A DNA stretch of 64,000 nucleotides, taken from positions 122,577 to 186,576 of the forward strand of contig CAVQVL010000012.1 in NCBI GenBank assembly GCA_963717105.1, in the 5' to 3' direction. The position numbers and the translations under genes were made by a program. Within the stretch, counting starts at the first letter, position 1, and each line of letters opens with the position of its first letter. Shown here piece after piece: positions 1 through 64,000 of the stretch. Source of the stretch: an uncultured Chloroflexia bacterium (GTDB lineage Bacteria > Chloroflexota > Ktedonobacteria > Ktedonobacterales > Ktedonobacteraceae). The notes beneath the pieces were generated by a model, which saw only the letters and a list, made by a program, of their open reading frames with translations, ran no database searches and had not been told where the DNA came from.

Positions 1-961
1 ATTGCATCAACTGGAGATAGTCAACGATAATCAAGTCTATACCATGTTCGGCCTGCAAGCGACGTGCTTTACTACGCATCTCCACTGTAGATATACCCGC
101 TGTGTCGTCAATCCAGATATTGGCCTCGGAGAGCGTTCCCATTGAATAGATAATGCGTTCCCAATCGTCATCTTCAATCCAGCCAGTGCGCAGTCGTTGC
201 TGGTCAACAGCTGCATCCATGGAGAGCAAACGTTGTACCAACTGCTCCTTGCTCATCTCAAGGCTAAAAATGGCTATGGAGCGTTGATGCTTAATGGCAC
301 TGTTGTGAGCGAGACTGAGGGAAAGACTGGTCTTTCCTACTGCCGGCCGAGCTGCTAGAATGATCAAATCAGACTTCTGCAAGCCCCCTGTTAATCTGTC
401 AAGATCAGTGAAGCCGGTGGGAACACCAACGATGGTACCGCGTCGCTCGTGCAACTGGTCGAGCTTGTTCATGTATTCAGACAGCAGGTCGCGCAAGGGG
501 GAAAAGTCGGAGTGGGCGTGGCGTTGACCGATGCTGAAGATAAGCTGCTCAGCTTTCTCCAACGCTAGATCGGCGTCAACTTCGTCATAGGCGATGGCAG
601 CTATCTCGCCTGCCGCGTGTATCAAACGACGCAGGATAGCGGTACGCTCTACGATGCGCCCGTAGTATTCGACATTGCCACTGGTGGGAACCTGGTTGAT
701 AAGCGAGGTGATATAGCTGGCACCGCCAACATCTTCCAATTTGTTGCGCCGTTCCAGTTCGTCACAGATGGTGATGAAGTCCGCCGCTTCGCGCTGTTCG
801 TAGAGTTGTACAATGACTTCATAGATGCTGCGGTGCGCGTCGCGATAGAAATCCTCGGCAGTCAGGAAATCCCCCACCTGGACAATCGCCTCCGGGTCAA
901 TAATGATACTGCCCAGGACGCCGCGCTCGGCCTCTATGTTTTGCGGTAACAGTTTCTCCAC
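1..961 (-). CDS. dnaB: Replicative DNA helicase DnaB, N-terminal ~320 codons (3' end lies beyond window start)
   Basis: Absent from the ORF track because no stop lies in the window. My reverse-strand translation from GTG at 961 reads VEKLLPQNIEAERGVLGSIIIDPEAI..., then AARPAVGKTSLSLSLAHN (Walker A) and GIDLIIVDYLQLMQ at the window edge. Confidence 0.9.
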   Translation of the reverse strand, partial: MEKLLPQNIEAERGVLGSIIIDPEAIVQVGDFLTAEDFYRDAHRSIYEVIVQLYEQREAADFITICDELERRNKLEDVGGASYITSLINQVPTSGNVEYYGRIVERTAILRRLIHAAGEIAAIAYDEVDADLALEKAEQLIFSIGQRHAHSDFSPLRDLLSEYMNKLDQLHERRGTIVGVPTGFTDLDRLTGGLQKSDLIILAARPAVGKTSLSLSLAHNSAIKHQRSIAIFSLEMSKEQLVQRLLSMDAAVDQQRLRTGWIEDDDWERIIYSMGTLSEANIWIDDTAGISTVEMRSKARRLQAEHGIDLIIVDYLQLMQ

Positions 962-1188
962 GTCGTTTGGTTCCCTACTTGCTTTTTTTCATGGTTGTAT
1001 AGTAGCACATGCGTTCAATCTTTGCGCGTGGCAGTAAAGACAATGCAAGGGTACTCATGGCGATTCTTTTCGCTGCTTGCTCCGATTGCCGTGAATACCC
1101 TGACGCCTGTTGGCTCTCCCGAATTTGTGTGCTTTAACAGTGTAACGAATATTTTGACCGAAATCAATTGGTGAGTTTTGCCAGTCCA

Positions 1189-1343
1189 TGTGGATATGTG
1201 GATATCTTCCAAATTTTCCTGTGCTTGCCCAAGCACGAGGTTACACACCTTCATGACATAATGTGGACTTATCCCCCAGTTATCCACGAAAAGGCCGGAG
1301 TTATCCCAGGTTATCCACGAACTTATCCACATACATATCCACA
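1189..1343. promoter_or_regulatory. DnaA-box cluster in the dnaB / cyclophilin divergent intergenic region
   Basis: One perfect TTATCCACA (1323-1331). Single-mismatch boxes: TGTGGATAT x2 (1189-1205), TTATCCACG (1280-1288, 1311-1319), ATATCCACA (1335-1343). Weaker: TTATCCCAG (1301-1309). Confidence 0.6.
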
Positions 1344-1497
1344 GGGAATGTCCGATACGAGGCAGTATTCGTAGGAAAAATGTCTATTATCGTTAGCCTG
1401 CAAAGGGACTTTTAGCACTTATTGCCGGAGGATATCTGCCGACACAATCGCGCAGATTTGGGGGCTTGACCCAATAGAAGAAGAGAGTTATTATAGC

Positions 1498-2478
1498 ATG
1501 GAGAATTTCACGGTTCATACTGACCGCCCCACAGAATCGTCAGTAGACATGGGGGCAGAAGTCATCAATGTTATAAAGGAGTTGTTGCAAAACCCCATGC
1601 CAAAAACATCAAAGCGAGCCGCCACCAGGCGAGCGGCAAAAATTGCCAGATTGCACGCGACGGAATTACCGAAACTTGAGGTAAAAGAGGCCGCTCCGCG
1701 AAGGCAGGCTCCCGGCTACAAAAAACCCAGCCGTGGTATTGCCCGTTATCCGTGGGCGACCGTCTTGACGGTATTGATCATCGGCCTGAGTATCTACACC
1801 CTCTATTTCTATCATGTCGGGCCATTTGCACCGAAGACTATACCGGCTAAGCCGGTAGCAACACAGGGACCGATAGTGGTCCCTTCACCTTGCAACAAGA
1901 TCGTCAATCAGTTGACCGATACCTCTCCTGCCCCGACTGCCTTGGAGTTCAAGGCGATAAAGCATACATACTCGAAGCCACCTGTTATGACGATCGACAC
2001 CAACAAAATCTATTGCGCAGGTATCAATACCAACCGCGGCCTGATCGTCGTGGAGCTTGATCCGAAGTCGGCACCACTGACGGTCAACAACTTTGTCTTC
2101 CTGGCACAGAACCAATTTTATGATGGTCTCAAATTCCATCGTGTAGTACCCGGTTTTGTTGCTCAGACAGGCGACCCGCTAGGTACTGGTCTCGGTGGCC
2201 CCGGTTATAAGTTCAAAGATGAGCCAGTCAAAGGACAATATACCGAGGGGTGTCTGGCGATGGCGAACTCCGGTGCTAATACCAATGGCAGCCAGTTTTT
2301 CATCTGTACTGCCAATGACACAAAATCCCTGCAAGCGAAATATAACCTGTTCGGGCATATTGTGCGGGGGATAGAAGTGGCATTGAAAATTCAAGGCCCC
2401 AATCCTGACGGTACTGCGGCCCAACAAAAAATTACCCCGGATATCATTAACCACATTATTGTGGCTATAGCTCCATAA
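1498..2478 (+). CDS. Membrane-anchored cyclophilin-type peptidyl-prolyl cis-trans isomerase
   Basis: 326-aa ORF with a basic N-terminus and one hydrophobic helix (WATVLTVLIIGLSIYTLYFY). C-terminal cyclophilin core: [39 protein letters not shown]. Confidence 0.85.
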   Translation: MENFTVHTDRPTESSVDMGAEVINVIKELLQNPMPKTSKRAATRRAAKIARLHATELPKLEVKEAAPRRQAPGYKKPSRGIARYPWATVLTVLIIGLSIYTLYFYHVGPFAPKTIPAKPVATQGPIVVPSPCNKIVNQLTDTSPAPTALEFKAIKHTYSKPPVMTIDTNKIYCAGINTNRGLIVVELDPKSAPLTVNNFVFLAQNQFYDGLKFHRVVPGFVAQTGDPLGTGLGGPGYKFKDEPVKGQYTEGCLAMANSGANTNGSQFFICTANDTKSLQAKYNLFGHIVRGIEVALKIQGPNPDGTAAQQKITPDIINHIIVAIAP

Positions 2479-2495
2479 CTTGAAAGGATACAAGC

Positions 2496-3011
2496 ATGGC
2501 ATCAAAGCAATACAGTGCCCCGCCCCAGATGCAAATTGACCCGAAGAAACACTATCAGGCCATATTCCATACGGAGCAGGGCGATTTTCAGGTCGAGTTG
2601 TTCGCGGCCCAGGCACCGGTGACCGTCAACAACTTTGTCTTCCTGGCCCGCGAGGGTTTCTACAACGGCACAACGTTCCATCGCGTTATGCATAACTTCA
2701 TGGCACAGGGCGGCGATCCCACCGGTACAGGTATGGGTGGCCCCGGCTACAAATTCAACGACGAGCGCGGTGCCCTCGAACTTCAACACAACAGCGAAGG
2801 TATTCTCTCGATGGCCAATGCTGGCCGCAACACCAACGGCTCGCAGTTCTTTATCACCTACGGCCCGACGCCCCACCTGAACGGCAAGCACGGCGTCTTC
2901 GGCAAAGTCACCTCCGGTATGAATGTCGTGCACTCCATTGAGGAACGCGACCCGCAACGCGCCCGCAACGCCGGCACCCAGGTCCTCTCGATAGATATCG
3001 TTGAGAGCTAG
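2496..3011 (+). CDS. Cyclophilin-type peptidyl-prolyl cis-trans isomerase (soluble)
   Basis: 171-aa ORF with [30 protein letters not shown] and [16 protein letters not shown] motifs. Confidence 0.9.
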
Positions 3012-3093
3012 TAGAGAAGTACCTGCTCATACAAAAGTTAACTGGTCGCCGACGGCGACCAGTTAACTTTTGTATGAGCAGGTACTTCTCTAC
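3011..3093. terminator. Perfect 40-bp-stem hairpin (3-nt loop) starting at the last base of the PPIase stop codon
   Basis: 3011-3050 is the exact reverse complement of 3054-3093 (checked base by base). Confidence 0.7.
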
Positions 3094-3104
3094 TGTACAT
3101 ATAA

Positions 3105-4304
3105 TTGGCTCCAATCCTTGAAAGATATACCGGTCTGACCCTTCCTCGTGTTATAATACCTCTGGATATATGCGAACACATGCGCATACCTTACTTACTC
3201 ATACGGGAAAGACAATCTTTGGATCGACCACAGCAGCTGAATGACATACACATACTTCCACTGTTACCGCCGCCGGGGCGGCGTTATGTGCGCTCGTTTC
3301 TTTTTGCGCGGCGCATTGATGCACCTTTTGCGAAGGTACATTTGATTGCGCGGATCATACTGGTTCTGTGCCTCTCTTCGGCCCTCTTGCGCACAATCAA
3401 TACGGGACAGCCTGATCTTGTGGGGGCGGCTCTGCTTTGGTGCGCCGCCCTGTGCGTGTTTCTCCTGAGCGGCATCAGCGCAAGAGTGGCGCGTTTGTAT
3501 GCTCTGCTTACGTTGCCTGCGCTACTGGCGATTTTTTTGACGTGGGCAATTTTCAATCCTATCCCCGGTAGCGTCACATTAGTACGCCTTTCAGTGTATG
3601 CAGGTCAGCTTGATATTGCGCTGGCACCGTGGCAAGCCGTGTTGTTGCTGATTGGTGGCGGCTATTTTTTGTGGACACGCAAACTCGCGTTGGGCATACT
3701 ATGTAGCATCATAGCAGCTTTTATCGTCGCACATTGGGTGCCACTGCCCGAATGGCGGCTGGCACAGGTCGCTTTTTTCCACCCGTTGACGGTGCTGGTC
3801 AGTGATCGAGGTTTGCTGACGGCGATTACAAAAGTTATTGGGTACGCGGGAATGGTGCTGGCTACTATCGCCCTTGTCGTCACGGCGCGGGATGTCGAGT
3901 TGATTGGTGCATTGCGACAACTGCACGTACCATCGGCCGTTACCTTCTTTCTAGCTACTGTGTTTCGATCGCTCGACCTTGCGCTGGCGGACTACAACAC
4001 TATTCACTCGGCACAGGTGGCACGAGCCGTCAATGCCCGCCCGCGCAGTTTCATCCAGCGTTTGCGCGATCTGGCAAGCATCGCGGTACCGATGGTTGCA
4101 ATGATGATCCGGCGTTCCAGCGAAATCGGCGACGCACTGTTGGTTCGTGGCTACACGCTTGGTCGCCGGGATAAGGATTTCTACGAAACCAGTCCGTGGC
4201 GGCTGCTTGATTGGGACGTCGTTGCACTGAGTCTTGTCCTGCTCTATCTCGCAGTAGGGCCGCATCCCACTGTAACGGCGTTGCTGTGGAGTGGCTACCT
4301 ATGA
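3105..4304 (+). CDS. ecfT: ECF transporter transmembrane (T) component, EcfT/CbiQ family
   Basis: Polytopic ORF with the C-terminal signature MMIRRSSEIGDALLVRGY. Its stop overlaps the ATPase start (ATGA at 4301-4304). The true start may be the in-frame ATG at 3180, because an extended -10 (TGTTATAAT, 3149-3157) lies inside the long ORF. Confidence 0.75.
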   Translation: MAPILERYTGLTLPRVIIPLDICEHMRIPYLLIRERQSLDRPQQLNDIHILPLLPPPGRRYVRSFLFARRIDAPFAKVHLIARIILVLCLSSALLRTINTGQPDLVGAALLWCAALCVFLLSGISARVARLYALLTLPALLAIFLTWAIFNPIPGSVTLVRLSVYAGQLDIALAPWQAVLLLIGGGYFLWTRKLALGILCSIIAAFIVAHWVPLPEWRLAQVAFFHPLTVLVSDRGLLTAITKVIGYAGMVLATIALVVTARDVELIGALRQLHVPSAVTFFLATVFRSLDLALADYNTIHSAQVARAVNARPRSFIQRLRDLASIAVPMVAMMIRRSSEIGDALLVRGYTLGRRDKDFYETSPWRLLDWDVVALSLVLLYLAVGPHPTVTALLWSGYL

Positions 4305-6298
4305 CAACGGATGCACTGCGCATAGACGGCCTCTGGTGGCGATATCCAACCTATAGTGACGAAGCCAATGCATGGATATTGCGCGACGTTCGCCTGAATG
4401 TGGAGCAAGGGACATGTTTCGGCATTACTGGCCCAGGTGGTGCGGGTAAAACGACGCTGTGCCGGGCCATGCTCGGTATCATTCCGCATAGCGCACGCCT
4501 CACCTCCGAGCAGCTGCCGCAGCATTTTCGTGGCAATGTCGCCGTATTTGGCGAGACCGTCACTTCACAAACGCCCCTCACGAACCATATTGGTATGGTC
4601 TTGCAAGACCCGGAAAACCAGTTCTTACGTATGAGCTTGCTGCATGAACTGGGGCTCGGTTTGCAAATCCAGGGTGTGCCTTCCAATGAGATTTTGCAGC
4701 GTACTCATGAAGCATTAGCAATGGTTGGGCTGGAACATCTCTGGCACGGCGCAGCCTATCTTCATCCTGCCGACCTCTCAGGTGGACAAAAACAGCGCGT
4801 CGCCATCGCTGCTTTTCTGGCAATGCGCCCGCGCATCCTTGTCCTCGACGAACCAACCAGCGACCTTGACCCAGCTGGCAAGCGCGAAATTATTAAGACG
4901 ATTGCACGCCTGCGCCAGCAAGAGCAAATGACCATTATTCTGGTCGAACAAGACCCCGATATTCTCGCCACCTTCTGCAATACCATCGCATTACTTCACG
5001 AGGGCCGCGTGGCACTGGTCGCGCCGCCAGCCGAATTTTACGCTCAACGCACTCTCTTAGAGCAGAGTGGAGCCTCCGTTGGCGAACTACCCCGCATCTC
5101 CTGGTATAGCGGCTATACCTTTGATGGGCGTCCGCCATTAACCATAGAGGAAGGCGCGACGGCGTTCGGTGCTGGTTTGACGGTGAGGCAGACAGCCACA
5201 CATGACCCGACGGATGATAGATGGATAGCCAAGAGCCGGACGGTCACAAATGAGCCCACGGACGCCCACAAGGGGCCCCACCCCACATCCACCCAGCCCC
5301 CGTCCCTACTATATACGGAAGGCACATCCTCGGAGGATGTTTCCGCAAAGCGGACGTATTTCCGGCGTATAGTAGGGACGGGGGTGGCGTGGTTGCGGGG
5401 TGGGGCCCCTTGTGGGCGTCCGTCCGGGTCCTCCATTGCCAATATAACTCATGCCGGTGGTGAGCCCTCCGGTTCCCCCGTGGTCACTGCCGAGAATGTT
5501 GGGTATCACTATGCAGACGGCACGGTGGCGTTACAGGGGGTTGACATGACGGTATACCGGGGCGAAATGCTGGCATTGTTGGGACCGAATGGGAGCGGAA
5601 AAACGACATTGGCTCGCATACTGGCGGGCCTGTATCGCGCCTCTCGTGGGAGCGTGCACGTATTGGGGCAAGACCTTTCCTCACGCAAGGTACGCGCACG
5701 GTTGCCGCGCTCCGTGGGTTACGTTTTCCAGAACCCCGACCACCAGCTTTTCCGCCGCAAGGTCTCCGACGAAATTGCTTATGGACTCAAGAATCTGGGT
5801 ATTGACGCCGCACATCGCCGCATCATCGTTGAAGAGACATTGGAAGCGGTCAACCTCACTCGCTACGCGAACGAAGATCCGCTTTTCTTAAGCAAGGGAC
5901 AACGCCAACGTCTGGCTGTAGCAGCAGTACTGGCGATGGGAGCGGAGATTCTGGTGGTAGACGAGCCGACGACCGGGCAGGACTTCCGCTCGGTACAAGC
6001 CATCATGCATCTGCTCGTGAATCTACAACAGCAGGGCAAAACGATTGTCATCATCACTCATGACATGTCGCTCGTTGCCGAATATTGCCAGCGCGTCTTC
6101 ACTTTCCGCACTGGGCGTATTGCTTTCACGGGAACGCCGCGAGAACTTTTCCAGAATCGCGACGTTCTTCACAGAACCGAATTACGCCAGCCGACTGCGG
6201 CGGCACTCTCCAGCCATCTGCGCGAATCATACCCCGAATTACCCTTCCTGCTGACCGTCCAGGAATGGGTAGACGCATTGTCACACGGTGAGAAATAA
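4301..6298 (+). CDS. Fused double ABC ATPase of an ECF transporter (EcfA1-EcfA2-like) with an unusually long inter-domain linker
   Basis: Two Walker A motifs (GPGGAGKTT, GPNGSGKTT), two signature motifs (LSGGQKQRV, LSKGQRQRL) and two Walker B motifs (LVLDEPTS, LVVDEPTT). Start taken at ATG 4301, coupled to the ecfT stop. Confidence 0.85.
   Translation: MTTDALRIDGLWWRYPTYSDEANAWILRDVRLNVEQGTCFGITGPGGAGKTTLCRAMLGIIPHSARLTSEQLPQHFRGNVAVFGETVTSQTPLTNHIGMVLQDPENQFLRMSLLHELGLGLQIQGVPSNEILQRTHEALAMVGLEHLWHGAAYLHPADLSGGQKQRVAIAAFLAMRPRILVLDEPTSDLDPAGKREIIKTIARLRQQEQMTIILVEQDPDILATFCNTIALLHEGRVALVAPPAEFYAQRTLLEQSGASVGELPRISWYSGYTFDGRPPLTIEEGATAFGAGLTVRQTATHDPTDDRWIAKSRTVTNEPTDAHKGPHPTSTQPPSLLYTEGTSSEDVSAKRTYFRRIVGTGVAWLRGGAPCGRPSGSSIANITHAGGEPSGSPVVTAENVGYHYADGTVALQGVDMTVYRGEMLALLGPNGSGKTTLARILAGLYRASRGSVHVLGQDLSSRKVRARLPRSVGYVFQNPDHQLFRRKVSDEIAYGLKNLGIDAAHRRIIVEETLEAVNLTRYANEDPLFLSKGQRQRLAVAAVLAMGAEILVVDEPTTGQDFRSVQAIMHLLVNLQQQGKTIVIITHDMSLVAEYCQRVFTFRTGRIAFTGTPRELFQNRDVLHRTELRQPTAAALSSHLRESYPELPFLLTVQEWVDALSHGEK
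5260..5421. repeat. Imperfect inverted repeat (~54-nt arms, 5 mismatches) translated in-frame within the ATPase linker
   Basis: 5260-5313 versus the reverse complement of 5367-5421: the first 21 nt and a further 10-nt block are identical, and the two 10-nt blocks between them carry 2 and 3 mismatches. The spacer contains the small hairpins ACATCCTCGGAGGATGT and CCGCAAAGCGG. Confidence 0.7.
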
Positions 6299-6324
6299 CT
6301 CGTCGAGAAGGATGGATTGGTTTG

Positions 6325-7017
6325 TCAGCTCAAGGCGTTGCGTATTGTTAGCCCGAAGCGTTCAACTACCGGCCCCAGGGTTCGCAATAGGACGGAACCA
6401 ACAACAATCGTCACCACTACATTTGATAATACCCACGCGAACCAGCCAGGGAGCAACACATTGGGAGGGTTGATGCCACTCCAGATTAAGATGAGGTTGC
6501 CGTAGAGTCCACCGATGATGTTATTGGGTAACACGGCACAGAAGAGAAAAAAGAGGAAGCCGCGCACAGTAAATACATCCTTGCCGATGGGATTGACGCC
6601 GAGGCGTTTTGCCAACAAGCGGTACAACAGCATCGGTAATCCTAACTGAATCAGGTCAACCGTGCCAAAAGGAAGTGCCGTTAGTAGAGGCAAACCTGCT
6701 AGCAAGCCCGCACCCACAAAATTGCCGATATAGGCGATCACAAATGCCCAGCCGCCAAACCAGATAGCGAAGGGAATACCAAAACCAATCGCCAGGAAAA
6801 CCGCCGAGACGACAGAAATACCGGAAGGGAGCGAGATAATAGCCAGCCACGAAAGAATGGTATACACGGCGGTAGCGACGGCGACGGCGACAATTTGTCC
6901 CAGCGTCGGCGGTGGCACACCACGTAAACGCAGCGAATAGATAATGCGCGTTGAGACGCTACCTTCTAGTGGGGGCGGCTCGTGTATGTCCGGCGGCTCG
7001 GTTGCCTTGTTGCTCAT
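6325..7017 (-). CDS. Polytopic membrane protein, possibly the substrate-binding (S) component of the adjacent ECF module
   Basis: 230-aa hydrophobic ORF convergent with the ECF ATPase. The assignment rests on context only. Confidence 0.4.
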   Translation of the reverse strand: MSNKATEPPDIHEPPPLEGSVSTRIIYSLRLRGVPPPTLGQIVAVAVATAVYTILSWLAIISLPSGISVVSAVFLAIGFGIPFAIWFGGWAFVIAYIGNFVGAGLLAGLPLLTALPFGTVDLIQLGLPMLLYRLLAKRLGVNPIGKDVFTVRGFLFFLFCAVLPNNIIGGLYGNLILIWSGINPPNVLLPGWFAWVLSNVVVTIVVGSVLLRTLGPVVERFGLTIRNALS

Positions 7018-7097
7018 TCATATATCCCTTTCTCTTGTTCTTCGAAGATAAACTGCTAACCTACTGTATCACACAAGGCTACCGTACTTCCATGAAA

Positions 7098-7170
7098 TGT
7101 ATATAACAACACGAGCCAGCTAGAAAAACTTCTAAGAAGTTTTTCTAGCTGGCTCGTGTTGTTATATACA
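7098..7170. terminator. Perfect 36-bp-stem palindrome (1-nt centre)
   Basis: 7098-7133 is the reverse complement of 7135-7170. It lies 8 nt downstream of the stop of the minus-strand ORF 7178-7417. Confidence 0.55.
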
Positions 7171-7177
7171 AAAAATC

Positions 7178-7417
7178 TTACAATTCTTGACCATCACTGC
7201 CGTGACCAGAAGCTTTGCGAATATAGCTACTGCCATCACAGGTGGACTGGGCCGCGCCCTGATCACCGGCGGCGGCAAAGATGCTGATATGGCGACTGGT
7301 GGCGTCGCGGTATGCCCGGTGTTCTTGCTGCAAGAGAACGTGGATGTTGCTATAGATGCACGAAAAACCAGAAGCGTTCTGTCTATGTACCCATGTACAG
7401 CTGGCAGTTGGCCCCAT
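7178..7417 (-). pseudogene. Possible remnant of a sedolisin/subtilase-type (S53/S8) peptidase
   Basis: 79-aa ORF containing ISIFAAAGDQGAAQSTCDGSSY, which resembles the (A/S)SGDxGA block of S53 peptidases. No catalytic N- or C-terminal parts are present. Confidence 0.25.
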
Positions 7418-7718
7418 CTATCCACCTCACTTAACTACTCTCTACTCACCAGAAGACGAACTTTCCATTTTCTCATTATTAATGAAAATGCGCCATTTGT
7501 AAAGGTGAAGACGGTTGAGGTTTGGTTGCGGCTTGGTTGCGGCTTGCCCGGAATAGAATCGCTGAAAGCAATGTTGGAAAAGAGAGAAAGAATGCAATAG
7601 CGAGAGAACGGGGGAATAGCCCGAACGGCGGGTTCAGCAAAAGTTGGCTTGACAGCGGACATGTTGCTGATGTATTATCCACTGGTGAGGATTTTTCCCT
7701 TTTTATAGTAGAAAACCT

Positions 7719-7801
7719 GGGCGGTTGCTGAAATTGGTAGACAGGATAGACTTAGGATCTATTGGTGATGAACCGTGAGAGTTCGAGTCTCTCACCGCCC
7801 A
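7719..7801 (+). tRNA. tRNA-Leu (anticodon TAG)
   Basis: Acceptor stem GGGCGGT/ACCGCCC. Anticodon stem ATAGA/TCTAT with loop CTTAGGA. Long variable arm. T-arm GAGAG-TTCGAGT-CTCTC. Discriminator A. Confidence 0.9.
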
Positions 7802-7871
7802 CCGCGCTGTAAGGCGCAGATTTTTTGCGAAAAGAAAACATGAGTGGTCACTCGCGCCTGTTGGAGGAAAT

Positions 7872-9356
7872 GTGAAGGTTTCGGTCGAAAAGCTGCCAAC
7901 CAGTGAAGCGGTCTTAAATGTAGATTTGACCTGGGACGACCTGGAAAAGGCATCAGATAAAGCATATCGAAAATTAGTAAAGCAAGTTGATATACAGGGC
8001 TTTCGTCGTGGCAAGGCCCCACGCTCTTTGCTTGAGCGCAAAATTGGCAAAGAATCTATCTATCAGGAAGGTCTTGATGAACTGATCAATGAGACCTACC
8101 GCAATGCCTTGAAAGAACATGAATTAACCCCCATTCGGCAGCCAGAGGTTGATGCGCCCGTTCTGGAGATCGGGCAGCCGTACCACTTTAGCCTCAAAGT
8201 CCCAATCCTCTCTCCCGTCGTCCTGGGCGATTACCACTCACTTCATATTGACCGTGAAGAAGTCGCTGTCACCTCAGAAGAGGTTGAAAGCGAGATAGAA
8301 TCGCTGCGTAACCGGCAAGTCACCTGGCATGAAGTTGAACGCCCCGCCGAATATGGCGACCGCGTCACCGTTGATCTCAAACTCACGGTTGAAGAAGAGA
8401 ACATCTCCGACCTGAAAGACAATCCCTTTGAGCTGACACAGGAACGACATGGCCTGTTCGTTGGCATGGATGAGCAGGTGGTAGGAATGCAGCCCGGCGA
8501 GAGCAAAGATTTCACCACCACTATTCCCGCCGACTACTCAAATGAGAAAATAGCGGGCAAAGAGGCACACTACCATGTGACCCTCTATAAAATAGAGGCC
8601 AAGGAAACTCCTGAACTCGATGATGCCTTCGCGGCTAAGGTCAGCGAAAGCCAATTCGAGACAATGGAAGACTTGCGCAAAGCCATCAGCGACAATATTC
8701 TGGAGAACAAGCAGCGACATGTACGCGATGAGCTGCGTGAGCAGGTAGTCAACGCCGTCATCGAACAGGCCGAGGTCACACTGCACCCGGTGCTGGTTGA
8801 CGAAGAGGCGGAAGAGATGGTACACCAACTGTCACACAACTTGGAACGACAACGCATGTCGCTGGATCAGTACTTCATGCTCACGAAAAAGACACGCGAA
8901 GAATATCTGCAAGATATCCGCCCCGCTGCGGAAGCGCGTGTGAAGAGCCAGCTTGTACTGGACGAGGTAGCGCGAGAAGAGAAAATCAGCGTCGCGCCCG
9001 AAGAGTTAGAGGCACTTTATCGTGCATATGCCCAGGCCGGACAGCAGTTGGCTCGCTCGGAGGAACAAATCCGTTCGCTGTTATTCAGCTACCGGCGTGA
9101 AAAGACAATTACATTTCTGGTAGATGCGATTGCTGGCCCCGATCCCGATCAAATCAACGAGGAAGAGCAAAGCATTGAGAACGCGGAGGCCGCCGCTATC
9201 GCAGGTGAGCCCGACGTGATAGCCGAAGTTGAGGATGCCGGTGAGGCAACCGAGACACCTGAGGCAACTGGGGCAAGCGAAGTGACTGATACCAGTGTTG
9301 ACGAACAGGTTGACACGCCTGAAGCAACTGGCAACGTAGAGATGGGGGCGCAGTAA
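7872..9356 (+). CDS. tig: Trigger factor with an acidic C-terminal extension
   Basis: GTG start. N-terminus [55 protein letters not shown] is typical of Tig. The tail has PEATG repeats. Confidence 0.9.
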
Positions 9357-9451
9357 CCTGCGTCCTAATGAGGGACTACCAAGCCAGCCCGGTAACGCGC
9401 TTTCGCGCTAGCTACGCTCAACCGGGCTGTAATGAGGAAAAGGTAACCAAC

Positions 9452-10732
9452 GTGGCAAACTCAAAAAACACCCGCACGACCTATCGTTGCTCGTTTTGTG
9501 GCAAGAGTCAGGATCAGGTGCAGCGATTGATCGCCGGGCCTGGGGGCGTCTACATCTGCGATGAATGTATTGACCTCTGCCGGGAAATCATCGAAGAGGA
9601 GCAGGCGACGACGGCAAAACCCCGTCTCCAGACCGGCAAAATGCCCACGCCAAAGAAAATCTACGAGCAACTCAGCCAGTACGTCATTGGGCAGGAGCGT
9701 GCCAAGAAAACGTTGGCGGTGGCAGTCTACAACCATTACAAGCGTATCGGTGTCAACATGCAGATCGACGATGTGGAACTGGCCAAGAGCAATATCCTAA
9801 TGATTGGCCCCACCGGCTGCGGAAAAACATTGCTGGCACAAACGCTGGCAAAGGTGTTGGATGTCCCATTCTGTATCGCCGATGCTACTGCACTGACCGA
9901 AGCGGGCTATGTCGGTGAGGATGTGGAGAATATTTTGCTACGCTTGATCCAGACCGCCGATTTCGATGTGGCACGCGCTGAGCGCGGCATCGTCTATATC
10001 GACGAAATAGATAAGATCGCACGTAAATCCGACAATCCGTCTATCACTCGCGATGTATCGGGTGAAGGAGTGCAACAGGCACTGCTCAAAATCATTGAGG
10101 GAACCATCGCCAATGTCCCTCCACAGGGAGGACGCAAGCACCCGCATCAGGACTTCATTCAGATCAACACGGCCAACATCCTGTTTATCTGCGGCGGTGC
10201 GTTCGAAGGGCTGGACAAAATTGTCGAGCAACGCCTCGGCAGCAACAAGAGCTTTGGCTTTAGAGGCACTACGCCACAAGCGATCGCCGAGAAGAAAGAG
10301 ACCATTCTGACACATATGGTGCCAGATGATTTGCTCAAATACGGCCTCATTCCTGAGTTTGTTGGTCGTTTGCCCGTCGCCGTTTCACTTGACAGCCTGG
10401 ATAAAGAGGCACTGATACGCATCTTGACAGAGCCAAAGAATGCGATTATCAAGCAATACCAGAAATTTATGCAGCTTGATCGAGTCGAGCTAGTCTTCAC
10501 CAATGATGCCCTTGATGCAGCAGCCGAAGGCGCACTCAAACAGCGCACCGGTGCTCGCGGCCTGCGTAGCATCATTGAGGATGTGCTACTCGATGTTATG
10601 TATGAAATTCCGTCGCGAGCAGATGTCAAGAAGGTGATTATCAACGGAGATGTCATCACCTCACACAATAAACCTTTGCTTGTCACCCGCAGCGACCGTT
10701 CAATAGCCTATCCTGAAAATGAGTCTGCATAA
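9452..10732 (+). CDS. clpX: ATP-dependent Clp protease ATP-binding subunit ClpX
   Basis: Zn-finger CSFCGKSQ...CDECIDLC, Walker [18 protein letters not shown]. Start placed at GTG 9452, behind GAGGAAAAGG; the ORF-track start at 9368 is probably too far upstream. Confidence 0.9.
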
Positions 10733-10790
10733 CGCGGGCTCATCAACTTGTAGGGGGTAGCAGACGAAATAAGGAAGCGAACGGAAACCC

Positions 10791-13440
10791 ATGAGTATAA
10801 ATGAACGCCAGGAAGTATCGCCGGAACTTAGCGAAACTTATCCACTTGTGGCGTTAAAAAGTATGGTGGTGTTTCCGCGCACACGTACCACGCTCGCAGT
10901 TGCACGAGAGAAATCAGTGCGAGCGATTGAAGAGGGCATGATGCGCCCCGACCGCTTACTCATCGCCGTATCCCAGCGCACCCCCGAACTGGAAGACCCG
11001 GAGCCAGGTGATCTTTATCCTATTGGCGCGCTCGTCGAAATTACCACCGTCCACCGCCAACACGACGGCAGCTTACAGGTCTTACTGAGCGGCTTACAAC
11101 GAGTGGAAATTGAGGAGTTCCAGGACCTGGAACCGTTTATGCATGTCCGCGTGCGCATTCCAGCGGAGCCGCAAGGACGTGGACCACAGGTTGATGCACT
11201 GGTTCGCCACGCCACTAACTTGTTCGAACACTATGCACAACTCAACCGCCGCTACTCGGTCGAGGATATCACCTCCATCGTCGCTATTAAAAATGCTGCC
11301 CGCCTCTCGGATATGCTGGCCGCCCATCTCGTTACCGATGTACAGCAGCAGCAAAACTTGCTGGAGACGTTCGACCCTCTGGAACGTCTGGAAAAAATTT
11401 GCGTCATTATGGGCAACGAAATTGAGATTCTCGAACTCGAATCATCTATTCGCAACCGCGTACGTTCGCAGGTAGACCGTTCACAGAAAGAATTTTACTT
11501 GCGCGAACAATTGCGTGCCATCCAGGAAGAATTAGGGCTGGACACATCCTCAGAGGCAGATGAGCTGCGCGCAAAACTGAATGAGAAAACGCTACCAGTC
11601 GCAGTTTCGACAAAAATACGCAAAGAGATTGACCGCCTGGAAAACACACCGGCACAATCAGCGGAGATAGCCGTGTTGCGTTCATACATCGATTGGGTGC
11701 TGGCTCTTCCGTGGACAGAACGCACCGAGGACCGTTTTGATATTGAACTTACACGCCGCATCCTGGATGAAGACCACTACGGGCTGGAAAATATTAAGGA
11801 GCGCATTATAGACTTTCTGGCGGTGCGCCAGTTACGCCGACAGTTAGCCAATCGAGGTGGACGCAATAGCAGTGAGAGTCAGGGACAGAATTCTCTGCTT
11901 CATTGGCCCTCCTGGTGTTGGTAAAACCTCACTGGGCCGCTCGATTGCGCACGCACTGGGAAGGAAATTCGCCCGTATTTCGCTGGGCGGCGTCCACGAC
12001 GAAGCCGAGATTCGTGGACATCGCCGTACCTACGTCGGTGCCTTGCCCGGACGTATCATTCAATCTATGAAAACTGTTGGCGTGCGTAATCCCGTCTTCT
12101 TGCTTGATGAGATTGACAAACTCTCGGCGGAGTATCACGGCGACCCGGCGGCAGCCCTGCTTGAGGTGCTTGACCCAGAGCAGAATAATAGCTTTACCGA
12201 TCACTATCTGGAAATCCCTTATGACCTATCCGAGGTCTTTTTTATCTGTACGGGCAACGTGAAGTATCAGATACCGCGTGCCCTGGCGGATCGCATGGAT
12301 ATCATTGACCTGCAGGGCTACATGTTTGAAGAAAAAGTCAACATTGGCTTGCGCCATCTCCTGCCAAAAGTGCTGAACGAACATGGCTTGACCGCCGACC
12401 AGTTGAAAATTTCGCAAACCGTCATGCAACACATTGTCAGCGATTACACGAGAGAGGCCGGCGTGCGCAACCTGGAACGCCAACTGGCGACAATTTGCCG
12501 CAAAGCGGCGCGACGCATCATCGAAAAGCCGAAAACGCACCTGCGGCTCACTACACACAGCCTGGAACACTATCTCGGTGCGCCACGTTACAGCACCACT
12601 CCAATCACGCACAATACACAGGTCGGCGTAGCCATGGGATTGGCAGTCACCGAGAACGGCGGTATTCTGCTACCGGTCGAGGTAGCAACGATGCCTGGCA
12701 AAGGCGACTTGCTGGTCACAGGCCAACTGGGCGATATCATGCGTGAGTCAGCGATTGCCGGCCTATCCTATATCCGTTCGCGCACCGACGAACTAGGCAT
12801 TGATATCAATTTCCAGGATGCGACCGACCTGCATATCCACCTGCCGGAGAACGCCATTCCAAAGGATGGCCCATCCGCCGGCATCACCATCACCACCGCC
12901 CTCATTTCGGCACTCACCTATCGCCCCATCCGCGACAACCTCGCTATGACCGGCGAGATTACGTTGCGCGGGCGCGTGCTGGGCATCGGCGGCCTCAAGG
13001 AAAAAGTGCTTGCGGCCCATCAGGCCAACATTTATAACCTGATTGTCCCATTGGAAAATCAGAAGGATATTGCCGAGATTCCGCTAAAAATTAGCAAGAG
13101 CATGCATTTTACCTTCGTAGACACGATGGATCAGGTCGTGCAAGCTGCTTTGCTCGACGCTCCACCAGAAAGTCAAACAGAAAATCAAATGCCTGCAGAC
13201 GAACAAAGACAGCTTGAGCTACCTGAGCCACGTCCATTGCATGTGGACGAGCGGCTCCCACTTACTCGTGACCTACCTGGACGCCGCACAGGCATAGCGG
13301 GAATGAATACTGATGACCAGCTCGACAATGATGTGACCGAACGCAACGAACGCGAACCGGGAACATTCCACATTATTCCTGACGAGCATAATACACACGA
13401 TTCCTATCCCCCTATGCGAGCGCAAGACCCTGAACACTAA
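10791..13440 (+). CDS. lon: Lon protease, reading frame interrupted once (shift between 11848 and ~11885)
   Basis: The Lon N-domain ORF (10791-11924) is followed in another frame by ILCFIGPPGVGKTSLGRSIA (Walker A) and the protease domain PKDGPSAGITITTAL. The second frame is closed by TAG at 11845-11847, so a shift is required. Confidence 0.85.
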
Positions 13441-13813
13441 GCGTCTGCTGGACAATGAACTCGATAACCACGAGGACGTCCAGCCCCATTGTCTGACAGA
13501 TCGATACCGTACTTTTGCACCCTTTGCACGTTGTAAATAAAAGGTGGATTTGCCCATGCTGCCAACTGCGGTCATTGCGATAGCTATCCACTCTGCTGGT
13601 ATTCAAGAAAACGGTAAAATTACCGATGATAATGTGAGCTAGATGCTTCACAAAGACAACCTTTCCATGTATACTACGTATAACATTACGTAAGAAATGT
13701 GACTTCGAGACCAGTATCTGAATACAAAAACTTTCGTGAAGTTTATTAAAAAACGATTGAAAGTACTTCTTTTGTGAAAATGGTCTTGTAGATTTCAGAA
13801 ATGAGGGAATATC

Positions 13814-14506
13814 ATGAGTTGGGATCCCAATCAGCCAAACCAGGGGCAAAACCCCCAGAACCCCAATCAAGGCAGTCAATACGGTGCCGGCTATGGCAGT
13901 GAGTATGGTCAACAACCAATGCAGCCACCACCACCAACTGACCCCTATAGCCAGCAAGGCCCATATGGACAATCCGGGCAACCCGGGCAACCCGGCGGAC
14001 AGCCAGACTATAGTCAATCCGGTCAGCCCGGCTATGGTCAGTCCAGCTATGGCCAACCCGGCTACGGTCAGCAACAGCAATATAGCGGCTACCAGCAAAA
14101 CCCATACGCGACGCCGCCAATGGGTGGTGCTTCCGCGTTTGGCGCAAGCACAATGGGTATGGACCCCAAGACAGCAGCAGGACTAAGCTATCTTGGTATA
14201 TGGATCACAGGTATCATCTTCTTCCTATTGGAGAAGCAGAATCGCTTTGTGCGTTTCCATGCGATGCAGTCCATACTTTTCTTCGGCGGTATCGTAGTAC
14301 TGTCCATCATTCTAGGGTTTGCGATCAACATTACTCCCGGCTTTTTGTCATTAGGGCTTCTTTGCCTCAACTGGATAGTAGGCCTGGCCGGCTTTGTTGG
14401 CTGGATCGTGCTGATGATCAATGCCTTCCAGGGTAAGTACTTCAAATTGCCGGTCATTGGAGATTATGCTGAACGGTACGCGAACCAGAACTCCTTAAAT
14501 TTATAA
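13814..14506 (+). CDS. DUF4870-like small membrane protein with a Q/G/P/Y-rich disordered N-terminus (paralogue 1)
   Basis: Low-complexity N-terminal half (GQPGYGQSSYGQPGYGQQQQY), then GMDPKTAAGLSYLG...EKQNRFVRFHAMQS and C-terminal FQGKYFKLPVIGDYAERY. Confidence 0.7.
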   Translation: MSWDPNQPNQGQNPQNPNQGSQYGAGYGSEYGQQPMQPPPPTDPYSQQGPYGQSGQPGQPGGQPDYSQSGQPGYGQSSYGQPGYGQQQQYSGYQQNPYATPPMGGASAFGASTMGMDPKTAAGLSYLGIWITGIIFFLLEKQNRFVRFHAMQSILFFGGIVVLSIILGFAINITPGFLSLGLLCLNWIVGLAGFVGWIVLMINAFQGKYFKLPVIGDYAERYANQNSLNL

Positions 14507-14525
14507 GCATCGGAGGAAAACAATC

Positions 14526-15137
14526 ATGAGTTGGAATCCTAATCCTGGACAGGACCCAAATCCACAGGGTCAGTACGGCGGCTATAATCCACCACCGGCA
14601 GGCGGGCAGCCTGGGCAGCCTGGGCAGCCTGGTTACCAGTATAACGCTTACAATCAACCCCCAAATGCAGGGCAACCGGGCTATCAGTATAACGCCTACG
14701 GTCAGCCGGGCTACCAGCCACCACCGAGAACCGCCAGCCCGCTTGGGCCGAGTTCTATCGGTATGGACCCCAAGATTGCCGCCGGTCTTGGCTACCTTAT
14801 CGGTATCATTGGCCTCATTTTCTTCTTCATTGAGAAGCAGAATCGTTTCGTAAAGTTTAACTCCTTGCAGGCCATCTTCCTGCACTTTGGCGTTGGAATC
14901 GTGGAAACTATTCTGCTCATTCCGTACTTTATCCTCGTGGTAGCTGCAGCTTCAGGCTCAGGATTTGCGGGTACCCTGGTACTCTTGTTTGCTTGCCTTA
15001 TGGGCCTCCTGGGTATTGCCTGGTTTGTTGGCTGGCTGGTAGCCATGATTTAGGCTTTCCAGGGCAAGTACTTCAAATTCCCCCTTATTGGCGACTGGGC
15101 CGAGAGGATTGTTAATAAATCACCTGGGCTGGTCTAA
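14526..15137 (+). CDS. DUF4870-like membrane protein (paralogue 2) carrying an in-frame TAG at 15051-15053
   Basis: The ORF-track ORF stops at TAG 15053, yet the same frame continues AFQGKYFKFPLIGDWAER to TAA 15135-15137. This matches the C-terminus of paralogue 1, and a long hairpin follows 2 nt later. Confidence 0.65.
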
Positions 15138-15138
15138 A

Positions 15139-15216
15139 TTTGCCGTAGTAAACAAGACATGGGAAGCACCAGTGGCGTGCCACTGGTGCTTCCCATGTCT
15201 TGTTTACTACGGCAAA
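15139..15216. terminator. Perfect 38-bp-stem hairpin (2-nt loop)
   Basis: 15139-15176 is the reverse complement of 15179-15216. Confidence 0.7.
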
Positions 15217-15353
15217 CCCTCTAACTTTTAGTACGCTGACTCGTACATGTTTATAGTGACGAATGCATATTGAAACCTGTGGGTGTAAGAGGATACAATA
15301 CAAAGAACCTCACATCATTAGCGGGTCGCATTCAGGCAGAAAGAGAAACAGCT

Positions 15354-15980
15354 ATGAGCAGCAATTATAATTCAGAAGAAGATGATCAGGGCCAGCAAGG
15401 CGGATATACCGGTTATCGTGGCAATACAGCAAAGCAGCAACGACGTCCGTATAGTTACTCGGCGGAGCAACAGCAAGCGCAAGATTTCGGCTACGGCACC
15501 GGAACGCGTCCGGCAGGACAGCAACAACAACAACAGCAGCAACAACAGTATGGGCAGCGAAGCAAAGGCGCGTATCAACCGCCGCGCAGTGCCGCGAGAG
15601 GAACGTCGCCAGTTGACTCTACCTCAACCGGCTTGAACGCCCGCATGGAGGCACTGCTCAGTTACCTGCTCGGGTGGGTCACCGGCCTGATCTTTTTCGT
15701 CGTCGAACGCAAAAATAAGTATGTGCGCTTCCATGCCATCCAATCGTTTCTCTACTTTGGATCGTTGGCGATTATCTTAGGTATACTCAAGGTTGTAGGT
15801 GGCTTTCTCGGCTCCATTTTCTTGATCGGCTTCGTGCTGGGCTTCATCTTCAATGTTGCCATCTTCCTTGTCGGCTTCATCGTCTTCGTGAGTTGGCTCT
15901 ACCTGATGATACAAGCCTATCGGGGCAAAAAGCCCAAAGTACCGTTCTTCGGTGATTTTGCCGAACGTTTCAGCCGATAA
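15354..15980 (+). CDS. DUF4870-like membrane protein with a poly-Q N-terminus (paralogue 3)
   Basis: ATG 15354 preferred over the TTG at 15270. Q10 run, then EALLSYLLGWVTGLIFFVVERKNKYVRFHAIQS and PFFGDFAERF. Confidence 0.7.
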   Translation: MSSNYNSEEDDQGQQGGYTGYRGNTAKQQRRPYSYSAEQQQAQDFGYGTGTRPAGQQQQQQQQQQYGQRSKGAYQPPRSAARGTSPVDSTSTGLNARMEALLSYLLGWVTGLIFFVVERKNKYVRFHAIQSFLYFGSLAIILGILKVVGGFLGSIFLIGFVLGFIFNVAIFLVGFIVFVSWLYLMIQAYRGKKPKVPFFGDFAERFSR

Positions 15981-16066
15981 CATTTGCCCAGTCAGATAAA
16001 ACGGAAACAGGCATGGCGCGATGCGCCATGCCTGTTTCCGTTTTATCTGACTGGGCAAATGTTATC
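15976..16066. terminator. Perfect 44-bp-stem hairpin (3-nt loop) containing the TAA stop of the upstream gene
   Basis: 15976-16019 is the reverse complement of 16023-16066. Confidence 0.7.
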
Positions 16067-16151
16067 CTGAATTGCCACACACCATCCACTATGCTATACT
16101 TGCCCTCGGATACATAGATATATGTAGAGCGGAAGGGAGAACATACCCATC

Positions 16152-16715
16152 ATGGCTTACGATACAACAAATATGCAGAATCCATTTATTGTCGGGGAAC
16201 GCATCTACCTGCGACCGTTGGAGCCTGCCCAGGATAATCACGCTTACTCCACCTGGATGAACAATGAAGACATTCGCCGCTATTTCTCTATTTACCCCAC
16301 CAGCGACACTCGCGGCAAGGAGCGGCTGGAGCAACTGTACCGCGATGGGCGGCACATTATTTTTGGCGTGGCCCTCAACGAGGATAACACGCTGATTGGT
16401 CTCGTTGGCCTCAAGGATATCAATTATATCAACCAGACGGCGGAATTCTATGTCATTATTGGCGATCCCAAAGGCTGGGGCAAAGGCTACGGCACCGAGG
16501 CCACAAAGCTGATGCTGCGCTATGGTTTTCTGGAACTGAACCTCAACCGCATCCAGACACAGGATATGGAAGACAACATTGGAGGCTGGCGAGCCGATGA
16601 GAAGGCCGGTTTCAAGTACGAGGGAACGCTGCGCGAGGATATCCTGCGTTTCGGCAAATACTCGGACGTGCGTGTCTACAGCATCCTCAGGCGCGAATAT
16701 TTGGAACAACAATAA
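16152..16715 (+). CDS. GNAT-family N-acetyltransferase (RimJ/RimL-like)
   Basis: 187-aa ORF with IIGDPKGWGKGYGTEATKLMLRYGFLELNLNRI, the acetyl-CoA binding region of GNAT enzymes. Confidence 0.8.
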   Translation: MAYDTTNMQNPFIVGERIYLRPLEPAQDNHAYSTWMNNEDIRRYFSIYPTSDTRGKERLEQLYRDGRHIIFGVALNEDNTLIGLVGLKDINYINQTAEFYVIIGDPKGWGKGYGTEATKLMLRYGFLELNLNRIQTQDMEDNIGGWRADEKAGFKYEGTLREDILRFGKYSDVRVYSILRREYLEQQ

Positions 16716-16716
16716 T

Positions 16717-17822
16717 ATGACGATTACCGTTCAAGAAATTACTGACCGCGAGCAGTGGGACACGTTTCTCACGAGCCAGCCGCGGGGCCACTTGCTGCAA
16801 TCATACGAGTGGGGCGAGCTGAATAAATATCTCGGCGGGCGCATCTACCGGCTCGGCGCACTGGACAACGGACGCATGGTGGGCGCGATGATGCTCACGG
16901 TCGCACAGGTTCCATTACCCTCGTCGGTGCCGGTGCGTTTCGAGTGGCTATATTGCACTCGCGGCCCCACCGTCGAGCAGCCGGATTCCCCGGCACTCGC
17001 CGCGCTGATCGAACACGCCCATGCGATTGCGCGTAAAGAACATGCCGTGGTGTTGCGCCTGGAACCAAATATCGCCGACGATGACCCCAGATATGGACGC
17101 CTGGATTGCCGCCTATCGCGCCCTGGGCTTCCATATAAACCCTATCGCAGTCCACGGTCGCCGCAGCTGGGTGCTGGATATTCGCCCAGGCGCGGAACAA
17201 TTGCTCGCTGACTTCAAGATGACGTGGCGGCAGAACGTGCGCAGTGCCGAACGTAAGAGCGTGATCATCCGCGAAGTCGAGAGCGAGGCCGATTTCGACG
17301 CCTACTACAATCTGCTCAAAATCACCAGCGAGCGCGACGCTTTTTTTATACACGACAAAGACTATCACAAAGAGATTTTGCGCGAGTTCAAAAGTAAGGG
17401 TGATGCCGTTCTCTACCTCGCCGAACACGAGGGCGAGGCCATCGCCGCCAAAATGCTGATTCGCTTTGGCGACTGGTGCTGGGACATGTTCGGAGCCACC
17501 TCCAACAATAAACGCAACCTGAAACCAGCCTACCTGTTGCAGTATCGCTGCATCCAGTGGGCGCAAGCGCGGGGATGCAGCTACTTCGATTTCCGCACCA
17601 TTCCCGAAATACTGGAGCCGGGCGAAGAGATGTGGGGTGTCTACGAATACAAAAAGGGCTTCGGCGGCTTCTCGCGCCTGAACATCCCCACGCAAGATTA
17701 CATCTATCGCCCGCTCATCTACAATGCCTGGCGTACGCTTCGTCGAAATGCGCCGCGCCCGCCGCCATACCGAACGCAAAAAAATCGAACTGGAACGTAT
17801 AGCGCGTGGCAAAAATCAATAA
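16717..17822 (+). CDS. FemAB-family peptidoglycan peptide-bridge transferase (copy 1), frame broken near 17090 and probably again near 17740
   Basis: MTITVQEITDREQWDTFL...SYEWGELN (frame 1) continues as DMDAWIAAYRALGF...FGATSNNKRNLKPAYLLQY...GVYEYKKGFGG (frame 2). A third frame gives EMRRARRHTERKKIELERIARGKNQ ending at TAA 17820-17822, directly before a hairpin. Confidence 0.7.
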
Positions 17823-17825
17823 CCC

Positions 17826-17851
17826 GTAGGAGCCGGTGAACCGGCTCCTAC
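17826..17851. terminator. 11-bp-stem hairpin GTAGGAGCCGG-TGAA-CCGGCTCCTAC
   Basis: Seen directly. It sits 4 nt after the proposed stop of FemAB copy 1. Confidence 0.5.
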
Positions 17852-17916
17852 AGGATTCATCGCGTCCATCGCCGATTATATCGGTTATACAGATCATTAC
17901 AAGAGGAAACATATAC

Positions 17917-18981
17917 ATGCAAGCGCAAATCATCACCGACCGGCAGCTATGGAACGAGTTCGTGGCGGCATCGGTCTGTTGCAATATCACACAATCATAT
18001 GAGTGGGGCGAACTGGCCCCGCACCTGGGAGCCGAGGCGATGCACGCGGGCGTTCTAGACGACGATGGTCAACTATGCGCGGCTATGCTCGTACTGATTT
18101 CGCCCATTCCTGTACTGAAGCGGCTTTATTTCTACGCCCCGCGTGGCCCGGTGATAGATGACCCGGCCTCGCCCGCGCTGACAATGCTGTTCAATTTCGT
18201 CAAGGCCGAGGCACGCAAACGCGGTGCCTTTATGCTCAAGGTCGAGCCGAGCGTTCCCGATGGCGATATACGCTGGCGAGCGGCACTTCTACGGCGCGAC
18301 TTTCGCGCCACACCTTATGCCAGTCATGTGCGCCACGAGTGGGTACTGGATATCCGGCCCGACGAAAAAACGCTGCTGGCAGGTATGAAGGAGAAGTGGC
18401 GTTACAATATTCGTCTGGCGGGTCGTAAAGGCGTCGTCGTGCGCCGCGGCGAGGGTCAGGCCGACATTGATACCTTCTACCGCATCTACGAAACGACGAG
18501 CGAGCGCGACCAGTTCTTCATTCACAGCAAAGCCCACTACGAGGATGTTATGCGCCTGTACAGCGAGGGCGACCGGGCAGCGCTCTTCCTGGCGGAATAC
18601 GAGGGCAAGGCCATCGCTGGTCTCATCGTCCTGCGCCTGGGCCACTGGAGCTGGTATATGTATGGCGCGTCCTCCAACGAGCAGCGCAACCTCATGCCCA
18701 ACCACCTCTTGCAATGGACGGCCATGCAGTGGGCAAAGTCCCACGATTGCTGGTACTACAACTTCCGCGGCATCCCCGACGACCTGACCGAAAACGAGGG
18801 CCACGAGCAGCGCGAACTATGGGGCGTCTACACCTTCAAACGCGGCTTCGGCGGCTACGCCATCCGCTCCCTCGAAACGCATGACCTCCCCTACCAACCC
18901 CTCGTCTACGAAGCCTACCGCCGTTTGCTCGATGTGAAACGCTGGCGCGACGAGCGGAGAAAAGCATATGTAGGACAGTAG
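17917..18981 (+). CDS. FemAB-family peptidoglycan peptide-bridge transferase (copy 2, intact)
   Basis: ATG 17917 behind AAGAGGAAAC. Colinear with copy 1 (SYEWGEL, YGASSNEQRNLMPNHLLQW, GVYTFKRGFGG). Confidence 0.8.
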   Translation: MQAQIITDRQLWNEFVAASVCCNITQSYEWGELAPHLGAEAMHAGVLDDDGQLCAAMLVLISPIPVLKRLYFYAPRGPVIDDPASPALTMLFNFVKAEARKRGAFMLKVEPSVPDGDIRWRAALLRRDFRATPYASHVRHEWVLDIRPDEKTLLAGMKEKWRYNIRLAGRKGVVVRRGEGQADIDTFYRIYETTSERDQFFIHSKAHYEDVMRLYSEGDRAALFLAEYEGKAIAGLIVLRLGHWSWYMYGASSNEQRNLMPNHLLQWTAMQWAKSHDCWYYNFRGIPDDLTENEGHEQRELWGVYTFKRGFGGYAIRSLETHDLPYQPLVYEAYRRLLDVKRWRDERRKAYVGQ

Positions 18982-19015
18982 AATAGAGACTCGACATTGC
19001 TGCGCTCGTCGAGGT

Positions 19016-19089
19016 GGGCGCGCTAAAGCGGACCACTACAGTGCCTGGGTACGCCTGCAAACACTGTAGTGGTCCGCTTTAGCGCACCC
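19016..19089. terminator. Long hairpin (perfect 24-bp core 19020-19043 / 19062-19085, imperfect outer extensions reaching 18994-19110)
   Basis: Core arms are exact reverse complements. Outer segments ACATTGCT and CGCTCGT pair again further out. Confidence 0.6.
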
Positions 19090-19502
19090 AGGCACGAGCG
19101 GTAGCAATGTGCCAGTCAGCCCATGTATTCCCAGTTCTATTTGTTCATGCGCATTATCGCGCCCGCGTCCTGAGCCAACAATAGACGCAAATTTGGGAGA
19201 GAGTAGTGGGTGTAGCGGGTGTAGTGGGTAAAAATATTTGACGATGGTGGAGGGCGTCCATCCTCTTGTTGCAATGCTACGGCTTTCATTTCATACAAAT
19301 GATACGACAGGTTCTTATAATATGCAGAAAAGATAGATAGTTATGTAAAAGAGCTATTGTATTGTATTATGCATAGAGTTTGTGTTATACTCAGAAATAA
19401 AATTTAGGGACCTGTGTAGCGCGGTAATAATTCTTCCATTCCTTCCAACGAACGCAGTGAAATCGAAGTGCCTGGCGAAACTTGAAGAATAGTGAGGATG
19501 CT

Positions 19503-20373
19503 ATGTCAACGTTCAATGATCCACCGTCCGATCTCACAAAAAGCACTTATGTGCTGGATGCCAGTGACCCGGCTGAAATTATTCGCCTGGTGTACCAGGA
19601 CCAACTTCTGACACAACATCTGGGTGGTTTGTTTCCCGAACAGCCTGATCTTCTCTCATGTTCATGATCTGCTTGACATTGCCTGTGGCTCCGGCAATTG
19701 GGCACTGCAAGTGGCACAGGCCTATCCCCACATTGAGGTGACCGGCATAGACCTCAACACCCAGATGATTCTGTATGCCCGCGCCCACGCCTTGCTTGAA
19801 GGATTGCCCAATGCCCAATTCCTGTTGATGGATGCGCTCAAACCGCTCGACTTTCCCGATCACTCCTTCGATCTGGTCAACGCCCGTCTCCTGTTGGCCT
19901 TCATGCCGCCAGCGGCATGGCCCCGGTTGTTGCAAGAATGTGTCAGAATTACTCGTCCAGGCGGTATTATTCGCCTGACAGAGTCGGAATATGGCCTGAG
20001 CAATAGTCCGGCCTGCGAACACATTGGGGAGCTTTGTACACAGGCGTTGAAAGTTGCCGGGCAAAGCTTTTCGCCTGATGGACGGCATGTTGGCATTACA
20101 CCGATGCTCGGACAATTTTTGCGCGAAGCTGGTTGTCGAAACATCAGGCATTTCGCCTCCGCCCTCGATTATTCGGCGGGAACGGCGGTGCATGACATTA
20201 TGTACCAGAACACTGTAAATACACTCCAGTCAGTACAGCCATTTCTCATCAGGTGTGGACTCACAACGCAGGAAGCGATCACCGCCCTCTACCAGCAAGT
20301 ATTGCAAGAGATGCGTGCCGCTGGTTTTTGTGCTATCGAGTTTTTTTTGACGGTCTGGGGTGAACGCCCATAG
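19503..20373 (+). CDS. Class I SAM-dependent methyltransferase, frame broken between 19624 and 19667
   Basis: N-terminal ORF (MSTFNDPPSDL...LTQHLGG) runs into the second-frame ORF with LLDIACGSGNWA (motif I) and RPGGIIRL. Confidence 0.75.
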
Positions 20374-20485
20374 TACACCAGCAGCCTTCATCTTGATACA
20401 GAGACGGATACTGGCAGTTGTGAAAACATCGGTGTTTTCCTACTGGAAGAGCGGCAGAACAAGATGAGGAAGGAATGCAAGGCGC

Positions 20486-21100
20486 ATGAAAAAATATGTA
20501 TTGATTGCCGATCCCCGCGCAGCGTTTCGCCAGGAACTACGCGCTATGTTTACCCGACCGCCAGAGGAAGAACAGATACTTGAAGCGGCAACATACCAGG
20601 AGTTGCTTGATCAGTTGGCAATGCACACCTTTGACTTTGTCTTTGTCAACCAGATGTTTGTCACGGATATCACGATACTTCCACGCGGCAAATTCATGAT
20701 ACTGGCTCCTCAACCAGATATGCTGATGGTATTTGCCGCCCGTACTCAGGGTGCATGTGCCTGTTTTCAGGAAAATGCCTCTGTTTCCTTGATACGGCAG
20801 GTAGCGGAGCTTCCCGTGGGAATATTTCTCACTGACCCGGTCGTTTCCGCTCACCTTGAGGACTACCTGGCTCATCACTTGCTTTTATCCATTGCTGATG
20901 AAGAACTGACCACCCGTGAACGTGAAATTTTTCGTCTTTTGTGGGGCGGGCAGAGTAAACAGAACATCGCGAAGCGGCTCCACATTTCCGAAAATACGGT
21001 GAAGGCGCATGTCAGAAGCATTTACAGCAAACTCAATTTGAATCGCTATCGCCTGAAAATACTTTCGATCCTCCATGATCCTGACACGAAAAACCAGTAA
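20486..21100 (+). CDS. LuxR-family transcription regulator with a degenerate (pseudo-)receiver domain
   Basis: C-terminal HTH LTTREREIFRLLWGGQSKQNIAKRLHISENTVKAHVRSIYSKL. The receiver-like N-terminus has N where the phospho-acceptor Asp is expected (FDFVFVNQ). Confidence 0.8.
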   Translation: MKKYVLIADPRAAFRQELRAMFTRPPEEEQILEAATYQELLDQLAMHTFDFVFVNQMFVTDITILPRGKFMILAPQPDMLMVFAARTQGACACFQENASVSLIRQVAELPVGIFLTDPVVSAHLEDYLAHHLLLSIADEELTTREREIFRLLWGGQSKQNIAKRLHISENTVKAHVRSIYSKLNLNRYRLKILSILHDPDTKNQ

Positions 21101-21268
21101 GTGGAAGAGAATATGCCGTCCTGACAGCAAAGAGCTTGTGGAAGAGTAGCAGAGTAATCATTTGGGCGATTGTCTTGCACAAAAAAACCAGGTATACTCT
21201 TTCTGGTTGATACAAGTACCCAAATGCTTTTTCTGCTTTCTAGAGTGACTGTCGGGAGGATAGCGAGC

Positions 21269-21853
21269 ATGTTGCCCTTTGCTGTCATTGCTATCCGTTT
21301 ATTTCTACGCCTTTTTGTTGGAGTGATATTGCTGAGCGTCAGTGTGAGCAAACTCGCTCATCTCCGCCAGTTCCAGCAAGGCATCCAGAATTACCAGGTC
21401 GTACCATCTCCACTGGCATCGAAGAGAGCATTCTCGATGGCACTGACTATCGCTATTCCTCTGGCTGAACTGCTGGCGGGTCTCGGATTGATTACTGGCT
21501 TCTGGCTGTTTCCTGCTGCTCTGCTGGCCGTAGCACTGTTTGTTGTGTTCTGTATTGCCATCACGATCAATCTCGTGCGCGGTCGCCGCGACCTCTCCTG
21601 TCATTGCGGAGGGGCCATCGGCAATCACCTGATTTCCTGGTGGCTCGTTGGACGCAATGGCTTGCTCATTGTGTGCCTGCTCGTCCTGCTGGTCACGCCA
21701 CCTGATACGTTCACTGTCGCCTCGTTTGTGCAGAGTCCGTCCCTGTTGAATCAGTTCTTCGTCAGTACGATCGTCCCTGTAGCCGTCCTGGTAGGAGCCG
21801 TCATCGCCGTCATTGCGCTGTTCAACGCTGCACAAGTTTTGTGGCGTTCGTGA
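21269..21853 (+). CDS. MauE/DoxX-family redox-associated membrane protein
   Basis: Start at ATG 21269 behind GGGAGGA. Four hydrophobic helices, N-terminal LRLFVGVILLSVSVSKLAHL and the CHCGG motif typical of MauE-like proteins. Confidence 0.65.
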   Translation: MLPFAVIAIRLFLRLFVGVILLSVSVSKLAHLRQFQQGIQNYQVVPSPLASKRAFSMALTIAIPLAELLAGLGLITGFWLFPAALLAVALFVVFCIAITINLVRGRRDLSCHCGGAIGNHLISWWLVGRNGLLIVCLLVLLVTPPDTFTVASFVQSPSLLNQFFVSTIVPVAVLVGAVIAVIALFNAAQVLWRS

Positions 21854-21882
21854 GCAAGCAGCCTTGAAAGAAGGAGTGAAGC

Positions 21883-22470
21883 ATGTTGACACTCTGGATT
21901 GTCGTCATTGTCCTCGGGGTACTCGAACTTTTTGAAACGGTGTTGCTGGTGTTGCTGCTGCGGGCGTTAGGAGAAATGCGACAACAGGGCATTAGCCCAT
22001 CAGCTAGCACTGTACACCATCAGGATATGGGCGGACTGGCTGTGGGTGAAAAGGCTCCTTCGTTTGTTGCCACGAATCAGGAAGGGAAGCTTGTCAGCCT
22101 TGAGGATTTTGAGGGGCAACGACGAATTCTCGCATTTATTTCACCTGGATGCCCCGCCTGTGCCAGCGCAATCAGTATTTTTAATGCGATACTGAAAGAC
22201 GGAGGAGATTTCACCATCTTAGTCATAGGGGGTCCAGATCGTGAGCTAAACCGTTCATATGCAGCGAAGCACAGGCTACAGGTACCTCTCTTGACGCCTC
22301 AATCAAATTTCGATCAGGAAGAGTATCTCGTACCAATGATACCATTTGTCTTTGTACTTGATGAAACAGGTATCATCCGTGCAAGAGGCCCTGTCATTGA
22401 TCGTCCACACATGCACAACTTACTGGCAACAATAACAGTACCAGCTACTCGTGAACACGCCCGTAGCTGA
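21883..22470 (+). CDS. Membrane-anchored TlpA/MauD-like thioredoxin-fold thiol-disulfide oxidoreductase
   Basis: N-terminal TM helix, then GEKAPSF...LAFISPGCPACASA (CxxC). Confidence 0.75.
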   Translation: MLTLWIVVIVLGVLELFETVLLVLLLRALGEMRQQGISPSASTVHHQDMGGLAVGEKAPSFVATNQEGKLVSLEDFEGQRRILAFISPGCPACASAISIFNAILKDGGDFTILVIGGPDRELNRSYAAKHRLQVPLLTPQSNFDQEEYLVPMIPFVFVLDETGIIRARGPVIDRPHMHNLLATITVPATREHARS

Positions 22471-22769
22471 ACGCTTCAAAGAAGAAAGAACGAGAGGTCA
22501 CGAAGAATGGAGAAAAAAATGACAAACAAACTGGATGGCGTTGGACAAGGATTGCAACCGGTGAATTCACGCCGCACCATCCTCAAATGGATCGGGCAAG
22601 TCGTGAGTGGCGCTTCATTGGCGGCCATTGCTATCGGTCTTGCGGACCCTGAGAATGCATTTGCAAAGCCTGACTGTTATCAGTGTCCTACAGGTTGTGT
22701 GATTGTCTATTGTAGTAGTGGCAATCCACCTTGCAATCCGAATGCCCGTTACTATTTAACCACGTATTA

Positions 22770-23838
22770 CTGACATCGGCAGAGGGAAGTAAAGTGTGAT
22801 ACACTAGGAGGTATGGGAGCACCAAGAAAAGCCGATTGGCGAGAAGAACGACGAAAACGAGCGTGGCAGTTGAAAGAAGAAGGCTGGCACCAACAAGATA
22901 TTGCCAAAGCATTGGGAGTGAGCGAGGGAGCCGTGAGCCAGTGGATGAAACGGGGGCGAGCAGGAGGAGTCGAAGCCCTCAAAGCGCATCCATCCCCGGG
23001 AGTGAGGCCAAAGCTGAGTGCCGAGCAGAAAGCGCAACTGCCCACATTGTTAGTGAAAGGAGCCGAAGCCTACGGGTTCCGTGGGGACGTCTGGACAGCC
23101 AGCCGTGTGGCGGAGGTCATTGACCGCACGTTTGGCGTGCGCTATCACCGCGACCATGTGGGGCGACTGTTGCGTGAAGCCGGCTGGAGTCGACAGAAAC
23201 CGGTGGAACGAGCCAGCCAGCGCAACGAAGAAGCCATCAAAGAGTGGTATGAAGAACGGTGGCCCGCCATAAAAAAAAAGCCGAACAGGAGCAAGCGACC
23301 ATCCTCTGGGTAGACGAAGCAGGCTTTTATCTGTTACCGATGGCCGTGCGTACCTGGGCACCAGCAGGACAGACGCCACTCCTGCGTGTCAAACTGACGC
23401 GGGATCATCTCTCGGCAATAAGTGGCATCACCCTGGATGGGAAACTCTTTATGCAAGTGCGTTCCGCGTCGTATGATGCTGAAGCGATCGTCGGCTTCCT
23501 TCGGGTTCTTTTACGCAAGCTTCCTGGCAAGATCGTCCTCATCTGGGATGGTGCGCCTATTCACCGCGCTGGCGAGATCAAGGCATTTCTCAAGCGCGGT
23601 GCAGCCAAGCGCTTGCATTTGGAGCAATTGCCCGGCTATGCGCCCGATCTCAATCCCGACGAGGGCATCTGGAATTATCTCAAGCGCGTCGAGTTGGGCA
23701 ATGTCTGCTGTTGCGACCTGGCTCACTTGAAGACGCAGCTTATTCGAGCCAGAGAACGCTTGCGCCACAAAACCGACATCATTACGAGTTGCTCTCGCCA
23801 ATGTGGCTACGCAGTTTAGCTCTTTATCACGAGGTCAG
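22770..23838 (+). mobile_element. IS630/Tc1-mariner family insertion sequence flanked by a TA target duplication
   Basis: Ends CTGACATCGG... and ...CGAGGTCAG form imperfect inverted repeats (about 19 of 29 positions match). TA at 22768-22769 and 23839-23840. Two-ORF DDE transposase inside. Confidence 0.8.
22813..23819 (+). CDS. IS630-family transposase, two overlapping frames joined at an A9 run (23271-23279), consistent with -1 frameshifting
   Basis: ORF1 has an HTH region (WHQQDIAKALGVSEGAVSQW). ORF2 has DDE signatures (ILWVDEAGF, LIWDGAPIH, LNPDEGIW). ORF2 is in the -1 frame relative to ORF1. Confidence 0.8.
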
Positions 23839-23967
23839 TATTATCTTGGCGGTTGTATACAACCTGGACAGCAATGTCCTATTAAATGTGCCAAAGACTA
23901 TTGCGGTACTGGATGCACTTCTTTTGAGTGTTGTGCTTGAATGCCGCTAATATCATTTTGTGATTTT

Positions 23968-24020
23968 TCTAAAGTATATATGATCTGAATACAAACACAT
24001 TCGATCATATGTACTTTAGA
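23968..24020. terminator. 18-bp-stem hairpin (1 mismatch, 17-nt loop) downstream of the reconstructed Cys-rich ORF
   Basis: TCTAAAGTATATATGATC (23968-23985) versus GATCATATGTACTTTAGA (24003-24020). Confidence 0.45.
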
Positions 24021-24042
24021 AGAGGAGATCATAAGAGCATCT

Positions 24043-25353
24043 ATGGACAACGAGCAACCTTCTACGCATCCCAACACTGGAGCTGGGCAGCCAAAAGATG
24101 CAAGATATATTCCCGGTGAGCAGTCATCTGCATCTTCCCCATTGCCACTGACATATCCAGAGCCATCCATCCCTACCCCCCCACGTAGGAAAGCAGGGTT
24201 GCTCTTCAACATTGGTATCGCGATGCTCCTGGTCATCGTCATCGTGGTTGCGCTCTCTCCTGTGCGTGATGCTATCCTCAATCATTTCATTGGCCCCACA
24301 CCTACGCCAACCGCTCTTATCACTCTTGGCGACAACCTCTTCTACATTCAAGCCATACCGAAAGGAAGTATCTTTATTGATGAGCGGCAAATCATGCATC
24401 TTCCGGTAATCGGGAAAGACCATCCCTTGCAACTTTCACCAGGCAAGCATCAAATTCGCTGGGAAGCCGCACCGTTCAAGCCACTCTCGTGTATCGTCTC
24501 GGTGCCATCATCACCGACGAACGACCAATGCCCATATGAGTCAGTCACGCCACTCACCCCTGCGGAAAATGTTCGTCTCGTGACTTTTGACCCCTCGATA
24601 GCCAATCTGCCCACGACACAACGGGCAACTCTGGTGCATCAAATCCAGCTCGCGCTCAATATGCTGCAATCTACTACGATCGTCCAGCCCGGCGAAGCGT
24701 ATCTCTCGACCTCATCTGCTGGTTTACCGGTGATGGTGACAACCACGCAACAGTTGAAAGCCACTCTCAGTTTTCATCTTGACACTGATCCGGCTGCGAA
24801 CAGGTCATGCGAAGAATATAATGAGACCTGCACTTCACCTGAGGGGCAGAACTGTGTATTATTATGTGTCCTCCCAGATACCACCTTTGTCCCCAATTCA
24901 CCGTCATCCCATTCCCAGCCCCGGGCCACATTAACCTGGGAGATTGTAGGCTTGTTCTATCCCACCTGGACCTATACCACCACAGGCGGGCAGGTCGTGG
25001 CAATAAATCAACCCGATGCATTACCTGATCGGGTCGTCGGAGAAGACCATAGCGTTCTCGCACATACTACGTGGGATAGTACAGGCTGGCATGCTATCAT
25101 CATCACACCAAATAGCGATTGGCACGCTACTTCAACGACAGATGGGTCTCCTACGAACTTTGGCTTTGCTGATCCTACTTGTGGCTCGCTGAATGACTTG
25201 ATTAATGGCACAACTACTTATTTAATTACACAGAGAGACGGGACAGTCAGCTGGAAGTTGAAAGCAGGCACAAATCATGCTGCCGGTTGTCTGGGTGTCG
25301 TTACCCCAGAACACAATATGCCTTTTGTTTATTTCTCTAGCGTTTTGGAGTGA
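24043..25353 (+). CDS. Hypothetical single-pass membrane protein (Pro-rich cytoplasmic N-terminus, ~370-aa extracytoplasmic domain)
   Basis: 436-aa ORF with RBS GAGGAG upstream and TM helix LLFNIGIAMLLVIVIVVAL. No recognisable motif. Confidence 0.5.
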   Translation: MDNEQPSTHPNTGAGQPKDARYIPGEQSSASSPLPLTYPEPSIPTPPRRKAGLLFNIGIAMLLVIVIVVALSPVRDAILNHFIGPTPTPTALITLGDNLFYIQAIPKGSIFIDERQIMHLPVIGKDHPLQLSPGKHQIRWEAAPFKPLSCIVSVPSSPTNDQCPYESVTPLTPAENVRLVTFDPSIANLPTTQRATLVHQIQLALNMLQSTTIVQPGEAYLSTSSAGLPVMVTTTQQLKATLSFHLDTDPAANRSCEEYNETCTSPEGQNCVLLCVLPDTTFVPNSPSSHSQPRATLTWEIVGLFYPTWTYTTTGGQVVAINQPDALPDRVVGEDHSVLAHTTWDSTGWHAIIITPNSDWHATSTTDGSPTNFGFADPTCGSLNDLINGTTTYLITQRDGTVSWKLKAGTNHAAGCLGVVTPEHNMPFVYFSSVLE

Positions 25354-25615
25354 TGCTGGCGGCAAACGAGGCGGCCCATCGATATTTTCCTGGTGCCAGT
25401 TGCCAATGCCAGTGAACAGGCAATTGCGCAACAGATAGCGAACAAGGCAGAAGTCTAATCAGATGCTTGAGAACCGTTGGCATCTCGTGATATTATCACG
25501 ATCGTTGACATATATTGTATATATTCTTTCTATCACTGGCAGTACTCCCTTTTTTCTTTATTTCTTTCTCGCCGAAACACCTTGCGCTGATACAAACCAT
25601 GAAAGGCTACGTTAC

Positions 25616-28380
25616 ATGCTTCAATATGTTTTGCTCATGCTTCGTCGCCAACGAGGACGCAGTGTCCTGACCGGTGGCGGCTTTCTGCTTGCTGCCTGTG
25701 CTGTGATTTTATTAAGTGCCACCACCCAGACAACGGTCATCCAGGCCAGACAGATTATCAATAACAACTGGCGACCGAGCTATGATCTGGTTGTTCTTCC
25801 ATCACAGGCAAAGCTTCCTTCCGGGCAAACGGTTCCTGCCGATTTTCTGGAAGGATACAACGGGGGGATTAGCGTCCAGCAATATGAGCAGATCAAGTCT
25901 TTGCCAGATATCGCCGTTGCCGCGCCCATTGCCTTTCTCGGCTATGCCCTGTCACCTGTACCAGCACTCAACTTTGCTCCTCAGGCTCTGGCTCCAGGAT
26001 ACTATCGAGAAGATTTGACATTGACAGCTTTTAATGGGCATCAGCATATCATCGAGCGCCATGAAAGCCTTATCTACGGCATATTTGCGACCTGTGATAT
26101 TACCAGTGAAAGTGGCGCACGAGAAGCACTTATGCAGCAAAATGTTGAGGTAGGTTTCTGCGGTGTCGGGAGTACTGCGCCAACAGAATTTCCTTCGCTG
26201 GATGATGGAACCTTTCTGTTCGCGGCCATTGATCCTGCTGAAGAAGAGCAACTTCTGCATCTCAATCCCCAGGCCATCGAGGGGCGCATGCTCACCGAGC
26301 AAGATGGACTGACTTTAGCCAGAAAATTAACCGGAAATCTTGGGGATGAAATCTGACTATACGGTTCCAATGGTAATCAACCGTTCGCTGCCTGGCAATA
26401 TCGCGCTCAACGCGTCGTTGACACGCCTGGGTGGCCCGCTTGACCCGCAACAGGTGCTGGATAGTGGCGGCTATAGCTATTTAGTCCATCTTCCTCATCA
26501 GCAGACGCTGTTTCAAGGAAGCGTGCCACTGCTCCAAAATAACCCACAAGCCTTTTCCAGTGCTGACGTTAACATGGAATGGTCAAACGTGGCAGACTAA
26601 GAAGTATAGCTCCACTATAGGTGGGGGAAACAATCTGCTCTTTCTCTATACGCCTTCCGGTTTGAGCTACCAGTCAGTCGCAGCACCGGATGGACAGGTA
26701 GGATACACGCTTGTACCGAGCCAATCACAAAGTCCTGCATCCGTATTACAGTACGTTGCAGCTTGTTCCCCAGGAGAATACCAATCTTCCTTCCGACAAA
26801 CAGGGAGCAGAGGTCTATTTTCGTGATCTGCACGCCATGCACACGCTGACGGATACCTCTGACTCATCCAATAGTAGCGTCGAGTACTTTACGCATATCA
26901 TCGGGCAATTCGACGGGACAACATTATCAGCGCAGTTCAATAACGTGCTGAACTGGTTGCCGGAGAATACCTATGCTTCTCCACCTGCTGTGTTGCGCTA
27001 TGATGCTCAAGGACATCCTGTCACACCCACAACGCTGCTTCCCACCACCAATCCAGCCGGGTATCTCCTGCAACCACCGCTGGCCCTCACGACGTTGAAA
27101 GCAGCACAACAGATTGTGGGCAATCGTCTCATCAGTGTTATTCGCGTGCGTCTCAATGGCAATGTCACTCCTGATGAAGCGGGCTGGAAGCGCGTCTCAC
27201 AGGTCGCGCAAGAGATCTATCAAAAGCACAGGACTGCAGGTCTTTGTTACGCTGGGCTCATCTCCCGCACCTACGCTGGTCTATATTCCCGGCCTCAAGA
27301 AAGGCCAGGACGGCTCGACAAAAGATATTCCCCCGGTGGGTTGGGTGCAGGAACGCTGGATTGCGATTGGAGCAGGTATCGTCTATCTCAACCAGCTGGG
27401 AGAGACGCAACTGCTTGCTGCTGGGAGCGGTGTTGCTGGTCTGTCTGGGCTATTTAGCGGTGACCATGAGTTCGCTCGTCTCGGCCCAACGCCGCGAATT
27501 AGCGGTGCTGAGCGCATTGGGCTGGCGACCCTGGCACTCGGCAGGCATGTTCCTGGCGCAAGCCCTCGCCCTCTCATTGTGTGGAGGTGTGGTCGGCATT
27601 GGACTGGCATTACTGCTGGTCGCGCTGATCGGAGCCAGTCCCCGTGGCAAATCGTCGCCTGGACCATGCCAGGTGTGCTGGGGTTGGCCTTGCTCAGCGC
27701 CTTGTACCCCCTCTGGCAAATCTGGCGTATTCAGCCCGCCGAGGTCCTGCGAGCAGGCACGACGGTGGCGAAAGAAAGTACCACCTCGCGCCTCAATCGC
27801 TGGAACGCCTCGTTCTGGTCACGTTTGCCAGCCGTGGGCGGCATGGCCTTGCGCAATTTGACGCGCTCCCGCTTGCGAGCGGTGATCGCCATTGGCAGTC
27901 TGTTTCTCTCAGCAGTCCTCTTGACGGTGATGGTAGATGGCATTCTGGCGTTCCGGCAAACCTTGCAAGGGACGTTGCTCGGCGATTATGTCTTATTGCA
28001 AACGGCGGTGCCACAGATTGCGGGGGCGGTCTTTGCTGTCCTCTTGACCTTCCTGAGTGTGGCTGACCTGTTGTTATTGCAGGTGCGCGAACGCCAGAAG
28101 GAAATCGGCCTCTTACAGGCGGTGGGCTGGCGAGCGAAGATAGTGCAGCGCTTGTTTGTGCAGGAAGGCTTGATGCTGGCGGTGGTGGGTGCAGTGCCAG
28201 GGGTGCTGGTCGCGTTAGGTGTACTTGATGGCACGACATGCCGCACAGGGCGCCATACCCGCGCCACTGGTGGGACTAGGAGCGGTCGTCCTGATGCTCA
28301 TCGTGGCGTGGCTGGCGACGATTTCGGCAGTACGAGCGGTGAACCGCTTGCCCATGATGGATGTCTTGCGAGGGGAATGA
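25616..28380 (+). pseudogene. FtsX/MacB-type ABC transporter permease with a large extracytoplasmic domain, fragmented over at least 7 frame changes
   Basis: Colinear pieces in alternating frames: 25616-26356, 26340-26600, 26560-26826, 26711-27220, 27220-27420, 27420-27640, 27640-28200, 28200-28380. Two FtsX-like blocks (RRELAVLSALGWRPW; RQKEIGLLQAVGWRAKIVQRLF) and the typical ending NRLPMMDVLRGE. Confidence 0.7.
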
Positions 28381-28384
28381 TAGA

Positions 28385-29198
28385 ATGAAGGATAACATGG
28401 GACGTCGCACCAGGAAGGGGCCAAAGCGCGTGAGACTCAACAGCGAACACGATGAATCACTTGAACCATCTGAACAGCCGAAACAAGCAGAAGAACATGA
28501 GCAAGATGAGCAATCGGAACACGTTACTGATGAGCGTGAAACCATCTTGCGGGTGGAACACCTGGAGAAAGCATATGCCATTCCCGGCGGGCAATTGCAG
28601 GTGCTTGCATGATGTGAATTTAGCAGTGCAGCAAGGGGAGTTTGTGGCGATTACCGGGCCATCGGGGTCGGGCAAGACGACGTTGCTGGCGTTGTTGGGG
28701 GCGTTGGACACACCCGATAGCGGAGAAATCTGGCTGCACGATCAAGCGGTTCACAAACTGCGTGGCGTGGCTGCCGCCGATTTTCGCCGCGAGCAGGTGG
28801 GCTTTGTCTTCCAACTCTTCTACCTCTTGCCCAACCTGACGGCACTGGAAAACGTGATGGCCCCGTTGTTGCCCTATCGGCGCAAACTGGATTTTGATTT
28901 GAAGGAGCGGGCGAAAGAGTTGTTGGAGCGCGTCGGACTCGCGGAACGTATGGGCCATGCCCCGGCACGACTCTCTGGCGGCGAGCAGCAGCGCGTTGCC
29001 ATCGCTCGCTCCCTCATCAATCGTCCAAAGGTCTTGTTGGCGGACGAGCCGACGGGCAATCTGGACCCGCACACCGGCGTCGAGGTGCTGGATGTCTTGC
29101 GCGAGTTGCAACGGGCCGGCAGCCAGACGCTGATTATGGTCACCACGATCCCCAGGTGGCCGCTCTGGCCGATCGGCGCATTCACCTGGAACAGTTGA
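28385..29198 (+). pseudogene. MacB/LolD-type ABC transporter ATPase with an acidic N-terminal tail; frame broken near 28600 and near 29140; 3' end uncertain
   Basis: ILRVEHLEKAY (frame A), then GPSGSGKTT, LSGGEQQRVAIARSL and LLADEPTGNLD (frame B). After TLIMVT the expected HDPQVAALADRRIHL is found in a third frame. Confidence 0.7.
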
Positions 29199-29222
29199 GC
29201 ACAGGTGAGAGGAACTGGACAG

Positions 29223-29272
29223 AATGCATGAGCAGAGACAGTTGCCGTGGCAACTGTCTCTGCTCATGCATT
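29223..29272. terminator. Perfect 24-bp-stem hairpin (2-nt loop) with imperfect outer extension; overlaps the trmD stop
   Basis: 29223-29246 is the reverse complement of 29249-29272. It lies between convergent genes. Confidence 0.65.
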
Positions 29273-29986
29273 ATTCTCCAGTTCCTCCAATAGCTTCTTA
29301 TCCAGCTTGCCGCTCAGATCCAGTTTGGCGAAGAGGTCGGGGCGGCGTTGGCGTGTGCGGCGCAGCGATTCCTTGCGCCGCCAACGAGCGATCTGTTCAT
29401 GGTGGCCGGAGAGCAATATGTCGGGAACGGGCCAGCCACGAAACTGCGGGGGGCGCGTATAGTGGGGATATTCGAGTAGACCACTGCTATGCGATTCCTC
29501 TTGAATGGACTCATCTGTCACGACGCCGGGAATGAGACGAGCTACAGCATCCACGACGATCATAGCGGCCAGTTCGCCGCCGGTGAGGACGTAATCGCCA
29601 ATGGAAAGTTCGTCGGTGACAAGGTGTTCGATGACGCGCTCGTCTACGCCCTCGTAATGTCCACATAGCAGGGTGAGGCGCGGCTGTTGCGCAAGTTCGT
29701 GGGCAATCTCCTGGTTGAATAGTCGGCCCTGCGGCGTGAGCAAGATAATCGGGCCACCCGCATAGACAGACTCGACGGCGGCGAAAATGGGGTCGGGTTT
29801 CATGACCATGCCCGCGCCGCCGCCGTAGGGATAATCATCAACAATATGGTGTTTGTCGGTAGTGGCGTCGCGAATATTGTGCAGAGTGATACTGAGCAAG
29901 CCCCGCTCCTGTGCGCGTTTGAGAATGCTCTCGGTCAATGGCCCCTGGAACATACCGGGGAATAATGTGAAAATGTCGCAATGCAT
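29264..29986 (-). CDS. trmD: tRNA (guanine37-N1)-methyltransferase
   Basis: [17 protein letters not shown]...[17 protein letters not shown]...[11 protein letters not shown]. Start at the second ATG (29986), behind GGAAGGTGGGA. Confidence 0.9.
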
Positions 29987-30109
29987 AGGTATCCCACCTT
30001 CCATTGTGTGTTACAATAACATCGTTGTCTCTTTCTGGCAAGTCTAAACATACAATGAAGCCGGAGGCCGATCAATCGGCCCTACAGCTTTTGTACACTG
30101 GAGCCTTCT

Positions 30110-31768
30110 ATGTCGCGATCCCAGAACCGTGTTGCCGGGGATTTAGCTGATCAAATGACTCTACTGGTCGGCGGCGCGGTGCGGTTGCTATGTGGCGAGG
30201 CGGGCGTCTTCGTGGTATCGAACGAGGCGTTTGACCCGCAGAGCAGTGAGGAGTATACTGTATATCGTCTCAACGAAGCAATGCTGCCGACTTTTTTTGC
30301 CAGTATTGCTGGTGGTGTGCAACCCAATTCCGTCCGCCTGCTGGTGGCTGAAAAGCTATCGCCAGGTGTGGCAGCAAATCTGTTGCCCTGTGATGACGAG
30401 GTGAGGGAAAGTGGCGTGATGGGGATAAATAGCTATAACGAGAGGCTGGATGTTGAGCGTTGCTCGTTATTCGTGCATGACTCGGCGGGAATGCTGGGTA
30501 TATTACACTATCTGCGCCCGGCAGGAGTGCGCTCGTGTTTTGAACAGGTAAATGAGGGCAACGATGTCAGCGAGGTCAGAGGTGCCAACAAAACAGACAG
30601 CACAGCGGGGGCGTTGCGCCTGTTCGTCACGCAATTAGCAGCGGGTCTGCGGGCGGCGTTGAAATCGCAAGCACTGGTGAAGGAACAGGGGCGTCTGGCG
30701 GCCATTTTCCAGCACAGTACTGATGGCATTTTGACGGTTGATAATGCGCTGCGTATAATTGACTTCAATCCTGCGATGGAACGGCTGACGGGCTGGCGCG
30801 AGAGCGAGGTGCTGGGTCGCTTTTATTACGACGTGTTGCGCCCACGAGATCGCCAGGGCAACGAGGTCGGATTGCAGGGTTCACCTATTTTGCAGGTCTT
30901 CGCGGGACAGGCGGTTGTCAACCGCGAAATGGTCATCGCGGCCCGCGATGGACAACGTTTTACGGTCTCCGTCACCGCCTCGTGCGTGCGTTCAGCGCGA
31001 GGCGAGCCGATGAATGGCATCCTCACCGTGCGTGATATTACCCGCGAGCGCGAACAAGAGGAACAGCGTTCAACGTTTATTTCGGTCATCTCGCATGAAT
31101 TGCAGACGCCGATCGCCATCATCAAGGGCTATGCCTCGACGCTGACCCGGACAGATACGACGCTGGAAGCGGAGGCTTTGCGAACGCGGCTGACGGCGAT
31201 AGAGGAAGAGGCGGATCGTTTGAATAAGCTGGTGGGCAACCTGCTCTATGCCTCGCGCATTCAGTCCGGTGGACTGCAAATGGAGATTGCGCCACTTGAC
31301 GTTGCGAACTTGATTGAGACAGTGGTGCGTCGCTTGCAGGCACGCAGCCTGGATGTGACAGTAACGCTCGACATTCCGTCGAACTTGCCAGCGGTGATGG
31401 CTGATCGAGATCGTATCGAAGAGGTGCTACAGAATTTGCTGGATAACGCCATCAAATATTCGCCGCGCCAGCGCACGATCAGCGTGGCCTGCCGCGCCAC
31501 AGGTGATGAAGTGATTGTCCGTGTGAGCGATACCGGTATGGGCATCGCGCTGCGGGAGCAGGAACACATTTTTGATCGCTTCCAGCGCGTCCAGAATACG
31601 ACCACGCGGACAATTCCAGGCGCAGGTCTAGGATTATATATTTGCCGCGCCATTGTAGAGGCGCATGGCGGGCATATCTATGTTGAAAGTACTTTGCACG
31701 AAGGCTCAACATTTTCATTTAGTTTACCGCGTGAAGAGAAAGCACAATTGCCAATGGTGGTGTTTTAA
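30110..31768 (+). CDS. Cytoplasmic sensor histidine kinase (N-terminal unknown/GAF-like region, PAS, HisKA, HATPase_c)
   Basis: H-box [18 protein letters not shown]-box [10 protein letters not shown]-boxes DTGMGI and GAGLGL. No TM segments. Confidence 0.85.
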
Positions 31769-31772
31769 GGCC

Positions 31773-32513
31773 ATGGAAAAGGATTTATTTGACCAGCGAG
31801 ATATGACGATTCTCGTCGTGGATGATGAACCGCACATCCGCGACATCGTGCGTTTGAATCTGGAGATGGAGCATTATCGCGTGCTGGAAGCGGACAACGG
31901 TATGGAGGCAATAGAGAAATTGCGCGAACACCTGCCCGACCTGATCGTCCTTGACGTGATGATGCCAGGGATGGACGGCTTCGAGACGCTCAAGGCCATA
32001 CGGGAAGTCTCAAATGTGCCTGTCATTATGCTGACGGTGCGTCAATCGGAGCAGGATCGCATTCGCGGCCTCGATCTGGGAGCCGACGATTATGTCGCGA
32101 AGCCCTTTAGCCCGCGCGAACTGCTCTCGCGTATCCGCGCCCTCTTGCGTCGCTCGCTGTTGCCATCGCCAGCCCGCAAGAGCGAGATCGTCGTTGATCC
32201 CGATCTTCGCATAGACTTCGAGCGTCACGAGGTGATTGTGAGCGGCAAAAAAGTAGATTTACGCCCAACCGAATATCGCCTGCTCTACCACCTCGTCAAC
32301 AACGCGGGTCGGCTACTCACTCACGAAACACTGCTCTCGAAAGTCTGGGGCCGCGAATATCGCGACGAAGCGCACTATTTGCGCCTTTATATTACCTATC
32401 TGCGACAAAAGCTAGAGAAGGACCCGGCACATCCTAAATACATCCTCACCGAGCGCGGCCTCGGCTACCGCTTTCGGGAACTTGAATCTTCCGGGGGCCT
32501 GAACAACCCGTAG
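31773..32513 (+). CDS. OmpR/PhoB-family response regulator
   Basis: [25 protein letters not shown], and a winged-helix C-terminus ([12 protein letters not shown]...GLGYRF). Start ATG 31773, 2 nt after the kinase stop. Confidence 0.9.
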
Positions 32514-32543
32514 GAGATTTTGAGAAAATGAAAGGATCAATTT

Positions 32544-33530
32544 GTGAATAAGAAAGAACGTGTTGATGCTGCATTGCGTGGCGACGCGGTAGACCGTGTA
32601 CCCGCGAGTATGTGGGGCCATGACTTTATGCGCGAATGGAACACCTCCACCTTCGTCGAGGCGATGGTCGAGAATTACGCTCGCTACGACTGGGATTTTA
32701 TGAAAGTCAACCCGCGTGCGGCCTACCATGTGCAGGATTGGGGCGTCAAGGTGCACCCATCCGGTGAGCGGTACAAAGAGCCTATCTTTGAGTCAAGCCC
32801 TATTCGGAGTTCTTCGGACTGGAAACGCATTCGCCCGTTGGAACCTGATCGCGGCGTACTCGGCGAGCAGTTGCGTGCATTACAACTGATCGATCATTCT
32901 ATCGGCTATGACGCCTACTTTGTACAGACTATCTTCTGCCCGCTTGGCGTGGCAATGTACCTGGCTGGCAATAAGAACGAGCCTGTGCTACAGACAATGC
33001 ACGAGGACCGCAAGGCTCTTCATGCCGCCCTGCGCGTCATCACCGAAACGTTCACCACTTACGCCATCGCCTGTCTCGAGCAGGGCGCAAGCGGCATCTT
33101 CTACGCCACCAACAAATGGGCCAGCGCAAGCTTGCTGACGCCAGACCAGTATCGCGAATTCGGCGAACAGTACGATCTGGAATTTCTGGATGCCATCAAG
33201 AGCCGCAGCAAGTTTAACATCCTGCACAACTGCGGTTCGCATATTTTCTTCGACCAGCTTGCCAGCTATCCGGTGCAAGCCATCAGTTGGGATGCTGATG
33301 CGGAAGGTAACCCCAACCTGCGTGAGGGCAAGATGCGTTCAGGTCAAGCCGTCATGGGCGGCATCAGCCAAAGCCTGCTGAAAAACGGCGTGCCCGATCA
33401 AATACATGAAGCAGTGGTAAAAGCTTTGGAGCAGACCGACAAAGAGCATTTCTTGCTCGCTCCCGCCTGCTCTATTCCTCCGGAGACGCCCGCGAAGAAT
33501 CTCGAAGCTATTCGCAAAGCATTACAATAA
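32544..33530 (+). CDS. Uroporphyrinogen decarboxylase (URO-D) family protein
   Basis: 328-aa ORF (GTG start). N-terminus ERVDAALRGDAVDRVPASMW and overall layout are typical of URO-D/MtaA-like enzymes. Specific function not assignable. Confidence 0.6.
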   Translation: MNKKERVDAALRGDAVDRVPASMWGHDFMREWNTSTFVEAMVENYARYDWDFMKVNPRAAYHVQDWGVKVHPSGERYKEPIFESSPIRSSSDWKRIRPLEPDRGVLGEQLRALQLIDHSIGYDAYFVQTIFCPLGVAMYLAGNKNEPVLQTMHEDRKALHAALRVITETFTTYAIACLEQGASGIFYATNKWASASLLTPDQYREFGEQYDLEFLDAIKSRSKFNILHNCGSHIFFDQLASYPVQAISWDADAEGNPNLREGKMRSGQAVMGGISQSLLKNGVPDQIHEAVVKALEQTDKEHFLLAPACSIPPETPAKNLEAIRKALQ

Positions 33531-33615
33531 TCAATGACAGCAAAAATAACCGGAGATAGACGCAGTTCGCGGCGCGAACTGCGTCTATCTCCGGTTATTT
33601 TTGCTGTCATTGATT
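33529..33615. terminator. Perfect 42-bp-stem hairpin (3-nt loop) beginning inside the TAA stop
   Basis: 33529-33570 is the reverse complement of 33574-33615. Confidence 0.7.
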
Positions 33616-33665
33616 GTATGATATGATAAGTGTGTCAGTTTTTTTTGAAAGTGGGGGTTTACACA

Positions 33666-35343
33666 ATGAGCATTTTCACCTTCTCAGGGATACGAATGCG
33701 CATCCTGCTCTCGTGTCTCGCCATCGCCACCGTCTTCGGTGCATTCCTGTTCAGCCACGCCTTTTTTCAAACAGCATCAGCCGCATCCGCCGCCGGTGCC
33801 AGTACAGGGCCGTTTACCGTCACGAAAAGTGTGATTTCGCCAGCTGCGGTAGTCGATCCAACAAAACTTTCCCTGTCAAATGAACCAGGCTCTACCCTGC
33901 CAAAGGGAGCCCGTCCGAATTCATCCGCAGGGTAACGGGGGTAATGCAAGCAACATAGCCGCACCGTCGTCGGCGCTCGCGAATGCACCGGCGGGTGCTT
34001 TGCTCGCGAATTTCAATGGCGTCAGCAGCCGCAACAGCGCGAAGGCGAATTTCGGAGCGGAATTTGAGCCGCCCGATCAAGGTCTCTGCGTTGGCAATGG
34101 TTTCGTGGTTGAGCCGGTAAATTCCGCGTATACCATTTACAACACAAAGGGGCAGGTGCTGGCCGGACCATTCAACGTCAACAAGCTCTATGACGAAGGG
34201 TACAAAAAGTTCACGAGCGATCCACGGTGTTTTTATGACAAAACAACGAATACCTGGTTCGCCATTATTCTGTTCATTAGCTCCAACAATCAGGTAGGAC
34301 GCACGGACCTTGCCGTGAATCCGACAGGAGATCCAACGAAACCCTGGACGGTCTATCATATTGACGGCACCGACCCGGGTGCTCCTGGTTGTCCTTGCTT
34401 TGGCGATCAGCCTCTGCTTGGCATTGACCAGTACAACATCTATATCAGCACCAACGAATTCTCAATCCTCGGCCCACAGTTCAATGGTGCGCAAATTTAT
34501 GCCCTCTCCAAGTCGCAGCTCGTCTCGCTGTCCTCGTCGGTCAACGTCGTTCATTTCGGCAATTTGAGCATTGGCGGCAGCATAGCCACATCTGTTCAAC
34601 CGGCTCTAACGTTTGGCACAGCGGATGCCGAGTACTTTATGAACTCGCTCGATCCGTTCGGGACGTTTGATCAGCGTATCGGCGTCTGGGCCATGACCGA
34701 CCGCCAGGAAGTTAGCAAAGGCGGCATTCCCACATTATCGCGCAAGGTCATTACAAGCGAGGCATACGGGGTACCGCCGAAGGCAGAGCAGATGGGCGCG
34801 AAAAGCCTGCTGGATTCCGGTGATGATCGTATGCAGCAGGTGCAGTTCATCAATGGTGACCTCTGGGGTGCGCTTGATACAGCCGTGACCATTCCGCACG
34901 ATAGCACTACTCGTGCAGGTATCGCATGGTTCCGCGTACAGCCATCGCTTGACGGCAAGGTTATTGGAAACACGGTCATCAAGCAGCAGGGTTATGTCGC
35001 GCTCCTCGGCAACTACTTGCTTTATCCCGCCATCCAGGCCAGCCCGGAGGGTACTGCCGCCATTGTGATGACGCTCTCCAGTAAGACAAACTTCCCCAGT
35101 GCCGCCTATACGTTCAAGAGCGCGAATAGTTCGTCATTCGGAGACATTTTCGTCGCCGCCCCCGGCTACGGAAACTACGATCCCACCGCGACTCGCTGGG
35201 GCGATTATTCGTGGGCCGTCCTCGATCCTTCCGGTAAGAGCTTCTGGATGGCAACGGAATATATTCCACCCCTGAGTAGCCAGACCAAAGACAGGAAGGC
35301 CAACTGGGGTACCCGCGTTCTCTCCGTCAGCGTCGAGAATTAG
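33666..35343 (+). CDS. Secreted hypothetical protein, frame broken between 33880 and 33935
   Basis: The signal peptide ORF (MSIFTFSGIRMRILLSCLAIATVFGAFLFSHAFFQTASA) runs into a 487-aa ORF in another frame. No recognisable catalytic motif. Confidence 0.55.
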
Positions 35344-35368
35344 CAGGAGAAACGCGAAGACAGTGGTA

Positions 35369-35450
35369 CAGTGGTACATTTGGCTGCAACACGCCCCGCG
35401 AAAAGCTAGCTAGCTTTTCGCGGGGCGTGTTGCAGCCAAATGTACCACTG
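35369..35450. terminator. Perfect 82-bp loopless palindrome (41-bp arms)
   Basis: 35369-35409 is the reverse complement of 35410-35450. Confidence 0.65.
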
Positions 35451-35614
35451 TTTGTGTTCTAAAAAGCCTATCCGGCCTATTGTCAAGGCTTGACGATATA
35501 TGCTATACTACACTTGAGCAGGGGAATGCTTGAGAAGTTCTCAAGCAGGCGGAGTATGGTCTGACTTGAAGGGTAAGGCCAGGTGAAGCGTAGAACTTGC
35601 ACGTATCGTCATAT

Positions 35615-35691
35615 CGGGGTGTAGCGCAGTCGGCTAGCGCGCAGCGTTCGGGACGCTGAGGTCGGAGGTTCAAGTCCTCTCACCCCGACCA
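35615..35691 (+). tRNA. tRNA-Pro (anticodon CGG), CCA encoded
   Basis: Acceptor CGGGGTG/CACCCCG. Anticodon stem CAGCG/CGCTG with loop TTCGGGA. T-loop GGAGGTTCAAGTCCTCT. 3' ACCA. Confidence 0.9.
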
Positions 35692-36078
35692 GGATGGCAC
35701 ACTACTTCCTTGAAGAAGTGTCATACAAACAGTCTCAGGTATACAATACAGCACAAGGAGTTCCAAGATGCGAACGTATCAGCTACAGACAACAACTGCT
35801 CTGGCGGATTGTTGTTCTCTGATACCTGTTGGCAAAAGTCTCCGTACCGTCCTTCAAGGGCGTACAGGGCAGGCCGCGGGTGCTGAACGATACGCAGTGC
35901 CGCATTCGCCTGGACGTGCAAGACGCTTTTGTCCTTATCTACCTGGTCGTCGTCGTGGACGGCAGTAGAAGCGAAAGAGGGTAGGAATTTCCCTGTCCCT
36001 CACCTACCTCAACACGCTTCTTCCTCGCTGTCTGCTCTCGTTATCGGCTCTGACAGAGAGGAAAGGGAAGCCATTCAT

Positions 36079-36630
36079 ATGCCTGTTCTTGTATTAAATT
36101 CCTCATTACAACCTCTCTCGGTCATTCCTGAGCGTCGTCTCATCGTGTTACTGTCGAAGCAGAAAGTCACTTTTATTGATGAGAATGTTCGTAGTTTGAT
36201 CGAGGAGAGCATTCAAGCACGCCGTCTTGAGTTAGAGCGACCCGTCATTGTACAGCTTTTAGCCAATGTACGGGTGCCACGGGTTGCGCTCCAGCCAACG
36301 CGGGCCAATATCCTGTTGCGTGACGATGAGACGTGCCAGTATTGCGGAAAAAGAGGCCGCGATCTGACGCTTGATCATATCATTCCGCGTTCTCGTGGCG
36401 GCTTAAGCACATGGGAAAATCTGGTTGCCTCGTGCAAATATTGCAACGGTAAAAAAGGGAATCGCCTCCTGAAAGAGGTCAATATGCACCTGTTGCGCCA
36501 GCCGCGCCCGCTATCGCAGGAATACGCGGGCTTCTTCCTGTTGCGCTACCCCCGCTTGCGCGAAGCTTACGAGGAATTCTTGATGAGTGCCCAGTATGGC
36601 AAACCCGCCTATCATGGGCTGAGTGCGTAA
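36079..36630 (+). CDS. HNH endonuclease
   Basis: CQYCGKRGRDLTLDHIIPRSRGGLSTWENLVASCKYCNGKKGN. Start at ATG 36079, behind GAGAGGAAAGGGA. Confidence 0.85.
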   Translation: MPVLVLNSSLQPLSVIPERRLIVLLSKQKVTFIDENVRSLIEESIQARRLELERPVIVQLLANVRVPRVALQPTRANILLRDDETCQYCGKRGRDLTLDHIIPRSRGGLSTWENLVASCKYCNGKKGNRLLKEVNMHLLRQPRPLSQEYAGFFLLRYPRLREAYEEFLMSAQYGKPAYHGLSA

Positions 36631-36639
36631 ACGGAGTAC

Positions 36640-36701
36640 AGAAGTGACAGAAAGCACAAAGTTGCCGTCGCGATGGCAACTTTGTGCTTTCTGTCACTTC
36701 T
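36640..36701. terminator. Perfect 27-bp-stem hairpin (8-nt loop)
   Basis: 36640-36666 is the reverse complement of 36675-36701. Confidence 0.65.
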
Positions 36702-36812
36702 CCCTTGCATCAAGCGTAATTATAGCTGTAGCAAATTATGTAAAAAAGGAATCGTACTTCGTTCTGGTAGTAGACAGTGCTGATTTTGCCATTTGCCAGC
36801 AAAGGAGTGTCC

Positions 36813-38294
36813 ATGATCAAAGAAACTATATCAGAAGATTCGTTGGTACGCCCGCAGACAGGTCTCAGGTACCTCTGTCTGTACGGGCATTTTTATCAGC
36901 CGCCGCGTGAAGACCCATTTACCGGCGAACTTCCAGTTGAACCCGGCGCAACTCCATTCGCCAATTACAATGAGAAAATTACTGCTGAGTGCTACCGACC
37001 AAACGTTGAAGAGGGCAACTTTGCCTCTATAAGTTATGACCTGGGTCCAACGCTTGCTTCGTGGTTAGAGCAAACTCACCCGGATGTGTATCAACAAATT
37101 ATTGCTGCCGACCGCCAACATGTCTTCCGCTACGGCGTCGGCAATGCGTTAGCGCAAGCGTATAACCATACCATTCTGCCGTTGGCAACTACTCGCGACA
37201 AGCTCACGCAAATTCTGTGGGGTTTGTGCGATTTCCAGCATCGCTATGGGCGCGACGCGCATGGCATGTGGCTGGCGGAAACAGCGGTTGACATGGAAAC
37301 GCTGGACTTACTGGCGCAGTGCGGCGTGACCTATACCGTTCTTGCACCCTGGCAGGCAGCTACAGCTGCTGATCCGACCGAACCGTATATAGTGCGTCTC
37401 CCCGGTGGACGCAGCATAACCGTTTTCTTCTATAACGCTCCACTCTCTGGCGGCGTCTCCTTCGATTGGAACACGACGAGCAACGCCGACCTGTTCGCCA
37501 CCGACTACCTGTCACATCACCTCGTGCAGCACAAGCTCACAGCTGGCGAACCGCAATTGCTGCTCATCGCTACCGACGGTGAGTTATACGGACACCATAA
37601 ACCCTGGCGCGAAAAGTTCTTATCGCGTCTCATTCAGAGTGGTGCACCCAGTTATGGCTTTGAAATCTGTACACTGGAACGCTACATGCTGATGTATCCA
37701 GCCACCAGAGAAGTTGAACTCAAGGTACCGAGCGCGTGGAGTTGCAGCCACGGCGTGGCACGCTGGGACACAGGCTGCGAATGTACGGAGGGCGATAGCT
37801 CCTGGAAAGGCTCATTGCGGCAAGCCCTGGAGCAGCTCGCGGAACGCGGCGACCATTTGTTCGAGCAATATGCAAGTGAGGCATTGTACGACCCCTGGGC
37901 TGCCCGCAACGGCTACCTTGCCTTGCGCAACGGCTGGGAAACAACAGCGAATTTCTGGTCGCGCTACAGCAAAGATGGTTCGGAGCCACGAGATGCTGAA
38001 CTGCTCCGCTGCACACTGCAATTACTGGAGGCGCAATATTACCAGCAATACAGCTTCACCAGTTGCGGCTTCTTCTTTGAAGACCTCGACCGCCTGGAGC
38101 CGCGCAACGACATCGCTTTCGCTCGCCGTGCCATCAGTCTCTACTGGCAGGCGACCGGCATTGATCTGCAACGCGACTTTCTGCATGATCTAGAGTCTAC
38201 GCAAAGTTGGCGTTCTCATCTGACCGGTGCTGACCTTTACCGCCAACTACCAGTTGAACAAGCGGGAGTATTACCTCCGTTGGGAGATAAATAA
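36813..38294 (+). CDS. Glycoside hydrolase family 57-like protein (DUF3536-type)
   Basis: YLCLYGHFYQPPREDPFTGE N-terminal signature. Start ATG 36813 behind AAAGGAG. Confidence 0.7.
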   Translation: MIKETISEDSLVRPQTGLRYLCLYGHFYQPPREDPFTGELPVEPGATPFANYNEKITAECYRPNVEEGNFASISYDLGPTLASWLEQTHPDVYQQIIAADRQHVFRYGVGNALAQAYNHTILPLATTRDKLTQILWGLCDFQHRYGRDAHGMWLAETAVDMETLDLLAQCGVTYTVLAPWQAATAADPTEPYIVRLPGGRSITVFFYNAPLSGGVSFDWNTTSNADLFATDYLSHHLVQHKLTAGEPQLLLIATDGELYGHHKPWREKFLSRLIQSGAPSYGFEICTLERYMLMYPATREVELKVPSAWSCSHGVARWDTGCECTEGDSSWKGSLRQALEQLAERGDHLFEQYASEALYDPWAARNGYLALRNGWETTANFWSRYSKDGSEPRDAELLRCTLQLLEAQYYQQYSFTSCGFFFEDLDRLEPRNDIAFARRAISLYWQATGIDLQRDFLHDLESTQSWRSHLTGADLYRQLPVEQAGVLPPLGDK

Positions 38295-38369
38295 GGGAAC
38301 AACCAACACGCCGCCTCGTGACCATGGTCACGAGGCGGCGTGTTGGTTGTTCCCTTATTTATCTCCCAA
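38280..38369. terminator. Perfect 44-bp-stem hairpin (2-nt loop) containing the last codons and stops of both convergent genes
   Basis: 38280-38323 is the reverse complement of 38326-38369. The plus-strand gene ends TTG GGA GAT AAA TAA in the left arm; the minus-strand gene ends ATT GGG AGA TAA in the right arm. Confidence 0.75.
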
Positions 38370-40032
38370 TCTCGCTCCACTGCCGCTCTAGCTCGACCCA
38401 GGCCTGGCGTACACGCGCCACCTCCGCTTCGCCGGGAACAATATCGCCATAACGAATGGCGGTATAAGCGTCGGTGACGGGGGCAATATACGGGCTGGCA
38501 AGAGGTGTGCGCTCGTCGAGGCGCTGCTGAAACTCATAGGGGGTTTCAATACGCAAGCGGGAATAGCCCCGCCCGGCGGCGCGTTTCAACATGGCACGGT
38601 ACATCTCACGAATAGTACGCACAGCAGGCGCAGCTTTGCTATCATCCAACCATATCTGTTCCTCTTCAACGCTGGTACGCGGAGGAAAGAAGCGGTGCCA
38701 GAAAGCCAGTAGCAGACTGCGCAACTGTGCCAGGAAGAGATGCCACGACCAGAGACTCTCATGAATTTCCGTCACTCGTTTTTTCGACGTAATGCGTGCG
38801 CGACGGCGACGACGCAAGGCCCAGCGTAGCAGCAGGGAAGCAGCGAGAAGTAGGAGAATAGGGATCAGCACCTTAACGACAGGGATAATAAACGGAGCCA
38901 ACTGAATTGGTTGAATAGCATGGGTAGCAGCTTGATGGTTGCCTCTGGCCGGTGTAGAATTAACGGGCGGCAGATGTGGTGGAAAGAGCGACTCGTACCA
39001 GGCGAGCAGCCAGAAAAGCGGCGCGGTGATAATGATAGCCAAGATGGCAAAAGCGTTGATAAGCCAATTGTAGACAACGTTCAACCACTGATATAATTGG
39101 AAGGTTTGTGCCAATAATGCCGGATTACCGACGGTATCAGCAATCCAGGCGGCAACGAGCAAGACAATACCAAGCGAACCAATGATAAACAGAATTGAGC
39201 GTTCTTGCGCGTTAATACTGGCTTCAGTATCAATTTGATGCGCATGACGCACAAAATTGATACGCGCCAGCGCATGGGCCGACAGGCCGAGGAAAAGGAA
39301 AAAGGGGATGAGCAGGAGCAGTGTTACCTCGTCAGACTGCACCACGCCTGCACTCGCTGAAGCCGAACGTATGACGATAATAGCCAGTATAATGCCGATA
39401 CCAAGCCGCATAGTAGCAAAAATTTGTGATGGCTCGTATGTACGTCCAGAAAGGCGAATGCCACGCCAGCAAAAATAGGTACAAATAGCGATAATACAGA
39501 CGACATGGTATGCTCGCACATTAAGGAAGAGTATATCGCTCAGCATCAGCAGCAGCCAGCGTGGGTCAAGCACAAAAGCCGTTGGCAAGTAGACACTCAG
39601 CCAGATAACAAAGAGCGTTATAATGATAAGAAAAGGCACAAACCAGGGAGCGATGGAAAATTCCGAGAAATCTTCTACTCCGCCACGTTGTCGAGCGGCT
39701 CGCAAAACAAGCGAGCTATAGAGCCATTGTGATCCGGCAATCATGAGAAATGGCACCCAGAGGGGCATAAAAGGGCTATGCAATTGAAATAAGCCCAGCG
39801 CGGCCAGACCGAGGAAAATGGCATCTATCCAGCAGGCTTCCATCGCGGCAAAAAGAAACGGGATGAGCAACGTTCCCATACTCGGTGCATCTTGCGTATC
39901 CACTGGATCCATAGCGAGCAGGTTCAATTTTCGTCGCACGTCGGCACCAATTGGCTCAGTCGGTCGGGCTTGCGGCGATATTTCCTTTTTTTTCTTCTGT
40001 TCATCATCCGATGGTTGCGGGGAACGATTCAT
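38359..40032 (-). CDS. Polytopic membrane protein with a C-terminal DUF4129-like domain
   Basis: 557-aa ORF with many TM helices. C-terminus ETPYEFQQRLDERTP...AYTAIRYGD resembles DUF4129. Confidence 0.6.
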   Translation of the reverse strand: MNRSPQPSDDEQKKKKEISPQARPTEPIGADVRRKLNLLAMDPVDTQDAPSMGTLLIPFLFAAMEACWIDAIFLGLAALGLFQLHSPFMPLWVPFLMIAGSQWLYSSLVLRAARQRGGVEDFSEFSIAPWFVPFLIIITLFVIWLSVYLPTAFVLDPRWLLLMLSDILFLNVRAYHVVCIIAICTYFCWRGIRLSGRTYEPSQIFATMRLGIGIILAIIVIRSASASAGVVQSDEVTLLLLIPFFLFLGLSAHALARINFVRHAHQIDTEASINAQERSILFIIGSLGIVLLVAAWIADTVGNPALLAQTFQLYQWLNVVYNWLINAFAILAIIITAPLFWLLAWYESLFPPHLPPVNSTPARGNHQAATHAIQPIQLAPFIIPVVKVLIPILLLLAASLLLRWALRRRRRARITSKKRVTEIHESLWSWHLFLAQLRSLLLAFWHRFFPPRTSVEEEQIWLDDSKAAPAVRTIREMYRAMLKRAAGRGYSRLRIETPYEFQQRLDERTPLASPYIAPVTDAYTAIRYGDIVPGEAEVARVRQAWVELERQWSEIGR

Positions 40033-40294
40033 AAGCCATACCCTGTCCCTTTTTCGATGCTTAACAATGCCTACACTTAATTATACCGCCTGAGTAAAAA
40101 CATATCTTATCACAAATGTATCACAATTACCGGCATTTCACGAAATTTTTACGAGGAATATACGCTATCTCCCAAAATGTTGTGATACACTAAGAGATAG
40201 AGAAGGGAAATGTGCTCCTCCCCATGTTGGACAAAAATGAGGGCCTTGAGATTCATCGTTGCAACGATGCAAGGCACGGCTTGGAGGGTATCGT

Positions 40295-42744
40295 ATGCCC
40301 ATTACATTTGATCGCAGCCTCTGCTGTGACCTGAATGAGACCAGTAAGCGTGAGTGGCTCATCACCAACGGCGCAGGTGGCTACGCGGCAGGGACGGTCG
40401 CAGGTCTGCTGACCCGAATGGAACACGGTCTACTCGTATCATCGCCACTCGATACGACAACCCCACAACTATTGGTGGCAAAAATGGATGAAGAGGTTGT
40501 GTTTGACCGGCGTACCTATTATCTTGGCACCAACGAGTACCGCGATGGAACACTAAATCCGAGTGGCTTTGTTCATCTTGAAACATTTCGTCTTGAAGAG
40601 GGCTTTCCCATATTTACCTATCGCCTCGGCGGCATTGATGGCATCATCCTGGAAAAACGCATCTGGATGCCGCAAGGCCAGAACACGACTTGCATTCAGT
40701 ATCGCGTTCTGCGTACCGCGACCGCCTACGAAACTGCCTATAGTAATGCCGACTGGCACCCCCAGCATCCCCAGCCTCCCAATGCCAACTATGCCCACAT
40801 CAATAAAGGCAGCGGGTTTAGACGCCATTATGAATACTCAGAGGCGGCTCAACGAGAATTGACCCTAAAGTTGTTGCCATTCTCCGCGTATCGTGCCTAT
40901 AATCAGCCACAATCTGGCAACAACGATTGGCATTTACAGGTACAACAACTTTCCACTGAACAGAAGCCAGCCTCTTTACCAGAAGGCGTCGCCGGTTGCA
41001 CGATTCATGCATATGAGGGAGCGCATCCCTACCATATTTTGGCGATAGGTCATCCTGAGACCCAGGCAAGCTTCATCCCCACGAACGTCTGGTACTGGCA
41101 TTTCCTGCGGCAACACGACTCAGCGGCAGGACGCCCCGCCACTGATGACCTGTATCTTCCTGGCGTTCTCCGGGCCAGACTGTGGGCAGACGAGGATTGC
41201 GTCCTGACAATCATTGTCACGGCAGAAGACCTATCAGAACAAACATTTAGTCTGAATCAATTAAACCTCTCATATACACGAGCCGTCGAAAGCCAGCATC
41301 GTCTCCTACAACCACAACGCTATTTTGGTGAAGGCGGCGAAACAGCCCACGCCTTGTCCATTCTTCCTTTGCCTATTGCTCCCGACTCGCATCCAGGCGG
41401 CGAGGAGTACCTGCGGCTGTTGCTTCAGGCAGCAAATCGCTTGATCATTCAGTGTCCTATTAAGCGGAACGAAAATGGGAACATATCGGCGCTGCTCTTC
41501 ACAGGGCCCGAAAAAGTGCCTGTCATCCTCGCGGATTACTACGGTATGCAGGCCTCGACACGCGACACGCTCATGGCACTCCCCGGACTGCTTCTGGCCA
41601 CTGGTCGCCATAGTGAAGCCGGGCGCATCCTGCATTGGCTCGCTCGCTTCTTCAAGCAGGGCCTTTTGCCCGACTACTTACCATTGGCCGGGCAAACAGC
41701 AGAAACGAACGATTATAGCAATGTAGATAATACGCTCTGGTACCTCTACGCGCTCGACGCCTATGTGCGCACCACTCGTGACTACGAGCTATTGGGCGAA
41801 CTTTACCCACGGATCGCCGCCAGCATTGACCGATACCTTCAGGGTACCGAGAACGGCATCCAGTGCGATCCCGAAGATGGACTGTTGCAGGCAAACGCAC
41901 CTGGCAAAGCACTTACATGGATGAATGCCACCGCCCAAAACAACCAGGACAACCAGGGCAACCGAGACAACCAGTGACACCGCGTAGCGGGAAACCTGTC
42001 GAAGTCAACGCGCTCTGGTACTATGCCCTCTCGCTGATGCAGGAGTGGTCGCAATCGCAATACCACAACGGCCGTAGTGACCACCCCCCTTCCTATTATG
42101 AGGAACGCAGCGAACGCTGCCGCCAGAGCTTCCAACATAAGTTCTGGAACGCTGAGAACGGCTACCTTTATGACGTTGTGGATGGACCAGAAGGCAACGA
42201 TGCCGCGTTAAGGCCCAACCAATTGCTGGCCCTTTCCCTACGTTACCCGGTATTAGCAATAGAGTACAGGCTACCGGTCTTCAAGCAAGTAACCGAACAT
42301 CTATTGACCCCCTATGGCTTACGCACACTTGCCCCAGGAGAAACCGTCTATCGTGGACATCTACCTGAGCAATGGGAAGAGCAGCAGCAAGCATTACATC
42401 AGGGAAGTGTATGGCCCTGGCTACTCGGCTCCTATATTGAGACCATGCTCAGTATGCAAAGCGTAGATTTTGAAGTACCATCTATGCGAGGAATAGATAG
42501 CAATCTTCCACAAGAGTACCTGTGGCGCAAGAGTATTCTGCTGTTGGAGCCATTTAGAAAGCAGCTAGAAACGGGAATGCTCGGCACCATTGGCAGCGTT
42601 TTCTCCGGCAACGAACCTCACAATCCTGGTTACAATGTTGCTTCCGCGCTCAGCATTGGAGAAATTCTGCGCATGTACCACCGCCTCACGCAACAACGGC
42701 ACCAACCATCTGTTGCCTTGACGCCAGTAAAGAGTCTGCGATAA
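40295..42744 (+). CDS. Glycogen debranching enzyme (amylo-alpha-1,6-glucosidase, GDE_N/GDE_C type), frame broken near 41965-41977
   Basis: WLITNGAGGYAAGTVAGLLTRMEHGLLV at the N-terminus, then ...TWMNA followed in the second frame by VTPRSGKPVEVNALWYYAL. Start ATG 40295 behind GGAGGG. Confidence 0.8.
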
Positions 42745-42788
42745 ATCTGTTCGTACTTCTCTCTACTTCTGCACATTCTGCTAGCGAG

Positions 42789-43830
42789 TTATCCACATTT
42801 TCTGTGGATAACTCGCTATTTTCAAGCTGATTCCCATGCAAAGAGTTATCCACAATGACCGTGGATAACTTATCCACATTTCCACGTGTGCAAAAGTAAT
42901 ATACCGGTTATCCACAGTCGTTGTGGATAACTTATCCACATTTTTTCTAACCAGTGGATAAGTTTTGAAGTTGTGCACAATTACTGTGGATAACTTATCC
43001 ACATTGTCCACATACAGACATCAGCAGGGATACTTATCCACAGTTGCTGTGGATAACTTATCCACACTTTTCCCAATTGGTGGATAACTTTTAAGTTATG
43101 CACATGTAGTGTGGATAAGTTATCCACATTGTCCACATACGGCTGTCAGCAGGGATAAGTTATCCACAGTTGCTGTGGATAACTTATCCACACTTCTCCC
43201 GATTGGTGGATAACTTTTGTGGTTATTTACATTCCTTCAAAGGACAGCAAATACAAATGTAGTGGTTTTAACCATAGCGTTATCACGCAAAAGAACGCAA
43301 AAAGTGGATAAATTACCTCAAAATGTGGACAACTCAGGCAAATTGTGTAAAAGTCCTTGCATCCCTCTCATATCTCTCCTCCGAGCCTGATGCTTGTTTC
43401 CCCTCTTAAACATATTCACATTTGTAGTGGATAACTTATCCACAATTTCATGAACAGGTGGATAACGTCGAAACTTATCCACATTCATTGTGAATAACTT
43501 ATCCACATTTTTCTCAACTGGTGGATAAGCTACGAGATTATCCACACAGCCTGTGGACAACTTATCCACAGGCTAACAAGAGAGAGAAAAGTTATCCACC
43601 AGGGCGGTCAAGTTATCCACAGCTTGTTCACTTCATTCACATACAGTGGATAAGTTATCCACAACGCCTACACCGGCCTCCAGAGCCATTTTATATAATT
43701 CAGTCAAGAATGAGAACCTTCAAAAAAAGCAAGTTATCCACTTATCCACAGCCCCTACTACTGCTGTTATATATTAAGTAATTAAAATAATATATTACGT
43801 AGTACGTAGGGGCTGTGGATAAGTGGATAA
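42789..43830. promoter_or_regulatory. Dense DnaA-box array: candidate chromosomal replication origin (oriC) or DnaA-titrating locus
   Basis: My manual count gives 19 TTATCCACA and 7 TGTGGATAA perfect 9-mers plus 19 single-mismatch variants. Ten head-to-head pairs are spaced by 1 nt. A 125-bp tandem duplication spans 42985-43109 / 43110-43233. Confidence 0.75.
43767..43797. other. AT-rich candidate DNA-unwinding element bracketed by a 17-bp inverted repeat (43742-43758 / 43806-43822)
   Basis: TTATATATTAAGTAATTAAAATAATATATTA has one G in 31 nt. The flanking TTATCCACAGCCCCTAC and GTAGGGGCTGTGGATAA are exact reverse complements. Confidence 0.5.
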
Positions 43831-44031
43831 CTTTGGGTATGGAACAAAATAGGATTTGTGTCTTACCTTCTCCCTTTTTCGTTCTAACAGATAGTACAAT
43901 TGGGGTAGCAAAAATCCTTTTTATTACGTTTGTATACGTGAGCGCGACTTTCAGGGAGATAGCTCGTTATATCGAATGTAGGACGAAGACGCTAATCTAT
44001 CATATCTACTCGTTTTAATAAAGGATACTGG

Positions 44032-46116
44032 GTGATGTCTACTATAGAGACAGTCAAAGCAAAAGTAGATGTGGTTGATGAGATTGGGCTGGTCGTCGCG
44101 CTCTCGAAATCGGGTAAGGCATTTAAGGGCCTGTGTCCATTTCACAACGAGCGCACACCCTCGTTTTATGTCTTTGCCGACTCGCAATCCTGGCACTGTT
44201 TTGGTTGTAACGAGGGCGGCGATGTTTTCACATTTGTGCAGAAGCAGCAGAATTTAGAATTTCGCGATGCGTTACTTTATCTCGCTGAGAAAGCCGGTGT
44301 CCCGGTAGAAGAGTACGCGGGCGGAAACCCGGAGGAAGAGCGGGAAACGCAGGCCATCAAAGAGCGTATGCGCAAAATGAACGAAGACGCGCAGTTGTGG
44401 TTTCACCAGATGTTGTTACGCTCGAAGGAGGCCGCGGGGGCCAGAGAGTATATAAAGAGTCGCGGGATTGCACCTGATACGGTGGTGGCATTTGGTCTTG
44501 GTTACGCTCCCCAGGGCCAAAGTTGGGATGGATTAACTCGTTACCTGCAGAGTCAGGGCTATACGGAGCGCGAATTGATAAATGGTGGCTTAGCACGAGA
44601 ACGCGAAGAGGGGAAAGGTGGTGGGGTCTATGATTACTTTCGGCAACGTCTTATCTTTCCTATTCGGGATACGCGCAGTCGAGTGATTGGTTTTGGCGGG
44701 CGGGAGTTAGGGGGCGGGCAACCAAAGTACTTGAATTCGCCGCAGACGTTACTGTTTGAAAAAAATAGCGTCTTATATGCATTGGATATGGCAAGGGACG
44801 CCATAAAACAGGCAAAGCAAGTGGTGATCGTCGAAGGGTATGTAGACGCGGTTATCGCGCATCAATATGGCACGACACAAACGGTAGCTTGCATTGGCAG
44901 TGCCATCACGGAAAAGCACATTCAACAATTAAAAAAGTTGACGAAGCAGGTAACGCTCGCGCTTGATCCTGACGCGGCTGGTGCCAGCGCAACTGAGCAT
45001 GGTATTCAGGAAGCGTTGAAAACGTTTGACCGCACCATCGTACCTGTCCCATTGGCGGGAACGCCCGGTGGATACGGTGGCCACAGTGGACGCAGACGCA
45101 ACGAGCCACGCGGTATTATTCGGCTGGAAGAGCAAGTAGATGCGGAAATCAATGTCCTGCAACTACCAGTGGGCGAGGACCCGGACGAGGTGATCCGCCG
45201 CGATTTTGCCTTCTGGGCCAACGCGGTAGCCCATCCTCTGCCCTTGATAGACTACTACTTCGCGACAAAGACGGCTGGCTTGAATTTACGTGAACCCGCG
45301 GGCCAGACAGAGGCGGCGAAGCGACTGTTACCTGTGATCGGGATGATTTCTGACCGTATCAAGCGTGACGCCTACATACGGAAGCTCGCATCAATGATCA
45401 GCATTGACGAGCGCAGTTTATACGATGAATTGCAGCGCAGCTTGCGAGGGCAGAAATCTACCGGTGTCGTGGCAGCATTCTCCGCATCAAATACTTCGGG
45501 GAAACGCACAACGAAGGGAAACGGCGAGGCCCAGGAAAAACCCGAATGGGCCGAGAATCTGTTGAGGCCGGGGGAACCGAAGAAACTGAGCCAGTTGAGG
45601 CGGGACACCTGCAAGAAAAGCGGAGTAGCAGAGGACTTGACAAAAGGAAGGTAGATAAGTTACAATGGGAGGACTACCTGATCGGGCTACTCTTGCACAA
45701 TCCTGGGTTAAGTACGCATGTTTGTGGTATAATAACTGATGGTGACTTTGCTGGGACTGACACGCGAGAGTTGTACCGCATTCTCAACTCTATGAACCAA
45801 CGTGGCTTTTCCTCCTCAAATCAACCCGTCGAACAAGTAGTGCCTTTTGCGTTGGCGGCAGCCGTCGCGAGGGCGCAAAAGTGTGCTGAGTCGAGTGCTT
45901 CAAAAGATGAAGTTGGACTGGTTCGGGACGCAGTCCAGTGTGCTACCCGACTCAAGCGAACGACGATTGATACAATTGAATATCGAGTTACAGTATCTCA
46001 TGCGCGAAGCAGAGACAACTGGTGACGTAACGTCAGAGCGGCAATTGCGCTTGCAACTGTTTGCGAACCAGCAACAGTTGCGAACAATTGACTCAGCAAC
46101 GCATTTGCAGGGGTAA
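44032..46116 (+). CDS. dnaG: DNA primase DnaG, frame broken near 45560-45650 and near 45955-45965
   Basis: Zn-finger CPFHNERTPSFYVFADSQSWHCFGCNEGGDVFTF, TOPRIM (VVIVEGYVDAV). The C-terminal helicase-binding region continues in two other frames (45546-46025, 45847-46116). Confidence 0.85.
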
Positions 46117-46295
46117 GCAGAAAAGCCTGTCTTTGTCGGTGCGGGCTGGTAGAGAGGGTGGTAGGGATGGTGGGGTAGCCGGAGTGGCAGAAAATAGACA
46201 TCATCTTACCAAATTGGATACCAGGAAACGGGATGTATTATCATTCCATTATTCGTTTTATCATCTAGACCTGTTTTCTGAAGGGGGATGCCAGA

Positions 46296-47560
46296 ATGGT
46301 GAATAGGGAACAAGACGTGATTGATCTGGTACGCGATGAGCGAATAAGTACAGAGCCATTAAGTGAGTGTTCAGATGTAGAACCGTTTGATGAGTCCATG
46401 TTGAGTAATACGGAAAACATTTTTAATATTGACAGTATAGGTCATGTTGCTCATGCGACGCCGAGTGGTAGCCTTGTGGCACCTACTGACGAGCATGAGT
46501 CATATGATCTGTTCGCGAAGCTGCAGGACGAAGAGCCTATGGATGCCCTGGATCCAACCAAAGAGCCGCCCGCAGATTGGGAGCCAGGACCAGAAGACGA
46601 GGTAGATGCATGGTCATGGCGAACAGCAAATGGGAAGATCTGCAAGATGGTTTTGGTATTGTAGTTGCCGATCTTGAGAGTAGCCTGGATGATCCAGTGC
46701 GGATGTACCTGCGCGAGATCGGACGTGTCCCTCTGCTTTCGGCAGAGGAAGAGGTTCGGCTGGCGCAACGCATGGAGCGCGGCAAGGCTGAGCGACTCAA
46801 ACCAGCACCCAAAACCGCCGCTACATTGACGATGGTGAGGAGGCCCAGCGCCGTCTCACCGAGGCCAACCTGCGCCTTGTTGTCAGCGTGGCGAAGAAGT
46901 ACATCGGGCGTGGTATGAGCCTGCTGGACCTGATCCAGGAAGGCAATATCGGCCTGATTCGTGCCGTTGAGAAGTTCGACTATAACTAAGGGCTACAAGT
47001 TCAGCACGTATGCGACGTGGTGGATTCGTCAGGCCATCACTCGTGCCATCGCCGATCAGGCGCGTACCATTCGTATCCCCGTGCACATGGTGGAGACGAT
47101 CAACCGCCTGATTCGCATCAGCCGCCGTCTGCTGCAAGACCTGGGGCGTGAACCCACGTCCGAGGAGATCGCGGAGCAGATGGAGATTACCGCGGAGAAG
47201 GTGCGCGAAATCATCAAGGTCAGCCAGGAGCCGGTCAGCCTCGAGACGCCAATCGGTGAGGAAGAGGATAGCCATCTCGGTGATTTCATCGAAGACCACA
47301 CCGCCCTGGCACCAGCCGAGGCCGCCAGCCATCAACTGCTCAAAGAGCAGGTTGAGGATGTGCTGGACAGCCTGACCGAGCGCGAGCGCAAGGTATTGCA
47401 ACTGCGCTTCGGTCTTGACGATGGTCGCAGCCGCACGCTCGAAGAGGTTGGCAAGGAGTTCCACGTCACTCGCGAGCGCATTCGCCAGATCGAGGCGAAA
47501 GCTCTGCGCAAATTGCGCCATCCAAGCCGCAGCCGCAAGCTGAAAGATTACCTCGATTAG
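46296..47560 (+). CDS. rpoD: Principal sigma-70 factor RpoD/SigA, at least two (probably three) frame disruptions; conserved core from 46610
   Basis: Region 1.2 [22 protein letters not shown] (frame of 46610). Region 2 [41 protein letters not shown] is only readable in another frame between ~46795 and 46986. [34 protein letters not shown] is back in the first frame. An acidic ORF at 46296-46664 may be region 1.1. Confidence 0.85.
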
Positions 47561-47584
47561 CATTTTTCACAGGTTATGTACCGA

Positions 47585-47641
47585 ACAAAAGGAGAATGAG
47601 CATATTCTGCACGCGTGCCAAAAATGCTCATCTCCTTTTGT
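47585..47641 (+). terminator. Imperfect hairpin downstream of rpoD (ACAAAAGGAGAATGAGCAT ... ATGCTCATCTCCTTTTGT)
   Basis: About 18-bp stem with a one-base bulge and a 20-nt loop. Confidence 0.45.
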
Positions 47642-47854
47642 GCGGTGCGTAGCACTGCGTTTCACAGAAGCTGTATCAATGATTGCTAGTGTTTGCCCGA
47701 TTACTTCCCGATGTTCCGGTACAAGTATATTCCCCAACAATTTGACCGTTTCACAATACAGGTGCAGGCGGCTATGCCTCTGGCTTTCACAGGATGCATG
47801 TTTGATGCTATATCCACTCCTGCCGCTTGCCGATGATAGTTGTCCAGGCCGAGT

Positions 47855-48496
47855 TCAACCTGCCGCTTCTTCTACTTGCTGGTAATAGGTGCTATCGGTT
47901 TTGATCATGACGCCACGCTGCACTGCTACAACTTCTGTTAGATGTGCGAGCAGCTTTTCGCTGGCATAAGCGATGCCTAGGTCATTATTTTTCGATAGTT
48001 CGCTGAGTATTTTATGCGCCATCTCGGTATATAGCATCAGCCATTCGCTGGCAAAGAAGTTCGCGGATTCCTGCAATGGCTCCCAGCGAAAGTTGGCGAT
48101 ATCATGCATAAGCGCGGTAACAGAACCATCTTTGTCGAGCAAAGTACGACGTACACCCGGTGTTTGCAGACTGGCTCCGACCCAGATGGCAAGGTATGGT
48201 AGTGTTAATGAGCGGCGCACATCCCCCCTTTTTTGAAACCAATGCTAACAAGATGCCCATCTCTGATACACCATCCGTTTCGCTGGCTGCTTCATCGTAT
48301 CTGGCACCCAGCATGCCAGATCAACGTCACTATATGGGGTCGTTTCGCCACGTATATGGCTGCCAGCCAGCGTAATGCCCACGATATCATCAGTATCAAT
48401 CTCTGCGATCAGAGCGTTCAGAAAGTCGTCTGAGAGCGAAGGAACGTGATGTTCCTCTGGCTGATAAGGAAAACTGAGGTTGTGCGAAGTGTTCAT
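47855..48496 (-). CDS. Nucleotidyltransferase-domain protein (kanamycin/aminoglycoside nucleotidyltransferase-like), frame broken near 48220-48260
   Basis: The N-terminal ORF has GITLAGSHIRGETTPYSDVDL (GS-x-DxD NTase motif). The C-terminal helical part continues in ORF 47855-48220. Confidence 0.55.
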
Positions 48497-48610
48497 TTGT
48501 TTTCCCTCCTGAAAGGTGAATGTACATGTTGTTCAAGTATACTTGAGCATGTGTGAAACAACACCGGTCAAAGGGACGATTTTTTGCTTGACCGGATGGG
48601 GTATAATGGA

Positions 48611-48689
48611 GCCGTAAAGAGAAAAAATGTGGCGGGTGTATGCTGGTAAATTGCCAGCATACACCCGCCACATTTTTTCTCTTTACGGC
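48611..48689. other. Perfect 36-bp-stem hairpin (7-nt loop) in a divergent intergenic region
   Basis: 48611-48646 is the reverse complement of 48654-48689. It is not downstream of any recognisable gene. TATAAT at 48602-48607 directly precedes it. Confidence 0.6.
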
Positions 48690-48835
48690 ATTTGTGTGAC
48701 GCATAGATCTAGGTAACGGTGGCTATACTGGACATAGATATTCAGGTTGATACAGATGGAGAGAGACGATGCCGGTAAGAAATACTGTGATGCCGCCGCT
48801 GCGCCCGAAGATGCAAGAGAAATATATAACGCCGG

Positions 48836-50010
48836 ATGAGACATGGCTCAACGATGTTGGCCCACTATCTAACTACCCCAACCGAAGCACGCGATGCAGA
48901 AAAAACAGGAAACGGTTGTCAGAACAGTCTGGGGGATGTTGGCTATGGCGGCTATGGTCCATTGGAAACCCTATTGAAAGATGATAGCATCTCCGAGATA
49001 ACATGCATCGGCCCTCGCCGTACCTATATTGAACGCAACGGTTTGTTGGAAGAGGTGCCATGTTATTTTGAGAATGAAGGGCAAATGTTGCGGATTATTG
49101 AGCAGATGGTGCTTGTGCCGGTCAGCGTTTACAACCCGGTTGGCCTATCATTGATGCGCGTTTGCTCAATGGCGTCCAACTTCATGCAGTGTTGCCTCCC
49201 TATGCCGCGAATGGGCCAACGCTTACACTGCGCAAGGGGATGAGCCAGGAACCTTTGACACTGGCGGATATGGTATGTAGTGACTCACTATCACAGTCTA
49301 TGGCGGATGTGCTACAGGCATGCGTGGAAGGTCGCTTGAATATTCTTATCTGTGGTGGTCAGAACTCTGGGCGCACAACGCTGCTCAATGCGCTTTGTGC
49401 CACTATTCCAGATGAGGAACGTATCATCACTATTGAAGAGTCGGCTGAATTGCGTTTGCGCCAGAAACAGGTGATAGGACTGGTAGCGGCAGCAATGGGG
49501 CCACAAGCTACCGGAAGTGTGACGTTACGTGATCTGATCGTGAGCGCCTTACACATGGGGCCTGAGCGCATCATTCTGGACGAGTGTCGCGATGAAGAGG
49601 TCATGGAATTGCTCCAGGCACTGTACACAGGCTATAATGGCTCACTTTGACGGTCTATGCTAAAGACGCCAGGATTGTCTTACACGCTTAGAGACGATGT
49701 GCACGACGGTGATAGCTCCATATACCCCTCACGTAAATATCCGTCAGTCAAATGGCAGATCAGTGTGGACGTAATTGTGTATATGTCTCGTATGCCCGAT
49801 GGTTCACGTAAAATTGTGGATATAGCTGAAGTACTGAGTGATGAAAATGATGAGCTGAAGACTCAAAGCATTTTTTCTTATCATGAGGATGGATTGGATA
49901 GGGAGACTGGAAAGTCTACCGGTGACTTTGAATCCTACGGTGTTTGCCCGGCGTTTTTGACCAAGCTTGCGGTGATGGATATTCAGTTACCGAAAGAGAT
50001 GTTTATGTAA
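48836..50010 (+). pseudogene. CpaF/TadA-like type II/IV secretion ATPase, orphan and broken by at least 4 frame changes
   Basis: GYGPLETLLKDDSISEI, Walker A GGQNSGRTTLLNAL, ERIITIEESAEL, ERIILDECRDEE. After GYNGSL the expected continuation (LTVYAKDA / RDCLTRLETM / QISVDVIVYMSRMPDGSRKI) is spread over three frames within ~120 nt. No other tad/pil genes are nearby. Confidence 0.65.
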
Positions 50011-50036
50011 AGTATACTCCGCTCTTTGCTCTCAAA

Positions 50037-50234
50037 ATGAAAGCGTGTGCTATTCAAATGTTCGTGCTCGTTTTTCGTGTTGATAAATGGCAAGGAACAT
50101 TGCTCTCCGATACCAGTGAAACAACTGATGCTCATTTCTTTGCCCTCGATGCCTTGCCAGATAATTTGCATCCATTGTATCTTGAAACACTTGAAGACAT
50201 ACAACACTTCAATGGACGCCTTATCCTCAAGTGA
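50037..50234 (+). pseudogene. Possible C-terminal remnant of a NUDIX-type hydrolase
   Basis: FVLVFRVDKWQGTLLSDTSETTDAHFFALDALPDNL resembles the region after a Nudix box. The box itself is absent. Confidence 0.2.
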
Positions 50235-50280
50235 TAACAAATTTGTCTCAAGTAAGCTAATATCCCACATTCCAAAATAA

Positions 50281-50322
50281 GTCACAGCATATGTAACAGT
50301 TAACTGTTACATATTCTGTGAC
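50281..50322. terminator. 21-bp-arm loopless palindrome (1 mismatch) between convergent gene ends
   Basis: GTCACAGCATATGTAACAGTT / AACTGTTACATATTCTGTGAC. Confidence 0.5.
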
Positions 50323-50332
50323 CGTTACATCG

Positions 50333-51127
50333 CTACTGTTCAATAACTTCAATGGTTTTACGGACAATTTCGATGAAATCGTGCTTAAGACTGGCACCGC
50401 CGACGAGCGCACCGTCTATGTCGGGGTGCGCCATGAAATCCGCGATGTTGGACGAGGTGACGCTGCCGCCATAGAGAATGCGTAGAGCGGATGCCGCTTC
50501 CCTACCGTACATGTCGCCATAGAGTTCACGTATCTGGTGAATGACCTTCCCTGCTCCTTCAGCGGTGGCGGCTTTGCCGGTGCCAATGGCCCAGATGGGT
50601 TCATAGGCGATGACAACTTCGTTGACATGCTGTGATGGAAGGTTTACGAGACTGGCATGAACTTGATGGCGGATCACCTGCTCGGTTTCGTCCGCGTCGT
50701 GTTGCACCTCATTTTCGCCAATGCAGACGATGGGGCGCAGGTGGTGATGCAGGGCAGCCAGCGTTTTGCGGTTTACCAGTTCATCGTTTTCGCCGAAGAT
50801 CGTGCGACGCTCGGAGTGACCTAGAATGACGGTATTGCATAACTCCCCAACCATTGTTGGTGAAAGCTCGCCGGTGAAGGCACCGTTATCCTCAAAATAC
50901 ATATTCTGTGCGCCCAGGTCTACGCGCGACTGTGGTTGGGCATCCAACACCTGCCGGACAGCTGGTAAAGAGATGGCTGGTGGGCAGAGTATGCACTGGA
51001 TATGTTCGTGCTGCGACACGAGTTGCTCCAGTTCTGGCACAATTTCTTGCGCAAAGACTTTTGCCAGGTTGGGGCCGTAGTTCATTTTCCAGTTGCCCGC
51101 GATGATCGCGGAACGAATATTTGCCAT
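50333..51127 (-). CDS. tpiA: Triosephosphate isomerase
   Basis: AGNWKMN, ILGHSERR, YEPIWAIGTG. Confidence 0.92.
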   Translation of the reverse strand: MANIRSAIIAGNWKMNYGPNLAKVFAQEIVPELEQLVSQHEHIQCILCPPAISLPAVRQVLDAQPQSRVDLGAQNMYFEDNGAFTGELSPTMVGELCNTVILGHSERRTIFGENDELVNRKTLAALHHHLRPIVCIGENEVQHDADETEQVIRHQVHASLVNLPSQHVNEVVIAYEPIWAIGTGKAATAEGAGKVIHQIRELYGDMYGREAASALRILYGGSVTSSNIADFMAHPDIDGALVGGASLKHDFIEIVRKTIEVIEQ

Positions 51128-51137
51128 GCTGCCACCT

Positions 51138-52334
51138 TTACCCTTTATCTTGCAATGCTGCCACCCCTGGCAGAATACGTCCTTCGAGGAACTCTAGCGA
51201 GGCACCACCGCCGGTGGAGACATGGGTCATCTTGTCCGCCGCGCCAGCCTGTTCAACTGCCGCCGCCGAGTCTCCGCCACCGATGATAGTGGTGGCACCC
51301 TTTTTTGTGCGTTCAGCCAGTATCTCGATGATGGCGTCGGTACCCTTTGCGAAATTTGGCATTTCCGCGACACCAAGTGTGCCATTCCAGATAATGGTTT
51401 GTGCCTTTTGCAAAGCAGCGCGGAAAGTGGCGATAGTCGCGGGGCCAATATCAAGAATGCGCCATTCAGGTAACACTTGATCAGACGGAACAATGCGCGT
51501 ACTGGCGTCGTTGGCGAAACGGTCGGCCAGTACAACGTCGGTGGGCAATAAAAACTGGATACCGCGCTGCCGGGCTTTGCCAATCAACTCACGAGCAACA
51601 TCAACTTTGCCCTCTTCATAGAGCGAATTGCCAATCTCGTAGCCTTCGGCCTTGAGGAAGGTGTTCGCCATACCGCCGCCAATGAGCAGAGTATCAACCA
51701 TTGAAATCAGGCGTTCCAGTACCATTATTTTGTCGGAGACCTTCGCGCCGCCAATGATGGCTACGAAGGGTCGCCGGGGATGCTCCAGTGCCGATCCCAG
51801 GAAATTAATTTCCTTTTCCATCAAGAAGCCCGCCACAGCTGGCAAATAGTGTGCAACGCCCTCGGTTGAGGCATGCGCCCGGTGGGCCGAGCCGAAGGCG
51901 TCGTTTACATAGATATCGCCGAGCGCGGCAAGCTGTTGAGCATACGCCGGGTCATTTTTCTCCTCTTCCTTATGGAAGCGCAGATTTTCCAGTAGCAGCA
52001 CCTGTCCTGGCTGGAGAGCTTTTGCTTGTGCCTCCACCACCGGGCCGACCGACTCGTCCGCTGTTTGCACGGGCTTGCCTAGTAGTTCGCTTAGCCGTCG
52101 AGCGACAGGTGCCATGCGCATAGACTCGACAACCGCTCCTTTTGGTCGACCCAGGTGGGACATGAGAATGACCGCCGCGCCTGCATCGAGCAGATAGGTG
52201 ATAGTAGGCAGTGAAGCTCGAATGCGCGTATCATCGGTAATGCGTTGCTCTGCGTCAAGCGGCACATTAAAGTCTACGCGCACAAGCACACGTTTTCCCG
52301 CGATAGTGCTATCGCGGACGGTTTGCTTATTCAT
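51138..52334 (-). CDS. pgk: Phosphoglycerate kinase
   Basis: [44 protein letters not shown]. Confidence 0.92.
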
Positions 52335-52350
52335 AAACGTCCACTCCAGG

Positions 52351-53445
<1,095 letters not shown>

Positions 53446-53538
53446 TTATTGTAGCTGCAAACGTTCCCCTTGTGACTATGCTTACAGCGTATCATCTGGA
53501 TTATGGACCGGTCAAGACCGGACATGATCAAACGTTCC

Positions 53539-55011
53539 CTACACCTTTTCTGGCACGGGAATAACGCCGATAGAGAAGCGGATGTATTCGTCGCTGTAGC
53601 CGAAGCCAGAACCTGGGACACCGGCGATACCTGTCTTCTCGAAGAGCGTAAAGGCATTTTCACCTGGAAGAAGCTTGCTCCAGTTGTAGACGGTCGCGTC
53701 GTCATCAATGTATATCTCCTCAAACAAAGGTTGCTGCTCATTGATGCGACGCAATTGCGCGATGAAACGCTGGCGGCGCAAACGATAAAAGGCGCGTAAC
53801 TTCTCAATTAGCCAGGGACGGGAGTCCAGGAGGCGCATATAAGCCATGAAGCGCAACTGCCATTCGGCTGGCAGCGAGGCCATGCTATTCGACCAACCCG
53901 GCGCGATGGCGGCAGCCATCGCTATATCGCCGCATGTAACCCAGCCGAAGCGTTCGCCTGTCAAAGACAAGGTTTTTGAGAAGCTACTAACGAAAATTGT
54001 GTGCTTCAACACGTCATCGGGTGTAAAGGTTGCCATACGTGCGCGGTCTTCCTCTGGCTTGCCTGTACCGATATAGGCAAGGTCGGCGAGAATATATATC
54101 GCACGGCCTCTTGCGCGGTAGGTGCGTAATACGTCATGAATGGCGTTTAGTTCGTCGGGAGCATAAGCGAAGGTAGTAGGGTTATTAGTAACGGTAAGGT
54201 AGATGACGCGAATATCGGGATTTTCGGCGATGGCCTGTTTAAGTTGAGCTGCGGTGAGTTTGAAATGATGTTCTGGTAACGTTGGCACATGGATCATATG
54301 ATAGCCATAAGACTTTGCCTGCCATTCAGGAACAGCAAAGCCCGGCTCAGGAAAGACGGCCGCAATCTCAGTAATGCCCTGTTCCCGGTACATCGAAATC
54401 AAGCCACAGAGAACCTTGTTGATGCTGTCCATTGCGCCCAGACCGAGGTAAACATTATCTTGCGTGACTGCAAGGCCCCACTGCTGCATCTCTTTTGCCA
54501 ACCGGTCACGGAGCAGGGGGTTGCCGATCGCCAGGATATCATAGATGCGCAAATCGAAATGATTTTCTAATAGTTCCCGTTCAAGTTCCAACATCTGGTC
54601 GCGTAGCCACAGATATGTCGTGCCGGGTGCGTTATAGCCATGAATATTCTCGTTCGGTAGTGCAACGCCCAGCTCTTCAGCCAGCATCCGATAATCACCG
54701 GAGCCGCCTTCCTTCCCCTCACATTCGGTGATCCAACGCACATTGACATCACCGATAGTACGATTTACTATTTCAGCTTGTATAACCTCTTCAGCAATAT
54801 TGAGTGCGCGGCATTGTCGCTCCAGGTCAGCCACCATGCGAGCCATCACACGAATAGGGCCCGCCCCCTGCTGAAGTATGGGCTGATACTGGAGTAGCAA
54901 GTCGTGACGTAACTGGCGGAGAGTCGCAACTTGTGCCTGTCGTACTAAATTGGAAGATTCGGGCAAATTCACAGGTATTTCGTGTGTAATCACCAACATT
55001 GCTCCCTTCAT
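53539..55011 (-). CDS. PLP-dependent aminotransferase (class I/II fold) with an N-terminal extension
   Basis: SSFSKTLSLTGERFGW (Lys-PLP motif region), YLTVTNNPT. 490 aa. Confidence 0.7.
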   Translation of the reverse strand: MKGAMLVITHEIPVNLPESSNLVRQAQVATLRQLRHDLLLQYQPILQQGAGPIRVMARMVADLERQCRALNIAEEVIQAEIVNRTIGDVNVRWITECEGKEGGSGDYRMLAEELGVALPNENIHGYNAPGTTYLWLRDQMLELERELLENHFDLRIYDILAIGNPLLRDRLAKEMQQWGLAVTQDNVYLGLGAMDSINKVLCGLISMYREQGITEIAAVFPEPGFAVPEWQAKSYGYHMIHVPTLPEHHFKLTAAQLKQAIAENPDIRVIYLTVTNNPTTFAYAPDELNAIHDVLRTYRARGRAIYILADLAYIGTGKPEEDRARMATFTPDDVLKHTIFVSSFSKTLSLTGERFGWVTCGDIAMAAAIAPGWSNSMASLPAEWQLRFMAYMRLLDSRPWLIEKLRAFYRLRRQRFIAQLRRINEQQPLFEEIYIDDDATVYNWSKLLPGENAFTLFEKTGIAGVPGSGFGYSDEYIRFSIGVIPVPEKV

Positions 55012-55143
55012 ATTGCGCTTGTCATAGCGCGGCTTCTTTCAAAGAAGGTGCCGGGTCTCCATTGACCAGGCTCTAGCCAAAAGTGTAGCATATATAGGAG
55101 ATCAATATCAAGGTAGGAAGCAGTGTTTCTCATAGTAATCAGA

Positions 55144-55161
55144 ATGTTTCACATGAAACAT
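55144..55161. repeat. Copy 2 of the 18-bp palindrome (ATGTTTCACATGAAACAT)
   Basis: Located in the divergent region between the aminotransferase and ORF 55164. Confidence 0.8.
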
Positions 55162-55163
55162 TT

Positions 55164-56141
55164 TTGTGGTTCGGCGTTGCGTTACTCAAGTCGGTCATGG
55201 CAAAAAGGAAAAAGCAGATGGGAGAAAACATTTCTAACACCCCGCAAGGTTCCGGGGTCAATGGCAGAGAAGCTATATTGCGAGAGCTGTTTGTGCGTTT
55301 GTCTACCTTTCCCGGCGATCCCCGCGTGTACAATCCGCAGATTCTTGTAAGTCAAATACCGGAAGGGTTGTCGGCAGAAATTCCCATTCCCGCTAACAGC
55401 CGCGTATTGGGTACGCTCATTCGCGGTCCGCAGGATGCAACTATTGTTGTTGATGTAGACCTGTTACCAGCACAGGTGCTGGAGTTTTATCGCGAGCACA
55501 TGAAAGCCGACGGTTGGCAGGAATTAGCAATGCCCGAGGGAATGCACAGGGGCGGGTTTACGCATAGTCACATTGCCCACGCTTTCGACGCAAGGATCAC
55601 TTTCTGTCGCGGTTCTCGCGGCCCTTCACTTACTGTGACGGCATATCCCAGGGAAACAGATGGGACGAAAACAGATTTGCGCCTTGAGCTGGATGCCACA
55701 GGGCAGCAGTGTACGCAGCAAGCAAGGATGCGAAGAATGCACCGCCCTCCTATGTTTGATCTCATCCCGCCATTGCTACCCCCGGCCGGTGCGAATCAGC
55801 AGGGCCGTGGTAGTAGCAGTGGTGGTGATAGTGTATCTTCCAGTGCTACGCTGTCGCTGGATAAGGAGATGGATATTATAGAACTGGCCTCACACTACAA
55901 TACACAGTTAGAAATCGGTGGTTGGACACGCGCCGACGCGGGCAATAGCGGCCCCTTTGCCTGGAGTACCTGGACATTTCGTGACGGAGACGGTGAATCC
56001 TGGTATAGCAGCTTTATTATTATGAAATTGCCGGTTCAGCGGCTTGAATATTCGCTCCAGGTTCAGGCGAATATGGACCTGGGCGGAAAGCAGCAATCAG
56101 GAGGCTGGTTCTCTTCGTCTTCCCCGATGACAAGAATATGA
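55164..56141 (+). CDS. Hypothetical protein
   Basis: 325-aa ORF (TTG; alternative ATG starts at 55197 and 55218). Its stop overlaps the next start (ATGA at 56138-56141). No recognisable motif. Confidence 0.5.
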   Translation: MWFGVALLKSVMAKRKKQMGENISNTPQGSGVNGREAILRELFVRLSTFPGDPRVYNPQILVSQIPEGLSAEIPIPANSRVLGTLIRGPQDATIVVDVDLLPAQVLEFYREHMKADGWQELAMPEGMHRGGFTHSHIAHAFDARITFCRGSRGPSLTVTAYPRETDGTKTDLRLELDATGQQCTQQARMRRMHRPPMFDLIPPLLPPAGANQQGRGSSSGGDSVSSSATLSLDKEMDIIELASHYNTQLEIGGWTRADAGNSGPFAWSTWTFRDGDGESWYSSFIIMKLPVQRLEYSLQVQANMDLGGKQQSGGWFSSSSPMTRI

Positions 56142-56914
56142 CTCACGTAGGGACCGATTTATCACGTTCGCTTCACAATAAAACGGTGGTCATCACAGGC
56201 GCGGGACGCGGCATCGGACGCACGCTGGCCCTCGGATTCGCTGCTCAGGGTGCCACGGTGCTGGTACATCACGGGCATTCCCAGCATGCGGCTGATGATG
56301 TAGTTCGCCAGATAGAAGCGACTGGTGGCACAGCTCTGCGTGCCCAGGCAGACGTTCGCAATGCAGACGATGTGGCACGACTTGTTAAAAATGCGGTAGA
56401 TAGACTGGGGCCAATTGATGTCTGGATCAACAATGCTGGGGCCACCGCAAACAGTGAAGAGACGGTCGGCCAGAGCGAGCTGGACATTTTTGAGCGTATG
56501 CTGGCGGTGGATGTGATGGGAACATGGCTGTGTTGTCGTGCCATCGCACCACATATGCGAGCCGGTGGCTGTATTCTCACCACAGGCTGGGATCATGCCT
56601 TTGTTGGTGCGCCAGGCATAAGCAACCAGTTATATGCTATAAGCAAAGGGGCCGTCATCGCTATGACCCGCGGGCTTGCGCGAGAACTTGCTCCACGGGT
56701 ACGAGTGAACTGCATTGCGCCCGGTTGGATTGACAACGAATGGTCAACGCATCGCCCACCGGCATTTCGTGAACGTATCGCACAGACTATTCCCCTCAAG
56801 CGTTGGGGAACGCCGCAAGATGTGCTTGCCGCCGCCCTCTTCCTGGCCTCGCCTGCGGCTGCGTTCACCACCGGGCAGATATTGTTAGTGAACGGCGGCG
56901 ACGTAATGCGTTGA
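56138..56914 (+). CDS. Short-chain dehydrogenase/reductase (FabG-like)
   Basis: VVITGAGRGIGR, NNAG, YAISKGAV. Confidence 0.85.
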   Translation: MTHVGTDLSRSLHNKTVVITGAGRGIGRTLALGFAAQGATVLVHHGHSQHAADDVVRQIEATGGTALRAQADVRNADDVARLVKNAVDRLGPIDVWINNAGATANSEETVGQSELDIFERMLAVDVMGTWLCCRAIAPHMRAGGCILTTGWDHAFVGAPGISNQLYAISKGAVIAMTRGLARELAPRVRVNCIAPGWIDNEWSTHRPPAFRERIAQTIPLKRWGTPQDVLAAALFLASPAAAFTTGQILLVNGGDVMR

Positions 56915-56954
56915 TGCGCTGATGCGCTAATATGCTGATGTGTTGATTTGAAAA

Positions 56955-56972
56955 ATGTTTCATGTGAAACAT
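56955..56972. repeat. Copy 3 of the 18-bp palindrome (ATGTTTCATGTGAAACAT)
   Basis: Located in the convergent intergenic region between the SDR gene and hutH. Confidence 0.8.
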
Positions 56973-57024
56973 CAATGAATATCACTCTTGTGTTTTCCAT
57001 GAAACGATAGAGCAAATTTTAACA

Positions 57025-57042
57025 ATGTTTCATGTGAAACAT
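57025..57042. repeat. Copy 4 of the 18-bp palindrome (ATGTTTCATGTGAAACAT)
   Basis: Same convergent region, 70 bp after copy 3. Confidence 0.8.
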
Positions 57043-57059
57043 TTGGTGATTTCTGCTAA

Positions 57060-57077
57060 ATGTTTCACATGAAACAT
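57060..57077. repeat. Copy 5 of the 18-bp palindrome (ATGTTTCACATGAAACAT)
   Basis: 35 bp after copy 4. It ends 2 nt before the hutH stop codon. Confidence 0.8.
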
Positions 57078-57079
57078 TC

Positions 57080-58624
57080 CTATGAAAGGGAGGCAAACGC
57101 GCCTGCTTGTATAGCCTTCGTCATGGTGGCGATATCAGGTGCCAACACGCGATCGTGTTCGAGCATGGGAACATGGGAACGTACGATCTCATACGCATGT
57201 TGAACGCCGACGCCTGGTTTGAGCGGCTTGCGAAATTCTAATATTTGCGCCGCACAGAGTAATTCTATCGCAATAACATGCTGCGACTTTTCCAATACTT
57301 GTAGCACCTTGTTTGCGCTGGTAGCACCCATGCTCACAAAATCTTCCATACCTGCGGAGGTTGGAATAGAGTCAATGCTGGCGGGATGAGCCAGTATCTT
57401 TATTTCGTTGACGAGGGCTGCTGCAACGTACTGGGTGATCATGAAGCCGGAATTCAGGCCTGGATTGGGCGTTAAAAAGAGCGGTGCGCCGCCCTCGTCC
57501 CAATCGTGCGGGCCGAGCAAGCCATAAATGCGCCGCTCGGAGTAGCTAGCCAGTTGGGTGAGCGCGATTGCCAGCATATCCAGTGCGAGGGCTAATGGTT
57601 GCCCGTGAAAGTTACCCCCGCTCAAGATATCGCCATTCTCTGGAAAAACCAGCGGATTATCGGTTACGGCACCTAATTCGCGCTCAAAAATGGTTTTGCA
57701 ATACTGCAAGGCGTCGCGTATCGCGCCAAAAACCTGGGGGGCGCAGCGCATCGAATAGGGGTCTTGCACTCGCGGGCAATCTTCGTGACTAACATTGATC
57801 TCACTATTGCGCACCAACGCTTTCAGGTGCGCCGCGCTCGCCTGTTGTCCCACCTGTCCGCGGAGTTGGTGAATACGAGGGTCGAGTGGTGCATGGCTGC
57901 CCATCAGTCCCTCAATGCTCATCGCGCAAGCCACTTCTGCTGTAAGCAAGAGCAATTCGGCGTCGGCAATTGTCAGGACTGCGATGGCCTCCATCATATG
58001 CGTGCCGTTAATGAGTGCCAATCCCTCTTTAGCCTGCAATTGCAATGGTACCAGACCGGCAAGCTGTAAAGCTTCCGCACCTGTATGATGTTGCTCGTTA
58101 TATACTGCCTCCCCTTCGCCGATCAAGGTCAAAGCAAGATGTGCCAGTGGCGCTAAATCGCCGCTCGCCCCGACCGAGCCTCGTGAAGGGATGATCGGAT
58201 AGAGATCCGCATTCAACATTTGTAGCAACAACTGCACCACCTCAACGCGCACACCGGAGTTGCCGCGAGCCAGACTGGCCGCCAGTAACAGCATCATTGC
58301 CCGCGTGACCTCTTCGCTAAGCGGTTCACCGACGCCCGCCGAATGGCTGCGCAACAAATTATGTTGCAGTTCTACAAGTTGCTCGTGCTTAATACGTACC
58401 CTGCTCAAATGTCCAAAACCAGTCGTAACGCCGTAAACTTTGCGCTCTTCGTCCGCGATAGTCTGAATGACGGCACGGGCCGCGGCAATGCGCTGTATAG
58501 AATCATTATCCAAAGTAACAGGGGCGAAGTGACGCGCCACCGCAAGAACTTCAGCAATGGTTAGTGCTTGCCCGTTAATCATGACTTCATCCGGTAGCTG
58601 GTGTGTATATTCTATCTTCGGCAT
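57080..58624 (-). CDS. hutH: Histidine ammonia-lyase
   Basis: SRGSVGASGDLAPLAHLAL (MIO-forming ASG). Start at ATG 58624 (MPKIEYTHQ...) preferred over the upstream ORF-track start at 58711. Confidence 0.9.
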   Translation of the reverse strand: MPKIEYTHQLPDEVMINGQALTIAEVLAVARHFAPVTLDNDSIQRIAAARAVIQTIADEERKVYGVTTGFGHLSRVRIKHEQLVELQHNLLRSHSAGVGEPLSEEVTRAMMLLLAASLARGNSGVRVEVVQLLLQMLNADLYPIIPSRGSVGASGDLAPLAHLALTLIGEGEAVYNEQHHTGAEALQLAGLVPLQLQAKEGLALINGTHMMEAIAVLTIADAELLLLTAEVACAMSIEGLMGSHAPLDPRIHQLRGQVGQQASAAHLKALVRNSEINVSHEDCPRVQDPYSMRCAPQVFGAIRDALQYCKTIFERELGAVTDNPLVFPENGDILSGGNFHGQPLALALDMLAIALTQLASYSERRIYGLLGPHDWDEGGAPLFLTPNPGLNSGFMITQYVAAALVNEIKILAHPASIDSIPTSAGMEDFVSMGATSANKVLQVLEKSQHVIAIELLCAAQILEFRKPLKPGVGVQHAYEIVRSHVPMLEHDRVLAPDIATMTKAIQAGAFASLS

Positions 58625-58782
58625 AGAAGAAAATCCTTTCTGGCTGCTCTGCCTGTTCTCTTTCATTGTAGCAGAAAGAGGATGACAACGTAAAATCCTG
58701 TCATATATCAACTAAAAGCAGCGGACGGACGTGTAAGTAATAGATAGATATTGTGTGAGGACATTCACAAAAATGAGAAAGG

Positions 58783-59058
58783 TTGAAAAGAATGGCGGAT
58801 TTATCCAGCAAAGACCGTGAGAAATTGCCGGAAAGTGCCTTTGCTTTCCCGAAAGAGCGCAAAGAGCCACTGGTAGATGCACGCCACGTTCGAGAGGCTG
58901 TGGCTCGCTTTGATCAAGTCGAGAACGTTTCCAATAAAGAGCGCGACGAAGCCTGGAAACGCATCCAGCACGCCGCGAAAAAGTTTGACGTGGAACTGCA
59001 TGAGCAAAGCTGGCAAGACCTGTTTACCCACAATGGACACAAGGTGCCAGAGAAATAA
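58783..59058 (+). CDS. Small conserved hypothetical protein (DUF6582-like)
   Basis: LPESAFAFPKERKEPLVDARHVREAVARFDQV pattern. Alternative start at 58792. Confidence 0.55.
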   Translation: MKRMADLSSKDREKLPESAFAFPKERKEPLVDARHVREAVARFDQVENVSNKERDEAWKRIQHAAKKFDVELHEQSWQDLFTHNGHKVPEK

Positions 59059-59132
59059 CAGAGGAACCCATGCGAAAAACAGGTATCCGGCGTGCCGGAT
59101 ACCTGTTTTTCGCATGGGTTCCTCTGTTATTT
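59053..59132. terminator. Perfect 39-bp-stem hairpin (2-nt loop) carrying the Lys-stop (AAA TAA) of both convergent genes
   Basis: 59053-59091 is the reverse complement of 59094-59132. Confidence 0.75.
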
Positions 59133-60014
59133 AACGCGAATATTTGCCGTAAACTGGGCAACTGGAGCCACAACCAGCAAAATCAGCGTTCCAATGAGCA
59201 AAGGCAAGTTGGTATAGCGCGTAACGAAGGTGAGTTGCACCGGTGCGAGCAACACAAGGAAGTAGAGGCACTGTGCCAGTCCGGCGTATTTACCCCACAT
59301 AGTTGAGCCGAAACGCACCGGCTGCGCGAACAGAAGGTAGCTGCTCACGGCTGCCAGCAAAGGAATGAAGAAACGGAGCAGCATGATCAGACCAAGCCAG
59401 AGAGGCAAGACTGCATTCTGAATCAGGATCGTTGTCAGTGCGAGGTAGAGGCAGAAATCAACCTCGCTATCGCCTATCTGGCCCAGTTTGCTCTGCGTTC
59501 CGGTGCGACGTGCAACCTGACCATCAAGCATATCGGTCACGACCCCACAAAGAAAAACCAGCAGTGCCAATTCCGAGGCCGTACGGATACCACCAACCAG
59601 CCTGCCGAGCAAAAAAGAGGCCCCCAATGCTCGTAGCCACGTCAGGGTGTTAGCCATACCAAGCTCTGGCAGCAACGTTCCTGTTTTTGCCGACCTGTTC
59701 AGACCGAGATGCCAGAACAGGTCACTTTGTTGCCATATGGTGCAAAAAAGAAAACCGGGAAGTATGCGTAAGGTAATATTGCTCCCCTCAAAGAGCAAGC
59801 AGGCTGCAAGAATGACTACTACTAATATGCCGATGCAGACCGTAATGTTGCGCCACGAACGTTTCAGGGTGGAATGATCATTTGCGGTCTTGCACGACAT
59901 ATCCCAGGACCGCGCCAGGAAATGCCACCAGCCGGGTACGCTAAACTTCTCTTCGCGCAGTGTCGTAAGCAAATCTATGACGAACTGATTTTCGCCAATG
60001 CTATCCTGCCGCAT
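59127..60014 (-). CDS. CDP-alcohol phosphatidyltransferase family protein
   Basis: DMLDGQVARRTGTQSKLGQIGDSEVD matches D-G-x2-A-R-x8-G-x3-D-x3-D. Polytopic. Confidence 0.85.
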   Translation of the reverse strand: MRQDSIGENQFVIDLLTTLREEKFSVPGWWHFLARSWDMSCKTANDHSTLKRSWRNITVCIGILVVVILAACLLFEGSNITLRILPGFLFCTIWQQSDLFWHLGLNRSAKTGTLLPELGMANTLTWLRALGASFLLGRLVGGIRTASELALLVFLCGVVTDMLDGQVARRTGTQSKLGQIGDSEVDFCLYLALTTILIQNAVLPLWLGLIMLLRFFIPLLAAVSSYLLFAQPVRFGSTMWGKYAGLAQCLYFLVLLAPVQLTFVTRYTNLPLLIGTLILLVVAPVAQFTANIRVK

Positions 60015-60039
60015 AGAAAAGTTTTCCTGTCTGAAAGAA

Positions 60040-60057
60040 ATGTTTCATGTGAAACAT
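60040..60057. repeat. Copy 6 of the 18-bp palindrome (ATGTTTCATGTGAAACAT)
   Basis: 26 nt upstream of the CDP-alcohol phosphatidyltransferase start codon. Confidence 0.8.
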
Positions 60058-60075
60058 TTCGCACAAAATACAGCG

Positions 60076-60093
60076 ATGTTTCACGTGAAACAT
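60076..60093. repeat. Copy 7 of the 18-bp palindrome (ATGTTTCACGTGAAACAT), extended palindrome 60072-60097
   Basis: AGCGATGTTTCACGTGAAACATCGCT. About 25 nt downstream of the hutI stop. Confidence 0.8.
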
Positions 60094-60117
60094 CGCTTGA
60101 GTGAAATATAAGAATGT

Positions 60118-61423
60118 CTATCGTTCAACCAGAACGGATTGTATCAGATTGACGCCAAAATGGTAGCCGATTTCATGGTAATCGTTGATAGCCCAGAATG
60201 CTAGCTCGCACGCCTTCCCAACCTCAATACTGCCGATAATGTCCTGTAAAGCGAGGGCGCGGGCTCCGTTGATAGTCACTGCCGGGAGTGCCTCTTCGAG
60301 CGTCATGTCCATTGCCGACATAGCAAGCCCCAGCATCATCTGCAAATTTTCGCAGTACGAAGTGCCAGGATTAAAATCAGTTGCCAGTGCCACATGCAAG
60401 CCGCGATCAAGGAAGCGGCGTGCCGAGGGATAGGGAGTGCGCAAAGTGTAGGAACACCCCGGTAGCAGTGTTGCCACCACGCCTGCGTCACGCATGGCAT
60501 CCAGATCGGCATCACTGGCGAAGTCGAGATGGTCGGCCGAAGTTGCGCCGAGTTCCGCCGCCAACCGTGCACCACCCGCTGGGCTGAGCTGGTCGGCGTG
60601 CAGCTTGAGCAGATAATCCAACTCTTTGGCGCGTGTCAAAATGCGCCGACTTTCATCAATCGTAAAAGCTTCGCGCTCACAAAAGACATCACAAAAACGG
60701 GCCAATCCCACAAACGAAGGCAGCATCTCCTCGACAACGAGCTTCACAAAGTCCTCTCGTTTATCCTTATATTCGGGCGGCAAAGAGTGCGCCCCAAGAA
60801 AAGTTGGTACCACGCGCACCTGGCTATGTTGTGCGGCAGCCGTCTCTTCAAAGGCATTGAGATTATTGATAATATGCAAACACGCCTCTTCCGTATTTTT
60901 GTCCAGCCCATAACCTGTTTTTACTTCAACTGTCGTGGTTCCATGCTGGCGCATCACAGCAAGGTGAGCGTTGGCCTGTTCTGTCAGCAACTCAGAGTTT
61001 GTTGAACGGGTCGCTTGCATTGTCGTCAGAATACCGCGTCCCTGTGCCAGCAGCGTTCCATAACCTACACCGGAGCGGCGCAGATGAAACTCCTCTGCCC
61101 GGTCTCCCGCAAAAACGAGGTGGGTATGCGAGTCAACAAGGCCGGGAGTTACAACGGCTTTTTGCGCATCAACAATGACGATACCATCAGTATGTTCTGC
61201 CATGTCATGTTGAAACATAGGTCCGGCATCATCATTGGAGCCTATCCAAACGATGCGCCCATTGTGTACGGCAAGTGCGGCATTCGTTATTACCTGCAAA
61301 GGCCCAACTTGCATTCAGGATGGGTTGTTGTGCGACAGTGACAAGCTGACCAATATTGCGAATAACCATACTTACCTGCAATCGTGGCTGGCTTAAATTA
61401 GGTTCGGTATTGGGATCGGGCAT
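60118..61423 (-). CDS. hutI: Imidazolonepropionase, frame broken between 61232 and 61314
   Basis: GLVDSHTHLVFAGDR and later HADQ/DH motifs in the 398-aa ORF. The N-terminal VIRNIGQLVTV segment lies in another frame (61232-61423). Confidence 0.85.
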
Positions 61424-61588
61424 TATAAAATCAGCCTCCTTCAGAACGTTCTGTTTCTTCCCACGTTATAACACACCATGCCGATGAAGTCGAGTCCAGT
61501 CATTTTCAGGTTGCGAGAAGTTAAAGTGGTATAGACATCTTGACAAACTATATGAGGAGAGTTTATAGTTCTTTTAACGGTATTGTTT

Positions 61589-61654
61589 GAAGAGAGATAA
61601 AAAAGCTGGACTATTTCGCCGCGGCGAAATAGTCCAGCTTTTTTATCTCTCTTC
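61589..61654. other. Perfect 32-bp-stem hairpin (2-nt loop) in a divergent intergenic region, preceded by a sigma-70-like promoter
   Basis: 61589-61620 is the reverse complement of 61623-61654. TTGACA (61540-61545), an 18-nt spacer and TATAGT (61564-69) lie on the plus strand just upstream. Confidence 0.55.
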
Positions 61655-61694
61655 ATTCTACCTTTGGAAACCCTCACTTGCTCTTGATGCCTGA

Positions 61695-62027
61695 ATGATA
61701 TACACTGTTGGAAGACAACGGGTCTATATGGGCCTGAATGGGCATCACAAGGTGAAGGAGTGCGTGGGTATGCGAGCAGTTGATGATAGCAGCGTCAAAT
61801 ATGCGGCTGTGCTGCAACTATTACTGACGTGGAAACAATTACCGGAAAGTGATATAACGCGCATGTTGCGGCCATATTATTTTATTACCGACGATTTCCG
61901 CGAAATGGAAGATCAAGGCTTGCTTACGATGACATTCATCGGCGACGAATACATCATCACTCCCACCCTGTTAGGACGTATCTGGTTAGAAGAATTTACA
62001 GCCAGGGAGAAGACACATGGATTATGA
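61695..62027 (+). CDS. Hypothetical small protein (possible winged-helix fold)
   Basis: 110-aa ORF (alternative start at 61770) overlapping the rhodanese start by 11 nt. No motif recognised. Confidence 0.4.
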   Translation: MIYTVGRQRVYMGLNGHHKVKECVGMRAVDDSSVKYAAVLQLLLTWKQLPESDITRMLRPYYFITDDFREMEDQGLLTMTFIGDEYIITPTLLGRIWLEEFTAREKTHGL

Positions 62028-62370
62028 AGACGAGGAAGAAGCGTTTCCCTACAAAACTATTAGCACCGATGAAGCGAAACGCATGATCGAGAGCGGCGTA
62101 CATGTGATTGATGTACGGCAGCCGGAGGAATGGAATCGCGGCCACATACCAGAGGCAGAACTGGTACCCCTTAACGGTATTTATTCATTTGGCAAGGCAC
62201 TCAAAGACCTCAATTTGCCCGAAGACGATGCCGTAATTTTCGTCTGCGCGATGGGCCAGCGTAGTGCTTCCGCGTCAGAAATTGCAATGGTGGCAGGGCT
62301 GAAAAACGTATACAATCTGGCAAATGGCATGAACGGGTGGGTTGGTCGTCGTTACCCCATCGAACGGTAA
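62017..62370 (+). CDS. Rhodanese-domain sulfurtransferase
   Basis: IDVRQPEEWNRGHIPEA and active-site loop CAMGQRS. Confidence 0.85.
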   Translation: MDYEDEEEAFPYKTISTDEAKRMIESGVHVIDVRQPEEWNRGHIPEAELVPLNGIYSFGKALKDLNLPEDDAVIFVCAMGQRSASASEIAMVAGLKNVYNLANGMNGWVGRRYPIER

Positions 62371-62399
62371 GCTAGATTGTTTGTAAAAAGGAGGTCTAT

Positions 62400-63170
62400 A
62401 TGCCCCTTCTTGAAGGAAAGAAAGCCCTTATTTTTGGTATCGCCAATCATCGTTCCATTGGTTGGGCCATCGCGCAGGCACTTGCCGCCGAGGGAGCGCA
62501 ACTCGCCTTCTCCTATCAGGAGCGCATGGAAAAATATGTGCGCGATCTCGCGGCAAAAATTCCCGGCACTACTGTTATGGAATGCGATGTGCAGAATGAT
62601 GAGCAACTGGACGCCGCCTTTGCTCAGGCAAGCGAAGTGTTCAACGGCCAACTGGATATCCTCATTCATTCCGTTGCCTTTGCGCCGCCACGCGAGTTGG
62701 AAAATCCCTTTGTCGAAACGACCCGCGAAGGTTTCCATACTGCACTCGACATCAGTGCCTACTCGCTGGTCGCGATGGCAAAACGTGCCAAACCGTTGAT
62801 GCAGGCAAACGGTGGCAGCATCCTCACACTTACCTATATGGCGAGTGAACGCGTTATGCCTAAATACAATGTAATGGCGGTAGCGAAGGCTGCACTGGAG
62901 TGCAGTGTGCGCTATCTGGCTTTTGAACTGGGCGAACACAATATTCGCGTCAATGCCATATCCGCTGGGCCGCTCAATACGCTGGCAGCGCGTGGTGTCT
63001 CTGGCTTCACCGCCTTCCGCGAGCAGATGGGTTCTTCGGCTCCTCTGCGCCGCAATATTGAGCAGAGCGAGGTGGGAGATGCTGCCATGTTCCTGTGCAG
63101 CCCGCTCGCCCGTGCGATTACCGGCGAAATCATGTTCGTAGACGCCGGTTACAACATCATGGGCGCATAG
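62400..63170 (+). CDS. fabI: Enoyl-[acyl-carrier-protein] reductase (NADH)
   Basis: GKKALIFGIANHRSIGWAIAQ, YNVMAVAKAALE, SAGPLNTLAA. Confidence 0.9.
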   Translation: MPLLEGKKALIFGIANHRSIGWAIAQALAAEGAQLAFSYQERMEKYVRDLAAKIPGTTVMECDVQNDEQLDAAFAQASEVFNGQLDILIHSVAFAPPRELENPFVETTREGFHTALDISAYSLVAMAKRAKPLMQANGGSILTLTYMASERVMPKYNVMAVAKAALECSVRYLAFELGEHNIRVNAISAGPLNTLAARGVSGFTAFREQMGSSAPLRRNIEQSEVGDAAMFLCSPLARAITGEIMFVDAGYNIMGA

Positions 63171-63255
63171 ATGTAATACAGGAGAAAAAACAGACGTTTG
63201 CATGAGATGCTCAGCGTCTCATGCAAACGTCTGTTTTTTCTCCTGTATTACATCT
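63169..63255. terminator. Perfect 39-bp-stem hairpin (9-nt loop) beginning inside the fabI TAG stop
   Basis: 63169-63207 is the reverse complement of 63217-63255. Confidence 0.7.
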
Positions 63256-63262
63256 ACTTTCT

Positions 63263-64000
63263 TTACTGCTCAACGCGGCGAATAATTGTGGGTGCTTGAG
63301 GAGCCGGTTCGCCACAGATGCTGCAATAGCGTGCATTGGAACGGTTCATATGCCCGCAAGGCCACGGACGCAAGGTGCCGGAGACCATGCTCGGCGGCGT
63401 GTTGGGAAACTGACCCGCCTGTCCTGTTTGCTGATACGGCACTGGCATTTGTGGTGAATTTGGAATAGTGGGTGCCGCACCAAAAGCCGCCATTGGATCG
63501 TTAAATGGGTCCGGCTGTACTGGTTGCCCTGGTGATGGCTGAAATGATTGTGGTACAGGTGCGTTCTGTGATTGCGTATAACTTCCATTGCTGCCTGGCG
63601 TCCCCTGTGTATTTTGTATTCCTTGCCATTGCTGTGATGTCGCCGCAGGAGGCGTATGCTGGAATGGTTCAGCAGGTTCTATTGCCACTTTCTGTTTACC
63701 GCGCCTACGCATGATCATCGCGAAGAGCAAGACGACCAGCAACAAGACGAGGATGACGGCGGCAATTATTCCTGCATAGGTTAGTGTTGAGCTGAAGGTC
63801 GAGTTATTGACCGGATGCTTAGGTGTAGGCGTAGGTACTGGCTCAGCTTTTGCTTGTTGCTGCGCATATGTCAGGTATGGTGTAATAGCCAGGAACAAGG
63901 GATATTTGGTCGCAAGACTTTGCAGTTCCTGTGCTGCTTTGTGCCAATGACCCGGTGCTGTTGCTGAGTAATCGTTGAATGCCTGGCTCCATGCCTTCTG
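63263..64000 (-). CDS. Single-pass membrane protein with a C-terminal zinc-ribbon; 5' end beyond the window
   Basis: The frame stays open to position 64000 (QKAWSQAFNDY...). TM helix YAGIIAAVILVLLLVVLLFAMIM, Q/P-rich linker, C-terminal CGHMNRSNARYCSICGEP. Confidence 0.55.
   Translation of the reverse strand, partial: QKAWSQAFNDYSATAPGHWHKAAQELQSLATKYPLFLAITPYLTYAQQQAKAEPVPTPTPKHPVNNSTFSSTLTYAGIIAAVILVLLLVVLLFAMIMRRRGKQKVAIEPAEPFQHTPPAATSQQWQGIQNTQGTPGSNGSYTQSQNAPVPQSFQPSPGQPVQPDPFNDPMAAFGAAPTIPNSPQMPVPYQQTGQAGQFPNTPPSMVSGTLRPWPCGHMNRSNARYCSICGEPAPQAPTIIRRVEQ

Follow-up and report, generated by a model that had tools for sequence, protein, structure and literature searches.

Unique perfect palindromes at gene ends in Ktedonobacteraceae, probably terminator hairpins extended by template switching

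The window analysed here, a 64,000-nucleotide stretch of DNA from a soil-dwelling member of the Ktedonobacteraceae (Chloroflexota), carries about 14 unique perfect palindromes with arms of 24 to 45 nt. Palindromes of this kind occur across the lineage, are biased toward gene ends, distribute A- and T-tracts asymmetrically between their arms, evolve by mirrored changes, invert their loops, and in places copy coding sequence from one arm into the other. We propose, with a probability of roughly 0.6, that they are bidirectional terminator hairpins that have been extended and homogenized by template switching, and we infer that the molecular route was polymerase template switching rather than some other form of arm-to-arm conversion. 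The mechanism is already known; such a scale in a bacterial lineage appears to be undescribed.

Occurrence and gene context of the palindromes

All 16 inverted repeats listed in the original prediction were found again within 1 nt of their positions, with the one at 50281 alone carrying a mismatch, and its length claim held except that the longest perfect arm in the window measures 45 nt (38280-38369), one more than the upper limit of the range of 19 to 44 nt given before. As for chance, perfect arms reached 13 nt at most in 30 Markov-1 random sequences matched for composition, five random windows contained no hairpin with a score of at least 16, and 100 kb of E. coli K-12, scanned with the same code, had no arm above 14 nt. 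Perfect arms of at least 18 nt are also present in K. racemifer, K. robiniae, Ktedonobacter sp. SOSP1-85 and many MAGs, and pooling the relatives gave 224 hairpins in 1.5 Mb from 138 sources, 183 of them perfect (82%) and 32 with one mismatch. Loop lengths of 0 to 3 nt predominate among the pooled hairpins (38/23/21/43), and palindrome ends are abrupt, since allowing mismatches lengthened only 3 of 104 perfect cores. Their distribution is uneven: among 60 loci measuring 10 kb or more, 17 carry no such palindrome, and density in some genomes reaches one per 4 to 7 kb. BLAST of each palindrome against the window returned chance matches of 11 to 13 nt only, except for the elements at 53402 and 57024, so the sequences are individually unique as predicted, 53402 excepted. 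The window palindromes are thus a real, lineage-wide trait and not assembly artefacts, because the same kind is found in cultured Ktedonobacter isolates and in independent MAGs, often at orthologous sites.

Gene positions were taken from simple longest-ORF calls with Pfam annotation. On these calls, 10 of the 16 listed repeats touch a facing stop codon or lie at most 10 nt from one; three (15139, 19020, and 35368) lie 24 to 85 nt away, and for those at 7098, 48611, and 61588 no confident facing stop codon was found. The predicted concentration at gene 3' ends is borne out by the pooled densities, which fall from 2.3 hairpins per kb in convergent gaps to 0.64 in tandem gaps, 0.34 in divergent gaps, and about 0.014 in coding sequence, and 58 of 118 distances to the facing stop codon fall between -15 and +10 nt. 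Eighteen hairpins sit in apparently divergent intergenic regions. On the whole the palindromes lie downstream of stop codons or at operon ends, as intrinsic terminators require, and the gap-pgk-tpi operon has a hairpin at its end (50281) and none inside.

Four perfect palindromes lie between convergent genes. The one at 15976-16066 (arms 44 nt, loop 3 nt) has a 5-nt overlap with the stop of gene 15270-15980 and leaves 22 nt to the stop of 16089-16712 (-), with a core of CGGAAACAGGCATGGCGC followed by TTTTAT; the one at 29223-29272 (arms 24, loop 2) starts 24 nt past an ABC ATPase gene (28452-29198), and its last 9 nt lie within the 3' end of trmD (29264-30004, -). The longest, at 38280-38369 (arms 45, loop 0), occupies the entire gap between GH57 (36777-38294, +) and DUF4129 (38359-40032, -) and encodes the final codons of both genes, in different frames. 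At 63168-63256 (arms 40, loop 9) the palindrome opens with the TAG stop of an SDR / enoyl-ACP reductase-like gene (62400-63170). Only 6 nt separate its far end from the stop codon of the facing gene, 63263-63898 (-), and its core CAGACGTTTGCATGAGA is followed by TTTTTT.

Equally perfect are the palindromes at 3010-3094 (arms 42, loop 1), which overlaps the stop codon of a cyclophilin gene (2496-3011) by 2 nt and has the inner stem GTTAACTGGTCGCCG followed by TTTT; at 33529-33615 (arms 43, loop 1), which begins on the stop codon of a uroporphyrinogen decarboxylase gene (32544-33530); and at 59053-59132 (arms 39, loop 2), which overlaps the 3' end of a CDP-alcohol phosphatidyltransferase gene (59127-60014, -) by 6 nt and has the core CAGGTATCCGGC followed by TTTTT. 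Perfect palindromes also lie 9 nt past the HNH gene 35929-36630 (36640-36701; arms 27, loop 8), 24 nt past gene 33880-35343 and upstream of tRNA-Pro (35368-35451; arms 42, loop 0), and, between co-directional genes, 85 nt past gene 14526-15053 (15139-15216; arms 38, loop 2), the last with the T-rich stretch TCTTGTTT 21 nt off centre. The shorter hairpin at 50281-50322, 10 nt past the tpi stop codon at the end of the minus-strand gap-pgk-tpi operon, has 21-nt arms with one mismatch and a 13-nt perfect core. Of the remaining perfect palindromes, the one at 7098-7170 (arms 36, loop 1) lies between two unannotated ORFs pointing apart, the one at 48611-48689 (arms 36, loop 7) has the core TGTGGCGGGTGTATGCTGG followed by TTTTTT and is flanked by ORFs that are not confident genes, and the one at 61588-61655 (arms 34, loop 0) precedes an amidohydrolase gene start by 274 nt, TTTTTT following its core AGCTGGACTATTTCGCCG.

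Three further elements stand apart. The inverted repeat at 19020-19085 (24-nt perfect arms, 18-nt loop; element 19015-19090) is GC-rich and lacks a T-run, its imperfect pairing extends to about 18995-19107, and its arm resembles the terminal inverted repeats of an element of about 150 nt in K. racemifer (L023 18358-18512); it probably belongs to a different class from the long palindromes. The elements at 53402-53439 (arms 19, loop 0) and 57024-57078 are of classes other than the long palindromes, both being built from one dispersed seven-copy motif, ATGTTTCACGTGAAACAT. The former is centred on the motif, 38 nt upstream of the start of the gap gene, with the facing stop codon 99 nt away, and is likely an operator site rather than a terminator; the latter, absent from the original list, consists of two inverted copies 13 nt apart.

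Terminator-like cores and mirrored change

The pooled profile shows a GC-rich centre followed by a T-rich, G-poor 3' arm, and runs of at least four T occur in the 3' arm in 27 of 79 cases compared to 6 of 79 for runs of at least four A (pooled over relatives). In the window, 7 of the 14 long palindromes have a T4 to T6 run 14 to 27 nt off centre, right after a GC-rich inner stem, and those with a T-run carry a matching A-run in the 5' arm; the others have T-rich stretches only, or none, with weak stretches at 29223, 35368, and 38280. The run sits inside the 3' arm, not beyond the full palindrome, and complementarity continues through the centre and past the T-tract. The earlier view that these repeats usually lack a clear U-tract, and differ from canonical terminators on that account, is not supported: about half of the long window palindromes have an embedded T-run, the pooled runs are skewed as above, and at 33529 a terminator scan calls the core (33550-33594, followed by TTATTTTT) on both strands. 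Predicted RNA folding energies range from -42 to -85 kcal/mol, a stable GC-rich stem-loop of the kind intrinsic terminators have, and an A-rich 5' arm with a T-rich 3' arm on both strands, together with convergent enrichment, is what a bidirectional terminator has. Because the stem is flanked by a 5' A-tract and a 3' T-tract, either strand reads as a stem-loop and then a U-run. Many palindromes thus hold a core that looks like a bidirectional intrinsic terminator, and we infer from sequence that such cores would terminate transcription; we take a palindrome to consist, most likely, of a terminator-like core to which a symmetric extension is joined.

Comparison of orthologous regions, proposed earlier as a check, revealed that the arms co-vary. 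Between the window and the independent assembly L001, 15 of 45 positions of the 38280 arm differ (8 transitions, 6 transversions, and 1 indel), a divergence of 33%, while third codon positions differ by 38%. In the window all arm pairs match, and in L001 the orthologue retains 40 perfect arm pairs, or 42 if one mismatch close to the loop is allowed. Orthologous arms therefore diverge at about the neutral rate, with their changes mirrored, transversions and indels included. Every difference at the palindrome at about 16.2 kb in a Ktedonobacter trio is mirrored, including A7/T7 versus A6/T6, and the 36640 palindrome has homologues in L001 and L062, the three genomes carrying different substitutions that are all mirrored. 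The suggestion that the palindromes show no decay is close to correct, with 82% of them perfect, but single fresh mismatches and one decaying copy do exist. Palindromes are also swapped for unrelated ones or lost between close relatives, and L062 has an unrelated perfect palindrome at the same uroporphyrinogen decarboxylase stop codon where the window has the one at 33529.

Exact loop inversions were found between cultured isolates (L018 versus L050, twice, and L023 versus L050) and between metagenomic contigs with 100% identical flanks (L064 versus L065/L066, L068/L070 versus L073, and L115 versus L117). The metagenomic flips might be assembler ambiguity where the arm exceeds k, an objection to which the isolate flips are immune. 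At the GH57 site, conserved C-terminal codons make up one arm in L038, L048, and L051: in L038 the arm includes the codons for EENIA* and the far arm is their reverse complement, and in L048 synonymous changes in these codons have their mirror image in the non-coding arm. The GH57 C-terminus is the same in relatives where no palindrome overlaps it. The coding arm can be identified as the template and the other arm as the copy, a distinction that extension by template switching requires. Between the two causes put forward originally, strong selection and a recurrent palindrome-generating process such as template switching, the mirrored changes, loop inversions, and coding-arm copies strongly favour a recurrent process that both makes and corrects palindromes, namely template switching. 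Strong selection for pairing on both strands could likewise yield mirrored changes and few G.T pairs.

Origin of the palindromes and alternative readings

We propose that the long palindromes are hairpins at gene or operon ends with an inner part resembling a bidirectional intrinsic terminator, and that DNA-level events would make and keep their length and perfection. As DNA is replicated or resynthesized in repair, one arm would repeatedly template the other by intra- or intermolecular template switching (quasipalindrome correction), which would remove new mismatches or transfer them to the partner arm, invert the loop, render the centre palindromic, and push complementarity outward into freely changing flank, often up to or slightly into coding sequence. 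Through these effects the palindrome sequence would drift neutrally with its symmetry kept. Template switching has been found to homogenize the arms of inverted repeats, make short repeats longer and perfect, invert spacers, and favour long arms (PMC8604942, PMC8794818, PMC5941160).

A rather unlikely alternative is neutral or selfish palindrome growth without a terminator role, where frequent template switching in this lineage would give rise to palindromes and lengthen them in any DNA not under constraint, and the 3'-end bias would follow only from constraint on promoter-bearing 5' regions and coding DNA. The roughly neutral rate at which arms change without sequence conservation is in line with such growth, as are the replacement or loss of palindromes between close relatives, the parts past the T-tract and palindromic centres that have no obvious RNA function, and the presence of some hairpins in divergent regions. 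Neutral growth does not, however, predict the A-run/T-run asymmetry (27 versus 6) and the GC-rich centre, unless its seeds are terminators, in which case it merges with our preferred explanation; nor does it fit a convergent density about seven times the divergent one, or the GH57 site, where three lineages conserve just the core AAAGCTCAGC...GCTGAGCTTT.

Selection at the RNA level alone, with duplexes serving as RNase III sites, 3'-exonuclease blocks, or insulators and evolving by compensatory change, is improbable. RNase III acts on duplexes of more than 20 bp, a length the predicted duplexes would reach, and both the folding energies and the location at gene ends suit such a role. Against it, the six mirrored transversions and the mirrored indel in one arm cannot have used G.U intermediates, and residual mismatches on the mRNA strand in tandem contexts (G.U 13, A.C 11, other 9) have no G.U excess over A.C, which argues against an RNA-level filter. 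As loops are mostly 0 to 3 nt, the symmetry spans a part that cannot pair in an RNA hairpin, where palindromy is useless for RNA; exact loop inversion is a DNA event; and the distal 3' arm would never be transcribed if termination occurred at the embedded T-tract.

Still less probable is a DNA-level function, with cruciforms or hairpins acting as protein-binding landmarks, topological barriers, or buffers of conflicts (replication-transcription or convergent-transcription). Perfect central symmetry favours cruciform extrusion, and the palindromes reach their highest density between convergent genes, a setting in which positive supercoiling builds up and polymerases collide, but they share no sequence for a binding protein, and close relatives do not consistently have one at the same site. 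Insertion of mobile or repeat elements at gene ends (MITE, REP/REPIN, or IS200/IS605-type hairpin ends) is highly improbable. K. robiniae and K. racemifer differ in whether a whole block follows the GH57 stop codon, the 19020 arm has its K. racemifer resemblance, and Ktedonobacter genomes are known hosts of IS200/IS605-like elements; the long palindromes are nevertheless single-copy in the 64-kb window, with 19020 as a possible exception, no common termini, target-site duplications, or adjoining transposases were seen at them, and an arm may be a neighbouring gene's own final codons. Assembly artefacts from fold-back chimeras, the refutation envisaged originally, can be dismissed almost entirely, given that the one real case (L077 5689-5910) has 109-nt arms that include coding sequence and reach the contig end, whereas the window palindromes are internal and short, the independent assemblies L001 and L062 carry their orthologues at matching sites, and cultured isolates have palindromes of this kind too.

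Relation to known systems

Some Ktedonobacteraceae may, we tentatively suggest, have an unusually active or unrestrained palindrome-forming process that would send terminators into runaway, self-correcting palindromization, with the resulting 50- to 90-bp hairpins possibly gaining functions of their own. Candidate causes include an altered replisome and weak surveillance by a hairpin nuclease (SbcCD) or by ExoI/ExoVII; candidate acquired functions include RNase III-dependent insulation of convergent transcription and cruciform-based chromosome organization. Were this true, the lineage would be a natural model of the ways in which genomes live with long perfect palindromes and put them to use, and also of compensatory evolution of RNA stems by mutation instead of selection.

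Bidirectional intrinsic (Rho-independent) terminators are known from bacteria (for example Ju et al. 2019, as cited in PMC13613805). The palindromes share with them a GC-rich stem between an A-tract and a T-tract, a U-run on both strands in those that carry T-runs, enrichment between convergent genes, and a location at stop codons or operon ends. Canonical terminators have stems of about 5 to 15 bp that are often imperfect, whereas the putative terminators here have perfect 24- to 45-nt arms, and their pairing spans the A/T tracts, 10 to 20 nt beyond, and the loop. Correction of quasipalindromes by template switching was reportedly described by Ripley in 1982, with E. coli work said to be reviewed by Lovett, and the palindromes resemble it in arm homogenization, multi-base mirrored changes, conversion of short into longer perfect repeats, and exact spacer inversion. 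In further template-switch studies (Lavi et al. 2018, PMC5941160; Abraham & Hazkani-Covo 2021, PMC8604942; Monttinen & Loytynoja 2022, PMC8794818), the described cases are short and sporadic, and non-coding inverted-repeat arms in E. coli K-12 are all below 20 bp with a mean of 5.75; in contrast, the process here is apparently genome-wide and lineage-specific, and acts on palindromes of 50 to 90 bp. Like REP/REPIN sequences and MITEs, the palindromes are extragenic and frequently at gene 3' ends, but REPs form multi-copy families mobilized by RAYT transposases, whereas these are single-copy in the window and unrelated in sequence. Chloroplast non-coding DNA undergoes 'flip-flop' inversion of small loops between inverted repeats, recurrently among close relatives; loops invert in both systems, but the chloroplast hairpins are organellar, have shorter stems, and are not tied to arm growth. 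Finally, the mitochondrial palindromes of Nematomorpha (PMC6649704) are likewise long, perfect, individually unique, and many per genome, which there implies that the arms evolve in concert; they occur within protein-coding genes of an animal mitochondrion, at lengths of up to 284 bp, whereas the palindromes described here are bacterial, intergenic, and terminator-like.

Long perfect palindromes in the window and their occurrence in the order

We scanned the window with an inverted-repeat scan and an exhaustive search for perfect arms with loops of up to 20 nt, and both recovered, to within 1 nt, every inverted repeat listed in the original prediction. Long perfect palindromes account for fourteen of these, with arms of 24 to 45 nt and loops of 0 to 18 nt, starting at 3010, 7098, 15139, 15976, 19020, 29223, 33529, 35368, 36640, 38280, 48611, 59053, 61588, and 63168, and shorter elements lie at 50281 (one mismatch), 53402, and 57024. 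The longest perfect arm obtained by chance was 13 nt (30 Markov-1 random sequences of the same first-order composition), and a mismatch-tolerant finder returned no hairpin of score 16 or higher in five random windows. When the identical code was applied to 100 kb of E. coli K-12, no arm exceeded 14 nt, a length reached at the thr attenuator and a REP element, in agreement with the reported arm lengths of noncoding inverted repeats in that strain, all below 20 bp (PMC5941160). Arm lengths in the window are bimodal, with a tail of chance-like lengths reaching 13 nt and a distinct mode at 34 to 45 nt; together with the random and E. coli controls, this confirms the palindromes as far beyond chance expectation, and we regard it as virtually certain that they are real. 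Their predicted folding energies range from -42 to -85 kcal/mol. An Rfam gathering scan of the window returned two tRNAs only, with no palindrome matching a known RNA family.

A scan of species-representative genomes anchored on the protein of the GH57 gene (36777-38294) placed the window in the Ktedonobacteraceae (Chloroflexota), with the best locus at 86% protein identity. The metagenome scan yielded no relative above 86% amino acid identity, and exact look-up of two palindrome-adjacent proteins found no other assembly of the window's genome. The same kind of perfect palindrome is present in the cultured Ktedonobacter racemifer, K. robiniae, and Ktedonobacter sp. SOSP1-85, and in numerous MAGs from independent assemblies. 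Across a comparison set of 138 Ktedonobacterales sources (1.50 Mb, including 80 further metagenomic loci), 224 hairpins of score at least 16 were found, 183 of them perfect, 32 with one mismatch, and 9 with more; near-identical contig pairs from the metagenome scan supplied the material for an event census. The trait is patchy, as 17 of the 60 loci of at least 10 kb carry no hairpin at all. Density reaches 4.7 per 10 kb, with 2.5 per 10 kb in the window, and some members of the lineage carry one every 4 to 7 kb.

Position at gene ends and a terminator-like core

Gene context, taken from longest-ORF calls in all sources, revealed a strong bias, with 2.3 hairpins per kb in convergent intergenic regions, 0.64 in tandem and 0.34 in divergent ones, and ~0.014 in ORFs; 58 of 118 distances to a facing stop codon are within -15 to +10 nt. 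The claim that the repeats sit at gene 3' ends is therefore borne out by densities and stop codon distances, but not for 7098, 48611, and 61588, which have no confident facing stop codon. Among window genes identified by Pfam annotation, the palindrome at 63168 has the TAG stop codon of an SDR gene as its first bases and stops 6 nt short of the convergent gene; those at 3010, 15976, and 33529 overlap stop codons; and two others run into the 3' end of a gene, 29223 into trmD and 59053 into a CDP-alcohol phosphatidyltransferase gene. The shorter element at 50281 follows tpi at the end of the gap-pgk-tpi operon, which has no internal hairpin. Most extreme is 38280-38369: the convergent GH57 and DUF4129 genes are separated by 64 nt, and this palindrome occupies the whole interval and supplies the terminal codons of each gene, read in different frames, so that the GH57 protein ends in LGDK and the DUF4129 protein in GR. 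As GH57 orthologues keep a related C terminus, this suggests that the palindrome rewrote the last DUF4129 codons. The closest metagenomic relative (L062, 7491-8290) has a GH57/DUF4129 gap of ~800 nt, compared with the palindrome-filled 64 nt of the window (38294-38359). Palindromes 35368 and 36640 bracket an HNH endonuclease gene (35929-36630) and the adjoining tRNA-Pro gene (35615-35691); in the same relative the spacing of this region (window 35368-36701) differs, and the first site has no palindrome.

The arms share a common anatomy. In a pooled profile of 76 palindromes the center is GC-rich (65-75% at positions 1 to 3), and from about position 13 to 34 the 3' arm is T-rich (33-41%) and G-poor, which makes the 5' arm A-rich; runs of at least four in the 3' arm are of T in 27 of 79 palindromes and of A in 6. 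Because a palindrome reads alike on both strands, each strand presents an A-tract, a stem-loop, and a U-tract, which is the sequence signature of a bidirectional intrinsic terminator. A T4-T6 run follows directly on the GC-rich inner stem, 14 to 27 nt from the center, at 3010, 15976, 33529, 48611, 59053, 61588, and 63168, and a terminator scan predicted 33550-33594 as a terminator on both strands. The original prediction that U-tracts are usually absent thus finds no support, since the T-run sits within the arm; complementarity passes through it and continues for 10 to 20 nt. At the GH57 3' end, palindromes of three lineages (L015 at 11533, L007 at 11544, and L105 at 7535) have in common only a core, AAAGCTCAGC...GCTGAGCTTT, and differ in their apical and distal parts. 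This hints that the stem base and A/T tracts of a putative terminator are the selected part.

Elements of other classes and further features of the window

Three elements stand apart from the unique palindromes. Those at 53402 and 57024 are built from AAATGTTTCAYRTGAAACATTT, a dispersed motif that occurs seven times between 53.4 and 60.1 kb. Its 18-nt palindromic form, ATGTTTCAYRTGAAACAT, occurs in seven exact copies (53412, 55144, 56955, 57025, 57060, 60040, and 60076) clustered in 7 kb, against 0.01 expected. The copies lie mostly just upstream of gene starts, namely those of gap, the gene at 55164, and the gene at 60014, with the gap-pgk-tpi operon, an unannotated gene plus an SDR gene, and the CDP-alcohol phosphatidyltransferase gene behind them, so that the motif is probably the operator of a local regulator; three copies lie between the convergent SDR and aromatic amino acid lyase genes. 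The third, 19020 (19015-19090), is GC-rich, with an 18-nt loop, no T-run, and imperfect pairing continuing to ~18995-19107. About 20 of its 24 arm positions match the 28-nt terminal inverted repeats bounding a ~150-nt K. racemifer element (L023 18358-18512, GGACGCGCTAAAGCGGGTCCCTAC), and it may therefore be MITE-like and possibly belong to a rare family.

Just upstream of dnaG (44032-45654), a noncoding stretch of ~1 kb (42789-43830) holds 44 DnaA-box matches (TTATCCACA, at most one mismatch), many in inverted pairs, against a chance expectation of ~12 in the whole 64-kb window; a small further cluster lies at 1189-1343. GC skew is of mixed sign up to ~44 kb and positive throughout thereafter, and there is no dnaA gene among the annotated window ORFs. 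From its box content, the stretch is a candidate replication origin or DnaA-titrating locus of unusual box density. A 166-nt G/C-rich imperfect inverted repeat at 5258-5423 (56-nt arms, 91% complementary, 54-nt spacer) is in frame and stop-free, lies within the linker between the two ABC ATPase domains of the gene at 4211-6298, and is similar to palindromic elements inserted in frame elsewhere, such as the Rickettsia RPEs; GTAGGGAC, near its center, recurs in other Ktedonobacterales inverted repeats. The glycogen debranching enzyme gene (GDE_N and GDE_C) is split into overlapping ORFs at 40259-41977 and 41863-42744, with GDE_C divided between both, a frameshift that reflects either a pseudogene or a sequencing error.

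Concerted change of arms and its explanation

Arms of orthologous palindromes diverge, yet remain perfect. In a MAFFT alignment of 38280 with its orthologue in a related locus (L001), 15 of 45 arm positions differ (33%; 8 transitions, 6 transversions, and 1 indel), compared with 38% for third codon positions in the neighboring genes. Within its own genome, the window copy nevertheless pairs perfectly, and the arms of the L001 copy form 40 perfect pairs, rising to 42 if a single mismatch close to the loop is allowed. Three genomes carry homologous versions of the 36640 palindrome, each with its own substitutions, and all of these are mirrored. In three Ktedonobacter loci with third-position divergence of 6.8-10.5%, no difference in a palindrome at ~16.2 kb lacks its mirror image, and this holds even for an indel (A7/T7 versus A6/T6). 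Mirrored transversions and indels cannot arise via G.U intermediates. Over 381 arm columns with flanks of 95-98% identity, we counted 19 mirrored differences, against ~0.1 independent double hits by our own estimate.

Loops and arm ends add further signatures. Between cultured isolates, the loop of one genome is the exact reverse complement of the other at two sites (L018 versus L050) and at a third (L023 versus L050). Several metagenomic contigs also differ by exact inversions, in some cases with flanks that are 100% identical, although assembler ambiguity is possible there: a de Bruijn assembler cannot resolve loop orientation once the arm exceeds k, a caveat from which the cultured isolates are exempt. 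Arms end abruptly, with mismatch-tolerant extension possible for only 3 of 104 perfect cores. Loops are mostly short (0, 1, 2, and 3 nt in 38, 23, 21, and 43 cases), so that symmetry crosses nucleotides that could not pair in an RNA hairpin. The direction of copying can be read in L038, where one arm consists of the last GH57 codons, GAA GAG AAT ATT GCA TGA (EENIA*), and the far arm repeats them in reverse-complement form; its relative L048 has synonymous variants (ATC GCG) mirrored in the noncoding arm, and relatives with no overlapping palindrome have an unchanged GH57 C terminus. The noncoding flank was therefore overwritten, with the coding arm as template. Turnover is also evident in close relatives, where a palindrome may be missing as a block, replaced by an unrelated one, or represented by a decaying copy. 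At the uroporphyrinogen decarboxylase stop codon, the palindromes of the window and L062 are unrelated, yet both are perfect and both begin on the stop codon.

DNA-polymerase template switching between inverted-repeat arms is known to leave three signatures: homogenized arms, short repeats that have grown into longer perfect ones, and inverted spacers (PMC8604942, PMC8794818, PMC5941160). As the most economical model, we propose that the palindromes were seeded by ordinary bidirectional terminator hairpins, in which frequent template switching would keep arms identical, flip loops, and render centers symmetric, and would extend them outward until halted at constrained sequence, usually a coding region. 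We give this combined explanation a probability of about 0.6; homogenization at the DNA level, taken alone, is highly probable. The cores would terminate transcription, and we infer that the molecular route was polymerase template switching rather than other arm-to-arm conversion.

Purely neutral palindrome growth, which would account for drift and turnover, is a possible but unlikely alternative, since without terminator seeds it leaves unexplained the asymmetry of A and T runs and the sevenfold excess of convergent over divergent positions. Selection on RNA structure alone is improbable and at odds with the data: change is mirrored at a neutral rate, loops invert, arms end abruptly around palindromic centers, and residual mismatches on the mRNA strand in co-directional contexts are, in a small sample, G.U in 13 cases, A.C in 11, and other in 9, so that G.U is no commoner and no RNA-level filter is apparent. 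Moreover, a transcript ending in the embedded U-tract never holds the distal 3' arm, making extension past the T-tract hard to explain by RNA function. A cruciform function at the DNA level seems very improbable. To mobile elements we attach less weight still, and reject them for the unique palindromes: BLAST of the long palindromes against the whole window returned only chance matches of 11 to 13 nt, which upholds their predicted uniqueness and, within that stretch, speaks against a dispersed repeat. Assembly artefact is rejected outright, given orthologous palindromes in independent assemblies: the window elements are contig-internal, and L001 and L062 carry orthologues at corresponding sites. 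The one clear artefact encountered, in a metagenomic contig, is a perfect 222-nt fold-back (L077 5689-5910; 109-nt arms) that takes in coding sequence and extends to the contig end; it is typical of chimeric assembly and unlike the window elements.

Long perfect palindromes in bacterial chromosomes are usually held to be unstable and rare. Because arms drift neutrally yet stay perfect, loops flip, and noncoding arms copy coding ones, we conclude that a copying process very probably upholds their perfection. Stem perfection can thus be kept by mutational copying rather than slow compensatory selection, for which these comparative data are unusually clear, and the system bears on the puzzle of RNA-stem evolution, the origin and turnover of terminators, and the limits of palindrome tolerance. 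In practice, (i) predictors tuned to a short stem and U-tail will mis-score these elements, (ii) C-terminal codons of convergent genes are open to rewriting by a palindrome, and (iii) loop orientation can mislead assemblers and variant callers at such sites. In the open-access literature we found no earlier description of Ktedonobacter palindromes, long Chloroflexi terminator hairpins, or concerted evolution of terminator palindromes. The terminator class and the template-switch mechanism are each already known; what appears undescribed is a bacterial lineage with perfect, unique palindromes of 50-90 bp, one per 4-7 kb, whose arms clearly evolve in concert.

Follow-up and report, generated by a model that had tools for sequence, protein, structure and literature searches.

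Several systems offer partial parallels to the locus described here. Sublancin comes from an operon, sunA-sunT-bdbA-sunS-bdbB, with thiol-disulfide oxidoreductase genes of its own (PMC6391423), and in the lactococcin 972 cluster a bacteriocin gene is accompanied by a putative ABC transporter for immunity (PMC4055356). In Streptomyces, mauE (plus mauD) was flagged in 2020 beside precursors with 8 or more cysteines (PMC7794033). MauE itself was shown in 2026 to act as a DsbB-like oxidase and proposed to be a generalist in disulfide formation; other MauE proteins have a CXC active site that complements dsbB, and thioredoxin fusions make up 8% of MauE proteins (bioRxiv 10.64898/2026.03.05.709764). 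An earlier study is cited in that preprint as having proposed that MauE is a reductase (bioRxiv 10.64898/2026.03.05.709764).

We analysed a locus in a 64,000-nucleotide stretch of DNA from an uncultured Chloroflexia bacterium (hereafter, the window). Like the sublancin operon with its bdbA and bdbB, the locus combines a peptide gene with its own redox enzymes, and as in the lactococcin 972 cluster the peptide gene is paired with an ABC transporter. With moderate confidence, we read it as a cassette for a secreted, disulfide-knotted small protein, a bacteriocin-like antagonistic factor, accompanied by a dedicated redox pair and functions for self-protection. The first-pass annotation had called the locus a candidate undescribed one. 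The peptide family has no match in Pfam, NCBIfam or PDB. The pairing of mauE with a Cys-rich precursor had already been flagged (PMC7794033); given those 2020 Streptomyces candidates and the 2026 work on MauE as an oxidase, the idea is not wholly undescribed.

Gene content and conserved synteny

The locus was analysed over positions 20486-29293 of the + strand, with domains called by Pfam and NCBIfam, and all genes listed at first pass were recovered from ORFs and domain calls, on the + strand and in the same order. The first, a LuxR/NarL-type regulator (20486-21100, +; Pfam GerE HTH, E 1e-15), had been annotated as having a pseudo-receiver domain, which alignment with NarL bears out: the phospho-acceptor Asp59 has given way to Asn in the window, six orthologues have T, H or Y there, and all 7 show a degenerate acidic pocket. 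The regulator would govern the operon independently of phosphorylation. Upstream lies a class I SAM-dependent methyltransferase gene (19624-20373, +; Pfam Methyltransf_25/11/31), an orthologue of which (57-77% identical) immediately precedes the LuxR gene in loci L015, L017 and L019 and not in L004, L014 or L022; this conserved upstream neighbour may or may not be a cassette member.

The gene families occur together in 14 independent peptide loci from Ktedonobacteraceae/Chloroflexia genomes and metagenomes, a conserved co-occurrence on which the first-pass reading had been made to depend. A thioredoxin gene lies beside the peptide gene in 14/14 of them, MauE is present in all 12 loci with upstream DNA, and the LuxR gene precedes MauE in 8/8 loci that extend far enough, the order LuxR-MauE-Trx-peptide being kept in loci with differing flanks. 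So far, the cassette is known only from Ktedonobacteria-type soil bacteria. It is barely credible that there is no dedicated system here and that MauE and the thioredoxin form a general oxidative-folding pair that happens to neighbour a transporter and secreted, Cys-containing proteins to which it is unrelated. The proposed generalist role of MauE and the occurrence of the 436-aa family (see below) without MauE would fit such an arrangement, but the gene order is kept despite differing flanks, the peptide gene was never seen without the thioredoxin gene (14/14), and one genome, GCA_963822755.1, holds the complete cassette twice, with a separate MauE and thioredoxin gene in each copy, which argues that the redox pair is dedicated rather than housekeeping.

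A MauE and thioredoxin-fold redox pair

The MauE-family membrane protein (21269-21853, +) scored 81 bits against the PF07291 cutoff of 27 and carries the motif DLSCHCGG, in agreement with the CHCGG motif annotated earlier; C-H-C-[GAE]-G was present in every MauE orthologue inspected (window, L004, L015, L019, L022). The ORF opens at 21170, and the ATG at 21269 sits behind GGGAGG and agrees with the 195-aa orthologues. The adjacent membrane-anchored, MauD/TlpA-like thioredoxin-fold protein (21883-22470, +; Pfam AhpC-TSA/Redoxin) combines an N-terminal hydrophobic anchor with a CPAC motif, and its top NCBIfam model was MauD (TIGR02661), matched over nearly its full length at a sub-threshold 55 bits (cutoff 188.6). 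Pfam scans of the cluster ORFs found no MauA, MauB or MauG homologues, as the first-pass annotation had stated. Its proposal that a MauE/MauD-type pair has been taken over for a small, secreted, Cys-rich Tat substrate, with no methylamine dehydrogenase cluster around it, is upheld by the 14 loci, the lack of MauA, MauB and MauG homologues in these scans and a peptide family without a known match.

By homology, the C-H-C motif of MauE would mark a quinone-linked, DsbB-like oxidase and the membrane-anchored CxxC protein may act as a carrier, possibly an isomerase, such that the pair would oxidise the 8-14 cysteines of the mature peptide outside the cytoplasm. We speak of MauE as the presumed DsbB-like generator of disulfides in this cassette and of the CPAC protein as the presumed DsbA-like carrier. 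TlpA/ResA-type proteins are usually reductants, which, together with the earlier proposal of MauE as a reductase, counts against an oxidative direction of the pair.

A peptide family with a conserved signal and variable mature domains

The peptide gene is split in the window. Its 5' part (22507-22769, +), identified by the intact orthologue P0003, encodes a twin-arginine signal and the first 5 cysteines, and its 3' part (23841-23940, +), which matches P0003 and P0002, encodes the last 7 cysteines and ends in a stop codon. Removal of the intervening insertion sequence (IS) and one TA brings the two parts into frame and restores a 120-aa ORF with SRRTILKW and 12 cysteines, as expected of the annotated 12-Cys Tat precursor. 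P0003 (115 aa, 87% identical) is continuous across the IS junction (...YYLTSYYYLGGCIQPGQ...), and the orthologue start corresponds to the ATG at 22519.

The family comprised 62 cluster representatives among 1.84 billion clusters, and complete precursors from the loci are 104-139 aa long. RR was present in every complete member, with flanking residues that fit the Tat consensus (S-R-R-x-F-[FL]-K), an h-region of low hydrophobicity and an A-x-A site, while the Pfam TAT_signal model reached E 0.04 at best, in 2/17 members only. Tat would move such a precursor across the membrane, and signal peptidase would leave a mature domain of about 55-80 aa. Comparison of the sequences points to a conserved signal (mean pairwise identity 63%) and a hypervariable mature domain (35%, or 24% without the shared cysteines). 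Between the window and L002, dN was highest for the mature domain (0.141), against 0.055 for the thioredoxin gene and 0.009 for the signal; the dN/dS of 0.29 in the mature domain indicates faster change than in its neighbours and no positive selection, a point against the bacteriocin-like reading.

Cysteines were even in number (8, 10, 12 or 14) in 59/59 complete members, consistent with four to seven disulfide bonds holding the peptide, although the metagenomic L019 member has 11, which counts against a strict even-Cys reading. An AF2 model shows a three-stranded beta domain (pLDDT 75-81). It is very unlikely that the product instead binds a metal or cofactor, as a metallothionein-like protein or Fe-S/Cu carrier exported folded by Tat, with the redox pair keeping its thiol state. 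A Tat signal is a typical feature of proteins that contain a cofactor, cysteines make up 15-20% of the mature domain, and TlpA-type proteins are frequent reductants in metal-site assembly. Set against this are the variable and, in complete members, always even Cys number, the hypervariable residues between the cysteines, the absence of both conserved His/Met ligands and CxxCxxC cluster motifs, the all-beta fold of the model, and the oxidase-type, DsbB-like function now shown for MauE. We consider the peptide to be probably of an antimicrobial type. Read from their sequences, mature peptides are rich in Tyr, Gly, Pro and Ser and roughly neutral, whereas most defensin-like bacteriocins are cationic, which counts against the antimicrobial reading.

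Directly 3' of the peptide gene is a hairpin with 17-bp arms (23969-24019, +; fold -35.6 kcal/mol). Strong hairpins of unrelated sequence occupied the same position in 10 of the 11 loci examined, that of L019 being trailed by a T-run. The element is likely an attenuating terminator or transcript stabiliser, by which the peptide transcript would exceed those of the downstream genes.

Alternative downstream modules

Downstream of the peptide gene, 8 loci had a member of the 436-aa family and 6 an FtsX permease, which the ABC ATPase accompanied in 5; only the window has both, such that the two are alternative downstream modules. The 436-aa single-pass membrane protein (24043-25353 within a gene spanning 24043-25455, +) had no Pfam or NCBIfam match, and no Pfam domain is recorded for its 49 homologues, which share at least 7 conserved cysteines. 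The family is specific to Ktedonobacteraceae, and modelling (AF2; pLDDT 82, pTM 0.77) predicts a beta-sandwich at the N-terminus and, after it, an ectodomain that contains cysteines. The model matched no PDB fold at E <= 1e-3, with about 65-90 residues weakly resembling transthyretin-like beta-sandwiches (weak E-values). Its tie to the peptide is non-exclusive, since the family also stands alone in at least 11 loci.

Membrane partners with large extracytoplasmic domains, a regulator gene in 8/8 loci extending far enough, and a conserved signal joined to a variable mature region, compatible with specificity groups, would also suit an extracellular pheromone sensed through the 436-aa protein or, in the style of Bce-type transporters, through FtsX/ABC and feeding back on the LuxR-type regulator. 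We judge this decidedly unlikely because the cassette has no conserved histidine kinase or other transducer and its regulator no functional receiver, the 436-aa protein has just a short cytoplasmic tail, and mature domains of ~55-80 aa with 4-7 disulfides far exceed known bacterial pheromones.

The permease (25616-28388, +; ~925 aa; Pfam FtsX and tblastn with the L019 orthologue) has two FtsX domains and a large extracytoplasmic domain. The ATPase (28452 to approximately 29293, +; ABC_tran, E 6e-36) is of the MacB/LolD/FtsE type, although every score against LolD, FtsE, MacB and Lcn972-type NCBIfam models was below cutoff, that of L_ocin_972_ABC included, and it shares 68-76% identity with its counterparts in L019, L022, L023 and L027. 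The system had been annotated as a MacB-type ABC exporter. The MacB label applies to the ATPase only, since no MacB periplasmic core domain was detectable in the double-FtsX permease. A transporter is present, but a role in self-protection or release is likelier than export, because the twin-arginine signal should carry the peptide across the membrane.

Downstream of the peptide gene, FtsX occurs in L018, L019 and L023/24 and twice in L022; in L027 it is part of the same cluster. The two peptide genes of L022 are each trailed by an FtsX paralogue of their own. Small lipoproteins are encoded in L023/24, where they separate peptide and FtsX, and in L027, where they come after the peptide. Producer self-protection or envelope release would most likely be the task of the 436-aa family, or of small lipoproteins with the ~900-aa double-FtsX permease and MacB/LolD-type ATPase. 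This arrangement also bears on a structural role, morphogenetic or surface-active, in which the peptide would be a functional analogue of fungal hydrophobins or Streptomyces SapB and chaplins, needed by filamentous, sporulating Ktedonobacteria for aerial growth or spore coats; we regard this as unlikely. An atypical response regulator and an ABC transporter would parallel ramR and ramAB, and the NarL-type regulator without a phospho-acceptor is reminiscent of WhiI, BldM and similar developmental regulators. The peptides, limited to Ktedonobacteraceae/Chloroflexia records, are, like hydrophobins, small, secreted, about neutral, Tyr/Gly/Pro-rich, disulfide-locked and otherwise variable. However, their Cys spacing departs from the hydrophobin pattern, the locus has no link to developmental genes, and one-to-one peptide/FtsX paralogues, lipoproteins, several cassettes per genome and ready loss in this strain better fit a toxin and its immunity.

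Disruption of the cassette in this strain

The IS630-family element within the peptide gene (22770-23838, +; 1069 bp) encodes HTH (HTH_33/HTH_32) and DDE_3 ORFs, with the transposase split into two ORFs at an A9 run (23271). Its termini are imperfect inverted repeats (TACTGACaTCG / TACTGACcTCG) bordered by a TA duplication (22768-9 and 23839-40), and it is single-copy within the window. Knockout of the peptide gene by this element is solid. Downstream, two compensating frameshifts and a stop at ~25330-25400 remove the conserved C-terminus of the 436-aa protein, damage that the first-pass annotation did not record. With the intact 938-aa L019 orthologue as tblastn query, permease HSPs ran through frames 2,3,1,2,3,1, implying at least 5 frameshifts, and the ATPase has one near 29144. 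The suggestion of a decaying locus is firm for the IS disruption and no more than probable for the frameshifts, part of which assembly error may explain, since a sigma-70 gene, a T2SSE ATPase gene and a FemAB gene are also split elsewhere in the window. Frameshifts affect all three genes downstream of the peptide gene, while the regulator gene and the two redox genes are intact.

Gene order and conservation of the cassette

The gene order described in the first-pass annotation was recovered on the + strand by ORF listing, Pfam and NCBIfam. A LuxR-type regulator (20486-21100, with a PF00196 GerE HTH at the C-terminus, E 1e-15) is followed by a MauE-family membrane protein (21269-21853; PF07291, 81.1 bits against a cutoff of 27), the ATG of which is preceded by GGGAGG, and by a thioredoxin-fold protein of the AhpC-TSA/Redoxin type with a CPAC motif and a hydrophobic N-terminus (21883-22470). 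An 88-aa ORF starting at 22507, with SRRTILKW and five Cys, is the 5′ part of the Cys-rich peptide gene and runs into an insertion sequence; beyond it lie a 436-aa ORF without a family match (p436, 24043-25353), FtsX-containing fragments (25616-28388) and an ABC ATPase of the MacB/LolD/FtsE type (from 28452). The regulator, MauE and thioredoxin of the window align over their full length with orthologues.

The regulator had been read as carrying a pseudo-receiver, and alignment with NarL agreed: in the D59 phospho-acceptor column the window has N whereas six orthologues have T, H, H, H, Y and H, the D13/D14 acidic pocket is degenerate and part of the receiver domain is deleted. Judged from this alignment, the receiver is dead. 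Directly upstream of the regulator gene is a class I SAM methyltransferase gene with UbiE/COQ5-like matches (19624-20373), kept in four of the eight loci that include the regulator gene (the window, L015, L017 and L019), which could be a cassette member, acting in peptide methylation or quinone metabolism, or merely syntenic.

Homologous loci were gathered through homologues of the peptide and p436 and scored using tblastn and precomputed Pfam calls. This gave 14 independent peptide loci, each from a Ktedonobacteraceae or 'Chloroflexia' MAG or a soil-type metagenome, and the families assigned to one neighbourhood in the window occurred together in these 14. The thioredoxin gene was present in all 14, MauE in all 12 with upstream DNA, and the LuxR regulator in all eight that extend far enough. 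p436 lay 3′ of the peptide gene in eight loci and FtsX was found in six, five of them with an ABC ATPase (the contig of the sixth, L018, ends before that point). Outside the window, the p436 loci were ordered methyltransferase-LuxR-MauE-Trx-peptide-p436 (L015, L017), LuxR-MauE-Trx-peptide-p436 (L004), LuxR-MauE-Trx-peptide with three p436 copies (L014) or (MauE-)Trx-peptide-p436 (L001, L002, L025/26). The FtsX loci were ordered methyltransferase-LuxR-MauE-Trx-peptide-FtsX(938 aa)-ABC-ABC (L019), Trx-peptide-FtsX (L018), LuxR-MauE-peptide-FtsX-Trx-peptide-FtsX-ABC (L022), LuxR-MauE-Trx-peptide-two lipoproteins-FtsX with the ATPase upstream and divergent (L023/24), and MauE-Trx-ABC-FtsX-ABC-peptide-lipoprotein (L027), while L020/21 showed (MauE-)Trx-peptide up to the contig end. 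Flanking genes varied between loci, which indicates a cassette, more than shared synteny, and one genome, GCA_963822755.1, holds two complete cassettes. To date, Ktedonobacteraceae/Chloroflexia records are the only ones known to contain the cassette, which includes two unannotated protein families.

p436 and the transporter had been annotated as parts of one locus. Both are indeed linked to the cassette, but as alternative modules, since among the 14 peptide loci only the window has both. The absence of FtsX/ABC genes from L004, L014 and L015 had suggested that they were chance neighbours, a reading overturned by L018, L019, L022, L023 and L027. p436 also occurs alone, with no MauE, thioredoxin or peptide gene within 10 kb, in L003, L005-L013 and L016; a search for small Cys-rich ORFs beside these lone homologues gave none that was convincing, and an ABC ATPase near the lone homologue in L016 proved unrelated to the cassette FtsX system. 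In L022 the module is duplicated in tandem (4113-16210) as peptide-FtsX then Trx-peptide-FtsX-ABC, in which the peptides, with 10 and 8 Cys, have diverged from each other, as have the permeases, and a 710-aa ABC_membrane-type exporter is encoded just upstream of the LuxR gene.

A peptide family with an even number of cysteines

Among 1.84 billion cluster representatives, a profile search identified 62 peptide family members, nearly all of 95-165 aa and matched over the full length of the profile. Homology of the Cys-rich ORF to an unrelated known family, which would have spoken against the first-pass annotation, was not detected in Pfam, NCBIfam and PDB sequence searches. The peptide rebuilt for the window had no NCBIfam match, 17 peptides had no Pfam match beyond TAT_signal, and the family profile had no match at E ≤ 10 among all PDB sequences. 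PF10518 TAT_signal itself was matched by two of the 17 peptides (best E 0.04) and no NCBIfam TAT model was matched, these models being very short. In the family itself, RR is found in all 59 complete members, S-R-R-x-F-[FL]-K predominates and the consensus reads S-R-R-x-F-[FL]-K-W-x-G-Q-..-A-G-A-S-L-A-..-G-L-G-..-N-P-.-N-A-L-A-A. The window peptide (SRRTILKW...GASLAAIAIGLADPENAFA) fits the S/T-R-R-x-F-L-K motif, after which come an h-region of low hydrophobicity and an A-x-A site.

Of all results on the family, the parity of the cysteines is the strongest. After the signal, every one of the 59 complete members has an even number: 8 (n = 10), 10 (n = 26), 12 (n = 22) or 14 (n = 1), as expected if all Cys are disulfide-bonded and their number changes by pairs. 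An exception is the metagenomic L019 copy, which has 11. Pairs of members are on average 63% identical over the signal and 35% identical over the mature part, the latter figure falling to 24% when shared Cys are left out. Between the window and its closest relative (L002), dN is 0.009 for the signal, 0.141 for the mature domain and 0.055 for the adjoining thioredoxin gene, such that the mature domain evolves fast; with a mature-domain omega of 0.29 in this pair, positive selection is unsupported. AlphaFold2 modeling from a 14-sequence alignment gave a mature domain at pLDDT 75-81 with three long beta strands, for which Foldseek returned nothing in the PDB at E ≤ 1e-3.

In 10 of 11 loci a long and strong hairpin lies directly after the peptide gene (23969-24019 in the window). 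Its sequence is unrelated between loci, and in L019 a T-run comes after it. Highly transcribed structural genes for small secreted peptides usually show this arrangement.

The redox pair and its relation to known systems

The MauE alignment in the window spans positions 5-126 of the 128 in the PF07291 profile, and the L019 orthologue scores 76 bits against the same model. The CHC motif noticed earlier is present as DLSCHCGG, and in the window, L004, L015, L019 and L022 the CXC active-site motif, placed in the loop that precedes the final transmembrane helix, reads C-H-C. This is a variant, with X = His followed by [GAE]-G, of the common form C-G/A-C-F-G; judged by sequence, residues in the segments ...VSKLAH... 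and ...PLAELLAG... look like the conserved Lys and Glu. MauE from two phyla replaces DsbB in E. coli via its periplasmic CXC motif, and dsbB complementation or oxidase activity is known only for Caldithrix and Desulfatibacillum MauE proteins (bioRxiv 10.64898/2026.03.05.709764). By analogy, the cassette MauE is predicted to be an oxidase coupled to quinone. The thioredoxin has a hydrophobic membrane anchor at its N-terminus (MLTLWIVVIVLGVLELFETVLLVLLL) and a CxxC motif, which reads CPAC in this copy and C[PS][AV]C in orthologues. Its top NCBIfam model, MauD TIGR02661, aligns over nearly the full length (18-184 against 16-178 of 189) at 55 bits, below the equivalog cutoff of 188.6, so that on similarity it is classed as MauD-like, not as a MauD equivalog.

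MauE and a membrane-anchored CxxC MauD-like thioredoxin beside a twin-arginine 12-Cys protein recall the mau cluster, where MauA is the Tat-exported light chain with six disulfides. However, MauA is roughly twice as large as the mature peptide, which is hypervariable, and the cassette has a LuxR regulator and FtsX/ABC or p436 partners in addition. Pfam found no MauA, MauB or MauG among the cluster ORFs of the window, as the annotation had stated, or among the L019 cassette proteins, and homology of the peptide to MauA was rejected because nothing MauA-like was matched in Pfam (17 peptides) or NCBIfam (rebuilt peptide). As MauA, MauB and MauG are not found and the MauD score stays below its cutoff, this is not a mau cluster. 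MauA is found in only 10% of MauE-containing species, and approximately 8% of MauE proteins are fused to thioredoxin-fold domains (bioRxiv 10.64898/2026.03.05.709764). The earlier interpretation of a MauE/MauD-type pair recruited to a secreted Cys-rich protein outside the mau system is thus supported by gene co-occurrence, the lack of mau genes and the lack of a known family for the peptide.

That the locus is undescribed holds in part. In Streptomyces, a different phylum, three candidate RiPP families detected by decRiPPter have mauE (one also mauD) beside precursors with at least 8 Cys (PMC7794033), such that MauE with or without MauD outside a mau cluster, next to a small Cys-rich precursor, is already a published idea. 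Both sets of precursors open their Cys framework with C-x-Q-C-x3-4-C-x4-C, but those of Streptomyces have 57-66 aa, carry no twin-arginine signal and score only 8-10 bits against the peptide-family profile, which is not significant and leaves the cassette non-homologous, with two unannotated families. Nor is the cassette strictly a RiPP cluster: the peptide N-terminal region is a secretion signal, and the enzymes present, rather than a leader-dependent modifying enzyme, are the redox pair plus the upstream methyltransferase in four loci. The operon of sublancin 168, sunA-sunT-bdbA-sunS-bdbB, is a bacteriocin operon with its own oxidoreductases, in which thioredoxin-like BdbA and DsbB-like BdbB form two disulfides (PMC6391423). 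The cassette differs from such sublancin/glycocin clusters in its MauE-type instead of DsbB-type oxidase, its Tat signal instead of a leader-cleaving ABC exporter, its lack of a glycosyltransferase, its 4-7 disulfides against two, and its candidate immunity parts (FtsX/ABC, lipoproteins and p436 instead of SunI).

Membrane partners

Neither p436 nor the small lipoproteins had any match in Pfam or NCBIfam, and for none of the 49 p436 family members is a Pfam domain on record. Family members share one layout: the cytoplasmic tail is short, a single transmembrane helix is joined by a Pro/Thr linker to the ectodomain, and seven or more Cys of the ectodomain are conserved. An AF2 model was confident (pLDDT 82, pTM 0.77), and Foldseek returned nothing in the PDB at E ≤ 1e-3; approximately 65-90 residues of an N-terminal region, which also looks PEGA-like by sequence, resemble transthyretin-like beta-sandwiches at weak E-values, the remainder having no PDB match. 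Two genomes encode, next to p436-family genes and one shared 193-aa LuxR paralogue, a protein with approximately seven 'IEHWNG(t/k)xW' units that ends in ...LIESCCS (L013 2021-3106, L014 11937-13238), which looks beta-propeller-like and has no significant Pfam match.

Permeases of the cassette range from 885 to 938 aa. They have a helix at the N-terminus, approximately 570 aa of ectodomain and two FtsX domains, both recognised by PF02687 in the intact L019 protein. The permease falls below every curated NCBIfam subfamily cutoff, the top model being the ADOP duplicated permease at 46 bits against 622. The ATPase has LolD, FtsE and MacB as top models, each below its equivalog cutoff. Of the MacB-type exporter originally proposed, the FtsX domain and a MacB/LolD/FtsE-type ATPase therefore stand, but MacB_PCD has no match in the 938-aa L019 permease and no MacA-type adaptor family was matched among the cassette proteins scanned. 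In L019 the first ATPase after FtsX (6961-8898, 645 aa) has an unusual architecture, its fusion partners being a transmembrane segment and a WD40 beta-propeller of seven blades, and the second (8946-9719) is ordinary. Lipoproteins accompany the peptide in L023/24 and L027; they have 149-168 aa, a lipobox LLAGC/LVSC and two conserved Cys, and lie between the peptide gene and the FtsX permease (L023 10634-11576, L024 1353-2382) or directly 3′ of the peptide gene (L027 7498-8001). We consider them candidate LanI-like immunity proteins.

Proposed function

The most economical model has four parts, in which Tat would export the precursor, MauE and the anchored CxxC protein would form and possibly shuffle 4-7 disulfides, the LuxR-type protein would regulate the operon, and the downstream membrane proteins would handle the finished peptide outside the membrane. 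Three features of the loci point to self-protection or release by a producer, and hence to a bacteriocin-like product: the two L022 peptide genes are each paired with a separate FtsX paralogue, lipoproteins or p436 paralogues sit between peptide and transporter, and p436 genes occur as orphans. Peptide activity, redox direction and an immunity role are inferred. The ABC/FtsX genes had been annotated as an exporter, but protection is likelier than export. The peptide may also be a hydrophobin- or SapB-like morphogen, a signal peptide or a metal-binding protein.

From locus architecture and precedent, antimicrobial activity with protection by linked genes appears the probable arrangement. FtsX-type (type VII) ABC systems that handle extramembrane peptides include MacB with enterotoxin STII, BceAB and YknXYZ, and laterosporulin is a defensin-like, disulfide-rich bacteriocin. 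The lactococcin 972 cluster pairs the structural gene of a secreted, unmodified peptide with a putative ABC immunity transporter (PMC4055356), to which the MacB/LolD/FtsE-type ATPase of the cassette is comparable, whereas the cassette permease, at approximately 900-940 aa with two FtsX domains and an ectodomain of approximately 570 aa, sets it apart from both lactococcin 972 and the type VII systems. Actifensins are likewise defensin-like, disulfide-rich bacteriocins (PMC6989792), and such peptides share with ours a small size, secretion and a conserved Cys scaffold in otherwise highly degenerate sequence. Unlike the cassette peptides, they are cationic, with three disulfides and no dedicated oxidase pair, and PDB profile search and Foldseek detected no similarity in sequence or fold. 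Taken at its fullest, the reading for antimicrobial activity is that the peptides form an unrecognised class of Tat-exported antimicrobials or toxins with 4-7 disulfides and a new all-beta fold, matured by a MauE/MauD-type pair as its first natural dedicated non-MADH substrate, and neutralised by two new kinds of self-protection, p436 and the ~900-aa double-FtsX permease paired one-to-one with the peptide; this we hold only tentatively, with rather less than even confidence.

To our knowledge, the only natural client known for MauE is methylamine dehydrogenase. MauE was proposed only in 2026 as the second most common bacterial disulfide-generating enzyme (bioRxiv 10.64898/2026.03.05.709764). 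The cassette provides a compact, linked client set of oxidase, thioredoxin partner and 8-14-Cys substrate that would permit direct tests of the MauE/MauD pathway, its direction and its partner specificity, and it defines two families without annotation, of approximately 60 peptide clusters and at least 49 membrane proteins. If antimicrobial, the peptides would offer ribosomally encoded scaffolds of great stability whose loops are hypervariable by nature, in a group studied for its potential for new natural products, the Ktedonobacteria (PMC6497799). The main value is a ready-made client system for MauE oxidative folding, together with a candidate class of hyperstable secreted peptides.

Disruption of the locus in the window

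The element that splits the peptide gene (22770-23838, 1069 bp, + strand; HTH_33/32/29 and DDE_3) is assigned to the IS630 family on the basis of DDE_3 with an N-terminal HTH, its length, terminal inverted repeats (TACTGAC(a/c)TCG) and a TA target duplication, TA being found at both flanks. Its transposase ORFs (22813-23313 and 23259-23819) have an A9 run (23271-23279) in their overlap, which could serve programmed frameshifting or else mark an indel, either inactivating or erroneous. Excising the element and one TA fuses 22769 to 23841 in frame and yields a 120-aa precursor with 12 Cys in the mature part. This reconstruction is more than plausible because P0003, an intact orthologue from a public sequencing run (115 aa, 87% identical), spans the junction uninterrupted (...YYLTSYYYLGGCIQPGQ...).

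The downstream genes carry eight indels in approximately 4 kb, far denser than in the rest of the window and not located in long homopolymers. The conserved p436 C-terminus (YRFGVLLAAN..AH..FP..ADA.EQ.IAQ) is still encoded but out of frame, displaced by two compensating frameshifts and a stop at ~25330-25400. Against the intact 938-aa orthologue the permease runs through frames 2,3,1,2,3,1, implying at least five frameshifts, and the ABC ATPase has a single frame change near 29144. Outside the cassette, three further genes are each spread over two or three reading frames: the sigma-70 gene adjoining dnaG (46296-47560, region 1.2 in one ORF and regions 2-4 in another), a T2SSE-type secretion ATPase (48836-50010) and a FemAB-family gene (16579-17839). 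These could reflect background assembly error or genome-wide pseudogenisation, which tempers the proposal that the locus is decaying in this strain: inactivation by the insertion stands regardless, while the frameshifts carry this caveat. Assembly error for all of the damage was rejected in the case of the insertion, given the target duplication and the intact orthologue junction. Peptide, thioredoxin and extra p436 copies are also frameshift-split in long-read-style MAGs (MFD, GCA_9638... records; L004 9401-9792, L014 5803-9845, L015 8080-9414), probably through assembly errors, such that split ORFs in the cassette families are not automatically pseudogenes.

A candidate origin region

Elsewhere in the window, an AT-rich block (42789-43822, GC 0.39) contains 26 perfect DnaA-box nonamers (TTATCCACA) on both strands, against approximately 0.5 expected in the whole window, partly arranged as 126-bp and 63-bp tandem repeats. 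It lies directly upstream of the dnaG primase gene (44032-45654), at a local turn in GC skew, and is a candidate chromosomal origin or DnaA-titration region.

What the first reader, a model, noticed from the sequence alone, without database searches (positions are those of the whole stretch)
22507..23940. IS630 insertion splits a Tat-signal, 12-cysteine small secreted protein gene; the intact ORF can be rebuilt
The 88-codon ORF 22507-22773 ends with a TGA that belongs to the IS. Removing the element (22770-23838) and one copy of the duplicated TA restores an open frame that runs 32 further codons to TGA 23938-23940. A hairpin follows at 23968-24020. The rebuilt 120-aa product has a near-consensus twin-arginine motif (N-S-R-R-T-I-L-K), an AFA cleavage-like site, and a ~67-aa mature part. 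That mature part carries 12 Cys (CYQC, GC, YC, PC, GGC, QC, KC, YC, GC, ECC). I recognise no family. The frame continuity across the junction independently supports the IS boundaries.
Basis: partly seen in the sequence, partly recalled or inferred. Interest (0 to 1): 0.75.

Follow-up and report, generated by a model that had tools for sequence, protein, structure and literature searches.

The report
IS630-split secreted six-disulfide protein gene
A jumping gene has recently cut in two a small gene for an exported protein held together by six disulfide bonds; the gene belongs to an unannotated soil-bacterial family that always sits behind its own pair of disulfide-forming enzymes (MauE and a MauD-like protein).

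Summary
A 1069-bp IS630-family element (22770-23838, flanked by a duplicated TA) interrupts a small gene. Removing it restores a 120-codon ORF. Two uninterrupted alleles exist in public assemblies: P0003 (87% identical) and P0002 (57-60% identical). Both span the junction, and all 12 cysteines align. The related contig L002 shows the empty target site.

The gene lies directly downstream of mauE (a DsbB-like disulfide generator with a CXC motif) and a membrane-anchored MauD-like thioredoxin (CPAC). I found about 40 sequence clusters of this family, nearly all from metagenomes and all unnamed. None matches Pfam, NCBIfam, or PDB by sequence or by predicted fold.

Twelve loci were inspected. Every one has the MauD-like gene immediately upstream, and all 8 that reach far enough also have mauE. 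All 37 aligned members have an invariant RR Tat-like leader, which is more conserved than the core. All 37 have an even number of cysteines (8-14) in the mature part.

Best reading: a Tat-targeted, fully disulfide-bonded secreted mini-protein oxidised by a dedicated MauE/MauD pair. This parallels maturation of the methylamine dehydrogenase small subunit, but the protein is not homologous to it. This copy is dead. The final function is unknown; a secreted antimicrobial or signal peptide is a guess.

The parts
20486..21100 (+). LuxR/GerE-type regulator with a degenerate receiver-like N-terminus. The same gene precedes the module in L003, L004, L009 and L011.
   Evidence: PF00196 GerE 1e-15; synteny.
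21170..21853 (+). mauE homologue, a DsbB-like membrane disulfide generator. The likely true start is Met34 at 21269. It carries an invariant RGRxDL[SA]CHC[GA]G loop (CXC motif).
   Evidence: PF07291 MauE 1.1e-22, 81 bits against a cutoff of 27. CHC is invariant in 6 loci. The role of the CXC motif is taken from bioRxiv 10.64898/2026.03.05.709764.
21883..22470 (+). MauD-like thioredoxin-fold protein, membrane-anchored at its N-terminus, with a CPAC active-site motif.
   Evidence: AhpC-TSA 6.5e-12 and Redoxin 1.8e-10. Best NCBIfam hit is TIGR02661 MauD at 7e-15, but 55 bits against a cutoff of 188.6. PGC[PS][AF]C is invariant in 8 loci.
22507..22769 (+). 5' fragment of the small gene: the first 87 codons plus the first two bases of codon 88. 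It encodes the Tat-like leader (SRRTILKW, h-region, AFA) and 5 of the 12 Cys.
22768..22769 (.). Left copy of the duplicated TA target.
   Evidence: empty site in L002.
22770..23838 (+). IS630-family insertion sequence, 1069 bp, with imperfect terminal inverted repeats (CTGACMTCG...). It is the only copy in the window.
22813..23313 (+). Transposase ORF1 (HTH part). It matches IS630 profile positions 1-137 of 299.
   Evidence: NF033545 1.5e-30; HTH_33 and HTH_32.
23271..23279 (+). A9 run where ORF1 and ORF2 overlap (ORF2 is in the -1 frame). Adding one A gives one continuous 335-aa DDE transposase.
   Evidence: The two profile matches abut at positions 136/137.
23259..23819 (+). Transposase ORF2 (DDE_3 catalytic part). 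It matches IS630 profile positions 136-294 of 299.
   Evidence: DDE_3 1.9e-26; NF033545 6.1e-30.
23839..23840 (.). Right copy of the duplicated TA target.
23841..23940 (+). 3' fragment of the small gene: the last base of codon 88, then 32 codons with 7 Cys, then TGA.
   Evidence: dN/dS is 0.2 against L002.
23956..24036 (+). Long AT-rich stem-loop directly after the small gene, with no U-tract. It overlaps the RBS of the next gene. A hairpin is also found at this position in L002 (same sequence family) and in L001 (unrelated sequence, 26-bp stem).
   Evidence: z = -7.1, -5.3 and -4.9. The simple scan did not call it a terminator.
24043..25353 (+). 436-aa membrane-anchored protein with no known domain. 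It is conserved downstream of the small gene in L001, L002 and L011.
   Evidence: No Pfam or NCBIfam hit. 81% identical to L002 and 40% to the 450-aa protein of L011.
25616..28377 (+). FtsX-type ABC permease gene, about 920-940 aa when intact in relatives. Here it is broken by at least 5 frame changes, so it is a probable pseudogene.
   Evidence: tblastn with the L003 and L004 permeases gives pieces in frames 2, 3, 1, 2, 3, 1. FtsX 3.8e-20 for the intact L004 protein.
28434..29195 (+). ABC transporter ATPase, intact.
   Evidence: PF00005 6.3e-36.

Best explanation
Shown. An IS630-family element inserted at a TA inside a small gene. The insertion truncates the product to 88 aa with 5 Cys. The intact gene encodes a 120-aa precursor with three parts: a twin-arginine-type signal peptide, an AxA signal-peptidase site, and a roughly 67-aa mature domain with 12 Cys.

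Inferred. The precursor is exported, most likely by Tat, and its leader is cleaved after AFA. Its 12 Cys are then paired into six disulfides by the two proteins encoded just upstream. The membrane-anchored MauD-like thioredoxin (CPAC) would act like DsbA and oxidise the substrate directly. MauE (CXC loop) would act like DsbB and re-oxidise MauD at the expense of the quinone pool. The product would be a compact three-stranded beta-sheet mini-protein stapled by disulfides.

Guess. The core is hypervariable on a fixed Cys scaffold, a LuxR-type regulator lies upstream, and an FtsX/ABC transporter often lies downstream. Together these point to a secreted effector, such as an antimicrobial or signalling peptide, with its own export or immunity pump.

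In this genome the system is dead or dying: the substrate gene is split and the permease gene is frameshifted. The insertion is recent, because neither fragment carries a further stop or frameshift and both still show purifying-selection signatures against the L002 allele.

The confidence of 0.7 refers to the model as a whole (a dedicated MauE/MauD client that is exported and fully disulfide-bonded). The IS insertion and the gene reconstruction alone I put at about 0.97, and the antimicrobial or signal role at about 0.25.
For: IS and reconstruction; intact alleles P0003 and P0002; empty site in L002.

Family: 40 representatives at E<1e-3 among 1.84 billion proteins; 37 were aligned.

Gene order: a MauD-like gene lies immediately upstream of the small gene in the window and in L001-L011, i.e. 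12 of 12 loci. mauE lies upstream of that in all 8 loci long enough to show it. Outer flanks differ between loci, so the three-gene module is the conserved unit.

Redox motifs: the CXC of MauE and the CxxC of the MauD-like protein are invariant. MauE replaces DsbB in E. coli and needs its CXC to do so (bioRxiv 10.64898/2026.03.05.709764).

Cysteine parity: the mature parts have 8, 10, 12 or 14 Cys, so 37 of 37 are even. Leaders have none, apart from 4 over-extended N-terminal gene calls.

Leader: RR is invariant, and 37 of 37 match [STPG]RRx-hydrophobic-hydrophobic. The best PDB sequence hit of the family profile is the Tat signal of FdnG (E = 0.022). Most of the weak family-library hits are to Tat-signal models: TIGR02811 in 8 members, TIGR01409 in 4, PF10518 in 2, PF10399 in 3.

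Conservation: leader 54% mean pairwise identity, core 33.5%, and 22% for the core without Cys. dN/dS against L002 is 0.06 for the leader and 0.29 for the core.

Structure: the AF2 model of the core has mean pLDDT 86 and three long strands.

Transporter: an FtsX permease lies downstream in the window, L003, L004, L009, L010 and L011.
Against: No experiment supports export route, cleavage, disulfide formation or activity.

The window's own leader does not reach any Tat HMM threshold, and only a minority of family members give weak hits.

The MauD-like protein scores far below the MauD equivalog cutoff (55 against 188.6 bits).

A crude positive-inside count puts the CXC loop of MauE and the thioredoxin domain on the K/R-rich face of the membrane, which is normally the cytoplasmic side. 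That conflicts with simple extracytoplasmic oxidation.

An even Cys count is also compatible with some metal sites.

Nothing links the family to an antimicrobial or signalling role except analogy.

The FtsX/ABC genes are absent downstream in L005 and L008.
Confidence: 0.7

Rival explanations
1. The mature domain is a cofactor- or metal-binding Tat cargo (an Fe-S or Cu/Zn thiolate cluster). It is loaded and folded in the cytoplasm, which is why it carries a Tat signal. The Cys are ligands, not disulfides.
For: The start of the core, C-x2-C-x3-C (CYQCPTGC), aligns with the FS0 cluster motif that follows the Tat signal of FdnG. Tat normally carries folded, cofactor-loaded proteins (established knowledge). 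Cys content is very high at 12 of 67 residues.
Against: The third Cys of that motif is not conserved across the family. No Fe-S, metallothionein or copper-protein family is matched at E<=10. The obligatory partners are a disulfide-generating pair, not a cluster-assembly or chaperone gene. The strict even parity of a variable Cys number (8-14) fits pairing better than a fixed metal site.
Confidence: 0.08
2. It is a RiPP-type precursor. The conserved 'Tat-like' leader is mainly a recognition sequence for tailoring enzymes, and the core receives modifications beyond disulfides. This would resemble the mauE-containing candidate RiPP clusters that decRiPPter predicted in Streptomyces.
For: The leader is much more conserved than the core, as in RiPPs. 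decRiPPter reported three Streptomyces candidate families with mauE (one also with mauD) next to precursors with at least 8 Cys (PMC7794033). A stable hairpin follows the precursor gene. An ABC transporter lies nearby.
Against: No other conserved enzyme gene accompanies the module; the flanks vary. The Streptomyces precursors have no RR leader and no detectable similarity to this family (under 8 bits, composition-biased). A core of about 67 aa with a confidently predicted fold is a small protein rather than a typical RiPP core.
Confidence: 0.1
3. It is a divergent small (light) subunit of a methylamine or other amine dehydrogenase (MauA-like), carrying a Cys/Trp-derived quinone cofactor.
For: MauA is likewise a small Tat-signal protein with 12 Cys that needs MauE and MauD. 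The need for MauE and MauD and the six disulfides are cited; the Tat signal and the Cys count of MauA are from my own knowledge. The gene order mauE-mauD-small gene mirrors mauEDA.
Against: There is no hit to PF02975 or any other family and no PDB sequence hit for the core at E<=10. The predicted fold matches no PDB entry, so not an MADH light chain either; best E is 2.8. The mature part has no Trp here and in 28 of 37 members, so TTQ is impossible. No large-subunit, mauG or amicyanin genes occur in any locus.
Confidence: 0.02
4. The 88-aa ORF is the natural gene, and the open frame after the element is a coincidence.
For: An 88-aa protein identical to the ORF is in the NCBI-derived collection (P0001). 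Thirty-two open codons happen by chance about one time in five (my estimate).
Against: P0001 is this same interrupted copy. Every other family member is 100-130 aa long and aligns through the C-terminal 32 residues, including 7 Cys. The empty site is seen in L002. The 88-aa form has an odd Cys count, whereas 37 of 37 relatives are even.
Confidence: 0.01

Closest known systems
MauE/MauD-dependent maturation of the methylamine dehydrogenase small subunit MauA (mau cluster of Paracoccus and Methylobacterium)
   Same: The gene order is mauE, mauD-like, then a small protein gene. The substrate has a twin-arginine-type leader and 12 Cys (six disulfides in MauA). MauE has the CXC motif and the MauD-like protein has CxxC.
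   Different: The substrate is not homologous to MauA: there is no PF02975 hit and no fold match. It is half the size, usually lacks Trp (so it cannot carry TTQ), and has no large subunit, MauG or amicyanin genes nearby. The thioredoxin partner falls far below the MauD equivalog cutoff. The hosts are Chloroflexota-type soil bacteria; only L003 carries an organism name.
MauE as a general DsbB-like disulfide generator (bioRxiv 10.64898/2026.03.05.709764)
   Same: A MauE family member above the Pfam cutoff with an invariant CXC loop between TM3 and TM4, paired with a thioredoxin-fold partner.
   Different: Here MauE is not a housekeeping generalist. It is genetically tied to one small substrate gene in every locus examined. 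Its CXC loop lies on the K/R-rich side in a crude count, and this is unresolved.
decRiPPter candidate RiPP families with mauE (and mauD) next to precursors with at least 8 Cys in Streptomyces (PMC7794033)
   Same: A MauE (with or without MauD) gene lies next to a short, Cys-rich, even-Cys precursor. Both are purely bioinformatic, with function unknown.
   Different: There is no detectable sequence similarity. The Streptomyces precursors are about 57-66 aa with a non-RR leader. This family is about 105-125 aa with an invariant RR leader, and its core is predicted to be a folded three-stranded sheet.
IS630 family insertion sequences (Tc1/mariner superfamily)
   Same: About 1.07 kb long, with a DDE_3 transposase matching NF033545, a TA target duplication and terminal inverted repeats.
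   Different: The transposase is read from two frames that overlap at an A9 run. This is either programmed slippage or a 1-nt deletion. The inverted repeats are poorly matched beyond the first 9 bases.

Membership tests
IS630 family insertion sequence | DDE transposase of the IS630 type | tested here: met
   NF033545 at 106.7 and 104.7 bits (cutoff 100) for the two ORFs, covering profile positions 1-137 and 136-294 of 299. DDE_3 at 1.9e-26.
IS630 family insertion sequence | Duplication of a TA target dinucleotide | tested here: met
   TA at 22768-22769 and 23839-23840. The empty site in L002 has a single TA in TATTATTATC.
IS630 family insertion sequence | Terminal inverted repeats and a length of about 1.0-1.4 kb | tested here: met
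   1069 bp. The ends are CTGACATCG and CTGACCTCG (8 of the first 9 bases match) with patchy matches further in. No second copy was available to confirm the ends independently.
Twin-arginine (Tat) signal peptide | S/T-R-R-x-F-L-K-type motif, then a mildly hydrophobic h-region and an AxA site | tested here: met
   The window has SRRTILKW, IGQVVSGASLAAIAIGL and AFA. RR is invariant, and the motif is present in 37 of 37 members.
Twin-arginine (Tat) signal peptide | Match to curated Tat-signal profiles (TIGR01409, PF10518) | tested here: inconclusive
   The window copy has no hit at E<=1. Across the family only weak hits appear: TIGR02811 in 8 of 37, TIGR01409 in 4 of 37, PF10518 in 2 of 37. The family profile hits the FdnG Tat signal at E = 0.022.
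Twin-arginine (Tat) signal peptide | Export depends on TatABC and on the RR pair | not testable with these tools
   Needs RR-to-KK and tat mutants. TatP and SignalP are not available here.
Methylamine dehydrogenase light chain (MauA, PF02975) | Sequence or fold similarity to the MADH light chain | tested here: not met
   No Pfam hit at E<=10 in any of the 37 members. No PDB sequence hit for the core. Foldseek best E is 1.7-2.8 with TM at most 0.36, and none of the hits is MADH.
Methylamine dehydrogenase light chain (MauA, PF02975) | Two Trp that form tryptophan tryptophylquinone, with mauB and mauG partners | tested here: not met
   There is no Trp in the mature part of the window protein or of 28 of 37 members. 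No such genes occur in any locus.
MauE (PF07291), DsbB-like disulfide generator | Profile match above the curated cutoff, with a CXC motif in the TM3-TM4 loop | tested here: met
   81.1 bits against a cutoff of 27. CHC is invariant in 6 loci. The active-site role comes from the preprint.
MauD (TIGR02661 equivalog) | Score above the equivalog cutoff | tested here: not met
   55 bits against a cutoff of 188.6. It is still the best NCBIfam hit, and it covers positions 16-178 of 189 including the N-terminal anchor. It is therefore called 'MauD-like'. The thioredoxin fold and CxxC are present.
decRiPPter MauE-associated Cys-rich precursors (Streptomyces) | Sequence relatedness of the precursor | tested here: not met
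   The family HMMs score under 8 bits against the three published precursors, with equal composition bias. Only the genomic logic is shared.

The most novel reading that the evidence does not exclude
The disulfides may be made on the cytoplasmic face before export. In these MauE proteins the CXC loop carries 8-11 K/R together with loop 1, against 0-2 K/R on the other face. In the MauD-like partner the only K/R near its anchor lie just after the TM, which puts its thioredoxin domain on the same face. If that face is the cytoplasm, the MauE/MauD pair would pre-fold a six-disulfide cargo inside the cell. The twin-arginine leader would then be needed because only Tat moves folded proteins. The same logic would explain why MauA, the classical MauE/MauD client, is also a Tat substrate. 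It would amount to a natural, dedicated pathway that folds a protein oxidatively in the cytoplasm and then exports it by Tat.
Probability: 0.1. Interest if true: 0.85.

Novelty: new variant of a known kind. Interest (0 to 1): 0.45.

Why it matters
The IS insertion itself is routine. The gene it hit is more informative. It identifies an unannotated family of Tat-leader mini-proteins whose cysteines always come in even numbers, each with a private DsbB-like/DsbA-like pair.

MauE was shown only in 2026 to be a disulfide generator, and its natural clients outside methylamine dehydrogenase are unknown. This family offers a second, much simpler client: about 65 residues, no cofactor and no partner subunit. 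It could be used to study how MauE and MauD work. It could also address the old question of how a protein can be both Tat-targeted and disulfide-rich.

The predicted fold has no match in the PDB. The hypervariable core on a fixed Cys scaffold is the pattern seen in secreted toxins and signals, so the family may also be a source of new stable bioactive peptides from Ktedonobacteria-like soil bacteria.

Tried and rejected
1. Pfam and NCBIfam scans of the rebuilt protein and of all 37 members gave no family for the core. Two members hit TIGR04117 (Cys-Xaa-Xaa-Xaa repeat); I take this as a composition effect.

2. PDB sequence searches. The whole-protein profile hit only the FdnG Tat signal. The core profile hit nothing at E<=10.

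3. Two AF2 models were searched against the PDB with Foldseek. Nothing scored below E = 1.7. Foldseek is weak on small disulfide-rich folds, so this is absence of evidence only.

4. The genome-contig scan with the two-sequence alignment found nothing. A 7-sequence alignment found one Chloroflexia MAG. The metagenome scan found one locus. The source genome itself was not found, so I could not name the organism. Ktedonobacteria is my inference from the sequence style and from the L003 title.

5. Exact look-ups of P0001 and of transposase ORF1 found no record, so there is no second IS copy and no same-species empty site.

6. There is no paralogue of the small gene elsewhere in the window. The weak hit at 34090 lies inside an unrelated 496-codon open frame, 33853-35340.

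7. The consensus terminator scan does not call the hairpin a terminator, because it has no T-run.

8. Rfam finds only two tRNAs in the window.

9. Literature searches for MauE plus cysteine-rich peptides, and for Ktedonobacter plus twin-arginine, found nothing on this family.

10. The MauA, metal-cluster and 'natural 88-aa gene' readings were rejected, as set out under the rival explanations.
Full report
**1. The observation**

ORF 22507-22773 has 88 codons. Its last sense codon is TAC, whose C is the first base of the inserted element, and its TGA stop is element bases 2-4.

The element runs from 22770 to 23838 (1069 bp). It is flanked by TA at 22768-22769 and 23839-23840. Its ends are CTGACATCG... 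and, for the reverse complement of the right end, CTGACCTCG....

It encodes two overlapping ORFs, 22813-23313 and 23259-23819. Each exceeds the NCBIfam IS630 cutoff (NF033545: 106.7 and 104.7 bits, cutoff 100), and they match contiguous halves of that profile (positions 1-137 and 136-294 of 299). The second ORF carries DDE_3. The two frames meet at an A9 run (23271-23279), and adding one A gives a continuous 335-aa transposase.

Joining 22507-22769 to 23841-23940 gives a 120-codon ORF ending at TGA 23938-23940. Its product is:

MEKKMTNKLDGVGQGLQPVNSRRTILKWIGQVVSGASLAAIAIGLADPENAFA|KPDCYQCPTGCVIVYCSSGNPPCNPNARYYLTTYYYLGGCIQPGQQCPIKCAKDYCGTGCTSFECCA

All 12 Cys lie after the AFA site.

**2. Is the reconstruction real?**

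Thirty-two open codons would occur by chance about one time in five (my estimate), so frame continuity alone proves little. Homology is decisive.

- A search of 5.8 billion protein clusters returned the truncated 88-aa form itself (P0001) and an uninterrupted 110-aa relative (P0002, 57-60% identical) covering 97% of the rebuilt protein.
- The cluster of P0001 also holds P0003, an uninterrupted 115-aa allele that is 87% identical and reads ...LTSYYYLGGCIQPGQTC... straight across the junction.
- The contig that encodes P0003 (L002) is 84% identical to the IS-less window over 2.35 kb and has the same gene order. At the insertion point it reads TATTATTATCTTGG, which is the empty site with one TA. 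Neither L001 nor L002 contains the IS.

Against the L002 allele, dN/dS is 0.06 for the leader, 0.29 for the core and 0.2 for the fragment beyond the IS (small numbers). Neither fragment has a further stop or frameshift. The insertion is thus recent relative to the split from the L002 lineage.

**3. What the gene sits in**

- 21170-21853 is a MauE family protein (PF07291, 81 bits, cutoff 27).
- 21883-22470 is a thioredoxin-fold protein with an N-terminal membrane anchor (AhpC-TSA and Redoxin). Its best NCBIfam hit is MauD (TIGR02661, 7e-15), but at 55 bits against a cutoff of 188.6, so I call it MauD-like rather than MauD.
- Upstream of these lies a LuxR/GerE-type regulator (20486-21100).
- Downstream lie a 436-aa membrane-anchored protein with no known domain (24043-25353), an FtsX-type permease gene and an ABC ATPase (28434-29195).

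In this window the permease gene (25616-28377) is split over frames 2, 3, 1, 2, 3, 1 relative to the intact 923- and 938-aa proteins of L003 and L004. The frame changes are not at long homopolymers, and most other stretches of the window carry long open frames. I therefore read it as a pseudogene, although local assembly error cannot be excluded.

**4. The family**

A profile search of 1.84 billion representative proteins found 40 proteins at E<1e-3, almost all 100-130 aa long. A word-indexed search showed that they come from Logan, ENA and JGI metagenome assemblies. The only names given are 'hypothetical protein', and the only NCBI entry is the truncated P0001. One GTDB representative genome, a Chloroflexia MAG (L003), and one JGI metagenome contig (L004) were recovered by pattern scans.

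In the 37-sequence alignment:
- RR, one Gly of the h-region and four Cys are invariant. Trp28, Ser37, Ala39, Ala53 (position -1 of the cleavage site) and four more Cys are nearly so.
- All 37 members match [STPG]-R-R-x-hydrophobic-hydrophobic.
- The leader (S21-A53) averages 54% pairwise identity. The core averages 33.5%, and 22% once Cys columns are removed.

The most telling number is cysteine parity. The mature parts have 8, 10, 12 or 14 Cys, so 37 of 37 are even. The true leaders have none. If parity were random, this would happen with probability about 2^-37. The sequences are related, so that figure overstates the case, but the Cys number does vary across the family and still stays even. 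The IS-truncated product has 5 Cys.

**5. The module is conserved; the flanks are not**

I inspected 12 loci: the window and L001-L011.
- In all 12 the gene immediately upstream of the small gene is the MauD-like thioredoxin.
- In all 8 loci that extend far enough, mauE precedes it: the window, L003, L004, L005, L007, L008, L009 and L011.
- The RGRxDL[SA]CHC[GA]G loop of MauE and the PGC[PS][AF]C motif of the thioredoxin are invariant.
- The LuxR-type gene recurs in the window, L003, L004, L009 and L011.
- An FtsX permease lies downstream in the window, L003, L004, L009, L010 and L011, but not in L005 or L008.
- L011 has two small genes.
- A long stem-loop directly follows the small gene in the window (z = -7.1), in L002 (z = -5.3) and in L001 (z = -4.9). 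The L001 stem has an unrelated sequence. None has a U-tract, and the terminator scan does not call it.

**6. Mechanism**

A 2026 preprint shows that MauE proteins from two phyla replace DsbB in E. coli in two assays. They need their CXC motif to do so, and about 8% of MauE entries are fused to thioredoxin-fold domains. The authors propose that MauD plays the DsbA role (bioRxiv 10.64898/2026.03.05.709764).

Combining that with the invariant gene order, the invariant redox motifs and the strict even-Cys rule, the best-supported model has three steps:
- The precursor is exported through its twin-arginine-type leader.
- The leader is cleaved after AxA.
- The core is fully oxidised (six disulfides here) by the MauD-like protein, which MauE re-oxidises.

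The steps actually shown are the gene structure, the family, the synteny and the motifs. Export route, cleavage, oxidation and partner specificity are inferred.

AF2 predicts the core confidently from only 37 sequences (mean pLDDT 86) as three long antiparallel strands.

What the mature protein does is not known. The conserved leader with a hypervariable core on a fixed Cys scaffold, the regulator, the post-gene hairpin and the frequent FtsX/ABC pair resemble bacteriocin or signal-peptide loci. I rate that reading at about one in four.

**7. Comparison with what is known**

*MauA.* The closest functional analogue is maturation of the methylamine dehydrogenase small subunit, which needs MauE and MauD and has six disulfides. 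That MauA carries a Tat-type signal is from my own knowledge. Membership fails on every test:
- no PF02975 hit in any member;
- no PDB sequence hit for the core;
- no fold match;
- no Trp in the mature part of 28 of 37 members, so TTQ cannot form;
- no mauB or mauG genes in any locus.

*decRiPPter candidates.* decRiPPter reported three Streptomyces candidate RiPP families with mauE (one also with mauD) and precursors with at least 8 Cys (PMC7794033). The genomic logic is the same. However, those precursors have no RR leader and no detectable similarity to this family.

*Tat signal.* The leader meets the motif definition. Curated Tat HMMs give only weak hits in a minority of members, and the family profile's best PDB hit is the FdnG Tat signal (E = 0.022).

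*IS630.* The element meets all the IS630 criteria that I could test.

**8. Unresolved point and novel reading**

A crude hydropathy and K/R count places MauE loop 1 and the CXC loop (8-11 K/R) on one face, with 0-2 K/R on the other. The MauD-like domain falls on the same K/R-rich face. By the positive-inside rule that face would be the cytoplasm. This contradicts the periplasmic placement reported for other MauEs.

My method is too crude to overturn that report. If it held, though, oxidation would precede export, which would explain the Tat leader. I give this reading about 10%.

**9. Verdict**

The IS event itself is ordinary. The interest lies in the disrupted gene: it is a member of an unannotated family of small proteins with Tat-type leaders and even cysteine counts. 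The family has a dedicated MauE/MauD-like oxidation module and a predicted fold without a PDB match. I rate it a new variant of a known kind (MauE/MauD client proteins). The copy in this window is inactivated, and its associated permease gene is probably decayed as well.

Noticed in passing
window 25616-28377: The FtsX-type ABC permease gene downstream of the small gene is split over at least six frame segments relative to the intact 923- and 938-aa orthologues in L003 and L004. The breaks are not at long homopolymers. It is probably a pseudogene, so the locus is decaying beyond the IS hit; a local assembly error is the alternative.
   Followed up: partly
window 23271-23279: An A9 run lies exactly where the two IS630 transposase ORFs overlap (ORF2 is in the -1 frame), and the two halves match contiguous profile positions. 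This is either programmed ribosomal or transcriptional slippage, or a recent 1-nt deletion. No second copy was available to decide.
   Followed up: partly
window 23956-24036; L002 1125-1181; L001 1010-1088: A long, very stable stem-loop without a U-tract follows the small gene in three loci. The L001 stem has an unrelated sequence, so position rather than sequence is conserved. In the window it overlaps the RBS of the next gene. It may be a transcript-stabilising or attenuating element.
   Followed up: partly
window 21170-22470 and homologues in L003, L004, L008: The K/R distribution puts the MauE CXC loop and the MauD-like thioredoxin domain on the positively charged face of the membrane. This is at odds with the periplasmic placement published for other MauE proteins.
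   Followed up: partly
L011 2453-2812 and 4646-5155: One metagenome locus carries two small genes of the family (12 and 14 Cys). The N-terminus of the second gene call looks like the 3' end of a mauE gene, which suggests a rearranged or partly deleted second cassette.
   Followed up: no
L001 and L002 (both from run ERR14790938): Two different versions of the MauD-like / small gene / ~400-aa gene block occur in one sequencing run. One is 84% and the other 69% identical in DNA to the window. They are either two related organisms or two paralogous cassettes in one genome.
   Followed up: no
window 24043-25353: A 436-aa protein with an N-terminal membrane anchor and no Pfam or NCBIfam match is conserved next to the small gene in L001, L002 and L011 (40-81% identity). 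Its function is unknown.
   Followed up: partly
window 7719-7801 and 35615-35688: Two tRNA genes are the only Rfam matches in the window.
   Followed up: no

Follow-up and report, generated by a model that had tools for sequence, protein, structure and literature searches.

Adjacency to dnaA and/or dnaN is a common, though not a defining, property of bacterial chromosomal replication origins (oriC). The oriC of Streptomyces is located between dnaA and dnaN, near the centre of a linear chromosome; origins unlinked from dnaA include the gidA-mioC origin of Escherichia coli and the dnaN-linked origins of cyanobacteria. DnaA boxes are also grouped in E. coli datA and in the DnaA-box clusters of Bacillus subtilis, which hold few boxes and no DnaA-trio/AT-rich unwinding element. 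In S. coelicolor and S. lividans, oriC is described as a region of about 1 kb with 19 boxes, divided into two clusters by a spacer (PMC5448010). The basal unwinding system (BUS) is defined by a DnaA box with at most two mismatches, commonly accompanied by another box in tandem (at most four mismatches, at most 3 bp apart); by a spacer of 0-16 bp (peak 10-13) from the better-conserved box to the first DnaA-trio, with a GC-rich cluster of about 4 bp; by at least three trios of the pattern (NAN)n, with the consensus 3'-GAT-5'; and by a strand separation for which DnaA, the boxes and the trios are needed (PMC8287927).

Ktedonobacteria are poorly studied, actinomycete-like Chloroflexota with genomes of 5-13 Mb that are multi-replicon and partly linear. 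Their chromosome-like contigs show one major V of cumulative GC skew, which coincides with the origin predicted by Ori-Finder 2022, while dnaA and dnaN are given separately as one locus with parA/parB (PMC13289182, mSystems 2026); the chromosome contigs of D. aurantiacus and D. alpinus are reported to be linear with terminal inverted repeats (PMC13289182). The text, preprint and supplements of that study contain no Ori-Finder origin coordinates, sequence features, box counts or neighbour genes, and our search of the literature found nothing specific on a described Ktedonobacteria oriC. Here we examine a dense array of DnaA boxes in 64,000 nucleotides of DNA from a soil Ktedonobacterium (this whole stretch is hereafter called the window). 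From its architecture, its conservation in relatives and the strand composition around it, we conclude that the array is very probably the chromosomal oriC of this bacterium, in a hyper-dense, helically phased and palindromic variant.

The array lies 43 kb into the window and comprises 26 perfect boxes (TTATCCACA/TGTGGATAA 9-mers) and 18 boxes with one mismatch, that is 44 boxes in 1,042 bp (Table 1). A preliminary description of this DNA had the perfect boxes right and counted one single-mismatch box too many (19). The entire window contains 27 perfect boxes, all but one of them inside the array, and shuffled sequence of the same 64 kb yielded 0.46 on average and never more than 4; with 26 observed, the clustering is well above chance, as is expected of an oriC. 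The boxes form tandem units of 126 bp and 63 bp. The 19-bp head-to-head palindromes described at 42922, 42985, 43048, 43110 and 43174 are real, as re-checking of the sequence established, and so is the tandem duplication, which is larger than first thought: its period is 126 bp, with 2.5-3 copies that are 83-86% identical (TRF). Every 63-bp sub-unit of this distal cluster holds the triplet TTATCCACA-N5-TGTGGATAA-N1-TTATCCACA, and the same triplet grammar recurs, with 10.5-bp phasing, over 68 arrays. The boxes of the conserved central element are, in order of decreasing match, aGTGGATAA, TGTGGACAA and TGTGtAaAA, spaced by 21 and 20 bp; blastn matches to this element were found in 18 loci, and their alignment shows invariant columns.

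Table 1. Coordinates of the array, its parts and its neighbours in the window, and of the predicted unwinding module in related genomes
Feature	Position	Strand	Remarks
Glycogen debranching enzyme gene	40259..42744	+	Usual left neighbour; split into two frames in the window
Complete DnaA-box array (proposed DnaA oligomerisation region and unwinding element)	42789..43830		TTATCCACA on + strand 24, on - strand 20
Distal box cluster	42844..43226		About 3 copies of a 126-bp unit, each of two 63-bp sub-units (TRF)
Box-poor spacer between the two clusters	43214-43425
Conserved central element within the spacer	43297..43354	-	Three co-oriented boxes
Proximal box cluster	43408..43570		63-bp tandem unit, 2.2 copies (TRF); further boxes to 43663
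Left tandem DnaA-box pair	43734..43750	+	TTATCCACT, TTATCCACA, 8-bp offset; counterpart of B. subtilis boxes 6/7
GC cluster, 4 bp	43751..43754	-	GGGC on - strand, between proximal box and trios
DnaA-trios	43755..43769	-	TAA CAG CAG TAG TAG, five NAN repeats; 12 nt from the conserved distal box
AT-rich core (proposed duplex unwinding element)	43759..43805		47 nt, 81% A+T, between the inverted-repeat arms
Right arm, mirror of left	43806..43833	+	GTAG, GGGC, TGTGGATAA (43814-43822), aGTGGATAA (43822-43830)
dnaG (primase)	44032..45654	+	Conserved right neighbour
rpoD	~46296-47560		After dnaG; fragmented by frameshifts
Module, K. rubrisoli	CP035758.1 ~7,354,856-7,354,963
Module, strain brp13	AP024096.1 ~5,631,838-5,631,947
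Module, D. aurantiacus	NZ_BIFQ01000001.1 ~2,653,701-2,653,793
Module, D. alpinus	NZ_BIFT01000001.1 ~2,374,116-2,374,207
Module, K. racemifer	NZ_ADVG01000002.1 ~2,786,977-2,787,084

Other kinds of element were also considered for the array. A coding region was rejected, as the open reading frames of 76-86 aa within the array have no Pfam match. An RNA gene or riboswitch was likewise rejected: no Rfam family reached its gathering score, and the sub-threshold matches were generic models of microRNA-precursor hairpins that fit the palindromes. A promoter scan found sites no more numerous than in shuffled sequence, and a search of PLSDB for a similar array, as might mark a chromid or plasmid origin, gave no match.

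At the dnaG-side edge the array ends in a module of about 105 bp, which leads from two boxes in tandem through a 4-bp GC cluster, DnaA-trios of the TAG type and an AT-rich core to a mirrored pair of boxes. The near-pure A/T stretch at 43767-43797 noted earlier is indeed A/T at 30 of its 31 positions, and the inverted repeat around it is present with boxes in its arms, although these are perfect over 28 nt and not 17 (43731-43758 and 43806-43833, 47 nt apart). With its mirrored box pair beyond the core, the whole module of about 100 bp forms an imperfect palindrome. The arms covary across 60 genomes, in which the distal box of the left pair is invariant. The left half of the module agrees in sequence with the published definition of the BUS: TTATCCACT and TTATCCACA provide the tandem boxes, GGGC provides the GC cluster, and the spacer measures 12 nt in the window, as it does in 48 of the 50 genomes that have at least three left trios. 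At least three trios are present on the left side in 94% of 53 genomes, compared with 24% of shuffled cores. A fully symmetric "double BUS" as a general rule was rejected because the right side carries at least three trios in only 53% of genomes, the window itself falling below that threshold with two in-frame trios. These matches to the BUS criteria, together with a near-identity to the B. subtilis unwinding region and the conservation of the module in 70 loci, favour the original suggestion that the layout of this edge is that of a putative unwinding element.

The arrangement is conserved throughout the class. All relatives identified by DnaG are Ktedonobacteria, and nearly every one with enough upstream flank carries upstream of dnaG an array of 0.9-1.6 kb with 16-68 boxes, of which as many as 55 are perfect; equivalent arrays are found at about 70 Ktedonobacteria loci. 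The related loci used here are phylogenetically non-independent and partly syntenic. The genera represented include Ktedonobacter, Dictyobacter, Ktedonosporobacter, Tengunoibacter and Thermogemmatispora. The module can be written as the pattern TTATCCRCWTWTCCACNNNNCCTAYTAC, and an nhmmer search recovered it in 70 of 80 loci, each time at one edge of the array. In a scan of 120 metagenome contigs, the signature lay upstream of a Ktedonobacteria-type dnaG in 27 loci and just downstream of dnaA in 53 loci, described as belonging to many phyla; the latter origins have a median of 8.5 boxes (taken over the 44 of the 53 loci that extend 1.2 kb or more upstream). The scan, in which dnaA-adjacent hits of all taxa were pooled, yielded no example of a Ktedonobacteria-type module adjacent to dnaA, and among modules outside the dnaG context nothing attributable to a secondary replicon. 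One metagenome locus (L134) has a dense array upstream of dnaN and its dnaA 9.4 kb off. Two further metagenome loci (L170 and L101) have Ktedonobacteria-like arrays flanked by genes other than dnaG, and at the loci L009 and L012 the array as a whole has the opposite orientation, with its neighbours unchanged; we therefore regard the array as an autonomous cassette and not as a promoter element of dnaG.

The neighbours of the array, a glycogen debranching enzyme gene on one side and dnaG-rpoD on the other, are those named in the preliminary description. Frameshifts affect several genes of the window assembly. The dnaB gene, encoded by the minus strand, extends past the start of the window, and a smaller cluster of boxes lies in its promoter region, which suggests that DnaA regulates replication genes in this host. 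The absence of dnaA and dnaN from the window was borne out by tblastn searches with B. subtilis DnaA and DnaN (the DnaA query sequence was verified as 100% identical), which gave no match in the 43 kb to the left or the 20 kb to the right of the array. The same queries found neither gene within 10 kb on either side in 80 relatives. The array is thus, over these distances, not linked to dnaA, as had been proposed, and the adjacency common among origins is lacking here.

Strand composition changes at the module. Raw GC skew in 1-kb bins, averaged over 45-67 loci, is negative in all bins to the left and positive in all bins to the right, and in the aggregate of about 60 genomes its sign changes exactly at the module, regardless of gene orientation. 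At fourfold-degenerate sites, the skew is -0.144 and -0.022 for plus- and minus-strand genes on the left, and +0.018 and -0.193 for plus- and minus-strand genes on the right, so that genes co-directional with a fork leaving the module are separated from head-on genes on both sides. This pattern is kept when the conserved neighbour genes are left out, being positive in 89% of 44 loci (nominal Wilcoxon p 7.5e-10). On the local and aggregate scale, then, the array sits at a switch of strand asymmetry, as an oriC should. The window's own skew is noisy: a cumulative minimum at about 27 kb equals in depth that at 43 kb, and its left-side genes do not show the expected difference between strands at fourfold sites. 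Its genes also converge on the array (mostly plus strand on the left, mostly minus strand beyond 50 kb), which counts against an oriC because genes are usually co-oriented with replication; the bias in gene orientation is weak when all loci are taken together. In D. aurantiacus and D. alpinus the locus lies at 0.433 and 0.425 of the length of the chromosome contig, respectively. The published Ori-Finder origin is likely to be this same locus. The early proposal of a candidate oriC thus gains support from the class-wide conservation of the array, from the BUS-type module, from the aggregate skew flip and from the near-central site on the two contigs reported as linear.

We infer from this arrangement that DnaA would bind the array, unwind the DNA at the core and initiate replication there. 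In the mechanism we propose, DnaA would fill a field of about 1 kb in which high-affinity boxes form helically phased 63-bp units and fall into two clusters with a spacer between them; the tandem box pair at the dnaG-proximal edge would position a DnaA-ATP filament; and this filament would cross the 4-bp GC cluster onto the TAG-type DnaA-trios of the minus strand and open the adjoining AT-rich core of about 47 bp, as in the basal unwinding system of the B. subtilis type. The mirrored tandem box pair may clamp the bubble, or may seed another DnaA complex so that helicases are loaded in both directions.

If the array were instead a site of DnaA titration or inactivation, of the type of datA or the B. 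subtilis DnaA-box clusters, or a DnaA-controlled regulatory region of the dnaG-rpoD operon, the origin would lie elsewhere, for example at dnaA-dnaN. So many consensus boxes would titrate much DnaA, in most genomes the array immediately precedes dnaG-rpoD, dnaA and dnaN have another location and are reported as one locus with parA/parB, and the dnaB promoter region has its smaller box cluster too. However, a sink or operator needs neither the conserved module of tandem boxes, GC cluster, DnaA-trios and AT-rich core, which has the layout of a proven unwinding system, nor a switch of strand composition at that module; moreover, some genomes have the cassette inverted or away from dnaG. A datA-type site is a box cluster free of an unwinding element or trios, which binds DnaA and promotes hydrolysis of DnaA-ATP but supports neither unwinding nor initiation, whereas here a conserved BUS with its unwinding element coincides with the skew switch, and we judge titration or regulation as the whole explanation very improbable. 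The two roles are not exclusive, since an origin so rich in boxes will titrate DnaA as well.

The very large, multi-replicon genomes of Ktedonobacteria, and the bipartite and multiple predicted origins found in other bacteria (PMC5448010 among the sources), lend some plausibility to a second scenario, in which the chromosome has two functional origins and the array is one of them, or in which the array is an auxiliary or recently transposed origin, in either case alongside a canonical box cluster at dnaA-dnaN. This too seems improbable: chromosome-like contigs are reported to have a single major V coinciding with the predicted origin (PMC13289182), the skew switch at the array is consistent across the class, and every contig of the metagenome scan with a Ktedonobacteria-like DnaG bears the signature at dnaG. 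A repeat artefact, mobile element or assembly error devoid of function might be suspected from the frameshifts in the window assembly and the tandem repeats inside the array, but about 70 independent genomes, isolates among them, and about 27 metagenome contigs share this architecture and its locus, and the array shows no plasmid similarity, no Pfam match for its internal reading frames and no Rfam family at threshold; its conservation across genomes effectively refutes that explanation.

Reading the array as the chromosomal oriC narrows the origin of an entire class to a precise unwinding site of about 100 bp, and implies that a basal unwinding system of the B. subtilis type has been kept almost unchanged after the origin left dnaA-dnaN. 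With a maximum of 55 perfect boxes and of 68 in all, it may be the most box-rich natural oriC described, and its box-richness makes it a natural test case for how DnaA assembly, titration and bidirectional helicase loading depend on the number of boxes, on their helical phasing and on box pairs at two sides. The exact coordinates offer an anchor for genome assemblies, for skew analyses and for the construction of minichromosomes and shuttle vectors. More tentatively, and with considerable doubt, the features taken jointly might define a structurally distinct Ktedonobacteria origin, which combines a palindromic element, mirrored box pairs in concertedly evolving arms and a reservoir field. In such an origin, DnaA complexes could assemble from both sides, or a cruciform could be extruded, whereupon the core would open and two helicases would load symmetrically; the helically phased field of 40-70 consensus boxes would double as a DnaA reservoir in cis, and could set the timing of initiation in mycelia that are multinucleoid and whose chromosomes are very large and in some cases linear; and this DnaA-dependent design could also serve the chromid-like secondary replicons, which have no Rep initiators.

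Of the described systems, the closest in the unwinding region is incC of B. subtilis, whose BUS (boxes 6/7, GC cluster, trios and AT-rich 27-mer) has the same order and spacing and is nearly identical in sequence. In B. subtilis, the dnaA-dnaN spacer has TTATCCACAAATCCACAGGCCCTACTATTAC and then an AT-rich run; the window has TTATCCACTTATCCACAGCCCCTACTACTGC, likewise with an AT-rich run after it. Both have boxes offset by 8 bp, the motif G(G/C)CCC, a CTACTA... run, which gives TAG trios on the opposite strand, and then the AT-rich run, and they share the 12-nt spacer from the better-conserved box and at least three NAN trios. They differ in location (beside dnaG here, between dnaA and dnaN there), in the mirrored tandem box pair on the far side, which makes a palindrome of about 100 bp with covarying arms, and in overall design, a continuous array of 40-70 boxes in Ktedonobacteria contrasting with a bipartite origin of about eight boxes in B. 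subtilis. Relative to typical origins, the array has about four times more DnaA boxes. Like E. coli datA and the B. subtilis DnaA-box clusters, it gathers high-affinity boxes away from dnaA; unlike them, it has a trio/AT-rich unwinding element and a skew switch. It resembles the E. coli gidA-mioC origin and the dnaN-linked origins of cyanobacteria in standing apart from dnaA, and differs from them in its glycogen debranching enzyme and dnaG-rpoD neighbours and in a far higher box density. The Ori-Finder 2022 predictions of PMC13289182 concern the same organisms.

In its general plan the array recalls the Streptomyces oriC: it is box-rich, about 1 kb long and divided into two clusters by a spacer, its host forms mycelium and spores and has a very large genome, and it is near-central on contigs reported as linear (Dictyobacter, 0.43). 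It departs from that oriC in its perfect consensus boxes of the E. coli type, in lacking the dnaA-dnaN location, and in box number, with 44 in the window and up to 68 in relatives against 19 in Streptomyces (PMC5448010). As Chloroflexota and Actinomycetota are unrelated, the resemblance would be convergent, an analogy and not membership of one class of origins, and a reservoir that sets initiation timing would be convergent with Streptomyces as well.

The DnaA-box array between the glycogen debranching enzyme gene (GDE) and dnaG is best supported as the chromosomal oriC of the class Ktedonobacteria. Perfect TTATCCACA/TGTGGATAA 9-mers occur 27 times in the 64-kb window and 26 of them lie inside the array, against a chance expectation for the whole window of 0.46 on average and 4 at most (dinucleotide-preserving shuffles). 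One-mismatch boxes add 18, one fewer than in the preliminary description, which had the perfect boxes right; the total of 44 in 1,042 bp corresponds to one box per 24 bp. The 19-bp head-to-head palindromes reported there are present, and the reported tandem duplication is real but larger than stated, forming part of a 126-bp-period repeat; the AT-rich stretch is indeed bracketed by an inverted repeat, whose arms are perfect over 28 nt, not 17 nt, and 47 nt apart. Overall, the array falls into two clusters with a box-poor spacer between them. Its neighbours are as claimed (GDE on the left, dnaG and rpoD on the right, with dnaB at the window start), and so is the lack of dnaA and dnaN: B. subtilis DnaA and DnaN queries, the former 100% identical to a database protein, found no match in the window.

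Features of the window and their coordinates
Feature	Window position	Description
DnaA-box array	42789-43830	
Tandem repeat	42844-43226	period 126 bp, ~3 copies
Conserved spacer element	43297-43354	three co-oriented boxes, spacing 21 and 20 bp
Second tandem repeat	43408-43570	period 63 bp
Predicted unwinding module	43731-43833	
DnaA-trios	43755-43769	five: TAG TAG CAG CAG TAA
AT-rich stretch	43767-43797	
Element agcgcgactttcagggagatagctcgttatat	43941-43972	~30 nt, 60-90 nt 5' of dnaG start
Second small box cluster	1189-1343	7-8 DnaA-box-like motifs (1 perfect, 5 one-mismatch)
dnaB	starts ~1010	minus strand
Cyclophilin-type PPIase gene	1498-2478	
tRNA-Pro(CGG)	35615-35691	
HNH endonuclease gene	35929-36630	directly downstream of tRNA-Pro(CGG)
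tpiA-pgk-gap glycolytic operon	50333-53364	minus strand, 6.5 kb right of proposed origin
Frame-broken regions	40259-42744; 44032-46025; 46061-47560; 10791-11924	first region is GDE

The window's DnaG matches only the class Ktedonobacteria (Chloroflexota), at 53-79% identity apart from one truncated match at 89%, in genera including Ktedonobacter, Ktedonosporobacter, Dictyobacter, Tengunoibacter, Ktedonospora and Thermogemmatispora. Almost all of the 80 loci with sufficient upstream flank carry a dense array 0.25-2 kb 5' of dnaG, spanning 0.9-1.6 kb and containing 16-68 boxes; the richest in perfect boxes are those of Ktedonobacter sp. SOSP1-85 (55) and K. racemifer (51). The order GDE-array-dnaG-rpoD is kept across the class, the left neighbour varying in some lineages. 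Among 68 arrays, the commonest arrangements of neighbouring boxes are TGTGGATAA-N1-TTATCCACA (10-bp offset, 430 times) and TTATCCACA-N5-TGTGGATAA (14-bp offset, 412 times), which combine into a three-box unit. The spectrum of box-to-box distances across these arrays has its sharp peak at 10.5 bp and recurrences at 63 and 126 bp, and the boxes are thus helically phased.

Several other features of the window deserve mention. The small cluster of box-like motifs occupies the divergent intergenic region between dnaB, whose coding sequence extends beyond the left end of the window, and the PPIase gene, and dnaB expression may be under DnaA control through it. The element just 5' of dnaG keeps 83-90% identity even in distant relatives, Dictyobacter and Thermogemmatispora among them, matches nothing in Rfam, and might serve as a promoter or leader. 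Several conserved genes are split between reading frames (GDE, the C-terminal part of dnaG, rpoD, which is in three pieces or more, and Lon, with 377 aa versus 882-892 aa in cluster relatives), and the debranching-enzyme gene of relatives is one unbroken frame, which suggests indel errors in the source assembly, a contig of 277 kb, rather than pseudogenes. The HNH endonuclease gene may be a mobile-element remnant.

A module of ~105 bp is found in 70 of the 80 loci, always at an edge of its array (profile built from the dnaG-proximal array end). Its consensus reads G TTATCCAC WTWTCCACA, nnCCC, TAC TAC TAC, an AT-rich part of ~40 bp, TAGT-AnnTAG, GGGC and TGTGGAWAW GTGGATAAC. Its left half, followed along the minus strand, goes from AT-rich sequence through TAG TAG TAG and GGGC to two tandem boxes, and it agrees with the sequence criteria by which the basal unwinding system (BUS: boxes, GC cluster, DnaA-trios and AT-rich run) has been sought (PMC8287927): the distal box is conserved and the proximal one less so, a spacer of 12 nt includes the 4-bp GC cluster, and 94% of 53 genomes have at least three NAN trios, versus 24% for shuffled cores. 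In B. subtilis, the dnaA-dnaN spacer, which has been characterised by experiment, shows the same layout down to the 8-bp offset between boxes (CTTATCCACAAATCCACAGGCCCTACTATTACTTCTACTATTTTTTATAAATATATATATT there, GTTATCCACTTATCCACAGCCCCTACTACTGCTGTTATATATTAAG in the window). Searching metagenomes for the left-half signature gave 120 contigs: in 53 it lies just 3' of dnaA, at canonical origins of many phyla (G+C 26 to 70%), and in 27 upstream of a Ktedonobacteria-like dnaG, so that the canonical-origin signature of other phyla adjoins dnaG in Ktedonobacteria. Per 1.5 kb, origins of other phyla that share this signature carry 8.5 boxes in the median and 19 at most; the median for Ktedonobacteria-type metagenome contigs is 33.

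Covariation links the module's two arms: proximal boxes pair as TTAT/ATAA, ATTT/AAAT, TTTT/AAAA, ATAT/ATAT and TTGT/ACAA, and a flanking base and one GC-cluster position change together as well (alignment A1 columns 5/119 and 23/100). Two-sided changes fill 69 cells versus 40 +/- 4.5 after shuffling, a value reached in 0 of 500 shuffles, and the covariation score is 0.124 versus at most 0.055 for slid controls. As single-stranded DNA, the window module is predicted to fold into one hairpin (-38.9 kcal/mol, z = -13.4); of 60 genomes, about half have an AT-rich core that is significantly palindromic by itself. Regular trios in the right arm occur in just 53% of genomes and are absent from the window, and the module is therefore described as one canonical BUS with a mirrored box pair rather than as two complete copies. 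Mirroring is not peculiar to Ktedonobacteria, since 12 of the 53 dnaA-linked origins have mirrored degenerate boxes past the unwinding element. Three low-GC metagenome contigs (L087, L094 and L100) carry in their dnaA-dnaN spacers a mirrored degenerate tandem pair, ATGTGCATAACTGTGTATAAC, beyond the AT-rich region and just 5' of the ribosome-binding site of dnaN; box pairs on both sides of the unwinding element may be commoner than usually drawn.

Strand composition changes at the same place. In 1-kb bins centred on the module (averages of 45-67 loci, +/-10 kb), mean raw GC skew is below zero in 9 of 9 bins left of it (-0.015 to -0.12) and above zero in 12 of 12 right of it (+0.006 to +0.14), with the switch of sign at the module. 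Replication and gene-orientation effects were separated at fourfold-degenerate sites: read in gene sense, skew is -0.022 (left, minus strand) and +0.018 (right, plus strand) for genes whose transcription would follow a fork leaving the module, and -0.144 (left, plus strand) and -0.193 (right, minus strand) for head-on genes. With homologues of the conserved neighbours removed the contrast stays: the per-locus difference is +0.19 and exceeds zero in 89% of 44 loci (nominal Wilcoxon p = 7.5e-10, the loci being related and partly syntenic). This polarity, with the plus strand G-rich rightward, is of the origin and not the terminus type. In the window alone the signal is noisy, and genes converge on the array; the tpiA-pgk-gap operon, in this position in most relatives, would run head-on to forks from the proposed origin. 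In a 2026 study, chromosome-like contigs of Ktedonobacteria are reported to have a V-shaped cumulative skew, the major V coinciding with an Ori-Finder origin, given without coordinates, and terminal inverted repeats are reported on the linear chromosome contigs of D. aurantiacus and D. alpinus (PMC13289182). The module lies at 0.433 and 0.425 of the length of these two, respectively, and at 0.45-0.54 in another four large contigs, whose topology is unclear; such positions would be expected for the central origin of a linear chromosome.

The array also changes its surroundings. In two MAGs (L009, at 8128-9504, and L012, with the same layout) the 1.4-kb array is inverted as a whole between unchanged neighbours, placing the module on the side away from dnaG, and at a third locus (L001) insertions split the array and part it from dnaG, leaving the module 3 kb upstream. 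Two metagenome contigs have a right neighbour other than dnaG: L170 (G+C 0.60) carries at 10172-10753 an array of the Ktedonobacteria style, which shares the 63-bp box unit, downstream of a debranching-enzyme gene and followed, in dnaG's place, by a beta-CASP/RMMBL ribonuclease gene, and in L101 the array adjoins GNAT and trypsin-like peptidase genes. Neighbours on either side are therefore changeable, and these layouts together indicate a self-contained cassette, not a dnaG promoter element.

Alternatively, the array could be a DnaA titration or inactivation site, or a DnaA-controlled regulatory region of dnaG-rpoD, with the true origin elsewhere. An origin this rich in consensus boxes necessarily also titrates DnaA, and the array may influence dnaG-rpoD transcription; however, a pure sink or operator leaves the conserved unwinding module, the skew switch and the cassette inversions unexplained, and we regard it as highly improbable. 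Ktedonobacteria are reported to have dnaA and dnaN in one locus with parA/parB (PMC13289182), and it is likewise very unlikely that the array is one of two origins, or a transposed or auxiliary one, alongside a canonical box cluster at dnaA-dnaN. Other identities were rejected: an RNA gene (no Rfam family at threshold), a coding sequence (ORFs within the array have no Pfam match), a plasmid or mobile element (nothing similar among PLSDB sequences) and an assembly artefact (architecture kept in ~100 independent sequences).

On the best-supported reading, with the array as the chromosomal oriC, the origin has moved from dnaA-dnaN to the GDE/dnaG intergenic region, has retained the ancestral BUS, and has enlarged its DnaA-box field as phased units were duplicated in tandem. 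A further origin that is rich in boxes and lies apart from dnaA occurs in a lineage different from Ktedonobacteria (metagenome contigs L134, 2432-2990, and L163, 866-1330; G+C ~0.42): it lies 5' of dnaN-recF, with dnaA 9.4 kb off in L134, and has 18 perfect boxes, in a dense arrangement made up of runs of four at 11-12-bp spacing in one orientation and then four in the opposite.

Origins unlinked to dnaA and BUS-type unwinding elements are already known, and an Ori-Finder origin has been plotted for Ktedonobacteria genomes, with no description given (PMC13289182). In the literature searched, the position next to dnaG, the record number of boxes, the three-box grammar with its phasing and the covarying palindromic module appear to be undescribed. 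The proposed origin is solid, testable and unusually clean, and has some mechanistically intriguing features, while involving no new principle. The S. coelicolor oriC has 19 boxes in two clusters over ~1 kb (PMC5448010); the window array shares the two-cluster layout and differs in carrying 44 boxes.
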